A DNA stretch of 64,000 bases, taken from the NCBI GenBank assembly GCA_002633005.1, contig NMRA01000190.1, positions 248,001 to 312,000 of the forward strand, read 5' to 3'. A program made the position numbers and the translations under genes. Source of the stretch: Phoronis australis. Taxonomy: Eukaryota; Animalia; Phoronida. The notes under the pieces were generated by a model. That model was not told the DNA's origin. It saw only the letters and a program-made list of their open reading frames with translations, and did no database searches. Position 1 is the first letter of the stretch. Every line of letters starts with the position of its first letter. Below are positions 1 through 64,000 of the stretch, piece after piece.

Positions 1-753
1 TTTAAGTCGGTTGCATTTTTAAGTCATGTTATTTCAGCAGTGCCTGTTGTCTAGTAATAAATGTATAACTTGCTGCTACTGCAATAAACAGATCAAGTGT
101 AACTTTATCATGTTGTCTTTAGATGGACATCCCAACTGGGTTAAATCTTCAAGACAAGCTTGTTTATTGAATGATGTCATGTATATTGTTAAGCTGTAGC
201 CACCTGACGGTTGGTAATGCCACATGATTGCTGTTGTCCAGCATATAACTTGAAGCCACTGACCCCAGAGTTTATGATGGCTGACTTATATGTAAATCAA
301 TGAAGATTGCTTACAACAGGTGAAACTTGATAGTGAGTTCAGCTTCTCCAACTCTCACTTCAAATGGGATGGCCTGCTTGTGGTACGGTGAAGTCTCACC
401 AAGTTTGACGGAATTGCCATAATTGATTGCTTTTTAATTTTAATAGGCTTCTAAGCTAGTTGTGAATACCCACAGATTCTCACAACATTATCCAATGGCA
501 GCTTTTGTGTGTAACTGATAAAACCTTTATTTTGAGCTACTTTTTGAAATGAAGAAATTCACTTGTCTGTCATCTTGTGTCCTGAATGCGTGAGATTTGG
601 CATTATGTCCTCCTCAGTCACACCCAGGTGTTGTACCCAATATCACTGTGGTGTGTATAATTAAATATAACTATTTTGTTGTCCATCCATGACATGATGG
701 ACATGCCAGCGTATGTGTAGGAGTGATGTTTACTATCCATGTTCCTTTTGCAG

Positions 754-830
754 ATGTGGATGAAGACATGAAGGACTACTATAGGAGACAAGGTCTGTGT
801 AAGGGCAAGGAGTGTGACCAGATACATACT
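754..830 (+). CDS. TTC17: TTC17 internal exon (DVDEDMKDYYRRQGLCKGKECDQIHT)
   Basis: ttttgcAG acceptor and GTgagt donor; phase-0 end joins exon 1282; assigned by position, since this region is poorly conserved. Confidence 0.6.
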
Positions 831-1281
831 GTGAGTACTGCATCTGTTTACATGTTACCACGGGTCTCCTCCACCAACAGCCTGTTCAAAGCAAGGTTAC
901 AGTACACCTGACTAGTCAAATTTGGAATTACAAATTAAAATTAGCTATCAAAATTTATTTGAGGAGCACCAATGCCAGTGTGGAAATCTTAGGAGTGAGT
1001 GCTGTGATTGGGGTCTGTTGGAGATTACCCTTGGGCTATTCCATTCGCACCATATTATTCTGTATATATGGAGATCCTAGTACGTTTTTCTGAATAGCCA
1101 CTGTAATGTTTTCACTAAAACCTCGAGACGGCTATGCTGCTTATCATATAGTACAATGTATTCTTTGTTACTTTCTTGATAGACTTCAACAGAAAGGACA
1201 GCTTCCTTGAATGTTTTGTGTTGAGACATCAGTTATAAGTGTATTCTCTCCTGAAATTTTTCACCTTTGTGCTCTTAATAG

Positions 1282-1461
1282 ATCTCATCAAAGGACAAGA
1301 ACCGTCCACACATCAAACTGGAATTCATCAACGGCTTGTGGACGCAGCGCCTCCTATTTGCTGACAAGATAACAGACATCCAGTTTGGTGATTCTGACTG
1401 TATCTTCTTCAACGATGGCTCTCGTACGCCCGCCTGTGATAAGGAGGAGTACAAACCATTT
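1282..1461 (+). CDS. TTC17: TTC17 internal exon (ISSKDKNRPHIKLEF...CIFFNDGSRTPACDKEEYKPF)
   Basis: Polypyrimidine + AG, GTaagt donor, 180 nt open, phase 0-0; assigned by position. Confidence 0.65.
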
Positions 1462-3850
1462 GTAAGTGGTCCCTGTTTTCTGCTTTCTGGTAGAATGGCG
1501 CTTTTCTCGCCTTGTTCTATGCAACTACAAATTTTTCGCTTTTTTCACTTTACACTTTATTCACATCTACAACCTTCGCCTCTTAGGCTGACTCAACTTT
1601 ATTACACTTTGGATTAAGACCACTTAGTACAGGAGATTGACTAGGCTTGGTATGTGGCAGTGCAGAGCTACTGTTATGTTCACAAAACTAATTACCCACA
1701 AGTATGGAATTTTCTTATTTGATGATTTTTTTGTTCATTAAAGTAATTTAATGGTGTAGTGATAGACCTTTATAGAGAAACCTTTTGAACCCAGAGATTC
1801 ATTAGCTACGGAAATCTTATTTAAATTGAGTGTGGCTTTTCATTGGCATTCAGGATCAGGCTGTTTGTGGAAGTATTGTCTGATTGAGACACTACTTCAG
1901 ACGTGGGAAGTTTTTGTTCCGTGATGCCACAGCAACTACCAGAGATGTAGATCTTAAGCACTTGTAGATAAACGTTATTTGTATCGAGGTATAGGTGGGC
2001 CATCTTCGGGCACCAGTCAAATTTGGTTACCTTGATTTCGTTATCAAGGTCATGATGAGGTTTTGGCTCTGGAGAGAACTGTTGTTAGCATGAACACTCA
2101 GGAAGGGAGGTTTACGTTATGTTTATATTTAGTAGTAACGTGAAGGTGGGGCAGCTCCAGGAGGCAGTCGGTTTAGGGTGACCTTGACATCATTTTCAAG
2201 GTTACAGCGTGACGAAAATAAAGTTTTCATTTGGGAAAATGTTGTTTGCGCAATATCTCCTGAAGACATTTTTCAGAAGCCAACTGACTTTGGGCAAACT
2301 TGAATTGGTTTTCAAGGTCATAGCAAGAAATATAAGAGCAGGTCAATGTCTCAACAAGGGATTTTGTTCACACTTTGTACCAAAGTGAAGGTCGAGCATT
2401 GCCAGGAGCTATTGAAATTTGGTGACCTTGACATCATTTTCAAGATCATAACATTGTCTACTTGGAAAATGTCATTGGTGGGTTGTCTCAAGAAGGAAGC
2501 TTTTTTGTTTTGTTCCTATTTTATGCAGAGGTGCAGTTCACAGCAAAAATTGTTGAAGCAACGTCACGCCATGCACTGTTTGAAAGTTTATTTTTAAAGC
2601 AAACTTTTCTTATTTGAGAATTTTCAGAATTGTAATTCCAATATATTTGGTACGGTAATTTTTCACTTGTCTTGCACTGAATTGATTGCCAAAATGATCA
2701 TCTTTCCAGTTTTCAAAGCCTATTACTTTGCTACAAACAATGGAAATTTCTACCAAATGTTGCTTTGTAATATCACAATAGGAACCATGCTACACTAGTA
2801 ATACGTAGACAAATTTGGCAATGTAGAATTTCACTTGAAGGGCATACTGTGTGCTTATAAGTGAACAATTACTGTAATAAAGGGTTTCAGAGGTGTTCAT
2901 CTGGCTTAATTTTTGGACAAAAAATATATTACGACATGAATTTGTAGCCTTGAAAATACTTATGTCCTGATACGGCAATGGACAATTTGGTCACCCTCTG
3001 ACAAATGGTTGGTGAACATGATTTGAAACTGAAATTTGTTTTTTAAGTGTGTGGCAAAAACTTTTTGATTGCAACTTAAAATATTAGAAAATATTGAAGA
3101 TTGTACAGGATTTCACTTGCAGAATAAGATTTTTAGTTTGAAGGTTACATAACATCTTCAAAATGGGTTGGCAGCCCTGCTGTGGGCAGGTGGAGCTGTG
3201 GGCTGTCTTTATGGCTCTTGTTTTTGTTTTAAACCAACTGCAATCATTTTAGCTTGACAATCCATTTGACCATGTGAGGTGGGATGCTATACCTTGGGAG
3301 TGGATTATCAAATACATGTCGAAGGGTGTTCAAGAGGCGTTCCGACAGCACGTAGGTGCCAGCATCTATGAGGGTGCACGGAGTTGGGAATGGGGCGTTC
3401 AAATTTTAGTTATTTTATGTTACTGTTCTGTTAGCATCTTTGTCATGTCATGGACATGGTTGTGTATGTCTGTGGTCCTGTATTTATCCTGGCTGGAATT
3501 TTCCGTTTTCCGTCCCACTTTCTTTTGCCGATACCAAGTTGAAAAGGATTCCGGTGTTCTTTCTTTCCGTATTGTGTTACTTATTACTGGCAACTTGTTT
3601 GCTAAACTAGGAGGGACTGGTGTTTCTCGTGGTGGTGATGGTAATCCTGAGGTCGTTAAGAGCAGCACTAATCACGACAGTTATAGCTGCTGTGATTACT
3701 ATATAATTACTCGATAAAACAAAACATTGTCAGGTGCACTTTGTATTTTATTCAATCTTATACAGAACATTCCTAACCTTGTTCTTGTACGGATGAATTT
3801 CATAGTCCATCAACTTTAGGATAGGGTTATTAAATGTCTAGCACCATATT

Positions 3851-3922
3851 CCATCTGTCCCTCATATTGTGGTCTTGTGTCCCTCATATTGTGGCCATCT
3901 GTTCCTCATATTGTGGCCATCT
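3851..3922. repeat. Minisatellite, ~3 x 22 bp (catctgtccctcatattgtggc)
   Basis: Direct repeats visible. Confidence 0.8.
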
Positions 3923-4180
3923 TCCCTTCTTGTCTTAACTAACATGTGTTCGTGTACTGTTCTGTGGTTGGAAAAAACATTGGGGAAAATGTAGATTTGT
4001 TTTCAGTGTCTCGGTTTTAAAGCTGTGGTCAGTCACTTGCTTTATAGGTCAACTTGACACCCAATCACCTTACCTTGGTGCAAGTGACTGTGACCGCTTG
4101 CTGATCGAAACCAACTTGCTCTAGTGTGCCATATGTGTGCCACCTTTGAACATGGCAGAAATCATGCTAAATCAAGTTAA

Positions 4181-5358
4181 AGGAGAATTCTGGGAATTTG
4201 ACGTTTAACCAAATGTTAGAGCTTGAAATTACAAAATAGATATTAACTGGAGTACCACTTTTGTGGGCCCACATGTGTTTATATGATGTTGACAATGGAT
4301 GATGACGATTTTTGGATGGATCTGACTACTGGTGTGCCCCCTGGTAGCAATTTTAGTTTTACGTTTACCCCTAAACTTCAAAGGTCCTCACTGGATTTTG
4401 AAAAAAATTTGAATACGGGCATCTATTGGCGAGATGACACCATCCTCCCATTTTCCGATGGAATCAAGGTATTTTACGCCCCCTGTTTTCGAATCTATCT
4501 ATCAATCAAATCCTTCTGAGAATTATTTTGAAAATTAGCGTAATATGTTCTCAGTGTGAAGAGGACGGTTGACGATGACAACTTTGACTACTGTGCCGCC
4601 CCCTAGTGGTAGAGCATGATACAATCTATATGCTGAATGCTCGAACAAGCTACGGTAACATAATACAAATGTTTCTCAACAATGCATGTATTCCCAAAGT
4701 CAAAGTTTTTAATACATCTGGTTCAGCTCATTCGAACACGCTCACGTCACAATTGTATTGTATTTTTGTGGATAGGAAACTAGACGAAAAATGAAGCTGT
4801 GTGGATAGAGAAGTTTTTGAAGAATGAGCAGCTGAAAAAGTTATGTTATGGTTGTATTAGTGGAGTCATGTGACTGAGTGGAAAACAATTGGAAAAGGCT
4901 ATCGTCTAGAACTTTTTGAAAACGAAAAGAACTAATGAAAATGGAGCTGTGTACTAGGGCCTAAAACTAACAATGATGGCATACTGAATCTGCAAGGGGC
5001 TAGTTGACAGGTTTGCTGATGGTTTGCAGACCAGCTGGCTGTTTTCTGACCTGTCAGTCAAAAGTTTGTAACTGGTGCTGTTGTTAATATCGAAATGGCC
5101 TAGAAGTAGTTAGGAATTACCAGGCTTTTGCAAACAAAAACTGGCAATCGAATTACTAAGCAAGTGATAAAATGAAGGTTTTGCAATAGGTAAATACAGT
5201 GTAGATAAGTGATGGACTATTGCGATGTCAGCTTCAGGTATCGCGAATGAACAATTAATTTTAACCATTTTATCTTCTACAGCATGTTATCCAGCCATCT
5301 TGTACATCGTTTTTTGCTCGAACATTCAGCTAAGGTCCAAAAATCCCAGAATTTCCCT
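4181..5358. mobile_element. Non-autonomous DNA element with imperfect TIRs (TTAA|AGG end, Kolobok-like)
   Basis: aggagaattctgggaatttg... at left vs ...caaaaatcccagaatttccct at right. Confidence 0.45.
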
Positions 5359-7092
5359 TTGACCTGATGCTAATCGTTGTGTGACCAACCACCTGGTGCA
5401 AGGCAGAAAGGTTGTGATGCAATGTGCACAGTGTGTGGTCATCCATCTGATTCTCATGTCATTTTGCTGAGCCATGTGTGGTGCAATTTGCAGGTCAGAC
5501 TGGATCAGTGGTGACAGTATGAATGCCTGCTGTTCTTATTGAAAGTTGATTGGCTGTCAAGATGCACTTGATGATCACGACTGTCATGAGTGCATTATAT
5601 AGACACTACTGTCTCAACTCATTACATGTGAAGAAGTGAGGCATAGACACCTGCAGTCTTTGCAGAGAATCTAGAAAGCAGATTGTCTACTGAAAGCAGA
5701 TTATCCACTGAAATCACTTTTCAGAGTGGACAATTATGACTGAACCAAGCTGTGTGTTCTACTTTCTTTTATTCAGTGTACTCCTGTCTGTGTATACTAA
5801 TTCTTACAGCTGATTCACTGTGGTTGCTCTTGTTTTGGGGAATAGCAGAACGAGACAAATGTTCGTATTGGCATTCTGCCTTTCTTAATGTCTACTGGGT
5901 CTTCTGTTTTGCCACTGTTCTACAAATTGTGTAACTATCCCACATCGCCCTGTTCTAGTTTGGCACAGCGTAACTGAGACGGAACATTCACAAAACATGT
6001 CCACAGTTTGTAAGTAGTCCCACTGTTGTGCGACTCGTTGAGTGCATGCGTTCACCTGGCAGTTGTCTCCCCTTAGACGCTGGTAGTCTCGACGTCGTCA
6101 CTGTCATCCTGAGCGTGTACTGCTGGTGTTCTTGTTGTTGTTATAATTGTTGTTGTTCTGACATGCTGACAAGTGTAACAAAGTTGGAAAATTTATGAGG
6201 ACCACGCTCCCAACTCAAAGATTGGTTCGCTTNCCTTTGACCTGATGCTAATCATTGTGTGACCAACCACCTGGTGCAAGGCAGAAAGGTTGTGATGCAA
6301 TGTGCACAATGTGTGGTCATCCATCTGATTCTCATGTCATTTTGCTGAGCCATGTGTGGTGCAATTTGCACGTCAGACTGGATCAGTGGTGACAGTATGA
6401 ATGCCTGCTGTTCTTATTGAAAGTTGATTGGCTGTCAAGATGCACTTGATGATCAGGACTGTCTTGAGTGCATTATATAGACACTACTGTCTCAACTCAT
6501 TACATGTGAAGAAGTGAGGCATAGACACCTACAGTCTTTGCAGAGAATCTAGAAAGCATATTATCCACTGAAATCACTTTTCAGAGTGGACAATTATGAC
6601 TGAACTAAGCTGTGTGTTATACTTTCTTTTATTCAGTGTACTCCTGTCTGTGTATACTAATTCTTACAGCTGATTCACTATGGTTGCTCTTGTTTTGGGG
6701 AATAGCAGAACGAGACAAATGTTCGTATTGGCATTCTGCCTTTCTTAATGTCTACTGGGTCTTCTGTTTTGCCACTGTTCTACAAATTGTGTAACCATCC
6801 CACATCGCCCTGTTCTAGTTTGGCACAGCGTAACTGAGACGGAACATTCACAAAACATGTCCACAGTTTGTAAGTAGTCCCACTGTTGTGCGACTCGTTG
6901 AGTGCATGCGTTCACCTGGCAGTTGTCTCCCCTTAGACGCTGGTAGTCTCGACGTCGTCACTGTCATCCTGAGCGTGTACTACTGGTGTTCTTGTTGTTG
7001 TTATAATTGTTGTTGTTCTGACATGCTGACAAGTGTAACAAAGTTGGAAAATTTATGAGGACCACGCTCCCAACTCAAAGATTGGTTCGCTT
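5356..7092. repeat. Near-identical ~870 bp direct duplication (5356-6232 / 6234-7092) joined by a single N
   Basis: Copies differ by SNPs and a short indel; N at 6233. Confidence 0.9.
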
Positions 7093-9783
7093 GCAAAGAC
7101 TTATAGGGTTGGTCAACATTAAGAAGGGTTTTGTAAGTTTGGTGATGTTAGTGATTTCACCCATTTATAGAAATCGATTTCTGGGGGAGCTCTTTCACAT
7201 TAGGGTTGTGGTGACGTGTTCAGAAACAGAGTATGAAAAGTCCTCTATGGGGGCTCTTGGAACCATTTGAAATATTGGACAGAGAATGGATTCCCTGTGA
7301 CATGGTAACGTTCTGTTGCTGTAACGTTTTTTAATGTTTTGAGAATTCTGTGACCAAATTTTGACGTGTAGTTCGAGTTAGTGTTTTGTTGAGTTTATTC
7401 TATGTCGCATCGTTTTTTCACAAATTGTAAAATCAAGAAAGTCATTGTTATCAATGAAAAATATTGCATCTCGCATATGTGTCGAAAATTTAGTTGGTGC
7501 GACTTGTACATGCAAAAAAATATTGAAAAAGGTGCAACAATTCAGGCTTCCCTGTGAAATTTTGAAGTTTTGAGATCTGATAAATAAATTTATTGTGACT
7601 TGTCGTTAAATGACATCAGTCCATTCTTTCATGTGGGAAATGAGAATGAGGTATCAATATTTCTCAGAATATTTCCTCTTTAAAGACCATCAAAATATTT
7701 CATGTTGCTCACTTGTCTACAGAAGCATTGTCAGCTTTTCCTAAGCCTAGGCTGCATACTTGATGTTCAGCAGTGTTTAAAGGAAAATTTTTGGATTTTT
7801 GGATGATGGGGTAAATAATAGGAACTAAAATGACTTGGATAACTAGAGACCATGATTTTAGTAAACAATTAGTCGAAATCCACACTTTCCCAAAATTGAA
7901 AGTCGTTACTTGAATTCACGGTCTTTTTCTCCCATTTAGTGTTATTACAAAATGGCCGTTTTGGTTTCTCCACGTTGCTCAAGTCATCAGCCAGTTCCTG
8001 GATCTGGTAATGCAGTGAACACTTCTGTCAGTATTTCTTCCGAGTTTTAGGAATTGTGAAATCCAACAACAGAGGGCTTTGATAAGCGTGCCCGGATCGG
8101 ATTCAGAAATGTCAGAAATGTAAGCTCTAGTCCATAGTGTAATTGTTCCGAGTGATGAGTACTTCTTCCACTGGGATGCGGTAGAGAGCTACCAGTTTGA
8201 ACCGAGCTCTACTGAGTAAGAGTGTGTAACTCTGTTCAAATTGAGCAACACACTGGTAATGTATTCAGCCGGGTACGCAACAACTCACTCGCTCTATTCT
8301 GCGTGCTTGCATTTACCGAGTCCAGCTCCAGCACGTCAGTGGACTCAGTCTGTTGTTGGATTACAAATATAACAACAATTTACAATTTGAAGAACTGTCA
8401 CGAATTATTCTCCTCGATTTTAAGTACAGGACTTGAGAAATTGCGAACAAAGACAGCAATTTTGCAATTGCATAAAATACCTGTGAATTCATGTGACGTC
8501 GATTTCCGGTTTTGGGAAAGCTTGGATTTCGACGAATTATTTTTTTCAAGGTGGAATCCAGTTATCTAAAAAGTTGTTTGAGTTCCTTTTAATACCCAAA
8601 TGCCAAAAAGTCCTAGAAGTTTCCTGTAACCAGTCTTCCTCCTTTGTTGCTGTAGTGTTGCTATTGTATTGTCTGCTTTGATTTTACAGGTGTCAGGCTG
8701 AATTATGTTATTTCGAGTCACTGAAGTCTTGTATTCGTATTTGTTTGTTTTACCCTCCAGATTTCGGAAACTCGACAGGAGTATGGCCCGGAAATGCCCG
8801 TCAGCCGAGAGTATCGTTTGATCCTGCCCAACCCGGTAAATGCCTTGCTCTTCTTGACATTCAGTCTTAATTCCTCGAGGCAGTTGCCATAACAACCAAA
8901 TAATGTGCATCGCCAAGGCGACACTGTCCCGTTTCTTGCTTGCCAACTTTGCCGTATCGCATTTTGGCTTGTTGTGTTGCATGACTAGTCTGTGTCCAAA
9001 ACATGTTTGTCGTTGTCGTGTAGATTTTGTTTGATTTATGGCGACGCTAGTTCATTGTGTATCTGTTGTTTGCCTCAGTCAGGGCTAAACTCGCTTTCAC
9101 TTGTTTTTTACCTTTTCTGTTTACTTCTGGTACATACTCGGGATGAGCGTAGGATTATTTTCACTTCATGATTGTCAAGTGCAAGTTAGTGTTTGATGAC
9201 CCCTAAATTTGACCTGCAATCTCTTAGTTCAAACTCAATATTTCGAATTCAGACTTTGTTAAACTTATACTCAGCTAGATGTTCAAGACATCCATTAACT
9301 CTCAAGGGCAAAATAATAAACACAATGTTTTAAGTTTTTATTTTGTATGTGGTTCTGAAATTATCAAACGTGGCTCGAAGTCAGATTGGTTACATCATAT
9401 ATGACTAGTTGATGTTGATTATAGGTTTAGTGAAAACCTAGAAGTCAGTCATATGGAAAGTAATTCCAAATCATTCAACAATTAGCCAAAACATCATTTC
9501 GCTCAATGATTGTCGATGAGACAAGATTTATTGTTTTGCTCTCCAACCTGTTCTAATTGTACTAGTAGTTGAAAGACCCTGTATGTCTTGTTCAGTGCAA
9601 TTATTTCTATCGTTTTGTTACCTGTCATTTAACTGACTGTTTTATCAAATTTAGTTTGAAACTCGAGGTAAGATGCAAACCTACTGTTTTCTGGCATGCT
9701 TAGTTATGTCTGAGATTGGTTTAATGTAACCTTAAACTCACAGTGTTTCTATTTTAAATTTAAAATGACATAGGTCGAGACCG

Positions 9784-9984
9784 GATAAAAATGTAGAAAC
9801 AGATAAAACTCCTTAAAATCTGGTAAAATCGTATATTAAAAAACACTAGCTTTCGAGTCTTAAATAAATGGGTGCAGTTGGCTTGCTCATATCAATCTGC
9901 CACTTTAGTTAACACCTGAAGAAGAGTCGTACCAATTAGGCTCGAAAGCTAGTATAATTTTACCTGTTTTTACATTTTCTACTT
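9784..9984 (+). mobile_element. Penelope-like element terminal-repeat remnant with inverted arms
   Basis: actagctttcgagtc (9845-9859) is the inverse of ggctcgaaagctagt (9939-9953); flanking T-rich arms are also inverted. Confidence 0.55.
9911..9956 (+). ncRNA. Minimal type I hammerhead ribozyme core (partly decayed)
   Basis: AACAC-CUGAAGA-A-GAGUC/loop/GGCUC-GAAA-GC-U-A-GUAUA. Confidence 0.6.
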
Positions 9985-10872
9985 TAGAACTATTTTGAAC
10001 CCATTTTCTGTCTGAAAGTAGGATGCGTTATTTCATCCAGTTTCATGTCTCCGCATGTTTCTTACTCAGAGATTGCAAGAACTGACAGACAGCCAGGCTC
10101 AACAAACTGGTCTGTTGCAGCGTCTCATTTTGTGCCCAAAGCATCAGTCTTGAGCAATTGCAAAGTGGCAGTTCTTTGTAAGCTCTGAGATGAGTTCTAA
10201 TCTGAGTATAGAACATGACGGGACTGGTGTGAACTGAGGGTAACTGATCTAAGTGTCTGAGCTGTTAAGAGTTTTTGGTGGAGGGGGATCATGGTCAACT
10301 GTTTTATGGATTCAGTACTTTATAACCATGCGATACCAAAGAATGTGAATTAGGTTTCAAGTATTGTTGTTTGGCATTTTGACCCTAACTCAAATTAATC
10401 TTTTTGCCAAAGATATTTGTGTCATGGTCCCGATCGGGAAATACAATTTGTTTTTTCTTGAATTGTCGTTTTGGAACTTATTAGTCGTGACTAGGTAGCA
10501 CGTGTAAAGAGGCAAGGAAGAGGCACTGGTCACATGCAGAGTTCAAATTAAGTCATGTTGTTGCGACAATAACGCAATTTTATTGTGACAGGTACAAAGC
10601 CCACCACACAGTCACGGTCTTTGGGCCTACCTAACTTTTCAAGCTTTTCCCAGCACTTTCCAGGTCTCGTAACTGGAAAGATGACCTCTGGTCCCTTTCA
10701 CTGTCCAACTTCCAGTTCCCATAATATTCTTGAAAGTCGCTCGTATTCCAGTTTTGATGGGACCTAGAGTACACAATAGTCTCAACCAACTTTGAACTCT
10801 GTATGTGTGATTGTCTCTATTTTACCAGTCTCACCAGGCAATTATTAATTTTAATGTTTTTTCCATGACTAG

Positions 10873-11161
10873 AATCCCATGATGGACTCTGCGAAACGCC
10901 TGAAGAAAGTCGCTAGCAACAAATCAAAGAAGTCTAACCCAACTGTCAAACAGCCTACCATAGTCAGTAACAAGAACATCAACATAAACAAGAAAAAGAG
11001 CAAGAACAAGAAAAATAACGAGAACCTCAAGAGTTCACAAAATATTGCCCCACCCTGCCAACAGAAGAATTGTGGAGCGGAGATCTTGGACGACCCGGAC
11101 CTTCCAGAAATAGAAGACTCTGAATTGCCTGGTAGTATAGAGTTATCATTCGATGATGTGG
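10873..11161 (+). CDS. TTC17: TTC17 Lys/Asn-rich then acidic exon (NPMMDSAKRLKK...LDDPDLPEIEDSELPGSIELSFDDV)
   Basis: tAG acceptor after a T-rich tract, phase 0; 3' end uncertain (phase-1 donor after 11131 or 11161). Confidence 0.6.
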
Positions 11162-12576
11162 GTTGGATAACTTGCATTGTGTTGAAAACTGATGTGTGCT
11201 CTTCTTTTGTGTCATTAAGTAGATTTTTACTTAGGCCACTTACTGCGCTACAAAATTAGTGTCAATGTGTTCTTCACTCTAGTTGGAAGAGGATTCTGAT
11301 AAAGTGACATGTTGTTTATTGTGTGAGACGAGGCTCATCGTGTTCACGTGACCCATCTGGTCATTTTTGCATCGATTTATAGTCTACAGAGCTTGGAATT
11401 TTCTTCTTTTAAGAAGATTATCTCTTTTTTGGTTTTGATTTCCTCTTATTTGATCTTCCTCTTTTTGCGTCTCTTTTTTATCAGTATTTTGACTTCATTC
11501 ATGTACAAATGTTTATTTTATTTAAAAAATTATTTGTATCACGCAAGCTTATATATTTGTGGAACGACACATCACCTGGAAAATTTTCCTCTTTTTTGTC
11601 ATTGGTCATTCCAAGCTCTGATTCTAAGCAAGTAGGAACGTACTGTTTGTGTTTGCCAAGCCTTCTTACATAAGTAAGGAACAAGGTGAAAACACGGTTA
11701 ATTGATAAGTTGTGTAAATGTTATATTAGTCTTTTTGGATCCAATTTGTGCAATTTTTGTCTGTGTGCAAAAAGCAGTTATTTGGTTAGTTGCTGACATC
11801 ATTCCTAGAAAGGAAGAAGACATGCCTAGAATTTTTAAACAGCGTAAATATGAGGCACAACCATACATGGAATATGATCACCATGGCCCATCAGTTGATC
11901 ACAAAATAAAAAGAACAGAACGTAGACAATTAGATCACTTAATAATTCTTTTCACATGGATTGTGTTCTTTGTTTTTGCTTATTCAATGGATTTCATTGC
12001 TCAGTGGCACTGATGCATTGTGGGACGGTTGTCGACTCGTAAACTTTCGGTGACGTCAGAAAAGCTTGAAGACTTGAAAACAAATCTTTTGTGTGGTTCG
12101 ATCATGCTGAAATAACTGTCACCTCTTTAAATACCAAGTTTGCATTCCATAGACCCAAGGCAAAGTGTTATAATGCATAATTACGCAAGACTTTCTAAGG
12201 TATTGCCATGTATTACTAGTAAAGGTTGTGATCACACAAGCTTTAGTTGTTAAATTATTTCACCAAGTGAACGTAACATTCTCGGTGTCTCCAAGTTTTC
12301 AGTGATGTCACCAGATGTTTAGGAGCCCACAGCCGTCCCCGAATGCAAATGAAAAGCAACGCCAGTGCCATTGACGAAGTTTCTGAATTGGAAATTCATT
12401 TATTTAGTGAATATGCTTCTTGTTGAACAAATTTCTGTTTCAAATTGATCCACTATCTGGGAAGAAACTTTACCCACCCAACCTTGGTCCTAGGCAGTTA
12501 ACTACTACCTAGCTTTGAAGATGTTGCCAATGTATTACTATGAAACCCCTAAATATATTCTTTCTATTTCCGGCAG

Positions 12577-12706
12577 ATACCAGTGTGCACATCAAACAGA
12601 GGCTGTCACTAGCACCCCCTACACTGGACGAGTGTGAAGCCACGAAGCCGGTGGACTTTAGCGCGTTCAGTAGCACATGGCTAGACATGTCCAGCAAGGG
12701 CATCAA
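12577..12706 (+). CDS. TTC17: TTC17 exon (DTSVHIKQRLSLAPPTLDECEATKPVDFSAFSSTWLDMSSKGI)
   Basis: cAG/GTatgt; matches the TTC17 motif P..DEC...V......STWL..SSK.I as I recall it from vertebrate TTC17. Confidence 0.88.
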
Positions 12707-12808
12707 GTATGTCATCAGTGATATGATACACTATTTGAACCATGGCGAATTAACCAGTAGTTGTTTCATTGTAAAATACTTTCCTGTTATACTTTTTGGT
12801 TTTCCGTA

Positions 12809-12920
12809 GAATAATTGTAGTGTTTCCATGGAATAATTGTAGTGTTTCCATGGAATAATTGTAGTGTTTCCATGGAATAATTGTAGTGTTTCCATGGAAT
12901 AATTGTAGTGTTTCCATGGA
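12809..12920. repeat. Minisatellite 5 x 22 bp (gaataattgtagtgtttccatg)
   Basis: Perfect tandem units with no spacers. Confidence 0.95.
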
Positions 12921-13349
12921 GCTGTTGTCAGTGTATGTTTCCACAACAAACAGCTCAACTTTGTTTGTCCATCAACAGGTGACACTTCTCAAGGTCACTG
13001 TACTTAAGTGCTCCTCTATCTAATCCAGGGGTTGTGAACATTTCTTATAAGTGCCTGGGGTTTTACCTGGATACTGTTTTACACTCATTTGGTTGTTAAA
13101 GAAACTTTCTCAGGTATAGTTCAGCATTGAAAAAGTGTCCGTCATTTTTCTGAATCAGTCTGGCATGATATTGCTTTTCCTTTCTAATCTTTCCAAATCT
13201 AATATGTCTTTCTATGGACGTTTTCATCATTTGCTCAATACCAGCGTGTCAAATCATTTTGTGTTTATATCCAATCTTTTTACACCTTACTTTGTGTTTG
13301 TCATGCCCATATGTTTGTGCCTATTGAAGAACTTTGGTTTTCTTCGCAG

Positions 13350-13704
13350 TCTTTCAGATCATGTCAACTTTGATGATGAAATTCGTGGCGAGCTGAAAGA
13401 TCCTGAATGTCAGGCGGAGTTTGGCGCTAGTGCCCAGTCTCTCGACTTCCTGAAGAGTATTGCCGATCGTGATCACCTGGCATATGCGGGTGAGAGTGGT
13501 CTCAGGGACGTGCTGCGGACTCTGGGAGGGGTCAGCCAGCCGGTGGAGGTGATTGGTGCCAGAATCGGGCGCGCTCTTGAGCGCCAACCTCACTCGTGGG
13601 TGCTGGGGGTGCTAGCTGCGCTCTACTGGCGTGTGGAGGGCGACGCATCACGTTCCATAAACTGCCTGCGTGCCTCCCTACATACTGCCCCTCCTGAGAT
13701 GAAG
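13350..13704 (+). CDS. TTC17: TTC17 exon, C-terminal TPR region (LSDHVNF...SWVLGVLAALYWRVEGDASRSINCLRASLHTAPPEMK)
   Basis: Diagnostic SWVL...AALYWRV.G.....CLR..LH.AP..MK motif; phase 2-0 consistent with flanking exons. Confidence 0.95.
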
Positions 13705-14051
13705 GTATGTGGAATGTAGTGATGGTAGTTGGACTGTTAGGAAGAATAATGACAATAACTTACACACTAGAGTAGACTGGAGGTCCAACAGTTAATGTTC
13801 AAGGCTTCTGGGCCACTGTGTTCTGCTAGTAATAAGTAAAGATCGAGATGTACACCTGTGTAAGTTCAGTACACTTGTTTGAAAGATTCATCTGTGAAAA
13901 TTGTTTAATTAGTTGTGAAGGCACATGTCAAGCAAGTCCTTAGGGAATTAATTTTTGAATTTTCTTCCTTAACACTTTACTGAGTTTTTGTTGAGAAGAT
14001 GTTTAAGTCAGTGGGTAAACGTCTGTATCTTAAGTTGCATTTCCATTGCAG

Positions 14052-14195
14052 GACATTCCTCTGTTGAGTATGTCAAATATCCTGTACCGTGCTGGTCGTT
14101 ATAATGATGCTATCGTGGTAACCAATATGGCGCTAGAGACCTCACCCAGCATAGTGCTAATTCACATCACCATGGCAAATATTTATGCAGCAAAG
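14052..14195 (+). CDS. TTC17: TTC17 TPR exon (DIPLLSMSNILYRAGRYNDAIVVTNMALETSPSIVLIHITMANIYAAK)
   Basis: ttgcAG/GTgaga, 144 nt, TPR pattern matching D.PL.S..NIL.....NDA. Confidence 0.93.
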
Positions 14196-14506
14196 GTGAG
14201 AGTGCTCTGATTTAACACCTAGTACATGAGTGCTTGTTTAAGTCTGATCTGTGCTATTATGTCGGATTTAGCTACTTGCCTGCTTACCTGAGAACAGCAC
14301 CGACTTAAAATAATAACTGACAATAAATCACATGAAGTTGCCAAACATTTGAGATTTTGTTGATTTTTGGTGGTGGGTTATAGTTAGAAATGGTTGAACA
14401 TCATTTTGGCAAAGTAATATCAGTTGTATGTAACAAGAATATGGCAGAAAATACAAAGTTTTAAATTGCCATGTCCACTAAGCTGGTGTGTGTTTGTGTT
14501 TTTTAG

Positions 14507-14671
14507 GGTGACTGGGAGAGGGCAGCACTGTTCTACGAGTCGACACTGGGCCTGCAAGCTTCCTTTGTTATCGCCAAGGATAAGCTGCGTGTTATCCAGT
14601 GTCATAGCTTGTTCAGTGGGAAGTCCAGGTTAGTGGATGGCCTTATACTGTCCAGCCCTCCCTTAGAGTGA
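14507..14671 (+). CDS. TTC17: TTC17 last coding exon (GDWERAALFYESTLGLQASFVIAKDKLRVIQCH...PLE*)
   Basis: ttttAG acceptor; YESTL.LQ..F..AK....IQCH motif; TGA at 14669-14671. A strong internal donor (AG/gttagt at 14629) could give an alternative end. Confidence 0.85.
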   Translation, partial: GDWERAALFYESTLGLQASFVIAKDKLRVIQCHSLFSGKSRLVDGLILSSPPLE

Positions 14672-16909
14672 CAGGTTCAGGGTGGGGGAGAGGGGGAGTG
14701 TCAGGGTGCAACCTCTTTGAATATTCAGAAGATCTCTAGTCAAAAAGTTAATTCACGATCAACCTGTTAGGCACTTGCAGACACATTGTCTGCCTCAACA
14801 GTTGTCAGGCGTCCATTTTGAACTCCATGTATACTCAGGCAGCCCAAACATCATGACTGTCGCACCTAAAAAGCTGTGCCCAAACTCCCAAACGCGGTTC
14901 ATTAACTGTCCAACATGGTATGCGAACATGGACTCAGTGAGCAGTTTTTGTCATTTTCTTTTGCTTAAGCTGTGATTTTTGAGCACGACACTGTGTTAAC
15001 CGTTGGTGGGCCCTTGAGTAATGTTTTTAAAGCGAGTGCAGCACCCATGTTGTTCTGGTAGCCTGATACTAAGTCGTGACAAATCAGTTGGCATAAAGGA
15101 ATCACTTCACCCGCTAGATGGCCTCAGTCACTGAACATGGTAGTCAGCAGTTGGCTGGAGTGCCTCCTGGTGACTTTTTCCAGTATCATGTAATGAATTT
15201 TATGTTCAGGTGAAAGTGTTAGTTTCAACTTTCACTTTTGCTAGGCATGGAAAGAAATTAATAAAAATTACCGTGAACTTGTGCGATGAGAGTGGGAGAG
15301 CAACACTTTCACATCATGGATGTAACTGATCGTTCAATGCACAATAATTTGCTTAAGCAGTGTAGGCATTTGTACTTAGTAAGAGAAATAACGTGAACGA
15401 CAAGTTTCTTTGAGGTCTGTGCAAACTTAAGGAAAATAAGACTTTACACTATACTCTTTGACTTGAACCTATTGTGAAGCGTACTTAAAAGTTCCAAATT
15501 GCTCAACACAGTTTGAGCATTAATTTCACATTCTTTAGAATTTTTCTCGACTCCATCTGGTGGTGGTGCTAGCAAGAGTAATTGCTCTGTTGGTGGGAAA
15601 TGTGTTTGTCCCATAGTGTAATTGTAAATTTTGCTTAAATCTCTGTCAGGAAACTGTGGACATTGTTTTGAAAATTACTGTTATTAAAGATACTCTGCAA
15701 CTAATTTGGTGTTTGCTATCGCATTGTACATTCCGACTAGTTGTCGCCTAAAGAATGGTGCTTGTTTGTGTCAGCCATGTGTTGATTTTGGACCCTATGT
15801 TGTTTTGTATGTTTTGTTAAAAACACTTAAAAGGTGTTTAAGTTCACTTAATCAATGCAGCTCTAAGTGTCTCATTTAGAGCACTTTTAATTAAGCTTAT
15901 GTTTTTATCTAAAGTTATCATTGCCACCCCTGTTGATATTTTGTTGCTATGGTAGTATTTTGCTCAAAACATATACAGTTGCAAACTCAAACTCGCTGGT
16001 CATGCGTAAAACATCTACAGTGATGGATTGCGTGGACTTCTGTTGTGGCCATTGGGGGGTCACTTCAGATAAGTGCTTATTTCCTGAAAATTATCAATAG
16101 GGTTTGAGGACTTAATATTCCTGTGTAAAAATTGTTTAAAATTTCTGTGGTATTCCTTGTTGTTCTTACAGTTGCATACTCACAGCGTTTACAGAACTTG
16201 CCTGTCCTAACCCTTGTCTAATGATTTTTGCAGTATCCTCAGATTCGTTCATTTCTCTTGTAAAATCTAACTTTGTCTGGCCACTGGAGACCAGTATATT
16301 GGCTAGCACTAGCTACACTGCATTCATACATTCCTTATGTCATATATTCTTTGTCTCTGCCCTCAATTCCACAGACTGGCGTTCAATTGGTGATGTTTCA
16401 GTAACTGTACTGCTTTTGAGCATTTTACCATAAAAGCAGTATTTTGCCCTATTTAGGTGGCCAAAAACAAAAATTGATTTAGCCGTTTTACTCACAAGAA
16501 ATCTGCCTCCTTTTACTCCTGACTGTGATAAGGTGCTTCTTCCCCTCCCTCTGCAGGGAATGTTGGGAGACCGATTTGGTGAGAGAGCAGGCTTAATTAG
16601 AGATGTGTTTTTAGCCAGGCAAATAGTGCGACATACATTTTTATCCATTGCAGTTTTGTGCAATTTTAGTGTGAATTGAACCATTTTTGTTTGTAAGAAA
16701 CTAACAGCATGTTTAGTGTAGTAGTTAGTTTATTCAAGCCTAGTTGAAATATTGTGACTGCTTGTTGTAAAGAAAAAGGATGTAGTTTGGCCAAGTGCAA
16801 GTATGTCTGCATGTATAAGTTGAGTTGTAGCTTTAAACCCCCTAATTGTTTGTCATTCATAAAATGAATGTTGATTTGTTTTTATTTTTGTGATTTTCGA
16901 CCTGGATTG

Positions 16910-16915
16910 AATAAA
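16910..16915 (+). terminator. Likely TTC17 polyadenylation signal AATAAA ending a T-rich 3'UTR-like stretch
   Basis: AATAAA at the end of a T-rich region; composition changes downstream. Confidence 0.45.
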
Positions 16916-17929
16916 TGTTATAATTGTACATTTCACCAGTAGTGCCATGAACTACATGTCTTGACTTTTACTAAGTTTCGAGTCCCAAGCTGAAACACCA
17001 AGAGAATTTGAACATATTTATCAAGGTGACTGTCAAGGTAATCGGTATCTCTCCCTAAAAACTGCGCGGCCGTTCTCGTTGTTTTTTTCTTGCAAACTGT
17101 AACTAGTGAGAAAAGAATACTTGCTGTGAGCGGGGTACTTTTTGTGAACAAAAGCTCATTCCTGCCAATGGTGCCCCTTTCCTAGGAGCAACTGAATGTA
17201 AGAAATGCCGTGTATAAAGATGTGCACTATAAGACAAATATAGCTCGCAAAGATTCTCGAGACGAAATGCGTTAGTGCGAAGGCGCGTGGCATTCTTCCA
17301 GTAGGAAGGCTGGTTGCGTTTTCACTGCGACAAGGTGCACCATATTGAACATTTTAGAATTCTGATTAGCCAGCTCCAACATTTGGAGTATCGAAATCAA
17401 ACAGGAATTTTCCCTTAGCGGCCGCGTAGTCATTTTAAAACAAATAATTGAGGGTCCGTTGACAGACGTAACATTTAAGGTCTGCAATTTCTAGTCGGAG
17501 CATTTCCCTTGTGTGTTTGCATGGCAGATTTATTCGTATGATCAAGAGGCGAATCACATCTTGCACGGTAGATTCCCTTCTCTAACTCTTCGGCCTTTAT
17601 CATTCTTTTTGGTGACTATGCTTTTCTAATATAACGACCTGTACTGGGGATTTTCGAAAGTGTCACTTTCTGGTGTGTACAATACAATTCCGCGTCACAA
17701 TTTCGCATAAGGTACGCAGTGCAATTGGCAGAACAGAGATGTAGAGAGTGGGTTAGGAAATGCTGGGTGTGAGAAAATGTGTTGACCAGCAAAATCTGCT
17801 TGTGATAACGTCTGTGCGCGTGTACGGTTGAAATTTTGGTCTTAGGATCCAACTATTTCTTGAGCAAAAATGCAGTCTCTTGAGAATATGCACAAAACTG
17901 GTTGTTACTGGGATAATTAATGGTTTCTA

Positions 17930-18220
17930 AGACCGAATTCATCACACTGTCTTACTCCGCATACTACATCCCACAACAGAACTTCGCCTCCTCAGCTTTT
18001 TCCCCTCCACTACTCGGCAGTGGAATGAACTGATCTCAGCACCATCTGTAGTGGCAATTAGCAACATTTTGTTCTACAGGCCGATGGCCTCATCCGCTGA
18101 ACTGTTTTATCCTGCGATGTACGGCTCACCTGTTACTGCACGTTGTCTTTCAAAGCCACCAACCCTTTTCCCTCAGTGCGTTAACATGTTGGAGTTTGAT
18201 GTATCGGAAGAAGAGAAATT
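17930..18220 (+). mobile_element. CR1/L2-type LINE 3' end fragment
   Basis: Translates to SFFPSTTRQWNEL, resembling the SFFPRTIR.WN.L ORF2 C-terminus; gaagaag-type tail. Confidence 0.55.
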
Positions 18221-18516
18221 TATGTCGCACGTCTTGTAGAAGTCATTTGAGAGCCCTACTGCCGGAGCTAAACCTCATTCAGATATTTAAGAGTATTTAA
18301 CTAGTAAATTATAAAGTCACCGGTCTCAATTTCAGCGAATGTCCGACAGACAACGGCGAGTACTCGGCCGGAGCTTTGTCAGTATATAATCACATTCTAG
18401 TAACTTTAATCGGTCTCTCCCACCCAACTCTAATCCTCAAAATGATTTTTGCTGCCGTAAAATGAATTATGTCCCTTATAAAGTGACGTCAGAGAAAAAC
18501 TGTTTCTTTTAGATCA

Positions 18517-18585
18517 GACCGAATGCAGATTCAAACTCACGACCTCAGCGGTCGCAGTCCAACACATTACCGATGGAGCTTCATA
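18517..18585 (-). mobile_element. Degenerate tRNA-derived SINE head
   Basis: A-box-like agctccatcggt and B-box-like gagtttgaatc on the - strand; no intact cloverleaf. Confidence 0.4.
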
Positions 18586-19472
18586 TAAACCCTTTTAATG
18601 CGCTCCCATCGGTCTTTGAAGGGTTCATTACGCAAAACAATCTCACTTTCCCTAAATCACAATCCCAAACAGAAATAAACTTGGAAGTTGGTGTTATTAA
18701 TAAAGAAGAGTCTTGCGTACTTTGATATCGTGCGACTTGGTATCAACATACCACCCGAACGTCGCATCTCAAAGTGTTTAAAGGGGCTTTATCATTTTTA
18801 AACAGACGGGGGGTTATTGTTGGTTGGGATAAACTATGACTAAAAGCTTTGACCAGAGCTATAAACCGAACTCAGTAGTTTTTACGATTCTGTTGCACCT
18901 AAAGGCGGTTGTCGGCCTGATATTCGTTGAAGTCAAGACTGGTGACTTTTCCAGATAAATGCGCTTATATTTCTGCCATTGATCAAGCCATAGTTTACTC
19001 AAACAGCTGTGTTCGAGTGAGACTAAGAGGGTTCCACGATCTACTTTGTGCTGGGGCTGATCTCAGATTTTAGCAGATCAATTTGAAAGGTTTCTTTGAC
19101 AACTAGGCATTAAGTATTGATTAAATTATTGCTTTGGCCAATCTGATTTCTTGTGTTGGGTGTGAGTGCGGCAGATTGGCTTGCGTTAAAGTGGACAAAT
19201 TACGCCTCATATAAATTTTCAAAAGTAAAAATCAATTCTCCAGTTCAAAATTTTTGGTCTTTCATCTTTCTACGCACATAATAGGCCTGTGTTTGGCAAC
19301 TGAATGACTTTTATCGAAAAAAGAATTGACAATATAAAGCATATTTCAGATTCTCTTGGTTATTTTAATATAATGCAGAAATATAATAAACTAATTTACT
19401 GTATTATAGAGTATTATATAATTGCAATATAATATGATGCATATTTGACGTGAGTATACATTATAGTTAGAG

Positions 19473-19724
19473 CAGCAGCGTGCAGGGCTTTGGTGATACC
19501 CGGGCGATTTTGATTGGAGGCCCCTCTCTCTACTCAGATGTACAGACCAGAATACTTAGAAAAGGTGAAACAGAAAATAGAAACTTCATTCAATTTAACC
19601 ACAAATCAGTCTAAATTTTCAAAAGCCGGGTTTAAGCATAGTGATCAGCGGATGATGTCCCCCATGTGGATGTCCGCGCCCATCGCCCCCANNNNNNACC
19701 CCCCCCCCCTTCTGCACGCTACTG
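19473..19724. mobile_element. hAT-like MITE spanning an N gap
   Basis: TIRs cagcagcgtgcag / ctgcacgctactg; similar 8-bp flanks. Confidence 0.5.
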
Positions 19725-19754
19725 AGTAATAGACACTGCCAGAGACCTGTGAAA

Positions 19755-19760
19755 TTTATT
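19755..19760 (-). terminator. Probable polyadenylation signal of the C3-like gene
   Basis: AATAAA on the - strand about 115 nt after the stop. Confidence 0.5.
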
Positions 19761-19873
19761 CTTGCTCAGAAACGTTCCATTCAAATGTATTTTCTTGTAG
19801 TGCATTTACTTAATAAAGCTAAAATTGTATGGTTTTCTGCTAACTCATGCAACCATGTTTAACATAGGGGCTC

Positions 19874-19997
19874 CTAAGTACATCCTTTTTTAATCAGAAA
19901 GTCTAGTCTGGCTGCAAAACGGCGCCCTTTCCTGCTAACAACACGTGATGTGGGCCACTCTAAGATGTAACTTTCACCGGTGTCGGTAAGCATTGTT
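19874..19997 (-). CDS. C345C domain 2, terminal exon (TMLTDTGESYILEWP...RLDFLIKKGCT*)
   Basis: cAG phase-2 acceptor, EWP motif, C-terminal GC typical of C3/C4/C5; TAG at 19876-19874. Confidence 0.88.
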
Positions 19998-22900
19998 CTG
20001 TAATAGCAAGCGCAGTTGTATGATAAGTACTGATTTCACAGTACGTGGTATAAATTGACACTAGTAAACTTAAAGAGATAATAATCAGAATAAATCCCTG
20101 ACACAGACAAGACGATAACGGACCTAAAACACAGTTAAAGACAAACAAAATGTAGGTTTACATAAACAGAAGTTTAACTTGGTACAAATAAATTAGAAAT
20201 TACTTAACGGCAGCACTACAGCTGCAATGTATGTAACTTCTCTTGCAAAACGCAAGTTGTTTAAAAATAGGCCTATATCGAGTGCCCCAGAAAACGTCTC
20301 GCTTTTTGACTTGCACTTTCTCAACGATTAATAACCGATAATCGTGAAATTTTCAAACAGTGAACAACTTCAATACATTAACCAGCCACAGAGGAAAAAT
20401 CACAGCGGTTTATTTGACATTACCAAGCTAAGTAGTGTCAACTTCAGCAATTGACACTGGTAGACTCTACTGACTCCCGCTATTAGCCTGCATCAATCTA
20501 TGCCAATAACGATACAATTGTCATAGGTTTTAGATGACATTCGAGGTCAAAACAAAAATATCAAAAATAGAAAAAATTTATTTGTTTCTCGAACCAAGGT
20601 GGATTGAAAGTTCACTGAAAACAAACTGAGTACCTCGGTTGAAATGAAGATCATATTTCGGGACTAAGGAATAATAAAACGTATGGCGGAATAGGATATA
20701 CACGTAACCAGTTTTTGTTTCATGGAAACACTGATTAGAATAGAATTTCAGAAAAACATTTAGCGATGAAGAAAAGATTGAATATAGGGTCTTGATGCAG
20801 ACAGAAGAGTGACCACGCAGAGCGTAAACTGAAATGATTATATTGTAACTATGTCTGTGTACAGACTATTCTAAATGATTATATTGTAGCTATGTCTGTG
20901 TACAGACTATTCTAAATGATTATATTGTAACTATGTCTGTGTACAGACTATTCTAAAAGTTGCTTTTTCCACATTTTCCATCCATTTGAACAATATTTCT
21001 AGTATCTGAGGAAAGTAGAGTATAACTATCTTGTGCCAGCTTAATGGTTTCTAGACAACTAACCATAGGGATATTGAAAGTCCAAAAGCTGGACCTTACA
21101 TAAGGACACTTGATATGTCCCGCGAACATTTTGTGCTAAACACGGGAAGCAGGACGCCTTGTGTACTGGTGCTGCTTTGACCGAGCATTTGATATAAAGT
21201 TAAAGATTTGACAAAACTGATACATACAATGTACGATGAGTAGCAAATATATGTAGTGGCAATGTCTGGTGAATTCGAAAAATTGTATCGCTTTAATGTA
21301 AAACAGTGTAATAAGACGGTCCCGGATAAAAAGCTCCTTTGTCCTAGAGGTAAAAAATGCGATGTTACATTGGTTTCGTTTTAAAAATGTCAGGCCGATT
21401 CTAGAAATCATGTAGGAACATCTCGTAATCAATTATACTTTCGAGTTCGATCCAGCTTCCCCCGTCGGAGTTGCAGTCCACAGACACAGCAGTGAAACTT
21501 CGCTAGCATTGGAAGGTCGAATACAGTTAATGCAGACGAGAAAGGGTTGAAAAAATAACATGAAAAAATCCAAAACGAGACTAAAGAACTGCTTTACAGA
21601 TGGTGCAGTATTGTGGGTAAATACCGCGAAATTCAAGTGGCGCTGTGTAATCCAGGACCGTCCTACTGGAAGTGGTCTCACTTTTGCACTAAGTCGTTAA
21701 GCACAACGTCATGTTTTAAGATGAATTTTTAGATAAATGAGCAAGATTAAGATATCACATACCTGTCCGACCCATCAGAATCTTTCCAATATAAGATATT
21801 AAATCCTGTGACAAGGTAAGTCTTGTTGACTTGAAGTAACGTACCGCACGGGCACGTGCAATGCCTCCACAACCACAAGTGCAACACGGAGCCAACAGGA
21901 AAGGCATCGGCGCCTGAAACGATATCTCACATGAGACCAAACCCGCTTAAAGGTTATTAAAAGCGCAGTTGTTACTGAAAGAAAAATTTTGTGGTCTGAT
22001 ATTGTGCCCTCTTTTGGCTTCTAATATCTTCAACTCATAGTCATAGCACCCCAAAACTGCAATGATCTCTCCATAAGCAACCTCGCTAAAATGTATTCAC
22101 ACTGACGAAAAACGTCAATAGGTTACAAGGTTGTTAGGGAGGTTTTCCTTTCAGACTGGCATCATGCAGGAATTCTGCACAGTTATTGCTATATTTCATA
22201 CCGCGTTTTAACATCAACTTGAGACGACCTTCTGCCACATGATAGCCATTGCCCGTGGTGATGTTGACGATTTCCACTTTGAACGCTGAAATAAAATGGG
22301 AATACGAAGCTTTTAAGAGATTCACTGAACATCACAATGTAGAAATAACATTAATGTGTTCAAAAGGATTTGAACAACATAACGAAACATGGACGTTATA
22401 CAATCTTGGGAACTCAAGGGACTAATATGCACTGTACCCAATTTTACATGTATCATAGACTTGAGCACACGTAGGCTAGTACACTAAAAGAGTGACGTAA
22501 GAACAAAAGACAAGAGCTTAATATAATGTTTCGTAATTGGGGAAATGAAAATACATTTTTGGTTTATAAATATGTAAATCTTGGTTTCATATGACAACCA
22601 ACTTACCCGTGTCCGCCACGTCACATACAAACTTCAGTAATCCTCTTTTATTTGGCAGACGTAACTCGTTTTTGCCGATGCGTCCACATTTCTTTTCTTT
22701 ATCAATGGTGAAGCAGTTCGGACATTGACCTACAGAAACAAGCATTCCCATGCCCAAGTCAATAAAACAACGAACGAATGTGAAGTTGCCTTTTTCACGA
22801 TGTGGAAACGAAATTTGTTCTGAATTGTTTCAAAAAGATTTAAAATGACCAGTGCACCCGTTTAAGGAGGCCTGTTATGCGATAAACAAACTAAATTACA

Positions 22901-24594
22901 ATATTGAAATTGGTTTTCTGACACCGATACCTAATTCAAACTGCTCATCAGGTATTTTCAGGATTTGTTCGTTAAGATTTTCAATTCCTATTTATATCAA
23001 AACATTTGATTTTAGTTCGATATTTCAAGAAAACGATCTGTCAACTGCTCGCCACTTCGTGGATTTTTCTACCTCAAAGCAAAGCAAGTCTCATTTGGTA
23101 TGGCAAGACAGAGATGTAGTACATTTTTCCCCTTGTTTCGAAAATGTGACCGTGGCAAGCGACTTCAAGCTACTGACTGTGAGCGCATGTGCGCATTTAT
23201 CATAAGTGGAAAGAAATTAGAAACTCTGTGGTAACCACAGAGTTTTTCCTTCCTGCGTATTTCAAAAATCGTGAATTTTGTGATTTTTTTCTGGAAATTT
23301 CCTTACAGGGGAAAGTGAATTCTTCAACAAGACCTTGCGAGATGATACTTTCGCTAGGAATTGCTTAAAAGATATTTTTGACGAGCTTTCGCATTCCACG
23401 CCTCTTTGAAAAATAATGGCCAAATGGAATAATTAAATTGGGTCCGCTGGTTCGTGCGGTCTATTAGAGCCAGAGCAGACAGCGGGCTGTTTGCCTCATG
23501 TGAATCACACTTGAGCTGACACCTTAGGTCGCGGTATGAAAACACGGCCAATATTCAATAACATTGTCGCAAATTCATTCATCGTCATTCCTTGACGTGT
23601 TTGGTGAGCTCAGCTAACTTTCATTTCATGCGGCAGCCAGCTCACCGCATAGGTCTGCGTCTGCGGTGACCGTATGCGAGATACGAAGCAAGGTACGTGA
23701 TTATTTGCCCACTTCTTTTGATGTCACGGTGCTAACCTGATACTGCACGGCGGAAATCCGTCTGAGGTGTGTAAGTTCTGGACTGGTTTTCCACGTGCAA
23801 GACTACATACCTAGAATAAGGTTAGGTAACACCATGTTTGTCCCAATTACTCAGCTCATTTGGGATACCTTGTAAGTAGTCGGTCACTTTCCAGGACGCC
23901 AGCACGCTTTCTGGTAAAAATTCCAGTGAAACAGACTTTTACCTTGTGTATAAAGACTTACAAAATGGGAAAAATGTGAATAGAAATCACCATGATACCG
24001 CTAAGCCAAATTTTACATTATACTTCGAGTTCGATGAATAAATTCCGCTGAGGGCTTCGTAATCAGCATATACGTTAAACGACCACTAGCATCCCCAAAA
24101 AAGGCACGTGACATAGTCGAATGTTCAAAATTCGTGGTTCTTGCCATAATATCAAGATAAGTTTCGAATGTGCTGAGGAGAGATACACTGCATGATTAGT
24201 TGTTACCTGATCTCGTACTGCACGTAACTTTGCTCTTTCTACTCTGCATCGCCGGCCACTCCACAACATGGTTCTCATTGGTGACAGCAAACACAGCTCT
24301 AAAACGGAAGTCGAATCAGTTTACTTTTTGTTCATGTTATTCCACCACACAATTAACATAATAATAATAATAGTAATAATAATAAAATAATGATAACAGT
24401 AATAGTAATAATAATGATAATAATAATAATGATAATAATAATAATGATGATAATAATGATAATAATGATGATAATGATAATAATGATAATAATAATGATG
24501 ATAATGATAATAATGATAATAATAATGATGATAATAATAATAATGATAATAATAATGATAATAATAATGATGATGATAATGATAATAATGATAC

Positions 24595-24636
<42 letters not shown>

Positions 24637-27600
24637 TAATAATATCGAAATTTGAAGGACTGATTTCAATGCCCAATCTCACCACAACAATGCCTGTAAC
24701 AGCATTGCTTTAGTTCGATGATATTTTTAATGATGAATGTTCAGTAAAAATCCATAATGTTATACCTTTCCAGTCCATCGGCATCTTTAGGGTATATTCC
24801 ATCAGGCCCAGTAACAAGGTAAGTTTTGTTGACTTCAAAAACCTTCCAGGTGTAATATGAGCAAGACGATTGTACCAAAAAATGTAGCACCGAATTCACG
24901 CAAACGAACGTGGATCCTGAAAAGCAGTAGTTCGACATGCAACTGGAATATGCATGTGCTTAATTGGTCACCTGACATTCCGTTAGGAAATTAGTTACCT
25001 AGCCAACGGAGTTGTGGGCTATTTGATTGGTGGTGTTTATTTGTCGTTTATTTCACGGTCACAACCTTCAATGTACCCTTCCAGTGCCCGAATGCTAAAA
25101 TTAATACTATTGACATTTCGTCTATTGCCAATTCAAGTTAAACTGCCACCTAACCTAAGACAAATTAAATGAAGGCCACTAAGTGCCATAAAGTTGACCC
25201 CAAGGTTTTATACACTCATATTATAAGTGATCGATTCTGGGGTAGGGAAGAACTGGCAGTTCGCTGTTGTTTTATGAAAAGCTCAAAATGTTGGTTAAAC
25301 CCGGCTGGTCACCTTATGTTCCCAAAATAGTTTCACACAATTAGAAATGCTCGTTTGATTAAATTGGCTCAATCAACAACCTCTGTAGAAGTCTTTGATA
25401 ACAACATATTAACATAAGAATAAGAAGGAAACAGTTAGAAGTCTCCTCTGTCTTGGAGGTAGGAAAATGTTGTTATATTAACTTTGTTGGACTGATCCTA
25501 GACTGAATTCACGTCGGAAAATATCGCATCTACGGATACTCCTAAAAATTATCAAACTTTCAGCTGCCGCAGTTGTAGCCCATGGCACAGAAGTAACACT
25601 TTGTTGGTATTGGAATGCTGATTACAGTTACGGAATAACTTGAAAAAGCAAGGCACTAAAGAAAACGTGAGAATTTCCGGTGGCCCGAAAATGAAGATGT
25701 TGCAGCATTGTGGGTAAACGCTGCGACATTCGAAAGTCGCTGAGTAGTCGGGGACCGTCCTACTGTATCAGTATAAAACTACTCTAGAAACTTAAACAGA
25801 GTGTCAAGGCTATAGTTTCGCTTTCGTAACATACATACCGTGTTTTAAAGTAGACACAAGCCGCCCTTCTGCAACGTCATAGCTCGCTCGTGCAGTTATG
25901 TTAATAATTTGCACTACGTAAGCTGAAAAAACGCGATAAAACAACGTTAAGCAGGAAATGACACTCAGGAAAAGAGGCAATCCTTATCTCAAAGTGAACG
26001 CACGTTTCAGAACCTGAACGAAAATTTCAACATGCAAGTCTTTCGGCAGGAGTATTTTTAATGTTTACTAAGTTCCAGGGACTAGCGAAGTCTGCATACA
26101 TTTATGAATACATACAGAGACGACTTCACGAAAATACAATAGTAGGCGTTTTCTGGCAATTTTGGTTGATCAAAATTTGTTATCAAAGATTATTTGAATT
26201 CATATCAATCATATGAATTCAAACGAATGGTACTGCACGATATAAATGGTCGATAAGAATTCGACTCAACAGGACAAACATCAATAAGTAGGAAAAATAA
26301 TTAAAGATCTAGACGGATTATATCTGTGGCAAAAAGTGGCTCAGTTATGAACAGGGAAGATGGTGGGTATAAGTTATATAAAATTTGGAACAGCCTCATA
26401 ACCACGCCACCTAGTGTCCAATAACTTCGGAAAATGGCTGCTGAGAGGAGCCGAAACTATCAAGGAACTAATGCTTTTCTGGTTGTGAAAATAAGAAACA
26501 ACCAATTTGAGTTGAAAATTTGCCGTGCGGCGACGTCGGATTCCAGAATGCGATATGGGTCGCCGGATTCTGCCGCGCTATTGGCAAAAAGTGATCCGGT
26601 ACAGCCGTCCAGCTTGGCTGTTCAGAAATCAAGGAAAATGTCGTTTTCAGAGGCAAATTCTCTCTGTACAGAAGGAGGAACCCCCTCCTGACCTTCTCCC
26701 CCCCCCCCATTCGGCGTTCGTGCCTCTACAATCGTGCTTTGCGCGACTGTCTACGAGACAAAATGTTGCCCCGTCCCCCCATATAATGCCCTCAATCCGC
26801 CACTGCATTTTAATGCCTACAAGGTTGCGTTCCTCAAAGTTAGTCACCTGTGATACATTTAAGGAGAGAATTTGACAGAAATCGTGAGTTTACGAACATT
26901 TTTCTCATAATTCAGCATTCCAGTGCCACCGATTAATCACTTCCGTGGTCACTATTTTGCATGAAAAAACCGCTGAAAATTGGTGTTACGGAACGCAATC
27001 AAGGCGAACTGTATTTTCTTTCCTCATATACCGATTAACGACTTGCGCTTCTTGAAAATCGTTGAATATTAGCTGAAAGCATTTGACCGTGAGTGCAGGA
27101 AAACCATGCAGGTGTGTAAGCCCATTTTCTAGGTATACAGCGAGGAAGCTTAAGAGAGGTAATGGACCCTTAAAACTTACCCACTTCTGCCATATCACAG
27201 ATATGGAGAATGAATTCCAATTCATTTAGCAGTCCTGGTTGTGTCTCGCGTGTGCATTCCGTCCTTTTCGTCAATTTACAAAAGTGGGGACATTTTTCTG
27301 CAGGTATAACAAGAGCAACGTAGAGCGTTGAAATGTGCCCACGAATGCACCGCAAAAGGTATGCTTCTAGAGTTATTAATTAGTATCATGAAAATAGCCA
27401 CTATACGGCACAGAATATTTTGAACCAATCTGAAAATGGGAAGGCGTCGCCGTCTCTGAAAGTCATTTGCCAAATGTGTCAACGCTAAAAAAATGTAGCT
27501 AGGGAGCACCACAGTGCCGGTTGGACCTGTCAGAAAATTCACGTCAGTAGAAGCACATCTGCCAATTTTCATAATGACCCTCTGCGCGCTTTGGCAGATA

Positions 27601-30600
27601 CAGAAGCAGACGGCAAAAACAGACTCAAAAATAATTGAAATGTCCACTAATTGATGCAGATTACGTCGAAACCATCATAAAATGGAAAGGTGTTGTCGTC
27701 TTCATCAAGGAACTCTAAAGTTACTCGGGCAAACGTAAAAACAAAATTACCAGTAGGGAGCACAGCTTCAGTTCAACTTGTCTGAAACTCGTCGTCATCT
27801 GTTGGCATCTCCATAGGAACACATCCGCTAAATTTCACAAACATCTTGCAAAGGGTAAACATGTTACAGCCAAGGACCCAAAAAACAAAATGGCCACTAG
27901 GAGGTGCCAGAGTAGTCGAAAACCACCGACAATCAACGCCTGCATGCAGCCTCGGTCTTCGCTCCTTCAAGCGGTTTGGTGGATGGAGGAGTTGACGTCA
28001 AAAAACGTACTAAAAATCCCCCAGGTCACATTCGTTTAAAAATGAGAAAGGGTCGTTGTCACCTTAACAGAAACCTATTTGCAAAATTCCACGATAATAA
28101 AATCGGCAACTATATGTCGCATCTATCTGAAAAGGGGAACCTGTATCGCCTCTTTAACGGAAACCTGTTCATTACATTTCAAAAAAATCCATATGAAGGT
28201 GCTTCAAAGATACAGAAGACAACGAAAAAAAAATGAAATTGTAACTAAGGGGCCACAGCGGTAGTCAGATCCATCCAAATGTTGTCGCCGTCCGTTGTCA
28301 ACTTCATATAAACACATTTGCCAAAATTAATAAAGACCCTGCCGAAAGTTTAGGAGATACAGCTATAGATGCAAAAATAAATTTCCACTAGGAGGCGCCA
28401 CATTAGTCGGAGTTACTCGAAAATCATCACCAGCCATCCTGTTCGCACCAGAAACATGCAAGCCAATTTTCATACTTATTCTTATAGTGGCTAGGTAGAT
28501 AGAAGGGCTGACGCCAAAAAAAGATAAGAAAACTGTAAAAATGGCTACTACATGGCACTAAATACGTCGAATTCATCCGAAAACCAGAACATGTCATCTA
28601 TTTACCAAATTTCCTAAAAATCCATCCAGGAACTTCAAAGAACCAGAGGAAAACGGAAAATTGCAAATAGGAGGCACAGCGTTCGTCGGAAACGTACGAA
28701 AGACGTCGTCGTCTGTTGTCAACTAAGTTCATATAAATACTTTTACCACATTTAATAAAGATCCTGATGAGGGTTTACGAGATGCAACCATGGACGCAAA
28801 AATCAAAATTGCAACTAGGAGGCGCCACATTAGTCACTTATGTCAGTTTTCACAATCATTCTTAAAATGTTTTTGGTTAATAGAAGGACGGACGCCAAAA
28901 AACAGACTCGAAGACGGTAAAGTAGCGTTAACAACCTCCGAAGATACAAAGGTAAAAGAAAAAAGTGAATTGCCATTAGGGGGTACACTGGTAGTCTAAT
29001 CCATCAAAAGATCGCTCATGCCGTCCGAATCAAAGGGTTTTGGAGATAGAATATCGAGCGCCGGACGGACGGACGGACGGACGGACGGACGGACGGACGG
29101 ACGGACGGACGGACGGGTGGCATTTTTGTGTATTTTTGTATATTTTCAACAACTGATGAATTGTTCTGTCGTTTATTAGTTTATCAAGGATTTCAGTTTC
29201 AAGTTCAACAGAATATCATGCCAGCTTCGCGCATCCCAACATAAGAAAAATATGAAATAATTCGTGAAGCTAAAAGTTCTGTGGATATGGTAATTTCCAC
29301 TGAATTATTCCTCAACAAAAACAGCGCCTACACTAAAAGTTTCAAATAATATCAAATTATGACAAAGGCTTTGTAGGACACTAGCAAAATGTCCAAATTG
29401 GCTGAACAGAAACCTTGTCAACAACACACTTCAACTTTTATAAAAGGAATTCTTACAAACTGAAAAATTCTCAATAACAGGTGCACAAATCTCACCTTCA
29501 AGGCACAGGCATTGTTTTGAAGGCTTGTCACAAATAAACTTGAGCAACTCGCTTCCTCTTCGCGGGTGGTAAAATGTGATACACTTATTATCTGAAAGAA
29601 AGCGTTATTACCGTTGCATCTATTTCTCAAATGCAGCGGCTACATAATGAGATAAGCTAGAAAGATAACTATCTCAGTATTGTTTTAGGATTAGACCATG
29701 AAGATTGGTTCCCAAATGTACGCCACGGTCCTGGGCGTATCTGCAGAGCATTTCATTATATTCGCCACGCCCACTGGGCGTATCCATAAAGATGGACCTG
29801 CCTGCACAAAACCAGACTCCGGTAGTGACCTTTGATTATCAGTCATCAGTTGCCATTGGATTTATACACTAATTTGTCAATATTCAACAGGCCTTTATAA
29901 TTTGACGTTTACCCGGATTTTTCTCTTCTTTCACTTTGACGGCCACGGGTTGCGTGTTTCCAATTTTTTGTATTTGACTGATGTGGAATTCCAGACTGAC
30001 GGGAGACTTGTGGGTAATCTGCGAACAATGATGGGATTGAAAATACATCTCTATACTTTAAAGTTCCTTTCTGACTAATTTCCTCCAACAATCAAGAAAT
30101 GGATCTTGAGAATAGTTGTTTGTGGTAAAACACAAACCAGTATATACAAAACTTATTTTGAAATCCTATTTTTAACATGACGTCGTTTCATCCATAGAAA
30201 CGAATTCTAAAGTAGATTTTTTACTTACTTAACTTATGGATACGTGGAAGTGAACCAACAAAATTGACACCACAGTTTAAATGACAAAGCTGAACTTTAG
30301 TTTTTATAGACTTTTAAGTTAATGGAAAAAATACACAAATGTCTGTAATTGATAAAACCTTCCAGTCATTTAGGTGACACCTTTCGTAGATGAAATTCAA
30401 TCTGTGTTCCGAACTGGTTCAAAACATTCTCTGTAGAGTTCTAGCCATATATATCGCGAGATTGAAGTTGGCATTACAAGGCTACAGCCAATGACCTAAA
30501 TGTGTGTGTGCGTGTGCGCGTGCGCGTGCGCGTGCGTGTCTGTGAGTGAGTGTGTAGCTCATTAGCTCTTACCTTGTAATGCCAACTTCGATCTTTTCGC

Positions 30601-33600
30601 AGCCGTTTTTCAACCGAATTGCATTAGAAAGCCCTTCGTCAGTTCTTCATGGTGTATGATTTAAGCAGAAGAAAACAATAACTAACCATCATTTCGCTTA
30701 CCCGACAGTCAGGTTTAAAAATAGTTTTGCTGCCACTTTACGGAAATTAACAGGTTGTAATAGTAATCAAACAGGAAATGGGCCAGGGGATTCAAATGAC
30801 TGCTTAAACCAGCAGAGAGATAATTTCAATGAATTAAAAGATTTTATAATATGGATCTCTCACAGTTGCTGTGAAGAATTTACTCAGGCATTCAATCCAA
30901 AATTATCCATATTTATATATTATTTGGAACTTTGGTACCACTTGATACAGTTCTTCAGTACACACTCAGGATGCAGCGACATTTACAAAAATATGATAAA
31001 AATAATTACTCCAACTACCTAATATCCAAAATTTGCAGATAAAGGCTTTCTGGTAGATAACATTGAGCAAACATATATTGTAAAGATTTGAAATGTACTG
31101 TGGATAGATCATTACAAAGGCTGCAGTGTAGGACTTATAGTAGTTTGTAAATAATCTCATTTCATCAGAAAGTAAAAGTTATTGATCCTTATACATCTAG
31201 TGTGTTCTACCATAAACAAGAGACAGTGGAACAAATTTTTACGATTGTTATATCGCTTTTAAAGAAACTTGAAATAAAATTACAATTCTAATGACAAAGG
31301 GACAAAGGAACACCTGTTCCATAGTTGGCAAAATTCGAGAATGAAAAAATGAGACAACTGGATTGAAAAGCAGGAGCTCAGGACAGAAAGCGGGGCATCT
31401 AGTTCTGTGCCATAACGCAAGGGCGAAATGTTCGCTGCAACACAAAGACGTGTACCCCAGCGTTTTTTGTCGAACGAGATACGTTACACCAAAACGCGCG
31501 ACAGCCATTTTTGTATTTTTAAGTCGAATAGGCAATTGCAGGTGCCTAAAAACATGAAACGTCACGTTTATTTTTTCACGTCGACCGGGAAAATGGTGGT
31601 ATTTCGCGTGCGAAATTACAATTTATAGTATATACGATAATATTTTGACGGTTTGGCGGGATGGCGGGGAGAATTCAAAAAGTGTGTATTTGGGCAACAG
31701 GTAAACATTGCACAAATGAATTATTATAGAAACAATTGAAAACAGTAATAATTTATGCAAACACAAACACACACACTTAGCTACGCAAATACGAGTAGTT
31801 TTTCGAAAGTTACGTAAATACAACAGTCAGTGGGGCCTAAACTTTTCATTTATGATTGCACAACAGGTACTTAGAAACCAAAAGTCACTGTCTTCTTTCC
31901 GTACAATAGTGTAACATTATTTTAATACCCAAAAATGTTTTCTTGAAAAATTCCTAGCCTGCAGTTTGACAGGGTATCGAAAGTGGTTTTAAGACTGGAG
32001 ATATCAGAGGCCAGACCATTCCCCGTATCCGGCCTGGACCACAAGTCAGTGCGTATAAAGAATGACCAATGTAGGCCCTAATTATCTGGTTAGTTGACTA
32101 ATTTTGTTGGGAAATCGCTTGTTGTCAAGAACCATAGCTCAAGAGTCTCGCTTGATGAACAAAAACGTCAAACTGAAAATAAAGCAATGAAATTGGATAA
32201 AAACTCATTCGAGCAGATTGCCGGAAATTCACAGTGGAAACTCTCGCAGCTAGTCTCGGTGTTCGTAAGCACATAATAGTATACATTGGTCACGCGCGAG
32301 AGTTGGCATTCTAGGGCTAGAGTTTTATGGTTAAAGTGTAATTTGCAAGGTCCAAGTATGTTAAATTGCAATAATATCTTCAAGGTATTGCTATTTGGAT
32401 GTATTTTATTCAAATCATCGCATTATTGTATCTTTAGTTATTTAAAAAAAGCGAAAATAAGAAAATGCGCTAAAAGTTGACCTTTGACACCGTGACATGG
32501 TGTTGGGGAACACAAACCAGATCATATCCCACAATGCAGTTCACTGCTATTATATCACAGTACACGAAGAACAAAGACCGTTCAACCTTGGCGTGTTTTA
32601 GCCATGGTGCATCGGTGTGTGTGTGCTAACTATTTTAACACCACCCAGGTGGAAGGCATGAGCCCATTTAAATTCTAAAAAGACAANTTCCAGAACATCG
32701 TAAAAGACTGTATAAATACCCAGGCACGGGTTTGCGACAGGTAGATGAAGTTACACAGTTTGTGGGTTAAAGTTACAGTTGAGCTGCAGTGAAGAGCATC
32801 AGAGTTACACCGTTATTCAATAGAGAGCCAGCTATAGACAGCAGGTAACATTTGCTGAAGGTGTCTCAGAAGTTCATCATAAGTCAAGGCTTCGCAGCAC
32901 TGGCTGGAGCATAGAACAGAAGTTACGTCGGACTTAGACTTTTGAAAGAACGGCCGAGATTTATAAAGTGATAAACTCAATCCAGTCTTCAGTCTATCGT
33001 CGCATCGAGAGCTGTTAGCGCCTGCGCTCAATCACACACCGGGAAAATGTGACGTACACACCGTAGGTAAATATAAAGTCGGATGTAAATAAACACTCGG
33101 GTGTAATCACTACTAACATCACTAAAAGTCTGAAATTCAGTATTACTCTCCCACGTCACAAATGCGGAATACATATTTAGTCAAGTAATCACAGTCATGT
33201 GATAATTTATAGAAATTATCTTGATAACTAAGAGTTATTTGTATACTCTCAGAAACTGGAATTTTTGTGAGATTTGGTGATTTAGCTGTGTGGAGCGTTA
33301 GACCGAATTTCTCAAAATAGTTGTGTGAACTATAAGACCAAATTTCTGTAGCCTTGCGTCACTTTTTATGGAAAAGACCCCTTCACACAGTCGATTGTTA
33401 ACAAAATATGAAGAATCTGCATAAAAACTGCAAACAAATTTTACCGACCAACTCTGGCTGGATTTTGACAGAGTGGTTTGTCTATGCCAACTCTCCTCTG
33501 TAAGTGCTAATCCTAACCAACCACGATATTACAGCACTAAAAGTCATCTTAACAGAAGAACAGATTTCAAAAGTATATCGAGAACTGTTTTGGTTTAAAA

Positions 33601-36600
33601 AAACGTTTTAACTCACGTGGACTAGCTACTAGCATCGTTCGATATACACGCTGGCCCGGGGCCAGTGGATTTGCGGCCGGACCAGTAACTTTTGATGAGC
33701 ACAATTCAGATTACCCAACGGGCTGCAGAGACTCAGACGTTGATGTTTTTCCGGTTGAAACAGTCTTGTCTGGCTCGGAGTAAACATGTGTTGTTGCCAG
33801 TGCAGGTTCACATTATTGAGCGGCATTTACAAAATACGGGGTTTTTACCTTGTGATGGTATGACGTGCGTGACTAAATACAGTTTGGGTTATTCAGAGGA
33901 CAGAAAAACTATATTACTGATGAAACGTGTTTTGCAAAAATATATTGGTTGAAGCCAGTTCCCGGCTTTTATTTCGTATCCACAGCTTAGGTGGTGTTCG
34001 CAAGCGCATGCGCATTTAGTGCACAGGAAAGAAATTGAGAAAAACGTAGTAAAGATGCTAAAACCTGGGCCTCCAAAGTGGCAGCCCTGCCAGCAAATTT
34101 TCAGATTAACTGGGCAGGCGGGCCAGCACACTTATTTGCTGAAGTTCGAACACTAGCTACTAGCTTAATGTTGGATTGGTTGTACTTGATGGACTTATTC
34201 ATTACCGCCGGATCACGTCTGATTGTTTTCCGTTGACGATTTCCCGCTTGAAAGCCAATCAGATGTCTCGGCCGGATGACGCGGCGGAACTCAGCTGGTC
34301 AGATTTACTTCGATAAATCTTTCATACCATTTTGGCCATTTACTACACCATAAATTGGTATGCTTTCGTGTTTTTTCTATCTCGTCCAATATTAACAANG
34401 ACTGTATAAATACCCAGGCACGGGTTTGTGACAGGTTGGATTGGTTGTGCTTGATGGACTTAGCCATTACCGCCGGATCACGTCTGATTGTTTTCCGTTG
34501 ACGATTTCCCGCTTGAAAGCCAATCAGATGTCTCGACCGGATGACGCGGCGGAACTCAGGTGGTCAGATTTACTTCAATAAATCTTTCATACCATTTTGG
34601 CCATTTACTACACCATAAATTGGTATGCTTTCGTGTTTTTTCTATCTCGTCCAATATTAACAACACAGATGTTTCCCGCCATACACCAACACAAGGACAT
34701 ACAATGTCTCCTCTGCCTGAAGTTGCAAGTTGCAGAGATATAGATTGACGTTGTTTTGAATTTTGCTTTCAAAAAAGAACATGAATAAGCACACGTCTTA
34801 ACAAGGAGGTTGTTCAGATCTGTCCCTGAATGTGTATACAGTATGGTATTTTGTGGTTTTACATACACATGCATAGTCATTACCTTTGTCCGGTTGAGCA
34901 AATGGTGTTTTTTGGTTTGGCATGTTTGTTACTGGCATAGTTTTCGATTTCAGCGACTTTCATTTAATTAGGTGCAAAATCTGCCTTTTCACTCCCATTA
35001 GTCGCATACGATCCAGAATCGAACAATCGAGTGCATTATATTGTGGTCAAAAGTCGAACAAGACTTCCTCTGAGTCGAAGTAACGGCTTTTAGCTCGAAA
35101 AGTCCTTTCGGAGCACCTGTCTTTACTCCTCTGTTAATCGCATGCAACAGACATACAAAAAGTTTTGTATGAAAAGTCGGAGCGTGTGAGACTGGGCTTC
35201 ACGCGACGCGATGTCTTGCTTATGGGTAGTACACTTCTCGTTGTTGTCTTCATGCGATATAAACAATGGGGCTATAATTAAATGGTTCAGTCGTTCTAGA
35301 GTTTCCAGTTCGTTAAAAGCAAAACTTTCGTACTTGGTGGAAAAGCAGCAAAGGTTGTATTTTCAACCATGAAGATAGGAGCTAGGGCACGTAACCAATA
35401 AAAAACGACAGAATAAAATTAAATAAATAAAATAATGAACATCTTACCTGATGTCTACAGTCAGCTTAAAGGTGTAGAGACTACGTGATGATCGCTTTGG
35501 TCTTGAAGACCCCAGCTCAGAGCTAGTCTTGCCACATTTTGCCACACCACTACACATGAAAGCAAATAATATGCACGGAGCAGGTGACAATCAAGTTCAC
35601 TGGTGTTGACACACAACATTGTTCGATCAACAGGTTCAATGTACATGTATTCAAGTGGCTGTCAGCTGGATCAAAATTTTTGCTTAACACCGAGTGAAGC
35701 ACAAAGAGACTAGGAAAGGTCAACACAAATTTGTCTTTTTAAGACTCAAAATTTTTACAAAGCATAAGATATCATTATAGCTTGAAAAAGACGCATGATT
35801 TTCTCCTTTTTGTTTCATTCAACATTTGGGAGTTGTCCAACTTTTTATCATGGTCTAAAAATGTTTGGAAGGAAACTAACCACTGTCACTTCTCCCAACT
35901 TAAATTTGTGTCATACCAATGTTTTGTAAACTCTATCTTAATTTAATGAACGCCACCCGATGAACGTAAAAAACGCGTCTTGATGGGCTCAACGCAGGCG
36001 CTCTTTGGATGACCAGCAACTTGGTTACCTTTCAAAGTTCTGCGGAAAATTCCACTCTCTCTCTAAAGCAGCCTTAACACTTGTATTGAAGCGACAACGC
36101 TTGGAGTTTGCAATTGTGTTGTACTTCAAATTCACAGACATCTGGCCAACACCCACACCTTGCGTCGAGATGTTGTATTGTGTGCCATAGGCAAGCTGAA
36201 GAATGAACAACAGTGAGTATACACATTCGACACGCGATAGAGGCTTAAATCTCACTACCCTCTGACACAGCTCCACCTGTACTGAAAAGTGGCCCAGTGG
36301 AAACAGTGATGAACGACACACGGTATTCCGCATGTAGGCATGCATGCTTAGTCGGAAGTTTATCGATCACATCGCCACCATTTGCACACGCTTTCTACGC
36401 ACTTTGATTTTGTTTACTTCGATCTCTGCAACTACTCAAGTCAAAGTCAGTATCCACACTAAGTACGTAACAGTGAACTGAAAGGAGTTTCCCAGATTTC
36501 AACCAATGGGAATGACTGAATGTTATGACGTCGGTTTCATTACTTCAACCAATGAGAAGCCATGATAAACAACAATCCACAGTGCTATCTTTCGTAGCAA

Positions 36601-39600
36601 TGTGAAAGAGTGTAAAATATCACCAGACAATGAAGGTAAACGAATTAAATAAAGGAATTCAGCTTCAATCACGTGCATCTGCAACATACATCAGGTTCTG
36701 TTCCGTCAGGTAGTAGTCTACGTGTACACTAGGCACCGGTCAATATGCAAGCGCAATTTTAAATAGACATACCTCATTGTGAGATAAGACAACAGCGTTT
36801 TCTTTTGTTATGTGGAACTTCAAGACTTCAGCTGAGTCATTCTGACGAATAACGGTGGCATTAAGTTGGATCTCGTGATTGTTCTCAGTCCTACTTGCGT
36901 ACTCTGCAAGTGCTTGTAGAGCCACCACAGTGTCCTATAATACAAAGAAGCCAGTAATTTGTTCCGTTAGACATACTACTATAAAGCTTTAAAGAGTTCT
37001 TGAACAAGAACCTTTCTGCGTGTTGAAATGTGTTAATTCAACGCACACTTTTGGCTAATCAAGGCGCAGTATTAGTTAGTCGGCGTACTGCTCAAGCCGT
37101 TAATTTTTCACCAACTCACAAGAAAAAACTTCTAAACTGATTAACGAACAACTAATTTTATAACAATATGTGGCCTAAATCAAAACTTGTTTTTTGCTGG
37201 GTTTAAATGCCACTTTAACCAAATGGTCCACAGACAAGGCACTCGAACAATAACAGTGTGTTAAAGAAAACATTTGATAACTAAGTTTTTATAAAAGGTT
37301 GTGACTCACCGCATCACAGAACGGCTCTGAGAACACATTTGATACACAAATTAAGTTTTTAAGAAGAGGCTGTGACTCACCGCATTACAGAAGGTGTATT
37401 TGTCAATGCTCACCTTTGCTGATATGAATTCGGAATTGGGGAGACGATTTAGATTCAGCCACCTTACAATCGGCTTTGAGTATTCCATGTCGTTATGACT
37501 TAAAGCTGTCAACAAGGCATATGACGTCATCTCTATCGCGTCCGCAGTCACGCGAGAACCATCGTCTGCGCTCCACCACCTAGTCCAAGTATCTAAACCA
37601 AATAACCCGTGTATTGTAAATTTTGTCATGACCCTGCGACACGAATGGCTCGGAAAGTAGACCAATGTCAATGATGAACAATTATAATCGTCTGGATTTC
37701 AACACTTTTAGTTTTGTTAATTGCGTAAAGCTGCATCTCGCCAGTGCTTAGCTGTCACTTTTTATTACTTTTCTTATACGCTTTGGGTTTAAACAATTTA
37801 CCGAGCTCATTAAATTTTGATCCTTGCAGAATGAGCCGGCACCTCAAATCACAGTCTATGCGTACATGCGCGATTTGGCTAACCCCGAAAACTCTGCAGG
37901 TTTTTTTTTTGGTAACTGGTGGTTTTTAGTGTTCTTAGCCCTATTGCTAAAGGAAATGTAACCCTGTCACTGTAAGGAATAGGTCTAACATGAGACCGTT
38001 TTTGTGACAGTAAACGGCATAATTCGACTTTCATTTTTCAGCCAGCTAAACGAGGCAAAATTAAATAAATGTAGTGAAATCTTCGTAGTCATCACTGGAA
38101 TGACTAAGACAAACTGTTGAGTCCCTCGTAAAAATACCTAAGCTGAAATACCGAATAGCATTACGTTACGTGATTTTAGTGTCTGTTTAAAGATTTCCCT
38201 TTGGTGTTCAATGTCTGATGCTCTAAAAGCTTTAAGAGGCATGGAAAGCGAAAGCTCGTCAAAAATATCTTTTTTATCCTGACGAAAATACCATCTCGTA
38301 ACGTCTAGTACAGAGTAATTCACTTTCCCTGTGAGTAACTTTTGAGAAAAAATCATAAAATTCGCGATTTTTGAAATACGCGCGAAGGAAAAACTCTGTG
38401 GTTACCACAGAGTTTCTAATGTTCCACCCACTTATGATAAATGCGCACATGCGTTCACAACCAGTTGCTTGCAGTCGCTTGAGATCAAAGGTCACATTTT
38501 CCACATATAAGGGAAATGCGCTACGTCTATGTCTTCCCATACCAAATAAGGAGACATGCTTTGCTTTCGGGAAGAAAATCGACGAAGTGGCGAACAGTTG
38601 ACAAACCGCTTTTTGAAATTTGAAACTAAAAGAACTTTTGGGGAGGAAATCGACGAAGTGGCGAACAGTTGACAAACCGCTTTTTGAAATTTGAAACTAA
38701 AAGAAAATGCTTTGATATCAACAGAAATTATAAGCAAACCCTAAAAATACCTGGTGAGCAGGTTGAATTCTGTTTCAGTGGCAGATAACCACTTTTTGAA
38801 CTGCAATTTATTCTGTTTCTCGCGTTCCAGGCTTCTTTAAGGACTTTCCACTTTAATTTTCTAATGGAAACATCACAAAAATGATAAAAAAGACAAATGA
38901 AGAAATGCACGGAGCTATCATGACAATCTTGTAAGCAAAGTAAGAGAACTAAATAATTTTTAGAAAAAATTCGTAGAAGATGCGACTGGGCGTGGTTGCT
39001 CAGTCACCGCTAGTCTAGTTCTAGCCTCTATCGCCCGACCAGCTTCGTGAAAGTCAAAAATACAGTTAAGTTTATGACTGCATTGACTTTCCTATTTGGA
39101 CAGTCACGACAGCCGGCTAATTGTCGCTTCATTGCTCCGTATTTACTACGAAGTAATCGCATAATATCAACATGAAAATAAAAGTATAAGAGATAAAGTG
39201 TGAGGAGCAGACCAAGCGGAGTCCTTGTTGGGATGGTAGCCTTCGTTAAATTACTCGACATCATTTCAATGACCAATCTTGGGTCAGATTAGTTCGTAGC
39301 AGTCCAGTCTCTGCTACGAATACTATTTTAAGTAGCGCTTCGTATAAGCACCTGAATCAAATCTGGCGCTATCTTTAAGAACGCAGTACGCGTATTCTCC
39401 CAATAAGCTGTGCGAAAGTTTCAGTGCGTAGGCGACGACTGCTGGCAATCCAGAATGGGTAGTTATTTTCATTTCCTCTTCAAGATAGGACATTGCCATG
39501 TGCAGAGATGCCTGATGGTCACAGGAGGAAGGAACTTCTGCTATGGAAACAGCGACTAATGCCGTCAACGCCAACGTCGTGGTCATCCTCTGAAAGTCAA

Positions 39601-42600
39601 TGAGTTGTTAGGAAGAAATTTCCCGAAAAATGAAAGTTAAAGGAAGTTGCCGTGTTATGTTTTAAGTCACATTTGAAAATTCGTTTGCCTAATACATGGC
39701 AGCATATCAAATGCCTGAAAAATAAGTTCAAAATCTCTGCTCCCACTTTCTCTTGTCAACAAATTGTAAGTGTACGCTGTATCGGATTTTTAAATTTAGA
39801 CACCTGTTATAACAGAGTATGATTGAAAAAACATAATTTTAGGGAATTTTGACAAGATCAAAGTATCTTGTCGGATTTTTACTCAATTAGTTCATTACGT
39901 TCTCAGTGGAGTTTGACAATTTTCCATCTTCACTGAAACTTCCATCTTTTCTCTGTTTCGACAGTAGCCACAAGATGGCGTCGCATATGACGTCATTCTC
40001 AACCATTGCACCAAGCTCATGCGAAAGAGCAAGTACTTTATGCGCCACTGCTGTCAACCTTGGAATTAGAAATAAAGATCCATCAATAACAAGGTACCTA
40101 AAGTACAGGGTCAACGAACTCATAAGCACGGGCACACGGACGCATGAACACGACTCACGGACCTGCAAACACCGTCCACTGACTCACAAACACGGGAACG
40201 GACTCACAAAACACGATCCACGCACCCAAATACACGGGACACGGACTCATATTCACGACGAAACACTGTTAACGGACCGCCAAACACGGGTCGCGGACTC
40301 ATCGGCTCCCTGGGTCAGCTGACATCTTCATTTTGTCGGTGACCCGTGTTTGGCGGTCCTTTTACCGTGTTTCCTCGTGAAAATGAGTCCGTGTCCCGTG
40401 TAGTTGTGTACGTGGATCGTGTTTTTTTGAGTCCGTTCCCGTGTTTGTGAGTCAGTGGACGGTGTTTGCAGGTCCATGAGTCGTGTTTATGAGTCCGTTG
40501 ACCGTGTACTTTAGGTACCTTGAATAACAGTTACTTTCATAAAATCTAATAATATCAACGGGTATTGAAATGCTGGACAAGCAAAATTTATTTTGGATAC
40601 TTGAAGTCCCCCGTAACTAGATATATGAATGGGCTTGTCAATTCCAAGGCAGCCGGACCAGCCGCTCATGAACTTTGATCACTGGAAATAAAAGTGTTAG
40701 TACTGGATGTGCACTGACAAAGCGCAAGTGTATAAGATAACTTATGAAAGAACAAATTACATGTAGCTGCATTGAGGCGTCCAATCCGTACGGCAATCGG
40801 CAGCAAGCGTAACATTTATTCAACACACTCAAGGATGATGTTAGGAGCCCCTCTCACATCATTGACGCATAAAAAATTCACTGTGATTACTTAACTCTGA
40901 CCTACGGGCGCACTAAAACTAGTGACAATTTCGTCTGATTTTGTTAGCGCGTTGCATTCAGAATCTAATACAGCTACAATTCAGAGAGATTGAATCTACC
41001 CACTGACACCCACCATCCCCACCCCCACTCCAAAATCGAATCCAAAATGGTCAGAAATTCGACTAACGCCAACTATAGGTCCTAAAACTCTTAAGTTAAT
41101 GTGGGTCAATTGACTCGTAGCCCCGTTTTTCTAAATTCTTCGCTGTTCATATGCAACTGTGCAGGCAATCCATCTGTCGATGTATACAAGACCCGAGCTA
41201 TACGAGAATTATAGGTAAAGTAACACATGACACGGGTTGTGCGCTGAACATCCGAAATACTCATTCACTTTGGAGACAAATTNTTAGGTACCTTGAATAA
41301 CACTTGCTTTCATAAAATCTAATAATATCAACGGGTTCTCCGGTATTGAAATGCTGGGCAAGCCTGAGCAAAATTTATTTTGGATACTTGAAGTCCCCCC
41401 GTAACTAGATATATGAAGGGGCTTGTCAATTCCAAGGCAGCCGGACCAGCCGTTCATGAACTTTGATCACTGGAAATAAAAGTGTTAGTACTGGATGTGC
41501 ACTGACAAAGCGCAAGTGTATAAGATAACTTATGAAAGAACAAATTAGCTGAATTGAGGCGTCCAATCCGTACGGCAATCGGCAGCAAGCGTAACATTTA
41601 TTCAACACACTCAAGGATGATGTTAGGAGCCCCTCTCACATCATTGACGCATAAAAAATTCACTGTGATTGCTTAACTCTCACCTACGGGCGCACTAAAA
41701 CTAGTGACAATTTCGTCTGATTTTGTTAGCGCGTTGCATTCAGAATCTAATACAGCTACAATTCAGAGAGATTGAATCTACCCACTGACACCCACCATCC
41801 CCACCCCCACTCCAAAATCGAATCCAAAATGGTCAGAAATTCGACTAACGCCAACTATAGGTCCTAAAACTCTTAAGTTAATGTGGGTCAATTGACTCGT
41901 AGCCCCGTTTTTCTAAATTCTTCGCTGTTCATATGCAACTGTGCAGGCAATCCATCTGTCGATGTATACAAGACCCGAGCTATACGAGAATTATAGGTAA
42001 AGTAACACATGACACGGGTTGTGCGCTGAACATCCAAAATACTCATTCACTTTGGAGACAAATTTTGTCTACACCTCCTTCGCCTTTCTTTGAAATACGT
42101 TCTCTCGTCTGATCAAATTCAGGGAATTGAGTTGAAATTATTTTTTGAGAATCTCGTGCAGATTTCGAATTTGTGTGTTGCTATCCATGTTTTTATTGTT
42201 TTGCTTGAATGTCTGGCTGAAATGCTGACATCGTAGACAACAGTATATGGACCGCCAACTCTGTATATTTTCACAAAATCCGTGACACAACCACCAAGAC
42301 GTCATTATTCATTAGTGGCACTGGCACCGTAAGTCGTCTCGTTGGTTCCCTGGGTGTAGAAAACACGCAGGTATCATGTAGCACGCGCTTTATCACTGCT
42401 TGATGTAATCTCGACAGTCATTGGTTATCTTTACAGGAAAGAAAGAAAATGGTGGTTTGTGAACGATTTTAGCCTCGTCATGCAAGTGGCGTTTCTGCGG
42501 TAATGTTTTATAGCCATGTGCATATATACAATAAACACACACCTGGCCGATATAACTGGTGTGTTATTCATACTGTGTGAATACAGGACAGCAACGGAAA

Positions 42601-45600
42601 CAAATGTCAGTGACAGTAGAAAGATGCACTCCGAAAAGGTGCAACCACAATTTTCTGGGATTCACATTTCTTGAACATGAGTTAAGCACCGAGTTGTCTG
42701 TGCAACAGACCACATTTGCACTTCCTCCATCAGTCATGCCAGTTTGTTTGCGCAAAGCGCTACCTGTTGAGAATTCGACCAGCCAATCACAAACGCCGGT
42801 GTAAAAAATTTCCTGATGAAAATTAAAAGATACTTGGGCATTCTCTACCACCTAGCGACACGCAAGAAACCAGCGAGCGTACGTCGTCTGCTCACCAACT
42901 GGAAGCTGATGTGCATTGGAACAGAGTGGCGCCTCTTCTGGGAATTCCATAAACACATGTCGGATTTGGGAATCTGTTGTCTATGATATATACTAGCGCT
43001 CGAGTGGTTTGTTTTGAGTCTCCATTTTCCAAAAAATAATGGAGATCCGTGGATTACTTTGTTAGTTATTTCTTGGAAACCAGATTGGATGACAAAACAA
43101 ACATCGATCGGAAAAACCCAAACCTTTCGGTCATACTGCATACAGACCGTGCCGCCCCCAATGGCCGGTCTTAACACTAACCATGAAAGAAAACACGTTA
43201 CAATGAACTTATTCCGCAGTAGTCACAAAGCCTACGAACGTTCTTATTCTCAATTTGGAATACAGTGTGCCTCGATTGTATTTTACTTTAGAGATTACAT
43301 AAAACTCACCATACATTTCCAGGATTTCCCTCAAAAACTGAAAAGCTGCCATCTTCATTGCGAAATTTCAGAATGTCGTTGTAACCTAATTGAGAAATTA
43401 AGATTGATAGGAGCCTACAACAAAATTAAGAAGCAACCTGGAATGGGTACTTGTACAATCGGTGCTGCGCCAATCTACGTATTTTCTACCAATTTAAGTT
43501 TTCTACTTTCTCGCTTTAGCGGAAAGTCACCGGTTCCGTACCAGTTATCATTGTCGTATCACGTTTTTGCCGCCAAACTACGTTTGCTTGCCACGCAAAA
43601 GAGTGATTACTTTTAGCGACTTCAGACGGCGATTACAGAAAACATAGCGAAATGTCGAACAGACGACCCCGAGAGCATTTTTCACTTTTTTGACATGTTG
43701 ATGTAAATTTTAGCCCTCCCAAATAATGTGATCAGACGACAAGTACAGCAAATAAGTAAACCGATGGTAGCTCATTCTTATCTCTTTGTATAGTGCAATT
43801 TCTGGTTGCCAAAACCCGTGCCAAATATTTTCAGCCCTCGTGTTTGAAACTAGGTCAGTGTCACGAGTGTCGTACCACAACAGTCGCGGGTATGGTTGTT
43901 AATAGCAGGCTGTCTGATACACGTTGTACCAGACGGGCGCAGGCCTGGCATGTAGGCCCACGGGTATGGTACCCGGGGTACAGTACACTTAAGAGGTATG
44001 ATACAAAACGTGATATAAGTAGGTACTGTATAGGGTAATGTGTTGTTTTTCTTGCTTCTAGGAAAATGCCATCGCCGTCGTCGTGGACATTGGAAGATAT
44101 GCACAGATGTCTCAAAGCTATGGACGAAGGGTTGGGATTAACGCTGTTTCTGAGCTATTTGGTTTCCCAAAGCCAACTATCGCCATCACCGCATGGGTCT
44201 GCATAAGTACGCAAAACATGGTACCAAGTTACGCGGAAGTCCCAGAGTTTTGCCTATAAAAGTAAAAGATGATTTGGTGAAACATATAAAAGTTCTTGGC
44301 AATTTTTTTCTTTGGTATCACGCCAAAAGACCTTATGAAACCTGCATATCAATTGGCTAAATCCCATGACATCCATAAATTTAGCGAAAAAAAACAGTCT
44401 GCCAATAAAACCTGGCACTACAGCTTTATGAGACGACATCCAGACCTCAGTTTACCAGAAACAGTGATGCTGGCCACTACGAAGCTTTAAAGAACGCAGT
44501 TGCTCCTCGACAAAATAAACGAGTGTCCGACCTCTCTCCACTACCAAATGCATAAAATACAATGCGTCGCTCGCGTCATTCGGCGACTCAGCCACGAATA
44601 CTAACCAAAAACCCGTATAAAAGCAAACTAGAAAGAAGAGCTGGTGCGCGACAAAAGAAACTTAGTAAACAGGCGAGGAAAGCTCTGAAAAAGCCCAAAG
44701 CCTGGAAAAGAAAATTCCATGAAGATGTTAGTTCGTTAGATAGCAAAGCTGACGACACGTTTTGGATAGTATGCTTGTACAAAACGAGCAAATCTGGCGA
44801 GGATCGAGTGGGTCGAATGTGTTCCTTGTAAACGATAAGCTCACACGGAATGCACTGCGGGGGTTGTTTTATGTTTGTCATGCTTGTTATTCCGACGGAG
44901 ACACTGATTAACGTCCAGTTTAAGTTTGTCACATTAGTACAGTTGACTGATCCATTTTGTTATCTTTGTGCTGATTTGTGATGTTTGTGGTGATTTGTTA
45001 GCACAGATTTAAGAAGACGGCGGTTCGCATTCGGGTCATAAGGAAACGTTGTTTGTTCTCATATGTTTCTATGTTGCCAATAAAAGGTTTGACTGTGTGC
45101 ACTGTTTCTTTTTTCATCATTGATTTGGTAAAATATTCATAGTCATTAGTATAGCAGCTCTGTTACGATTCTGATGTCTGAAAGGTACGAATTAGAAAAC
45201 CGGTCACGTGAATGGTACTTTTATTGACTTTTCTATAACCGTGTTTTGCAGCAAAAGCCGCGTTATCATTGTTCTTCTGAATCACATGTGTGGTTGTACG
45301 TGTGAAGCCACTAAGGGCCATGAGACGTACAGAGAGGCGCATCCTTTTGTGGTACGAAACCAGTAACTTTCCCATACATGTCACAGAATTTAACTCTTTG
45401 ACTTCGACTTCACATATCGAAACCAAAAATTCGTTAAATTACGAAAAGTAAACAAGCAGTGTTTTGACATTTTACAAAATTTTCCTTGCTGCGAGTTATT
45501 TTGTGACAAGCTTGCAGATTTTTGTTTGGGGATCTTAAAACGAGGCCGTTCTGGTTGTTCAGTGAATGAACAATTAAGGCCCAAAAATGAGTTACTTTTC

Positions 45601-48600
45601 AGAAAACATTCATTAGAAGAAATGAAAGTCAGTGATAAATGTAACAAACAAGCGAACAATTTGCGACCCTATTAAAAGGAAATAAACGATTATTGATCTG
45701 CCCACCTGATAGAATTAAGTCGGCTGCTTTTCCTGGTGATTCATGAGTAAGTCTGCCGGTCTTCTTCAGGTATAACGTTGCATAAGTTGTCGAAGCTAAT
45801 TTTGTGATCACTTGCAGCCCGTTGTCTGACGGCAGGTGTTGCAGGTTGTAGACTCTATCTATGGCATGGCGAACAGAATTCCCCAGTACAGTTCCTGTAA
45901 AATTATTTGTATAGTCAAGAGAGTGATGGTGTACCCACCATGCAGTTCCATAATCTAATAAAGTCAATGTAAGTCCCTAGAAGAGTCTTAACACTACAAG
46001 CAATCCACAGTGAGGTGTTACTCCTTGGGACGTAAGGTAAAGTGCGTATTTCTTAGGCATGGTAATTTTGACTCCGGACTCTTCGGAGGGCTCTTTGACT
46101 ATTGCTGCATCTCTTATTAAATGCGTTTGGGCATGGTCAAACTTGTGTGCTGTAAGGGTTGAAATTATCTGCAAGCTAGCAGATGAAAATTGTGGGGGAT
46201 TGAATTTGGTGGCGACCTATGACGGAGCAGTTGGTGTATATACATGTAGGTGGAGCTACACTCACAATTTCTGTCTTAAGGTAGTACTGCGTGGGCTAAT
46301 ATCGAAAAACACATTTTGCCTGAATTTCAGAAATTGAATTGTGAACCGTTGAATGCAAGTCCAGTCGTTCTTACCTATGACACTGACGGTTGAATGGACT
46401 GAGTCGGGCACAGCCTCCACTGGTGGGACAAGATCAATATGATGGGATTCAGCAGGTCTTGTTGTGGTTACATGGGGCAACGACTCTGTTCTGAGATTGG
46501 CTACATTGTGGACTAGAAGCTCGCCGTTGGGGTCAAGTATGATGTTATATGTGTCGACAACGGGTTCTCCCTCCGGCTACAATGAAAGATAAAATTCTAG
46601 CTTCCGGAAGCTACTTCACGTTAAAAGGGCAAACAATAATCTAAAGTCACGCAAACCAAAGTAGATGAAATATCATTTCAAACGATGCACTTTCAACATG
46701 TTCTCGATTTCTAACAGAAATTTATCGCAGGCCGTCGGAGGTTTCAAGTCGGCATGACAATATGAGGATTGAAATTTACCAAATGGTTTTATAACGATAT
46801 CATCGCCGGACATTTGCCGTTAGGAAGGAAAGGTAAACTCAAAATATATTTTCATCTGCAGTTTTCCTTGAGAATCCGACAGCCACAAAACAATCATTAT
46901 GTGAGGAACACTACATTTTTCAAAAAGTGAACAATTAACAAGCACACTAATGAACATTACACAAGCACTTGTTCTTACAATAACATTGAGCCATTTCAGT
47001 ACTCGGTCAGACAAATCCAGGCTTATGGATGTTGCAATTACTTCTATCGCGTGTTCTCCTATTTCTAGAGGTGCGATAGGGAAAGAAATGACTTCGCTGT
47101 CGTGGCTGGGTAGCCATACTTGCAGGTAATCGCTTGGTTCACCTGCTTTTAACTTGGCACAAACTCCAAGTCCTACTTGGATATGAACTGAAACCTAAAA
47201 ATGATTTTTATCAGAATTATAGTGAAAACACATTTTCAAGTAAACAGAAACTCTAAACGTCAGCTCATGTCGACGCCTATCAGCGGTAAAACTAAATACA
47301 GTAAACTTTACTTAAAACAATTTCTGACATCAAAACGAGGGGAGTGTTTTATTTGACAGTTAATTACATTGCTGCGTGGCTATGACGTCACTGGAATCAG
47401 ACAACAGCCAAAAACTCAAAGGCAAGACTGTAGTGTTCGAATAATTATTCAAAGTTGGATTAATTAAAAGTAACTTACTGGCAAAATTTTGTTTGCATAA
47501 TTGAATAGTGTGACCTTGAGTTCAACTTGTTCCTGTCGTATTATAGAAAACGGTAGTGACAGCTGAATGAAAAATTCAGTGAAAACTGTAGTGTTTACAG
47601 GCTTGGCCACGCACAAACTTTGTCTTCTATTGACACCAATGGCTTGTACACTCCAAGTTGTGATGGAGTCTGGTGCTGTCGCCCGATAGGTGGCCGCTCC
47701 GTCGGCACTATAAAAAATCGACTCGTCTCATTATTGAAGTACGGCTCAGACACTTAAAGGTATTTATGTGATGATTATCACAAGATCAGAAGCACTACTG
47801 CACAAACAGACTGAGGTTGTCAGACTTATACCTAGGCAAACACAATAGAAGGGTCCCCTCAACTACGTAATGCGCGCGCATGCAGGCCGACGGCTAAAAT
47901 GAGGCTGGGGCTTGTTTTATCAAAGTTCGAGACCAGACCGGTCGTAGCTAATGAGATCGTTGGCAGGTTACTGCGCAGAGGGCTGCATTTTTGCATGAAA
48001 AAAAACTATTCTTAACGTAAACTTGACCGTAATAATAATAACACCCAAAATGAACGTCCACCTCATAAACCATGGTGATGAATTGTTTGGAAATCATGAT
48101 GCGACCATTTGCTCTAAGACCGTCAGTACGACGTCTTTTGTCAAGTAAATTAACAATAGTAAAGTACCGAGTATATTCTTGAAGTTGAAACAAGGTACAA
48201 ATAATTGCAATCTCGTTCATTCCCACATAACCTCTAATTTTGGTATATAACTACCCGCTAAATCATTGCACCTGGCAGGAAATAAAGTCATTCTTAGCGA
48301 TGAAACGTCTAACAGTCAACTACAGAGACAAATGTGCCAACGCATGGCCCGTCTTTTGTGACTGTGGTGGAATGACGTCACTGGACGAGCCGTCTATTAG
48401 AATGCGCTGTTAGTCAACTGTTGCTATGGCCAAAACATGTTCCGCTTTCATGTATTGTGTTAGAGCATATTTTCACCTTTTGGTGCTCAATTCTTCAAAA
48501 AGGAAGTCGAAACAAATGTGCAATTGGTGCATCGTGGTGATCCCTTAACTGGTGCCTGCAAAGTGCCTTGATCACGTGACATGTAGCACTTCAAACGAAT

Positions 48601-51600
48601 GTAATAATTTAGACCAGATGTTGGCGTAACTTGTGTACCATTTTATTTCTCTCAGTGTTGAAACTAAGTAATTCCACGAGTGGTGATCTTAACCCCAACC
48701 AAATTCTTACTCCATGTTGCTGTACTGTAAAAAATAGAGAAAGAAAGCCTCATAGCCTTGATGATTCCATAGCCCCCCTCCCCCCGTCCCCACCGTTACA
48801 TACAGAACTATTGAGGAATTCATTTCAACTACTCTACCGAGAGGCAGACTTAAAAGAATCTCCACCATAAACACAGCAATTTGAACGGATACTCGATTAC
48901 TCGAAAAACATTTCTTGTAACTGGAAAAGATGCTCTGGGATTGACCATCTGAGATACGAAAGACTCCAGGCTTAGACCCAATGTATAAACACCTAGGGGA
49001 AGCTCATGGAATATCGCATTAGACAGACAATTAATGTTTTGACTAAAGTGCACAGCATTCTCACGTTCTAAATCTTGGGTACATCAGATGTTTGCATGGT
49101 ATTTGGCAGGCCTCACAGTGCACGTTCGCCTACTTATTCCGTAGATAACTTTGAAAGAAACGACTTTAATTACGCCCACGCAGATAAACGAATATCCATT
49201 GAACTGTTGAGAAACACGTGTAGGAGAAACGATTCATACCCGGTATCAACTTCGTCGAATATCCAAACCTCATCAAAATTATGTCGCGTGGGAATTATGC
49301 TTTTAATTTCTTCAAGCTTCGGATTGGTTTCAAAGACGTAAGCAACCGATACACTTCGTGTAGGCTCAGTACGTTTTGGAGGATCCAATGGACGATGTGC
49401 TGGATAATTTGGTTGATGATGCGAAGAATATCGTTTCATTTGGCAGCATTTCAAGTACATGGTCCTACAAGAAGCCTTGACGCCCCGCAGTTCATGACCA
49501 ATTCCTTTGATACAAGGCATAAAGAGAGTCCACTGACCCCCGAGCCGGCAGCACGTCTCATCCGTCAAAGTCTCGTTGTCAGCGAGAGACTTTTTCTGCC
49601 TGCCATCCGTTCGCTTTTTTCGTGGTGTCGGCGAATGATGATAGCATTCGTAACGTGGCCTGGTCGAGAGTGGAAAGTTGTCTGCATTTGTCAGTACACT
49701 AAATCCTGTGGTCTGAAAAGTAACGACCAAACATCACAATAAGTCCCTGAATGAAGAAGAAGCCTGCCGAATACAGTTTAAAAGTGAGTGCTGGGAAATT
49801 ATTAAAAACAGAATAAAAAGAAACATGTAACTAAAAATGATATCACTGCACATCAGCGGAAGGAATACTTCGATTCCCTATCAAATTTAGTTGTTCATTA
49901 TTGGACGAAGAATTTGCCGCCCAGTAACGAATTGCATGACAGACAATGCAACCAAATTTTTGATAATAACACGGATCTGAATAAACCAATAATAGAAAAC
50001 GAAGTCAACAATACATTTAAATGTATTAACAATAACAAGGCCACTGGCATAGATGGAGTAGATACACAAAAAGGCAAGTCATGACGATTTAGGCATATCG
50101 TTTTAAATATATTAAACAAATTATTTTTCAATAAAACTAATAGCAGGCTGGTTGAGTGGGTGACCGATGCAAAAAGTCTGTATGAAGAGAAGGCTGCATT
50201 TAAAAAATCATACAGCACAATTGACCAGATATTTACCCTAAATGCACTGGTATAGAAATACTTAAGTAAGAAAAAGGGTAAATGATATGCTACTTTTGTA
50301 GATTTTAAAAAGACGTTTGGTAGTGTAAAATTCAGATTCTTATTCTATAAACTTATCAGTGCTGGTTTTCATGGTAACATATTAAAAGTAGTCCAATCAA
50401 TGTACGAAAAATTAGAATCTTGTGTACGAGTGGATAATACTCACAGAACACGCTTCTTTAAAGAGGAAATTGCAAGGTCCAAACCAATCTTAACAACGAT
50501 ATGGTCCAAATTCTTGTTTCTTATAAATTGCTATATTCTTAATATTAACTGAATTGTTCGTCGATATACAAAGTTATTTACATATATAGTGCCGCGGTGT
50601 TGTAACGCCATTGCTGTAACGGAAAAACAGAAACGGCGCCATTTTCGTTCGTTACACATGGGTGACGTGGTGTACGGGAACACAAAGGAAGCAAGTGTAT
50701 CCAAGTGAGCAGCAGCGTAGATGAGGAATACTTTGAAAGATACTGGGATGGACAAGTGGCCTTTTCAGATAATTCCGACCTTTCGGACGTGGAGGAGGAG
50801 TTGATAGAACCCATAGGAACAATTTCAGCCGATTTCATAAAGGTGGTTTAACAAAACCAGGTTTAAGACTTAAACCTGGGCCCGGTTTCTAATCTTTGTA
50901 CTCGAAACGAACTCGAAACTATTTTTGGCAATTTCTCTGCTCCTTTTGTGCGAACTTAAGATAATTGGTTATCAGACTGTGCTCGAATACATTATAAGTT
51001 TATGCATAGGAGTTTCTAGTTCAAGTTCGCCCTTGAAGGCCCTTATATTCGTGCTACAAACTCGAGTAAAAACTCGAAATTTCGAGTTCAAACTCGAACT
51101 TATTGCTTTAATATTGGGTTTACAAACTGTGAACTAAGGGCAATAAATTATCTACGTAAGTTATTGTGTACTCGAGCATAGAATAATAGACACTTATCTT
51201 GAGTTCGCCCAAAAGTAGAGTAGAAAATGCCAAACCTAATTTCGAGTTCCATTTCGAGTAAAAAGATTGGAGACCGGGCCCTGGNGACGTGGTGTACGGG
51301 AACACAAAGGAAGCAAGTGTATCCAAGTGAGTACAGCAGCGTAGATGAGGAATACTTTGAAAGATACTGGGATGGACAAGTGGCCTTTTCAGATGATTCC
51401 GACCTTTCGGACGTGGAGGAGGAGGAGTTGATAGAACCCACAGGAACAATTTCAGCCGATTTCATAAAGGTGGTTTAACAAAACCAGGTTTAAGACTTAA
51501 ACCTGGTCTAATTTTAGACCTAACTTGTATTTCACCAACATAGTGGTATAAACGTCTGAAAGCCTGGCTCCCATTCAGTAATGCTAGGACCTCGCTAAAA

Positions 51601-54600
51601 AGCAAGACTTCGCGAGATTACGTGAGATATTGCCATGTATTTTAAATGAGCACGTGACTTTGATTAGATTTTAGCTAGGTCATAGCGTAGGTCCTAGCGT
51701 CTACTGTACGCACGCCTGATTTTGTTAGACCAGGGAACCGGTTTAGTAAAAGCAGGTTTAAAGTATCTAAGCCACCCTGCTGCGTCGATCTGGATTAACC
51801 CAACAAAGAAACTATTGAAGTGCTTCAATGAAACCTTGATCACGTGGGTATGCAATGGCACGCACTAGTATAATCAGTGCAGACACTTGCGAAAAAGGTC
51901 TAAAAGCTTTTCTCATGAGGAAAAATGTAATGTCTGTGCCCAACACACGTACACATTAAAGTACATGCTCACGATTAGCCGCAACATGATACATGTCCGA
52001 ATTAATTTCCGTGCCATTTTAGTGTTTATTTTTCGCTGCCAAGGGGGGCCAAGACCGCTCCCCGGCGACATTAAATCGGAGACCAATGGATGTGGAACTC
52101 AGAAAAATTAGAACATGGTGTCTTCAGTCAAACACGTAGCGCTTACGACGGCGACACCCTGCTCGACCAGTCGTATTCTCAGGAATCCGTAGGACACCAT
52201 CCAGCACGTACTGGTCTACACATAGGCGGATCCAAGGGGGTCAAGGCACCGGACCCCCTTAGTGATATCAATTCTATAACTTTCAAATTGTTGACTTGGT
52301 CCCCCCTTTAAAAAATTCCTTGACCGACCCTCCCCCTTGAAAATCGTGGATCCGCTCCTTCTACGTTTGATCTTGTGTCGTAAAACTGCGCGAATAGTGG
52401 CAGAATTACATACAGCAGCGTAGTTTAATGTGCACAAATCACACGTCGTGCAAACAAATCGGCCATTTCATATACTGTAAGTTTATCAATCCCAATAGGC
52501 TTTACGCACCCTAATTTCCGGACATGCGCAATCGTTAAACCCATTCGGTTGCAACTCCGCTATTCCACGACAAGCTAGGTTGTTAGAGAACTAAATTACG
52601 TTGGATTTAGGAATCTTTTAGTTTGCAGTAGCATTGGGTGGATATATGTTTGAGCCCGAGTATAGTGAGGCAAAATGAAGACAGCTGTTGAGAGGGATGA
52701 GGCAGGGACTGAGGACAGACGTGGTGGGACATTTTGGTACAAATGCAAGGTGTGCACTCAATGGAATGCCTATGCTGTTCTCACTGGATGGTGACCTGAG
52801 CACCCAAATCGCTTACATCCTGCCGTGTGACTCCCTCGCGCCACACCTGGCACCTTTTAAATAGCTCCAATACTTTAGTCAAGTCCACAATAAACTTAGC
52901 CTGTATTCACTACCACTACTCAACATCGCTGCAGGGTTGCTTAGAGTCGGACAACACCAACACAGAGCAAATCAGTGTTAGTTCCCGGAATTGCACGCTC
53001 TGGGGTACGTTCAGAGGCGTGGGTGACAGTAGATGAAGCGCCTCCAGTCACTGTACAGGCCATATCTCGCTAGGCCACTCGCTTCAAAAATGCACTTCTC
53101 GGGGGGGTGGCGAAGGGGCACTTCTGGGAATCAACAACAACAGTATGGCACCCTTCTTCAGGGGTCAATTTGGAGGAACCTTCACCGATTCTACGTACAA
53201 TTACCTCTTTCGTAATCCAACGACAGCAAATGCTTGCCACACACTCGGTAATTCTCTACTGTTTTGTACGTTGTGTGGACGATAACACTGCGTTCGTCAC
53301 ACGAACGAGCCAAATACGGCGGAGCGTGTCATCTTTCGGAAAGCGGTATACACCGCGGTAGGCAGCAACCGTGCGGCATGTTGACTGACTCGTAAACAAA
53401 CGCAAACTACAACCGAACTTATCGCAACCGAGATAAAACAATGACTAGAAAGTTCACGTAGTTAGACCATATGAAAACAAATGGCAGGAAATTCATAACC
53501 CCCTAAACGTCACATCCGGAGTAAAGCACGACTAATTAATAGAATTAATAGAAGCCGTTATCAACTGAAAAATATGTCTGCCAGGGATAAACAACGAACG
53601 GTATTTTTACTAAAATTGACATGAAAATGGTTGCTTTCTCCTTTAAATTCAAGTGACGTTCATGAAGATGTACTTCATTTTAATCAAAACACAGATCCAG
53701 AGCATGTATTTAAGCCAGTATGGTTATAGCGCTTAACTTTAAATCAGAACAGGAGACTGCAATTTTAGAACATGCACAGACATAGTTAAATTTAAGCGAG
53801 ATTTATGTTTTAGTTTCAGGCCAGAATAGGAGATGGAGATTTTAGAACTTGTACAGATGCGCTAACATTAAGACGGCGTTTCTGTTACTTACATTTGTGC
53901 ATTTAGTTAGATTTTACTGAAATTGTTACAATATACCGCGCTACTTGCAGTTGTTTTATTATCTAAACGAGCTTATAAAATCGTGACTTTGAACCAAAAT
54001 AGAAAAACTTAAATTTTCAGGAGAACCGGACATCATTTACAAAAAGGGATAGCGGTCGTCTACGGGATCACCGCTCGAAGTTGGTGAACAGTCTTTCCAA
54101 AACTTCATTTTTGTAGCGTTTCGAGCAGACAGATCATTTATCAGATGCGAGTAAACAGGTTAGCATCTGTCAAAAATCAATAGCCAGCTTACCGTTGTCC
54201 AGAAAATCGTCTACCTGACAATTAAAAATATTAACATGCCCTCAGAAATGGCTTTGGCATTATATCCAGATCTCATTCACTTCCTAGCATACCTTCACTT
54301 GGACCGAGCTCAGAGGAGTAAGAGACACCTGATACTTTCTGGATTCTGGATTGGATGATTCGTATCCCACAAATATACTCTCTGGGATGCGCTCGAATCC
54401 ATTCACCTCTTCATATTAAAAGACAATTGGTTCCTTACCCAAAATGCCATGTCGCTGCTGTTGCCACCAGTACTTCCGCATCCGGTATCAAATGACATCA
54501 TTGCGTTGTACAGCACAGTCGGCGCTAATTGGTCTCCTTTTCCCAACAAGTGAACAGCCTGATCTACGGCGAGTAATGCGACTCGAGTGTGTGGCTTTGC

Positions 54601-57600
54601 CGCGATTTTAATCGTCACGAAATCCTGAGGTCTGTACAATTCTTTGTCAAACTCTACTGTCACCTTGAATAGGATATAACGCTTTATAGTGTTGTGTACA
54701 TAATCATTCAGAACATGGTGTTTACAACATTAACAAATTAATTTGCATAACTTAAGAGAAAGATTATTTTCAAGAAGTGATCACTTAAAAGGTAGCCCTT
54801 CTCTCAAAAAATATTTCAGACAAGCGACTAGAAACTGAATTTGTGACGCTCGTTATACAGCGATCTTGCCTGTGGTGCGTTTCGTAGAGTAAGTGCGTCG
54901 CTAATGAAGCGAGACTAAGTGTGACAGGTGAGTGTTTCTCGAGAAAACTTAAGACCTTGCTACCATACACACATATAATGTACAATTGATTGGTTAGTGA
55001 GACTGGAATATTGAATTAGGGGGAAAGAATGTACAGTTTTCGGTCCCTGTGACTATGCCTCTTAATGATTTCGGATACTATCCTCAAAAACCCTAGTCCA
55101 TACCCCATCAATATCGAGTCTTGTCCACACACGCGCCTCAACTGCTTCATACTCGGTGACCAAATTCCATACTCTGGGACCAAATTAAAAGACCCGTTCC
55201 TGGGTGTGGGTGAGAATTCAAAATTATTTTCGACTGAAGGTGGGCATATAGAACATTTAACAGATTTCTGACAAGAACCAAGTTAAAGAAGTCATCCTTA
55301 AAAACTGTTTAAATCACAAATATATCTTGAACAATAATCACTTGGTAGTGGTCATTATTTGTTATCCACAAACCTCGTTTTCACAGCCGTCTATTACGTC
55401 AATGAATATTGAATCAGCGACAACTTCGTTTTCGTAGACGTAGAAGACCAGAAGACGAAAACCAGGCGACATTGAAGAATCCACGTGTAGTTCAAGTGTG
55501 TAATTGGAATAAATGTTATTGCTAATGGAATAATTGTATAAATTGTCCGAGACGGTTTTAACAAGATAAAACATCTTTGATACTTTCTCTGGTTTGTTGA
55601 AAAGGATATCAACTTGCACGTCCGATCCAATCTGAAACAATATTGAAAACGTGCTGCACACCTATTGTAGTTCCAAGGATATGTAGACTAATATGTAAGC
55701 AAGTATTAAGGAACATGTAAAATTTATTGTTCAAACTAATTCTCCATAAGTACCAGCTCGTACTTAAAGACGGATTCGCCGTAATAAGTTCGCCAAAAAG
55801 AATTGCACTTCCGGGAATTTTTGTTCTGTGTACCCCGTTACAACGTGCTTCTGAGCTCGCTCATCCATTTTTTCCCGAAACACCGTTCACCATGAACGCT
55901 TTTTTGTCTCGCTTTATCAATCCAACCACATCCTAGACGCCGAGAACGCGTCCATGCAAAGCACAAAATAGTGAGTAAAACTTGAAGGAAAAATGTTTTG
56001 CGTTTAAGAGTGCCCCTTAAGAGGACTAGGTTCGAGGAGGAACTTTTGATTGTGGGTGTTATTTCGGAGAAGTTCATTTAATTTTTGGCACTATTGTTCG
56101 TTGTAGTTTCTGGTCAAATGCCGTGGTGCACTTTTGTCTCGTATGCTCCCTTAAATGTTTCTCTATACTTCTTGAAGTTGTCCCGGGCGCATTAACAGAA
56201 ATTCCTGCCATGGATAGTTCCGACAAGTGCTGTTAGGCCACGCCAGCCATAGCTACAGTTGTGAAGTCCCACAACCACAAAGCAAACAGGGCGGAAGTTC
56301 CCCTGCACACGTACGAATACTATAACAAAGGGTTCTTCTTTTCGATGTGTTCCCATGGACATTTCGACATCGAATCGCAAAATCGCAAAGCTTCCTGGCA
56401 AAAAATAGACTGCTACATCAGAGGTTTGTCCATGATTCTAAATCTTTGATCTCATTCCTGGATTACTGGCCCGTTCATGGTTTCATCAATAAACAATATC
56501 ATCGAGAAATGTGATTTCCCGAATCTTCGCGGTCTGCTGACAGAGCTGAACCCCAATATTTATACAGGATACAAAATATTTAGTGCACAATGGGTACCTT
56601 CCACATTCCCCCATAACTGCTGAGTTAGAACAAGACCTGTTTAATCGTTTAGAAAACTTGATATGCACAGTTTCTCTGCCATAACACAAAGAGAGGTTAA
56701 TCAGGACATCTCGTATTTTTACAATTAGCAGAGGCTGATTTATTTAGCTTGACTAAACTACGTTTTAGTAGCTTTGATGCGTAATTTTTCTAAATTAGAG
56801 GAGCACAGAACCATAGCGCTTGCAAACGATAAGGAGTTAATCTTTGGCACTTGCTGTCTGAGGTACATTGCTATTAATAGGGCTTTTTGTTGACAATTGA
56901 TTCAAGAATTGTCATGCAACCCTGACAGGCCTCAACAGTTAAAAACCAAAAAACTACGTAAATCCGTCTCAAGTTTTCGCCGCAGATAGGACGAAGTAAG
57001 CTGAAGGTTTTACCGCGCAAATCAATAGGTTCCAATCTACGAAACAGTAAGTTATGAGGAATGCCATTGAATGCTTTTGAGAAACCAATAAACGCGAAAT
57101 AAAAACTACCCTATGTACTCAAATATTTATCGCACAAAGCTTGAACCATAAACACTCGTTTTGTGGCAGAGTATATCTTTTTATTAAGATAAAGAGAGAC
57201 TCAAAAAGTTTACCGTTAATTTCAGCCCAAAAATTTAGTCAAAAATTTTCCAAAAGCCAACACCAGGGACATTCCTGCATAGTTATTATCATTTTTGCCA
57301 TTAGCTTGTTTGTGAAATGGAGTAAGCACTGCGTCACACTAAGTTTGGGGATAACACCTAGAATAAAAAATTCCATTAAATAGTTAATGCAACATTGGCG
57401 CTATCGTTACTTAGTGCACTTAGGCATTTTAAAAACTCACCTCATGATAACTATCGGCCTTGTCATCAGGCAATTGTTCAATAGTAACACATATTTCAGA
57501 TAACAGAAAGCACTGCTAAGATCAGATTGGTACATATCACTTATTATTATAACTGTCACTTTGCAGTCTACCGTAGTCACTCTAACACTGTCGTAGCGTT

Positions 57601-60600
57601 AGACGCAGCAATGTCGAACCAAGTGTCTATTCTCTTTCCCAGTGGTGGGAGAGGTAGCACAATGACAGGTTCATGTACTGTGACTTTTCAGTGATGAACA
57701 GAATGAAGTAACACGTAGAGACTGTAATTTGGTGGAAAACACCGCCGAGCTGTCCGATTAAGAAATAGTAATTCCTACACGCGGAGGTGTGCCTGTCGGT
57801 CATGATCTGTTCAAACTACCACTCCATTCCATAGAGGGCGCTGTGACGGAGCGCAACCATACGTAACAAACCATGCGTAAACGAAATGGTCCAGGAGCAA
57901 GCTGAAGAACTTAATGGTTGTGTTGCATAACATCATTTTTAATTACCTTGAGTGGTCACGGAAAGTGTCGTATCGTTTCTATTAGGACCAACATGATAAT
58001 ATGCCCAAGTTTTGATTAACCCGTTGCACTGCATCTCTCAGACACCATGGCCAAATCTAGTTACCGGAGATATGTCTCATAATTTTAGTCCATCGGAATG
58101 ACGTCAATTTCGTTCCATTTTGAGGTTCACTATCACTTGAAAGTGTTATGAGACACTTTGTTAAGATGTCTCGACCATTTTTACTTACGGAAACTGGTTC
58201 TTCTTGTTTGATTGACGCCATGACGTAGCTTCCGCTTGGCGAAAACTCACGTGATACAAATACTTCACTGATGCCATGCTTTAACCTCACCTGTAGTGAA
58301 TAAGGAAACAGCGAGTAATGCTCTGTCTCCACACTACGATTTTTCCATACGACTTGGTATACAAGTGTCGCATACGACTGGTGTGTAGACCTGTGTTACG
58401 ACACGATTTCGGAGCTTAAGGTCGTACGAAATCGGCGACAATCGGGATGTGTACAAAATGAATCAAAAGTTACATACGAAATCGTATAGGAGAAATCAGA
58501 ATGTTTAGACAGGGCTTAAGAAAGATAGGCAAGGTAGACCTGTGTATACACTACGAATAGTCGTAGAACATTGTATTTACTTTGTATACGACAGCCTGAG
58601 CATGCAGACACTCGTATACAAGCCACATACTATCACGTTATTACACGGCAAATACTGTTTAAGTCAACTTTATAGTCTCTTGTCACAGTATATGACTTCT
58701 GCTCAATCAAACGAAGGTCGTGACAAAATTGGACGTGCTCTATTACTTTTAGAACACCAGTATACAAGAACCAATCGGATGCCTTAAACGGTTCATCCAG
58801 CGAAGCAGCGACGTCAATGAAATGCAGTCATTGAGTGCAGAATTAAATAAGTGGTCTGTGTTGAAAAGAAGACGTCAAACAAATCTAAAACTGAAATGAA
58901 TGACATGATTAAACTCATACCATCATGTAAGATGCTAAAATTGTTGAACAACGACGTGCCCAACGTAATGCAGCAATATCAATTTCTTTCTGTGAATCAC
59001 ATTTAAAGTTATGTCCAACCCTAGGTTCTTGCTTCACTTGTTTCGTTCGACAATATATCTCACCGTTAGTTGAATCAAGGAAGTGTCTGCCATTGGCTTA
59101 ATGCCTGCTTCAATACGCCCCCTCTGGTCTGTTACTGCCTGTCTGATATCCGGTTGTACAAAGCTTCCGTTCTCGGTCAACAACAATATTATTATCATCA
59201 CGTCAATTCCAGTTGCGGGTTTTCCGTTAACCTTAGTTATGTCTATCTGGAATAGGAAGAAATAATGATATCAAGTATGCAGAAGACATTGCAGGATACG
59301 CGTTTGCCTGAACAGAGATAGAGTGCATCTGTAAGTGGAGGCACACAGTCTTAGCACGTGACAACAATAAAGTTGATTTGCTGTAAAATGACTCATTGTG
59401 GATTAAGACTCTTCCTGCTGAGATGTCCTTGAACAGGAATATCACTTCATTCCAATTAGAGCAACAGATGTTGGACTCATACATTTGGATGGACTTTGGA
59501 CTATATTATTACTACAAATGTTTTTTGCGTTCGTCATGTTATTCCTTATTAAACATTGTTTGGTAAACGAGGCACTTTGTCAGAGCTCCAGCAAAAATTA
59601 AGGTCCAGGACAATTTAGGGTTCAGAATATAAATTGTAAAAGACTGGCTGAAAGCTAATTAGCGTGGCTCCTACCTTTGCTGTGTATGGAAGTCCAGGTT
59701 TGAAAAATGAACGTGATCTCGACATGTTGACATTATAGGGATTCGCAACGAACTGGCATTCGATTGTTTTTGCAACCTCCTCTGTCCCCGATTTCGTTTC
59801 TGTGACTGTAGCTTCAACGAAAAGTCGAGCACCGGAAATAAACCAAAAATCCGTGCCCAGCACTTCGATGTCGCGAGAAGGAAACTTCACCTCGTGGTGT
59901 GAGGGTCCAATCTAAATTATAATCAAAATGAGAATTTTACCAGTCATCACTGTTCATAGCTGCATTAATGTAGTATTGTGAACTTGTCTATTCAAATTTA
60001 CACCATGTGACAAGTCTTATACGCATCAATTGCAGGTAAATTTCTTCACTCATCAAATACAAAGTTTTCTCATTGGGTGAACACAGATTTCGTGAGATTT
60101 TTTAAAAGAAGCTTCAAAAATCATAACGTCCTAAAACCGCATTGGTGTGGTGATGGAAGGATGCCATCACTAAAATCTCAAGAGACGTTGGTGTAATTAA
60201 ACTAGCAAATTTAAAAAATGAAGTTTTAAAACAAAAGTCAATGAGTGGAAAACTGAATTATGTGAAGCAATACTTGTCATTTTTCGAGTACGATTGCTAA
60301 TTTCAAGTAAAATTGTTTCCTGATAAACTGAAGTAAGGGACAGTGACACCAAAAGTTATTATAAAGTAACATGTTATTTAAGTCAAAATGCATAAATCTA
60401 TTCTTGGTAAAGAAGGGGTTGTCGCGCTTCGAACGCTCGGTGTGAAAGCCTTCTTTGAACGGGTTTTTGCATTGAATTAGTTCAAGCAAGGTTTTAGGAA
60501 TGCATGAAAGCACAATTTTAACTCTCAAACATGGACCCGTCAAATAATAAGTATATAAGTGGTCTTTTCGCGCCATGTTACGTCGCCAACGGCAGCAGCT

Positions 60601-62971
60601 TGGAACATTCGCCTATGCTCGCTATAGAAGTATGTTTCTGCAAAGGGTAATATAGTATAAGTAAATGGAACACCACTGTGTGCGTTTCATCCGCGGAGAT
60701 TGTTCGTAGAAATTAGTGAACTAGGGATTGTCACGGTGGCAACTGATAATTTCAGTCTGGTTAGAGTGATGCTTTTAACATACTGCAGGAAGTACAACGT
60801 TAACATGGTAACGTTCAGTGTGGGCTTTAAGCAGTAGGAAAAGACACTCGTACTATTAATGCAAAATTCATCAGTTTTGTTTAGAATAACTTTCAGAATT
60901 CTGAAGATACTAATCAATGCTTTTTTAGAACATTAGTCACTCAGTGCACGCACTTATTCGTCGGACACTTCCGATAAAATAAAAGGTCTCATTTTTCATT
61001 TTTCACTTCGTTGTTGGAAAAATAATTACCTGCATTGATGCTGCAAATATAGTGAGGCACCAGGTCCTATTTAAGCAGAATTTGTTAAATTCTCTACATT
61101 GCTGCTGATTGGCTTCCTTCGTCACTAAGAAGAACTTTTAGTAGCTTTTTAAGTAATAATCGCAGACGAATAATTTTTTATTATTTTTGAAATCCTTGAT
61201 AGTCGCAAAATGTTAGCAGTTGCACAAAAATAAAGTCCAGGGCCCGGGTTCCAATATTTTTACTCGAAAGGAACTCGAAATTATTTTGGCATTTTCTACC
61301 CTACTTTTGTGCGAATTTGGGGTAAGTGTCTATTATTATATGCTCGAGTACAAAATGACTTACGTGGATGATTTTCTAGTCCTAATTTGCGTTTGATAAA
61401 TCCAACGTTAAAGTTAAAACTTCGAATTTGAACTCGAAATTTCGAGTTTTTACTCGAGTTTGTAACACAAATACGATAAGTGTCATCAAGTGCAAACTTG
61501 GACAAAAAACTCATAATTATGCGTAAACTCTAATGCATTGCAGCACAGTCTAATAACCACTTAGGCCTATCTTGAGTTCGCACAAAAGTAGCAGAGAAAT
61601 TGCCAAAAAATAATTTCGAGTTCGTTTCGAATACAAAGATTAGATTCTGAGCCAAGATTTTTACCATGTGACTACTTTTTGTCTGTGACTGCGCTTTTTT
61701 ATAAAAAAATTGATGTTCATAACGATGGCCGTAATTTCTACAAAAGTGAACTTTATGCCTGACTTTTGCCAATTCCTTAGTCTATTAACTACAAAACTGG
61801 GTCTGGGAGATGTCTTAAAGGCCTTTTAGTTCGCGAAAAACACTCTTATCAACATTTCTTGAAAGTGTTGACTTTTTACAGCGAATCAGGCGCTAAAAAG
61901 GCGTAAAAATTTTGGGACACGCTTTTGTAACGAATAGAAACTGAATTTGCACAAACAAGTGATAACGAGCAGTTGAGCATTGCTATGATGCAAAGATAAG
62001 ACTCTGTGAACGTTAAGAATTTTAACAATAGAAAGTTTTACATGTCTACTGCTAATGCTAAGAAATTCTTTAAGAAATTCGGCCCTTAATAACGACGATC
62101 CTATTTCCTTAAAGGGACATTAACGGTATTACGACCGAAAAATGTTGGATGGGATAAACTTCTAGAAATTAATAGTCTTCGCCAAAGGTATAAACCAACA
62201 AAATCTGTTGTGTTTTTGTGGTTTCATTACAAATGTTCAAGGCTCGCCGCTACCTGGCAGACATTCAGGCTGGATTCTTCATGTTTGTGTTTACGTTTAT
62301 TGCAGCTGTCTCTTTCCATATATTTATGTGCATTTGAAGCCAAAAGCAATAATATTAATTACAGGGATTATCATTATCTGTAGATAAGCCCACCCGTTGA
62401 AACGCCCATGCGGCCGAATAAACACCCATAGACGTTAGTTTGGTGCTACAACTTCTGGTGTCAAGTGTCCAGATAGTGGGGTTGTTTATTCGGAAAAATT
62501 CCTCTTAAAAGCCCACTCATCGTCAACTTCTTGTCACAAATTTAGTTTTGTGGAGCATCTAACATTAATAAAAACGAACAGGATGTTGGCGAACAATGCA
62601 TTTATCAACATAAAATGTAAAAACAGTTTTAAGTAAAAAATGTTAGTCAGCAAAACTATGACTTTCCGTTTAGATGCCCCCTTTTTTCGAATAAACGCCC
62701 GGGCGTTTATTTGGTGTTACTAAAGAGCCTGAAATTTTTCGTTTTCCGAATAGTCTCGTCTACGGAAAATTCCGGTAGGTGCAAGCGTAAATAAGTGACA
62801 ATCATACTGAGAGGAAATAAAAAATCCAGTAGTAAATTAGAAATATAGTCTTAGTTTCAACTAGGAAGACTTACAGGTCCTTTCATTATGCGAAACATCT
62901 TTATTTCCTTATCAGTTTGAATACCCAGTCGGATTAGAACAGATCCAGTGACGTTCTTGCCGTACACGTAC
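19874..62971 (-). CDS. Complement C3/C4/C5-family thioester-protein homolog, thioester-less, with two C345C domains (gene span; 5' end beyond window)
   Basis: 28 GT-AG exons with consistent phases (one gap in MG8) in the canonical order MG3-MG6, LNK, RKKR, ANA, MG6b/MG7, CUB, TED, CUB, MG8, anchor, C345C x2. Confidence 0.93.
20832..20957. repeat. Minisatellite 3 x 41 bp
   Basis: aaatgattatattgtaactatgtctgtgtacagactattct repeated. Confidence 0.95.
21763..21913 (-). CDS. C345C domain 2, exon c (...SVLHLWLWRHCTCPC...VNKTYLVTG...KDSDGSDR)
   Basis: 151 nt; shares SVLH and VNKTYLVTG with 24766-24916. Confidence 0.9.
22202..22285 (-). CDS. C345C domain 2, exon b (AFKVEIVNITTGNGYHVAEGRLKLMLKRG)
   Basis: 84 nt; shares NIT...Y.VAEGRL...LK.G with 25839-25922. 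Confidence 0.9.
22607..22729 (-). CDS. C345C domain 2, exon a (QCPNCFTIDKEKKC...LLKFVCDVADT)
   Basis: tAG/GTaagt, phase 1-1; CP...C...C...CD.A pattern shared with 27181-27297. Confidence 0.85.
22862..23410. mobile_element. Dispersed MITE-like repeat; inverted second copy at ~38330-38840
   Basis: Both copies share the palindrome aaactctgtggt(a/t)accacagagttt and gcatgtgcgcatttatcataagtgg. Confidence 0.75.
24207..24298 (-). CDS. C345C domain 1, exon d (AVFAVTNENHVVEWPAMQSRKSKVTCSTRS)
   Basis: ttttAG/GTaaca, phase 2-1; EWP motif. Confidence 0.82.
24359..24642. repeat. (ATA/ATG)n trinucleotide microsatellite
   Basis: Visible; source of the poly-I and poly-L ORFs. Confidence 0.97.
24766..24916 (-). 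CDS. C345C domain 1, exon c (...SSC...VNKTYLVTGPDG...DADGLER)
   Basis: 151 nt, phase 1-2; K.YL..G motif of NTR/C345C. Confidence 0.9.
25839..25922 (-). CDS. C345C domain 1, exon b (AYVVQIINITARASYDVAEGRLVSTLKHG)
   Basis: 84 nt, phase 1-1; C345C beta-strand pattern ending K.G. Confidence 0.88.
26320..26465 (+). mobile_element. Penelope-like retroelement 3' fragment
   Basis: MNREDGGYKLYKIWNSL* resembles the PLE GIY-YIG C-terminus, followed by a decayed ...ggct...agccgaaac hammerhead-like hairpin. Confidence 0.55.
27181..27297 (-). CDS. C345C domain 1, exon a (KCPHFCKLTKRTEC...LHICDMAEV)
   Basis: cAG/GTaagt, phase 1-1; homologous to exon 22607-22729. Confidence 0.85.
27450..29115 (+). repeat. 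Internally repetitive interspersed repeat ending in (GGAC)n
   Basis: Recurrent ccactaggaggcgcca-type units; (GGAC)n at ~29062-29115; related sequence at 63970-64000. Confidence 0.65.
29496..29591 (-). CDS. C3-like MG8 end/anchor exon (DNKCITFYHPRRGSELLKFICDKPSKQCLCLE)
   Basis: C..FYHP....L...C....C.C anchor motif; phase 1-1. Confidence 0.93.
29913..30018 (-). CDS. C3-like MG8 exon (ITHKSPVSLEFHISQIQKIGNTQPVAVKVKEEKNP)
   Basis: F...Q...G..QP.AVKV motif; phase 0-1. Confidence 0.9.
33633..34155. mobile_element. hAT-type MITE with 8-bp TSD gctactag
   Basis: TSD at 33625-33632 and 34156-34163; imperfect TIR catcgttcga / tcgaacacta; subterminal gctggccc / gggccagc. Confidence 0.75.
35448..35549 (-). 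CDS. C3-like MG8 insert exon with RPKR site (GVAKCGKTSSELGSSRPKRSSRSLYTFKLTVDI)
   Basis: tAG/GTaaga, phase 2-2; furin consensus RPKR at 35492-35503. Confidence 0.8.
36029..36195 (-). CDS. C3-like exon, CUB end/MG8 start (STQGVGVGQMSVNLKYN...CRFNTSV)
   Basis: G.G.G..SV...YN and C.F...V motifs; phase 0-2. Confidence 0.9.
36773..36934 (-). CDS. C3-like exon, TED end/CUB (DTVVALQALAEY...FHITKENAVVL)
   Basis: DTVVALQALAEY motif; phase 0-0. Confidence 0.96.
37414..37592 (-). CDS. C3-like TED exon (RWWS...IEMTSYALLT...KPIVRWLN...FISAK)
   Basis: E.TSYALL and PIVRWL motifs; phase 1-0. Confidence 0.95.
39352..39589 (-). CDS. C3-like TED exon (LALTALVAVSIAE...AMSYLE...AVVAYALKL)
   Basis: LTA.V...E, A..YLE and AYAL motifs; phase 0-1. 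Confidence 0.9.
39899..40058 (-). CDS. C3-like TED exon (WLTAVAHKVLALS...ICDAILWLLSKQRKDGSFSEDGKLSNSTEN)
   Basis: WLTA, WL...Q..DGSF.E motifs; phase 2-0. Confidence 0.93.
40090..40522. mobile_element. ~430 bp foldback (hairpin) element flanked by aataa direct repeats
   Basis: caaggtacctaaagtaca... / ...tgtactttaggtaccttg with ~200 bp complementary arms. Confidence 0.85.
40511..42064. repeat. Near-identical ~775 bp direct duplication joined by a single N (41283)
   Basis: Two copies differing by small indels and SNPs. Confidence 0.9.
43310..43385 (-). CDS. C3-like TED exon (GYNDILKFRNEDGSFSVFEGNPGNVW)
   Basis: GY...L.FR..DGSFS.F motif; tAG/GTgagt, phase 1-2. Confidence 0.93.
43519..45374 (+). 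mobile_element. pogo/Tigger-like (Tc1/mariner) transposon, internally deleted, with pseudogenised transposase
   Basis: TA flanks; TIR ggaaagtcaccggttccgtacca / tggtacgaaaccagtaactttcc; frameshifted HTH_psq + CENP-B-type HTH (FGITPKDL...AYQLA...W..SFMRRHPDLSL) and basic/PHD-like tail; no DDE domain seen. Confidence 0.8.
45706..45894 (-). CDS. C3-like exon, TED start with degenerate thioester site (LQHLPSDNGLQVITKLASTTYATLYLKKTG)
   Basis: Aligns to L...PSGCGEQNM....P...A..YL..T; phase 1-1. Confidence 0.9.
46375..46576 (-). CDS. C3-like exon, CUB N-terminal part (PEGEPVVDTYNIILDPNG...AVPDSVHSTVSVIG)
   Basis: PEG...LDP.G and VPDS motifs; phase 0-1. Confidence 0.92.
46979..47194 (-). CDS. C3-like exon, MG7 (...FPIAPLEIGEHAIEVIA...DRVLKWLNVI)
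   Basis: FPI.PL..G...I.V.A and D.V...L.V motifs; 216 nt. Confidence 0.92.
47479..47707 (-). CDS. C3-like exon, MG6b/MG7 (APDSITTWSVQAIGV...LCVAKP...FFIQLSLPFSIIRQEQVELKVTLFNY)
   Basis: PDSITTW and LP.S..R.EQ motifs; absent from the ORF track; phase 2-0. Confidence 0.96.
49240..49712 (-). CDS. C3-like exon: LNK, RKKR furin site, anaphylatoxin domain, alpha'-NT (...TRHNFDEVWIF)
   Basis: RKKR at 49611-49622; CC..G...C...C...CC at 49443-49553; R..F.E.W motif; phase 0-2. Confidence 0.93.
49950..50472 (+). pseudogene. Non-LTR retrotransposon reverse-transcriptase fragment (RTE-X/L2-like)
   Basis: DLNKPI.ENEV...NKATGIDGV and STIDQIFTL...FVDFKKTFGSV...QSMY, with in-frame stops. Confidence 0.8.
50879..51280. 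mobile_element. PIF/Harbinger-type foldback MITE, TSD CTG
   Basis: TIR ggcccggt.tc.aatcttt / aaagattggagaccgggcc; ctg on both sides. Confidence 0.85.
52221..52358. mobile_element. Short hAT-like MITE
   Basis: gcggatcca...tggatccgc termini. Confidence 0.5.
52750..53642 (-). mobile_element. Decayed THAP-domain DNA transposon (Kolobok-like)
   Basis: Frameshifted MPHGCCLPRC..YRFPKDDTLRRIW...YRVCGKH THAP motif, then KFIVDLTKVLELFKRC; 5' end TTAA|AGG. Confidence 0.6.
54439..54663 (-). CDS. C3-like exon, MG6/LNK (...RVALLAVDQAVHLL...FDTGCGSTGGNSSDMAFW)
   Basis: V.L.AVD.AV and D.GC...GG motifs; the latter is typical of C3/C4/C5. Confidence 0.95.
55374..55631 (-). CDS. C3-like exon, MG5 (IGSDVQVDILF...MSPGFRLLVFYVYENEVVADSIFIDVIDGCENE)
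   Basis: M.P.FRLLV.Y...EVVADS...DV...C motif; phase 0-0. Confidence 0.95.
58189..58290 (-). CDS. C3-like exon, MG4/MG5 (VRLKHGISEVFVSREFSPSGSYVMASIKQEEPVS)
   Basis: cAG/GTaagt, 102 nt; SPSGSY motif. Confidence 0.85.
59064..59246 (-). CDS. C3-like exon, MG4 (IDITKVNGKPATGIDV...TDQRGRIEAGIKPMADTSLIQLT)
   Basis: ccAG/GTgaga, 183 nt open; resembles the MG4 V.VT..DG.PA..V.V pattern. Confidence 0.85.
59675..59911 (-). CDS. C3-like exon, MG3/MG4 (...LFVEATVTETKSG...PYNVNMSRSRSFFKPGLPYTAK)
   Basis: FKPGLPY motif; 237 nt, phase 0-0. Confidence 0.93.
61241..61653. mobile_element. Second copy of the Harbinger-type MITE at 50879-51280
   Basis: Shared tactcgaaa.gaactcgaaa.tatttt arms; cag/aag flanks. 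Confidence 0.8.
62875..62971 (-). CDS. C3-like exon, MG3 (RYVYGKNVTGSVLIRLGIQTDKEIKMFRIMKGP)
   Basis: Y.YGK.V.G motif; tAG/GTaagt, phase 2-0. Confidence 0.9.
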
Positions 62972-64000
62972 CTACACCAAACAATGACAATGTGCTAGGT
63001 TCAAAAAACCAGTCTCTGAACTTGAACGCCAACTTTTTTGACATATTATGCCGAATTTTGTTAGTATGAACACAAGACTTTGTGCCCAGATAACGGTTTA
63101 CTTAGATGAGCACATGATCTTGAGTTAGCGCTTTCTGACCGCTGAATTTTGAGCCGAGATTACGAGTTCAAGCCTGAATTTATACCTTTCATGTAATGAA
63201 CATCACGTGCGAACTTAAATTGTGTTATCATCTGCCAAACCCTTATGTCTCAGACTGGGCACAAACTCAAAACATCACATACTTTGAATTCATAGTGAAA
63301 TAGATGATAAAATGTCAAAGATAAGTTGGAGCTCAAAATTAATAGTGGATAAAAAGCTCTTGACGTAGATACAGCACACGCAGACATCACGCAACTATAT
63401 CAACGTGATCTTACGAGGATAGACAGATAGATACATGCTACAGAAAAGCGATTGATGCACTCATTCCATGTGAACATTGCTCAGCGCCCCGATTCTCTGA
63501 ATTCACCGACTACCAAACACGGTCGCGTGGTCACAAAACAGATTACGCACCCAAAAAATTCGTGTTCGGAGTCATAAATGCGGACCACTGTCCGCCTGAC
63601 ATGGTACACACATAGTAAGGAGAGTATTGCTGTGGTCGTGTACGACCTTCAAGTATCTGATTACCAATATACAAGCACCCTACTCTTTGTATACCTGGAT
63701 GTTCTATTCATACAAGGGGACACAGAGTTCTTTCACATACCAGAATCAACAAGAACAACGCAGAGCTTTGAAATGCGCTCACGCCAGCAACGCAATCAGT
63801 GTGCTTCTAGGGGTGTCGAAAATGAACACTGGGTGGCGAAGAATGTGTCAAATCCACCCCAAAATGGATAGATATTATCGCCATCATAACAGAAACTTGT
63901 TTGCCACATTTCAATAAAAACTTTCAAAGAGCTCTGAAGATGCAAATGCAAACGTACATGTAAAAAGTTATTGCCACCAGGGGGCACAGTGGTAATCAGA

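Follow-up and report, generated by a model that had tools for sequence, protein, structure and literature searches.

A divergent C3-like gene of Phoronis australis without a thioester motif carries two tandem C345C domains

Loss of the thioester has occurred repeatedly among C3-like proteins and has been described in cnidarians, protostomes, and invertebrate deuterostomes (PMC8960428). One such protein, C3-like-3 of the razor clam Sinonovacula constricta, releases a chemotactic a-fragment, while its b-fragment, the sole thioester-less invertebrate one tested, is not haemolytic; the same text states the role of such b-fragments as open and gives three chains as the older state in C3-like proteins (PMC8960428). 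The C345C domain is a hub at which C3b and C4b hold proteases, the free C-terminus chelating the MIDAS metal of factor B or C2 (PMC12847986), at which properdin binds (PMC4451739), and through which the first FIM of C7 takes hold of C5b (PMC8526713). The gene described here resembles razor-clam C3-like-3 in its C3-family domains, its beta/alpha site, its six-Cys anaphylatoxin domain, and a thioester lost independently of C5, but the clam protein has two chains and the standard 13 domains, whereas this gene has an alpha/gamma-type RPKR site and two C345C domains (PMC8960428). It is like vertebrate C5 in lacking the thioester and keeping the anaphylatoxin and C345C domains, but C5 has two chains and one C345C. 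Vertebrate C4 and cyclostome three-chain C3 share with it a second basic site inside MG8 but keep the thioester and have one C345C.

We analyzed a stretch of 64,000 nucleotides of P. australis contig NMRA01000190.1 (hereafter the window, in whose coordinates all positions are given), the composition of which is that of animal DNA (~40% GC, CpG undepleted). It holds a real, expressed, fast-evolving C3-like gene that runs on the minus strand from 62971 to a stop codon at 19874 in 27 exons, every one GT-AG. The gene was traced with Pfam searches of single exons (35 pieces), tblastn with toad C3, and a profile built from 40 full-length homologues, which orders 20 open reading frames collinearly; the 27 exon borders were set by hand on the sequence. 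The resulting model comprises 4500 coding nucleotides and is free of internal stops; it falls into two blocks, of 1165 and 334 residues, each in frame. By a naive estimate the chance of 27 open pieces at these lengths is 1e-31.6, a figure that ignores the selection of the exons by homology. Single exons matched Pfam MG3, MG4, A2M_BRD, A2M (E 1.4e-23), TED (four exons) and, weakly, NTR, and an AATAAA lies at 19760, 114 nt past the true stop.

Exons 1 to 6 (62971-62875, 59911-59675, 59246-59064, 58290-58189, 55631-55374, and 54663-54439, minus strand, as are all exons below) cover MG3 to MG6a and the linker of the beta chain. The first of these begins within MG3, placing the signal peptide, MG1, and MG2 upstream, outside the window; exon 4 (58290-58189), which has no match in the 40-homologue profile, is included for its phase and length. 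Exon 7 (49240..49712) encodes the linker, an RKKR beta/alpha site, an anaphylatoxin-like domain, a candidate Arg-Ser activation site, and alpha'-NT. MG6b, MG7, and the first CUB half follow in exons 8 to 10 (47707-47479, 47194-46979, and 46576-46375), the start of TED with DNGLQ at the thioester site in exon 11 (45706..45894), and the rest of TED with the start of the second CUB half in exons 12 to 16 (43385-43310, 40058-39899, 39589-39352, 37592-37414, and 36934-36773). Exons 17 and 18 (36195-36029 and 35549-35448) hold the end of CUB, the start of MG8, and an insert with an RPKR alpha/gamma-type site, and exons 19 and 20 (30018-29913 and 29591-29496) hold the end of MG8 and the anchor region. 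The order MG-LNK-ANA-MG-CUB-TED-CUB-MG8, with MG1 and MG2 beyond the window and the middle of MG8 not found, is complement-type. The C3/C4/C5-type architecture of the original prediction is borne out by this order, by the six-Cys domain past a basic site, and by C345C (Pfam and homologue profiles), and the presence of both an anaphylatoxin domain and C345C does set the gene apart from A2M, CD109, and iTEP, as proposed there.

Within exon 7, RKKR is followed by a CC-x11-C-x14-C-x6-CC domain, and RKKR and all six Cys align with homologues. Pfam ANATO did not match this domain, which scores 7.1 bits on an anaphylatoxin profile, a value reached by none of 500 shuffles (maximum, 6.6). An AlphaFold model of exon 7 on 20 homologue rows has confident helices in the region (mean pLDDT 67.7), and anaphylatoxins (C5a, C4, and C3a) rank top in a Foldseek search with it, all at E of at least 0.13 and with a model itself built on homologue rows. 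The anaphylatoxin-like domain is divergent. A candidate Arg-Ser cut past it would give a predicted 85-residue a-fragment. The RPKR of exon 18 lies in the MG8 insert, where homologues have their second basic site, and is a predicted processing site; the beta/alpha and alpha/gamma basic sites of the suggested three-chain form are therefore both present at homologous positions, with cleavage predicted at each. Most Cys of toad C3 are matched in the gene, among them those that form the interchain links of C3.

The thioester position, which lies inside a single exon, reads DNGLQ and not GCGEQ, and the catalytic His position, ~100 residues downstream in exon 13, aligns to Asn. A six-frame scan of the window found no GCGEQ or C[GA]EQ-type motif; its single GCGxQ match is intronic, on the plus strand, and unrelated. 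The scan also ruled out an alternative second exon carrying a thioester. Canonical opsonic C3 and C4 have both GCGEQ and the catalytic His, neither of which this gene has. Covalent opsonization by the usual chemistry would thus be precluded, and on this point, as on loss of the thioester itself, the original prediction holds. Despite loss of the motif, TED retains 38 to 40% identity to three homologues that bear the thioester, two of which share 53% with each other. A PDB sequence search with exon 11 returned nothing below E 0.02, with A2ML1 at E 0.3.

The further notion of thioester loss as a peculiarity of C5, or as an invertebrate rarity, is not supported. Many independent losses are described in PMC8960428, and among 57 aligned homologues 10 lack CxEQ, 4 of them C5-type (2 named C5) and 6 not. 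The six are five named invertebrate records, from Patella, Haliotis, Ornithodoros, Saccoglossus, and Anneissia, and one unnamed; the Anneissia record lacks the thioester region, which may be a gene-model error. In the Anneissia and Saccoglossus C3-like records the first half of TED, thioester included, is missing or distorted, through either shared degeneration or gene-model errors. The C3-like proteins of Patella vulgata, Haliotis asinina, Ornithodoros turicata, and Saccoglossus kowalevskii have lost the motif as our gene has but have one NTR each. Those of Patella and Haliotis are like it in having basic sites in the MG8 insert and unlike it in having no six-Cys domain.

What distinguishes the P. 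australis gene is its C-terminal end. A profile from 38 homologue C-termini detects two NTR/C345C domains, scoring 45.5 and 45.7 bits, so that the claim of a doubled domain was correct. Copy 1 is encoded by exons 21 to 23 (27297-27181, 25922-25839, and 24916-24766) and spans profile positions 18-129 of 153, without the C-terminal helix and last Cys. After a hybrid linker exon predicted from sequence, exon 24 (24207..24298), copy 2 would be encoded by exons 25 to 27 (22285-22202, 21913-21763, and 19997-19874, the last with the stop); it spans positions 23-145 of 153 and ends in a C3-like Gly-Cys-x terminus. Pfam NTR matched exon 26 alone, under its cut-off. Exon 22 pairs with exon 25 (84 nt and phases 1-1 in each) and exon 23 with exon 26 (151 nt and phases 1-2 in each), and the two pairs share 34 of 76 residues. 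BLASTN of the copy-1 half against the copy-2 half found no likeness except around exons. Over 77 codons the copies differ at pS 0.63 and pN 0.35 (dS 1.39, dN 0.47), a divergence that makes the duplication old. Their dN/dS of ~0.34 has a wide bootstrap range (0-0.65), with pN below pS in 2000 of 2000 resamples. The tandem duplication is old, and frames and splice sites are kept in both copies.

We found no counterpart to this arrangement. Among 82 homologue records of at least 900 residues, counting isoforms and partials, one C345C is present in 60 and none in 22, and not one record has two. No report of a doubled C345C was found in the literature, in a search that is weak on subscription papers, and a word-based search with exon 23 gave three candidates, none at E≤10, which is weak evidence. 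Supplementary Figure 2A of PMC8960428, which gives per-species architectures, may bear on the novelty of the doubling. The original prediction had regarded the whole combination as unusual. The doubled C345C is indeed the new part, but loss of the thioester and three-chain processing have already been described in invertebrates (PMC8960428).

The makeup of exon 24 is consistent with an unequal crossover that joined the former last exon to the tail of exon 21. In its 5′ portion the exon is paralogous to exon 27. The 3′ portion shows no DNA likeness to exon 21 but places a Cys and a phase-1 donor where exon 21 has them at its end, and for copy 2 this Cys falls on the first Cys of the profile. 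Breakpoints in the old last exon and in the old exon 21 would have generated the hybrid, and a crossover through the old last exon would have left copy 1 without its terminal helix. Both C345C copies are likely, from the exon structure, to lie in one polypeptide. We lean, with confidence slightly better than even, toward a C3-family gene whose tandem C345C exons yield one secreted protein containing both domains, predicted to consist of three disulfide-linked chains and to act through a chemotactic a-fragment and noncovalent docking. Furin-type processing at RKKR and RPKR would produce the beta, alpha, and gamma chains, as the sites and conserved Cys suggest. A protease of the host, for instance the convertase of a paralogue with a thioester, might then cut at an Arg past the six-Cys domain to liberate an a-fragment of ~85 residues, in the way that razor-clam C3-like-3 releases its own, and the b-fragment would presumably stay unattached or loosely bound. 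Copy 2 alone would have a free C-terminus, through which C3b and C4b chelate the MIDAS metal, and copy 1 would then serve as spacer and additional binding surface, with the docking point shifted by one domain and convertase formation altered. More speculatively, and in our judgment at fairly long odds, the distal copy might use its free C-terminus to grip a factor B-type protease at a point one domain removed from the usual one, and the proximal copy might bind a second partner, making the protein a thioester-independent, fluid-phase convertase platform or decoy, possibly splice-switched between one- and two-domain forms. A natural two-C345C protein kept under selection would offer a test of how fixed the docking geometry is and, in a protein without a thioester, of C3-like action without covalent attachment. 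The arrangement is so far known from one gene in one invertebrate, which limits its reach.

Alternatively, the two C345C exon sets might be alternative modules, splicing selecting copy 1, copy 2, or a hybrid to give single-C345C isoforms with different docking surfaces. If so, complement would here offer an example of docking domains selected by splicing. The skipping forms 21-25-26-27, 21-22-23-27, and 21-22-26-27 are all in frame, and each gives a single complete domain that has both terminal Cys and scores 49.5 to 51.5 bits, at least as high as the tandem copies. Read through its donor, exon 24 reaches a stop four codons on. However, that donor is good (at 7.6 bits it exceeds the 95th percentile of GT sites), the splice sites of exons 24 to 26 are ordinary to strong, and no poly(A) signal is near: from the read-through stop to the next AATAAA is 1.55 kb, versus 114 nt from the true stop. 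The 3′ Cys of exon 24, moreover, fits copy 2, and read depth on copy 1 is like that of constitutive exons. We therefore regard a purely alternative use of the two exon sets as unlikely, although tandem and skipped forms may coexist. In the intron between exons 23 and 24 lies an (ATA)n-type microsatellite of 287 nt (24358-24644).

The gene is transcribed, on read evidence that spans 24720-44700, upstream of exons 24 to 27. From three raw-read runs and a contig set (X4), the latter only guessed to be RNA, we used ~18 to 19% each, at a likeness of 90. In six exon bins, hand-picked as repeat-free from 30, first-mate depth falls on the plus strand, with 0 to 0.03 on the other, a pattern consistent with minus-strand RNA if the libraries are stranded in the common way. 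Of the intron bins, one is empty and two are at or below 0.21. Summed depth per exon base is 3.1 to 10.2, from few reads. Exon 23, in copy 1, is at 5.5, within the range of upstream exons, so copy 1 is not rarely used. One X4 contig, the sole contig across exon 22, contains an exact join of exon 21 to exon 22 and continues 34 nt into intron 22 (25805-25839). This tail could be nascent RNA or a retained intron halting the frame within a few codons. A second X4 contig covers exon 23 and is preceded by 25 unplaced bases. No junction of the gene was among the 15 of 77 joints listed, read placement being swamped by repeats. Stranded depth on exons and the one exon 21-22 join, in a set only guessed to be RNA, thus point to a spliced transcript.

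We asked where the gene falls among its relatives. Exon 8 searched against 1.84 billion representatives gave 1391 matches; among the 150 of these listed, the best identity was 54% and there was no close orthologue. The spliced model is ~30 to 32% identical to C3-like proteins of the hemichordate Ptychodera flava (XP_070581805.1) and the brachiopod Lingula anatina (XP_013420336.1) and to an unnamed C3. The Ptychodera and Lingula proteins, the best sequence matches, are alike in domain order but keep GCGEQ and the His, have one NTR, and show no supported sister relationship to our gene. Before tree building we omitted 4 rows that were tandem or odd, followed by 21 that were partial or redundant. 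In a 33-row tree (LG+G4) the gene has a long branch and joins the C3-like rows of invertebrates (82/96), where no sister is supported; it lies outside a vertebrate C3/C4/C5 clade (100/100), and A2M/CD109 is split off at 100/99. Its terminal branch is the longest in the tree (1.38 versus a median of 0.7). AU tests on 20 rows, all three weakened by a site-homogeneous model and long branches, rejected a grouping with C5 (p=0.028) and left unrejected groupings with two A2M/CD109 outgroup rows (p=0.069) and with a gastropod thioester-less group (p=0.22). An origin separate from vertebrate C5, as first suggested, is thus supported by both the tree and the AU test. Placement among complement proteins is favored by the free tree, but a position beside the A2M/CD109 rows is not rejected.

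The model is incomplete in MG8. Twenty-eight phase-compatible, stop-free exons had been predicted; 27 GT-AG exons without a stop stand, but a 28th is unconfirmed and the frame does not close between exon 18 (end at 35448, phase 2) and exon 19 (start at 30018, phase 0). Some 55 residues of MG8 are expected in the gap (30019..35447), where we found no convincing exon. A local profile over the interval returned nothing for the missing exon, and the best of 1215 scored stop-free one- or two-exon bridges reached 34.4 bits, versus 24.9 for exon 19 alone and 47 to 135 in 39 homologues. Scoring of three candidate exons (31545-31314, 33129-33040, and 30430-30381) left none convincing. Single Ns at 32687, 34399, 41283, and 51285 adjoin duplicated flanks that are 95 to 99% identical, at spacings of 265, 620-790, and 1694 nt, and these sites resemble places where scaffolding has joined allelic contig ends. 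Since two of the joins (34399 and 32687) lie inside the gap, the MG8 exon was probably lost at an assembly join. Gene models that cross these N joins may lose exons.

The same gap could be read as decay, with the MG8 exon truly lost, the frame broken past exon 18, and relaxed selection on a dying paralogue behind both the lost thioester and the doubled exons. The failure of all 1215 bridge paths would fit, as would the longest terminal branch in the tree, low expression, and the lack of a close relative among the exon 8 matches listed or for exon 23. Against this, 4500 nt are free of stops and frameshifts, the structural Cys are mostly kept, the exons past the break are open and transcribed with pN below pS, and the scaffold-type joins with duplicated flanks fall in the very interval concerned, so we consider decay improbable. 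An independently evolved equivalent of C5, in which the C345C of the b-fragment would start a MACPF pore with C6/C7-like FIM-domain partners, seems similarly doubtful: absence of the thioester and a kept anaphylatoxin domain recall C5, and an additional C345C could provide another site of the kind that the first FIM of C7 binds on C5b (PMC8526713), but nothing is inherited from C5, to judge by the rejected grouping, the thioester-less razor-clam C3-like-3b is not haemolytic (PMC8960428), and the window contains no partner gene.

Tail to tail with the C3-like gene, on the plus strand at 747-14602, are exons of a TTC17-like tetratricopeptide-repeat gene, 40 to 59% identical to two matches, one named TTC17-like, from oyster. 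Three further stretches resemble parts of mobile elements: a stop-interrupted one at 53070-53450 (minus strand) resembling the THAP zinc finger of a DNA transposon, another stop-interrupted one at 44060-44490 (plus strand) resembling the helix-turn-helix of a pogo/Tc5-type transposase, and a short one at 56877-57110 (minus strand) resembling a LINE reverse-transcriptase remnant.

Follow-up and report, generated by a model that had tools for sequence, protein, structure and literature searches.

A complement C3-type gene of Phoronis australis with DNGLQ at the thioester site and a doubled C345C domain

Does a C3-type gene of Phoronis australis truly lack the thioester motif, and what could its product still do? 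An earlier note on this DNA had claimed that GCGEQ is replaced by DNGLQ. We analysed the window, meaning the whole 64-kb stretch of DNA, and its letters bear the claim out: positions 45812-45826 read TTGCAGCCCGTTGTC, and the reverse complement, GAC AAC GGG CTG CAA, encodes DNGLQ. The strand, which that note did not give, is minus.

Loss of the thioester site

The features on which this section turns are the following.

45812..45826, minus strand: DNGLQ in place of the thioester motif GCGEQ (translation, alignment, codon comparison)
45706..45894, minus strand: first TED exon, in which the motif lies; phase 1-1; RNA of minus orientation in runs X1 and X2
39899..39922, minus strand: catalytic-His region KLSNSTEN, with Asn in the His column (alignment)

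The motif exon (45894 to 45706) is 189 nt long; by the splice check it is bounded by AG and GT and has phase 1 at either end. It reads ...NLQHLPS-DNGLQ-VITKLASTTYATLYLKKTG... in an open frame, and the gene around it also looks intact, in line with the claim that the exon is otherwise undamaged. Alignment to TED profiles, which the earlier note had proposed, gave a match to positions 7-65 of Pfam TED_complement PF07678 (E 9.3e-06; 25.4 bits against a cut-off of 22 bits), and the best ESM Atlas matches of the exon are TED clusters (0.94). A PDB sequence search with the exon returned mostly chance matches, and word-index searches for homologues came back empty when single exons were the queries, which is weak evidence. 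When this protein is aligned with 65 long homologues (66 rows in all), DNGLQ falls in the column of GCGEQ with no gap. Conversion of any GCGEQ codons to DNGLQ requires a minimum of 1+2+0+2+0 = 5 base changes; a single sequencing error is thus ruled out as its source, and the claim of several substitutions holds.

DNGLQ contains no Cys, and therefore a Cys-Gln thioester cannot form, as the earlier note had argued from what is established chemistry (PMC5489563, in part). Beyond that note, the catalytic His is also lost. Its column holds His in 26 of 65 homologues, more often than any other residue, and Asn in this protein, in a locally gapped part of the alignment. Both parts of the thioester chemistry of a canonical C3, the CxEQ motif and the catalytic His, are thus gone, and the two losses sit in different exons.

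The earlier note had named two findings that would speak against it. One, TGT or TGC at this place in reads, has no counterpart in the window letters; the other was an alternative GCGEQ exon. Such an exon is rejected for the window DNA, where six-frame translation contains eight CxEQ strings, none of them in a TED context. Only one ORF in the window matches the motif region of the homologue profile, and the absence of any N between 41283 and 51285 means that nothing is hidden between the flanking exons at 46375 and 43385.

The motif exon is transcribed, at low expression. Among three raw RNA runs with the same species label (X1, X2 and X3), two cover it at low depth in minus-strand orientation. 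In the bin 45426-46076 the depth is 1.58 in X1 and 1.9 in X2, with all first mates on the plus strand, which fits RNA from the minus strand. Exon-bearing bins across 45426-48000 have depths of 0.8-1.9 in these two runs (one X1 bin is 0), X2 reaches a depth of 12 beside 45756, inside the motif exon, and X3 has no coverage over 45426-48000. A paralogue of at least 90% identity could contribute to this coverage. Among the best 15 of 55 RNA joints, no spliced junction of the C3-like gene was found.

Gene model and domain order

Judged by its sequence, the gene is of the complement C3/C4/C5 type (C3 family) and lies on the minus strand. The model comprises 28 exons from 62971 to 19874 (4623 nt), obtained from a profile of 19 close homologues, manual reading and splice checks. 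It is in frame without internal stops and translates as 1164 + 375 aa, and all introns are AG/GT with matching phases. The domain order is MG3 to MG6, LNK, ANATO, MG6b-7, CUB, TED, CUB, MG8, C345C. In-order profile matches thus follow the C3/C4/C5 order MG-LNK-ANATO-CUB-TED-MG8, with MG1-2 lying outside the window and one exon of MG8 missing from the model.

54439..62971, minus strand: six beta-chain exons, approximately MG3-MG6a/LNK (62971-62875, 59911-59675, 59246-59064, 58290-58189, 55631-55374, 54663-54439)
49240..49712, minus strand: LNK/ANATO exon with the beta-alpha furin site, the ANATO domain and a candidate activation site
46375..47707, minus strand: MG6b-MG7 and CUB exons (47707-47479, 47194-46979, 46576-46375)
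37414..43385, minus strand: remaining TED exons (43385-43310, 40058-39899, 39589-39352, 37592-37414)
35448..36934, minus strand: exons for the end of TED, CUB and the alpha-gamma linker (36934-36773, 36195-36029, 35549-35448)
30019..35447, minus strand: interval in which one MG8 exon (about 48 aa, phase 2 to 0) is expected
29496..30018, minus strand: MG8/anchor exons (30018-29913, 29591-29496)

The placement of exon 58290-58189 rests on its phase and a short motif and not on the profile. No 5' end, with signal peptide and MG1-2, turned up in the 64-kb window; it presumably lies beyond position 64000. The tetrabasic beta-alpha furin site RKKR is retained at 49622-49611, followed by a six-Cys anaphylatoxin domain at about 49556-49440, whose cysteines align as CC-C-C-CC; a Pfam search of this exon gave no match. 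We would guess at EPTR|S, at 49367-49356, as a candidate activation site. A furin-type site of the alpha-gamma type, RPKR, lies before MG8 at 35503-35492. Exon 47707-47479 matches Pfam A2M (E 1.4e-23), and a PDB search with the MG6-7 exon ranks C3 over C4 over C5, well ahead of CD109/A2M.

The closest proteins to the gene (from Ptychodera, from Lingula and a Logan protein) are 32-33% identical to it. When 2% of sites were substituted at random, a divergence far below that from these homologues, the frame stayed open in 2 of 400 trials, an argument that is partly circular because exon boundaries were partly picked to keep frames open. Identity to canonical C3s is 36-38% in TED (46-51% among canonical C3s) and 31-32% in MG3-6 (36-45% among canonical C3s); on these figures TED appears eroded no more than the rest of the protein.

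Neither profile, local alignment nor splice-site scan found the expected MG8 exon in 30019-35447, with nothing above background. Single Ns at 32687 and 34399 within the interval look like assembly joins. No tandem overlap flanks the N at 32687, and the short stretch after it recurs behind the N at 34399; the N at 32687 may hide an unfilled gap with MG8 sequence. Were the gene really to lack the exon, a frame shift would result, since the donor at 35448 has phase 2 and the acceptor at 30018 phase 0. Elsewhere, near-tandem duplicates of 96-97% identity at 5353-7092, 40511-42064, 34170-34663 and 50661-51506 adjoin the single Ns 6233, 41283, 34399 and 51285, and are likely two haplotypes overlapped at scaffold joins.

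Several other features share the window. A TTC17 gene exon at 13120-13716 (plus strand) is convergent with the C3-like gene; its closest named matches are from Lingula (58%) and Haliotis (49-51%; 7 matches). Self-complementary elements of about 400 bp, which we take to be MITE-like, lie at 40127-40506, 61250-61644 and 50872-51284, the latter two being related, and RNA reads have strand-switch joints between about 40135 and 40482. A dispersed repeat is present in inverted orientation at 22862-23406 and 38234-38840 (74-82%); the second copy contains a 71-bp tandem unit at 38564-38705 and has heavy RNA coverage, by reads that stem from other copies. Degraded reverse-transcriptase-like remnants occupy introns at 49901-50549 and 56877-57110, with a weak RVT_1 match (E 0.037) for 50286-50549 only.

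Two C345C copies at the C terminus

The 3' part of the gene holds the C345C domain twice, a duplication that the earlier note did not mention.

24207..27297, minus strand: C345C copy A (exons 27297-27181, 25922-25839, 24916-24766, 24298-24207), with a strong phase-1 donor at its end
19874..22729, minus strand: C345C copy B (exons 22729-22607, 22285-22202, 21913-21763, 19997-19874, the last with the stop)

Each copy consists of four exons, with matching intron phases and lengths of 117/123, 84/84 and 151/151 nt for the first three. The copies are identical at 56 of 149 residues (38%; score 222, compared with at most -12 after shuffling), and both keep their cysteines. A custom C345C profile matches both (E 3.7e-12 and 1.4e-13); the Pfam NTR match is weak (E 0.13) and falls on one single exon only. 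The custom profile matches 46 of the 66 sequences, twice only in this protein and in none of the 45 other homologues. This architecture had no match among the homologues or in the non-subscription literature searched. A haplotype duplicate created by assembly is rejected as the origin of the copies, given their 38% amino acid identity and the lack of an exon DNA match in self-BLAST, a comparison in which haplotype overlaps in this window are about 96% alike. In copy A, exons three and four are separated by an intron with a long AAT/GAT trinucleotide microsatellite at 24340-24700.

The donor of the last copy A exon ranks within the highest 0.08% of positions by score, and its phase fits copy B. 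Copy A is followed by neither AATAAA nor ATTAAA, and an AATAAA follows the copy B stop, at 19760. This combination favours tandem splicing, and on these signals both copies are likely spliced in tandem. A stop lies three codons past the copy A donor and skipping copy A also keeps the phase, so that alternative single-domain forms are possible. We see even odds that the product is a C3 of three chains, with no thioester and with two C345C domains that are spliced in tandem or switched as alternative modules.

In mammals, the C-terminal carboxylate of the C345C domain of C3b/C4b chelates Mg2+ at the MIDAS of factor B/C2 (PMC12847986, in part). Since the C345C C-terminus is the factor B/C2 contact, a tandem copy would shift this contact, and the protein would be less likely to serve in a normal convertase; an effect of the duplication on convertase formation is plausible. 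If so, the factor B docking site would be uncoupled or redirected, leaving a lineage-specific non-covalent effector with a new C-terminal interaction surface.

Relatives and predicted role

No homologue proved to be an orthologue; identity on the best-conserved exon reached 53% at most. In trees calculated without the motif columns (FastTree with 39 of the 66 rows, and a quick LG+G4 tree with 15 of 66), the protein forms a long branch (1.3-1.5) with no supported sister in either. AU tests on the 15 rows rejected a clade with the two named C5 (p-AU 0.0024), and with it orthology to vertebrate C5, as well as a grouping with the thioester-less C3 of the tick Ornithodoros (p-AU 0.0088). Not rejected were clades with the gastropod thioester-less type (p-AU 0.056), Lingula + P0004 (0.32), Tubulanus (0.49) and a CD109 row (0.37). 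The earlier note had contrasted DNGLQ with the GSAEA of vertebrate C5 and suggested convergent loss. GSAEA is indeed seen in a named marsupial C5 (P0120), and the AU result supports, at the level of sequence, a thioester loss separate from that of C5; independence from the gastropod loss is only suggested.

CxEQ is absent in 12 of the 63 homologues that cover the site (among the 65 long ones), including the named C5s, Patella, Haliotis, Ornithodoros, a catfish protein and a frog protein; another such row is a Saccoglossus model that looks truncated. P0001 and P0002 each contain two A2M/TED units and two GCGEQ motifs, from tandem fusion or a gene-model merge. Thioester loss in C3-like genes has occurred independently and many times in cnidarians, protostomes and invertebrate deuterostomes (PMC8960428, in part), and TEP6, C5 and ovostatin are family members with a mutated motif (PMC5489563, in part). 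Motif loss as such is therefore an already known evolutionary pattern, known in molluscs and ticks. No brachiopod or phoronid is among the species surveyed in PMC8960428 (in part), and no description of a brachiopod or phoronid C3 was found in the literature searched, which was that outside subscription.

The canonical C3s of Lingula anatina (P0030) and Ptychodera flava (P0010), the closest named proteins, share the domain order of the gene, but keep GCGEQ and His and have one C345C each. Drosophila TEP6/Mcr, on the insect TEP branch and not the complement branch, is, like the product of this gene, a thioester-family protein without a functional motif. TEP6/Mcr is still active in immunity (PMC5489563, in part). 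Vertebrate C5 also lacks the thioester, keeps ANATO and works by non-covalent binding; the present gene differs in its separate loss, different motif, predicted third chain and doubled C345C. The gastropod type I C3-like proteins (Patella P0042, Haliotis P0052) also have neither CxEQ nor the catalytic His, but have lost ANATO and the alpha-beta site (PMC8960428, in part), both of which are kept here, and they are not joined to this gene in either free tree. With ScoC3-like-3 of the razor clam and other thioester-less invertebrate C3-like proteins, the gene shares the C3 domain set, a degenerate thioester, the beta-alpha site and the six-Cys ANATO domain (PMC8960428, in part). It differs from ScoC3-like-3 in having DNGLQ without Cys instead of GCVSQ, an RPKR site that predicts three chains instead of two, and two C345C domains. 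ScoC3-like-3 undergoes cleavage; no a-subunit was more chemotactic than that of ScoC3-like-3, and its b-subunit lacks haemolytic activity (PMC8960428, in part).

Taken together, the motif loss, the open frames of the model, a TED conserved at the general rate, the RNA, the precedent of ScoC3-like-3 and the C345C-MIDAS contact lead us to favour a C5-like, non-covalent anaphylatoxin donor as the probable role. Furin cuts at RKKR and RPKR would yield three chains, and protease activation would then release an anaphylatoxin-like signal. The large fragment would bind partners non-covalently, without opsonisation, like C5 or razor clam C3-like-3. We infer secretion, processing, activation at the candidate site, chemotactic activity and tandem C345C splicing, and the gene itself would have arisen as a rapidly evolving paralogue alongside a canonical C3.

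A non-covalent scaffold or opsonin, likened to fly TEP6/Mcr or a fluid-phase convertase scaffold, is a less likely role, to which we would give perhaps a quarter of our belief. Its b-fragment would bind to microbes or to a protease like factor B, the doubled C345C would serve as a new binding surface, and the a-fragment would play a secondary part. The C345C copies, which have kept their cysteines while diverging, both seem maintained, TED is no more eroded than its surroundings, and thioester-less TEP6/Mcr binds Candida and promotes phagocytosis (PMC5489563, in part). However, the only b-fragment of a thioester-less C3-like protein to have been tested showed no haemolytic activity (PMC8960428, in part), and an ANATO domain that is still intact suggests that a signal is released.

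A recently disabled or decaying paralogue (an expressed pseudogene) with one MG8 exon lost would account for the failed search for that exon, the long branch and the low expression; it is improbable, as 28 exons are open with canonical sites, the exons downstream are intact and the N at 32687 looks like an assembly gap. The assembly does have single-N joins, but that DNGLQ is an assembly artefact, or that a GCGEQ exon hidden in a gap is spliced in instead, is very improbable in view of the five base changes needed, the separate loss of His in another exon, the N-free stretch that includes the flanking exons and the RNA over the motif exon.

With the C5-like donor as the preferred reading, the gene would be another, probably independent, C3 duplicate that gave up covalent opsonisation and kept its anaphylatoxin module. 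The same route produced vertebrate C5, and since the pattern is already published, the gain on this point is modest. The doubled C345C is the unusual part: a natural tandem version would test how fixed the geometry is by which the convertase protease is anchored.
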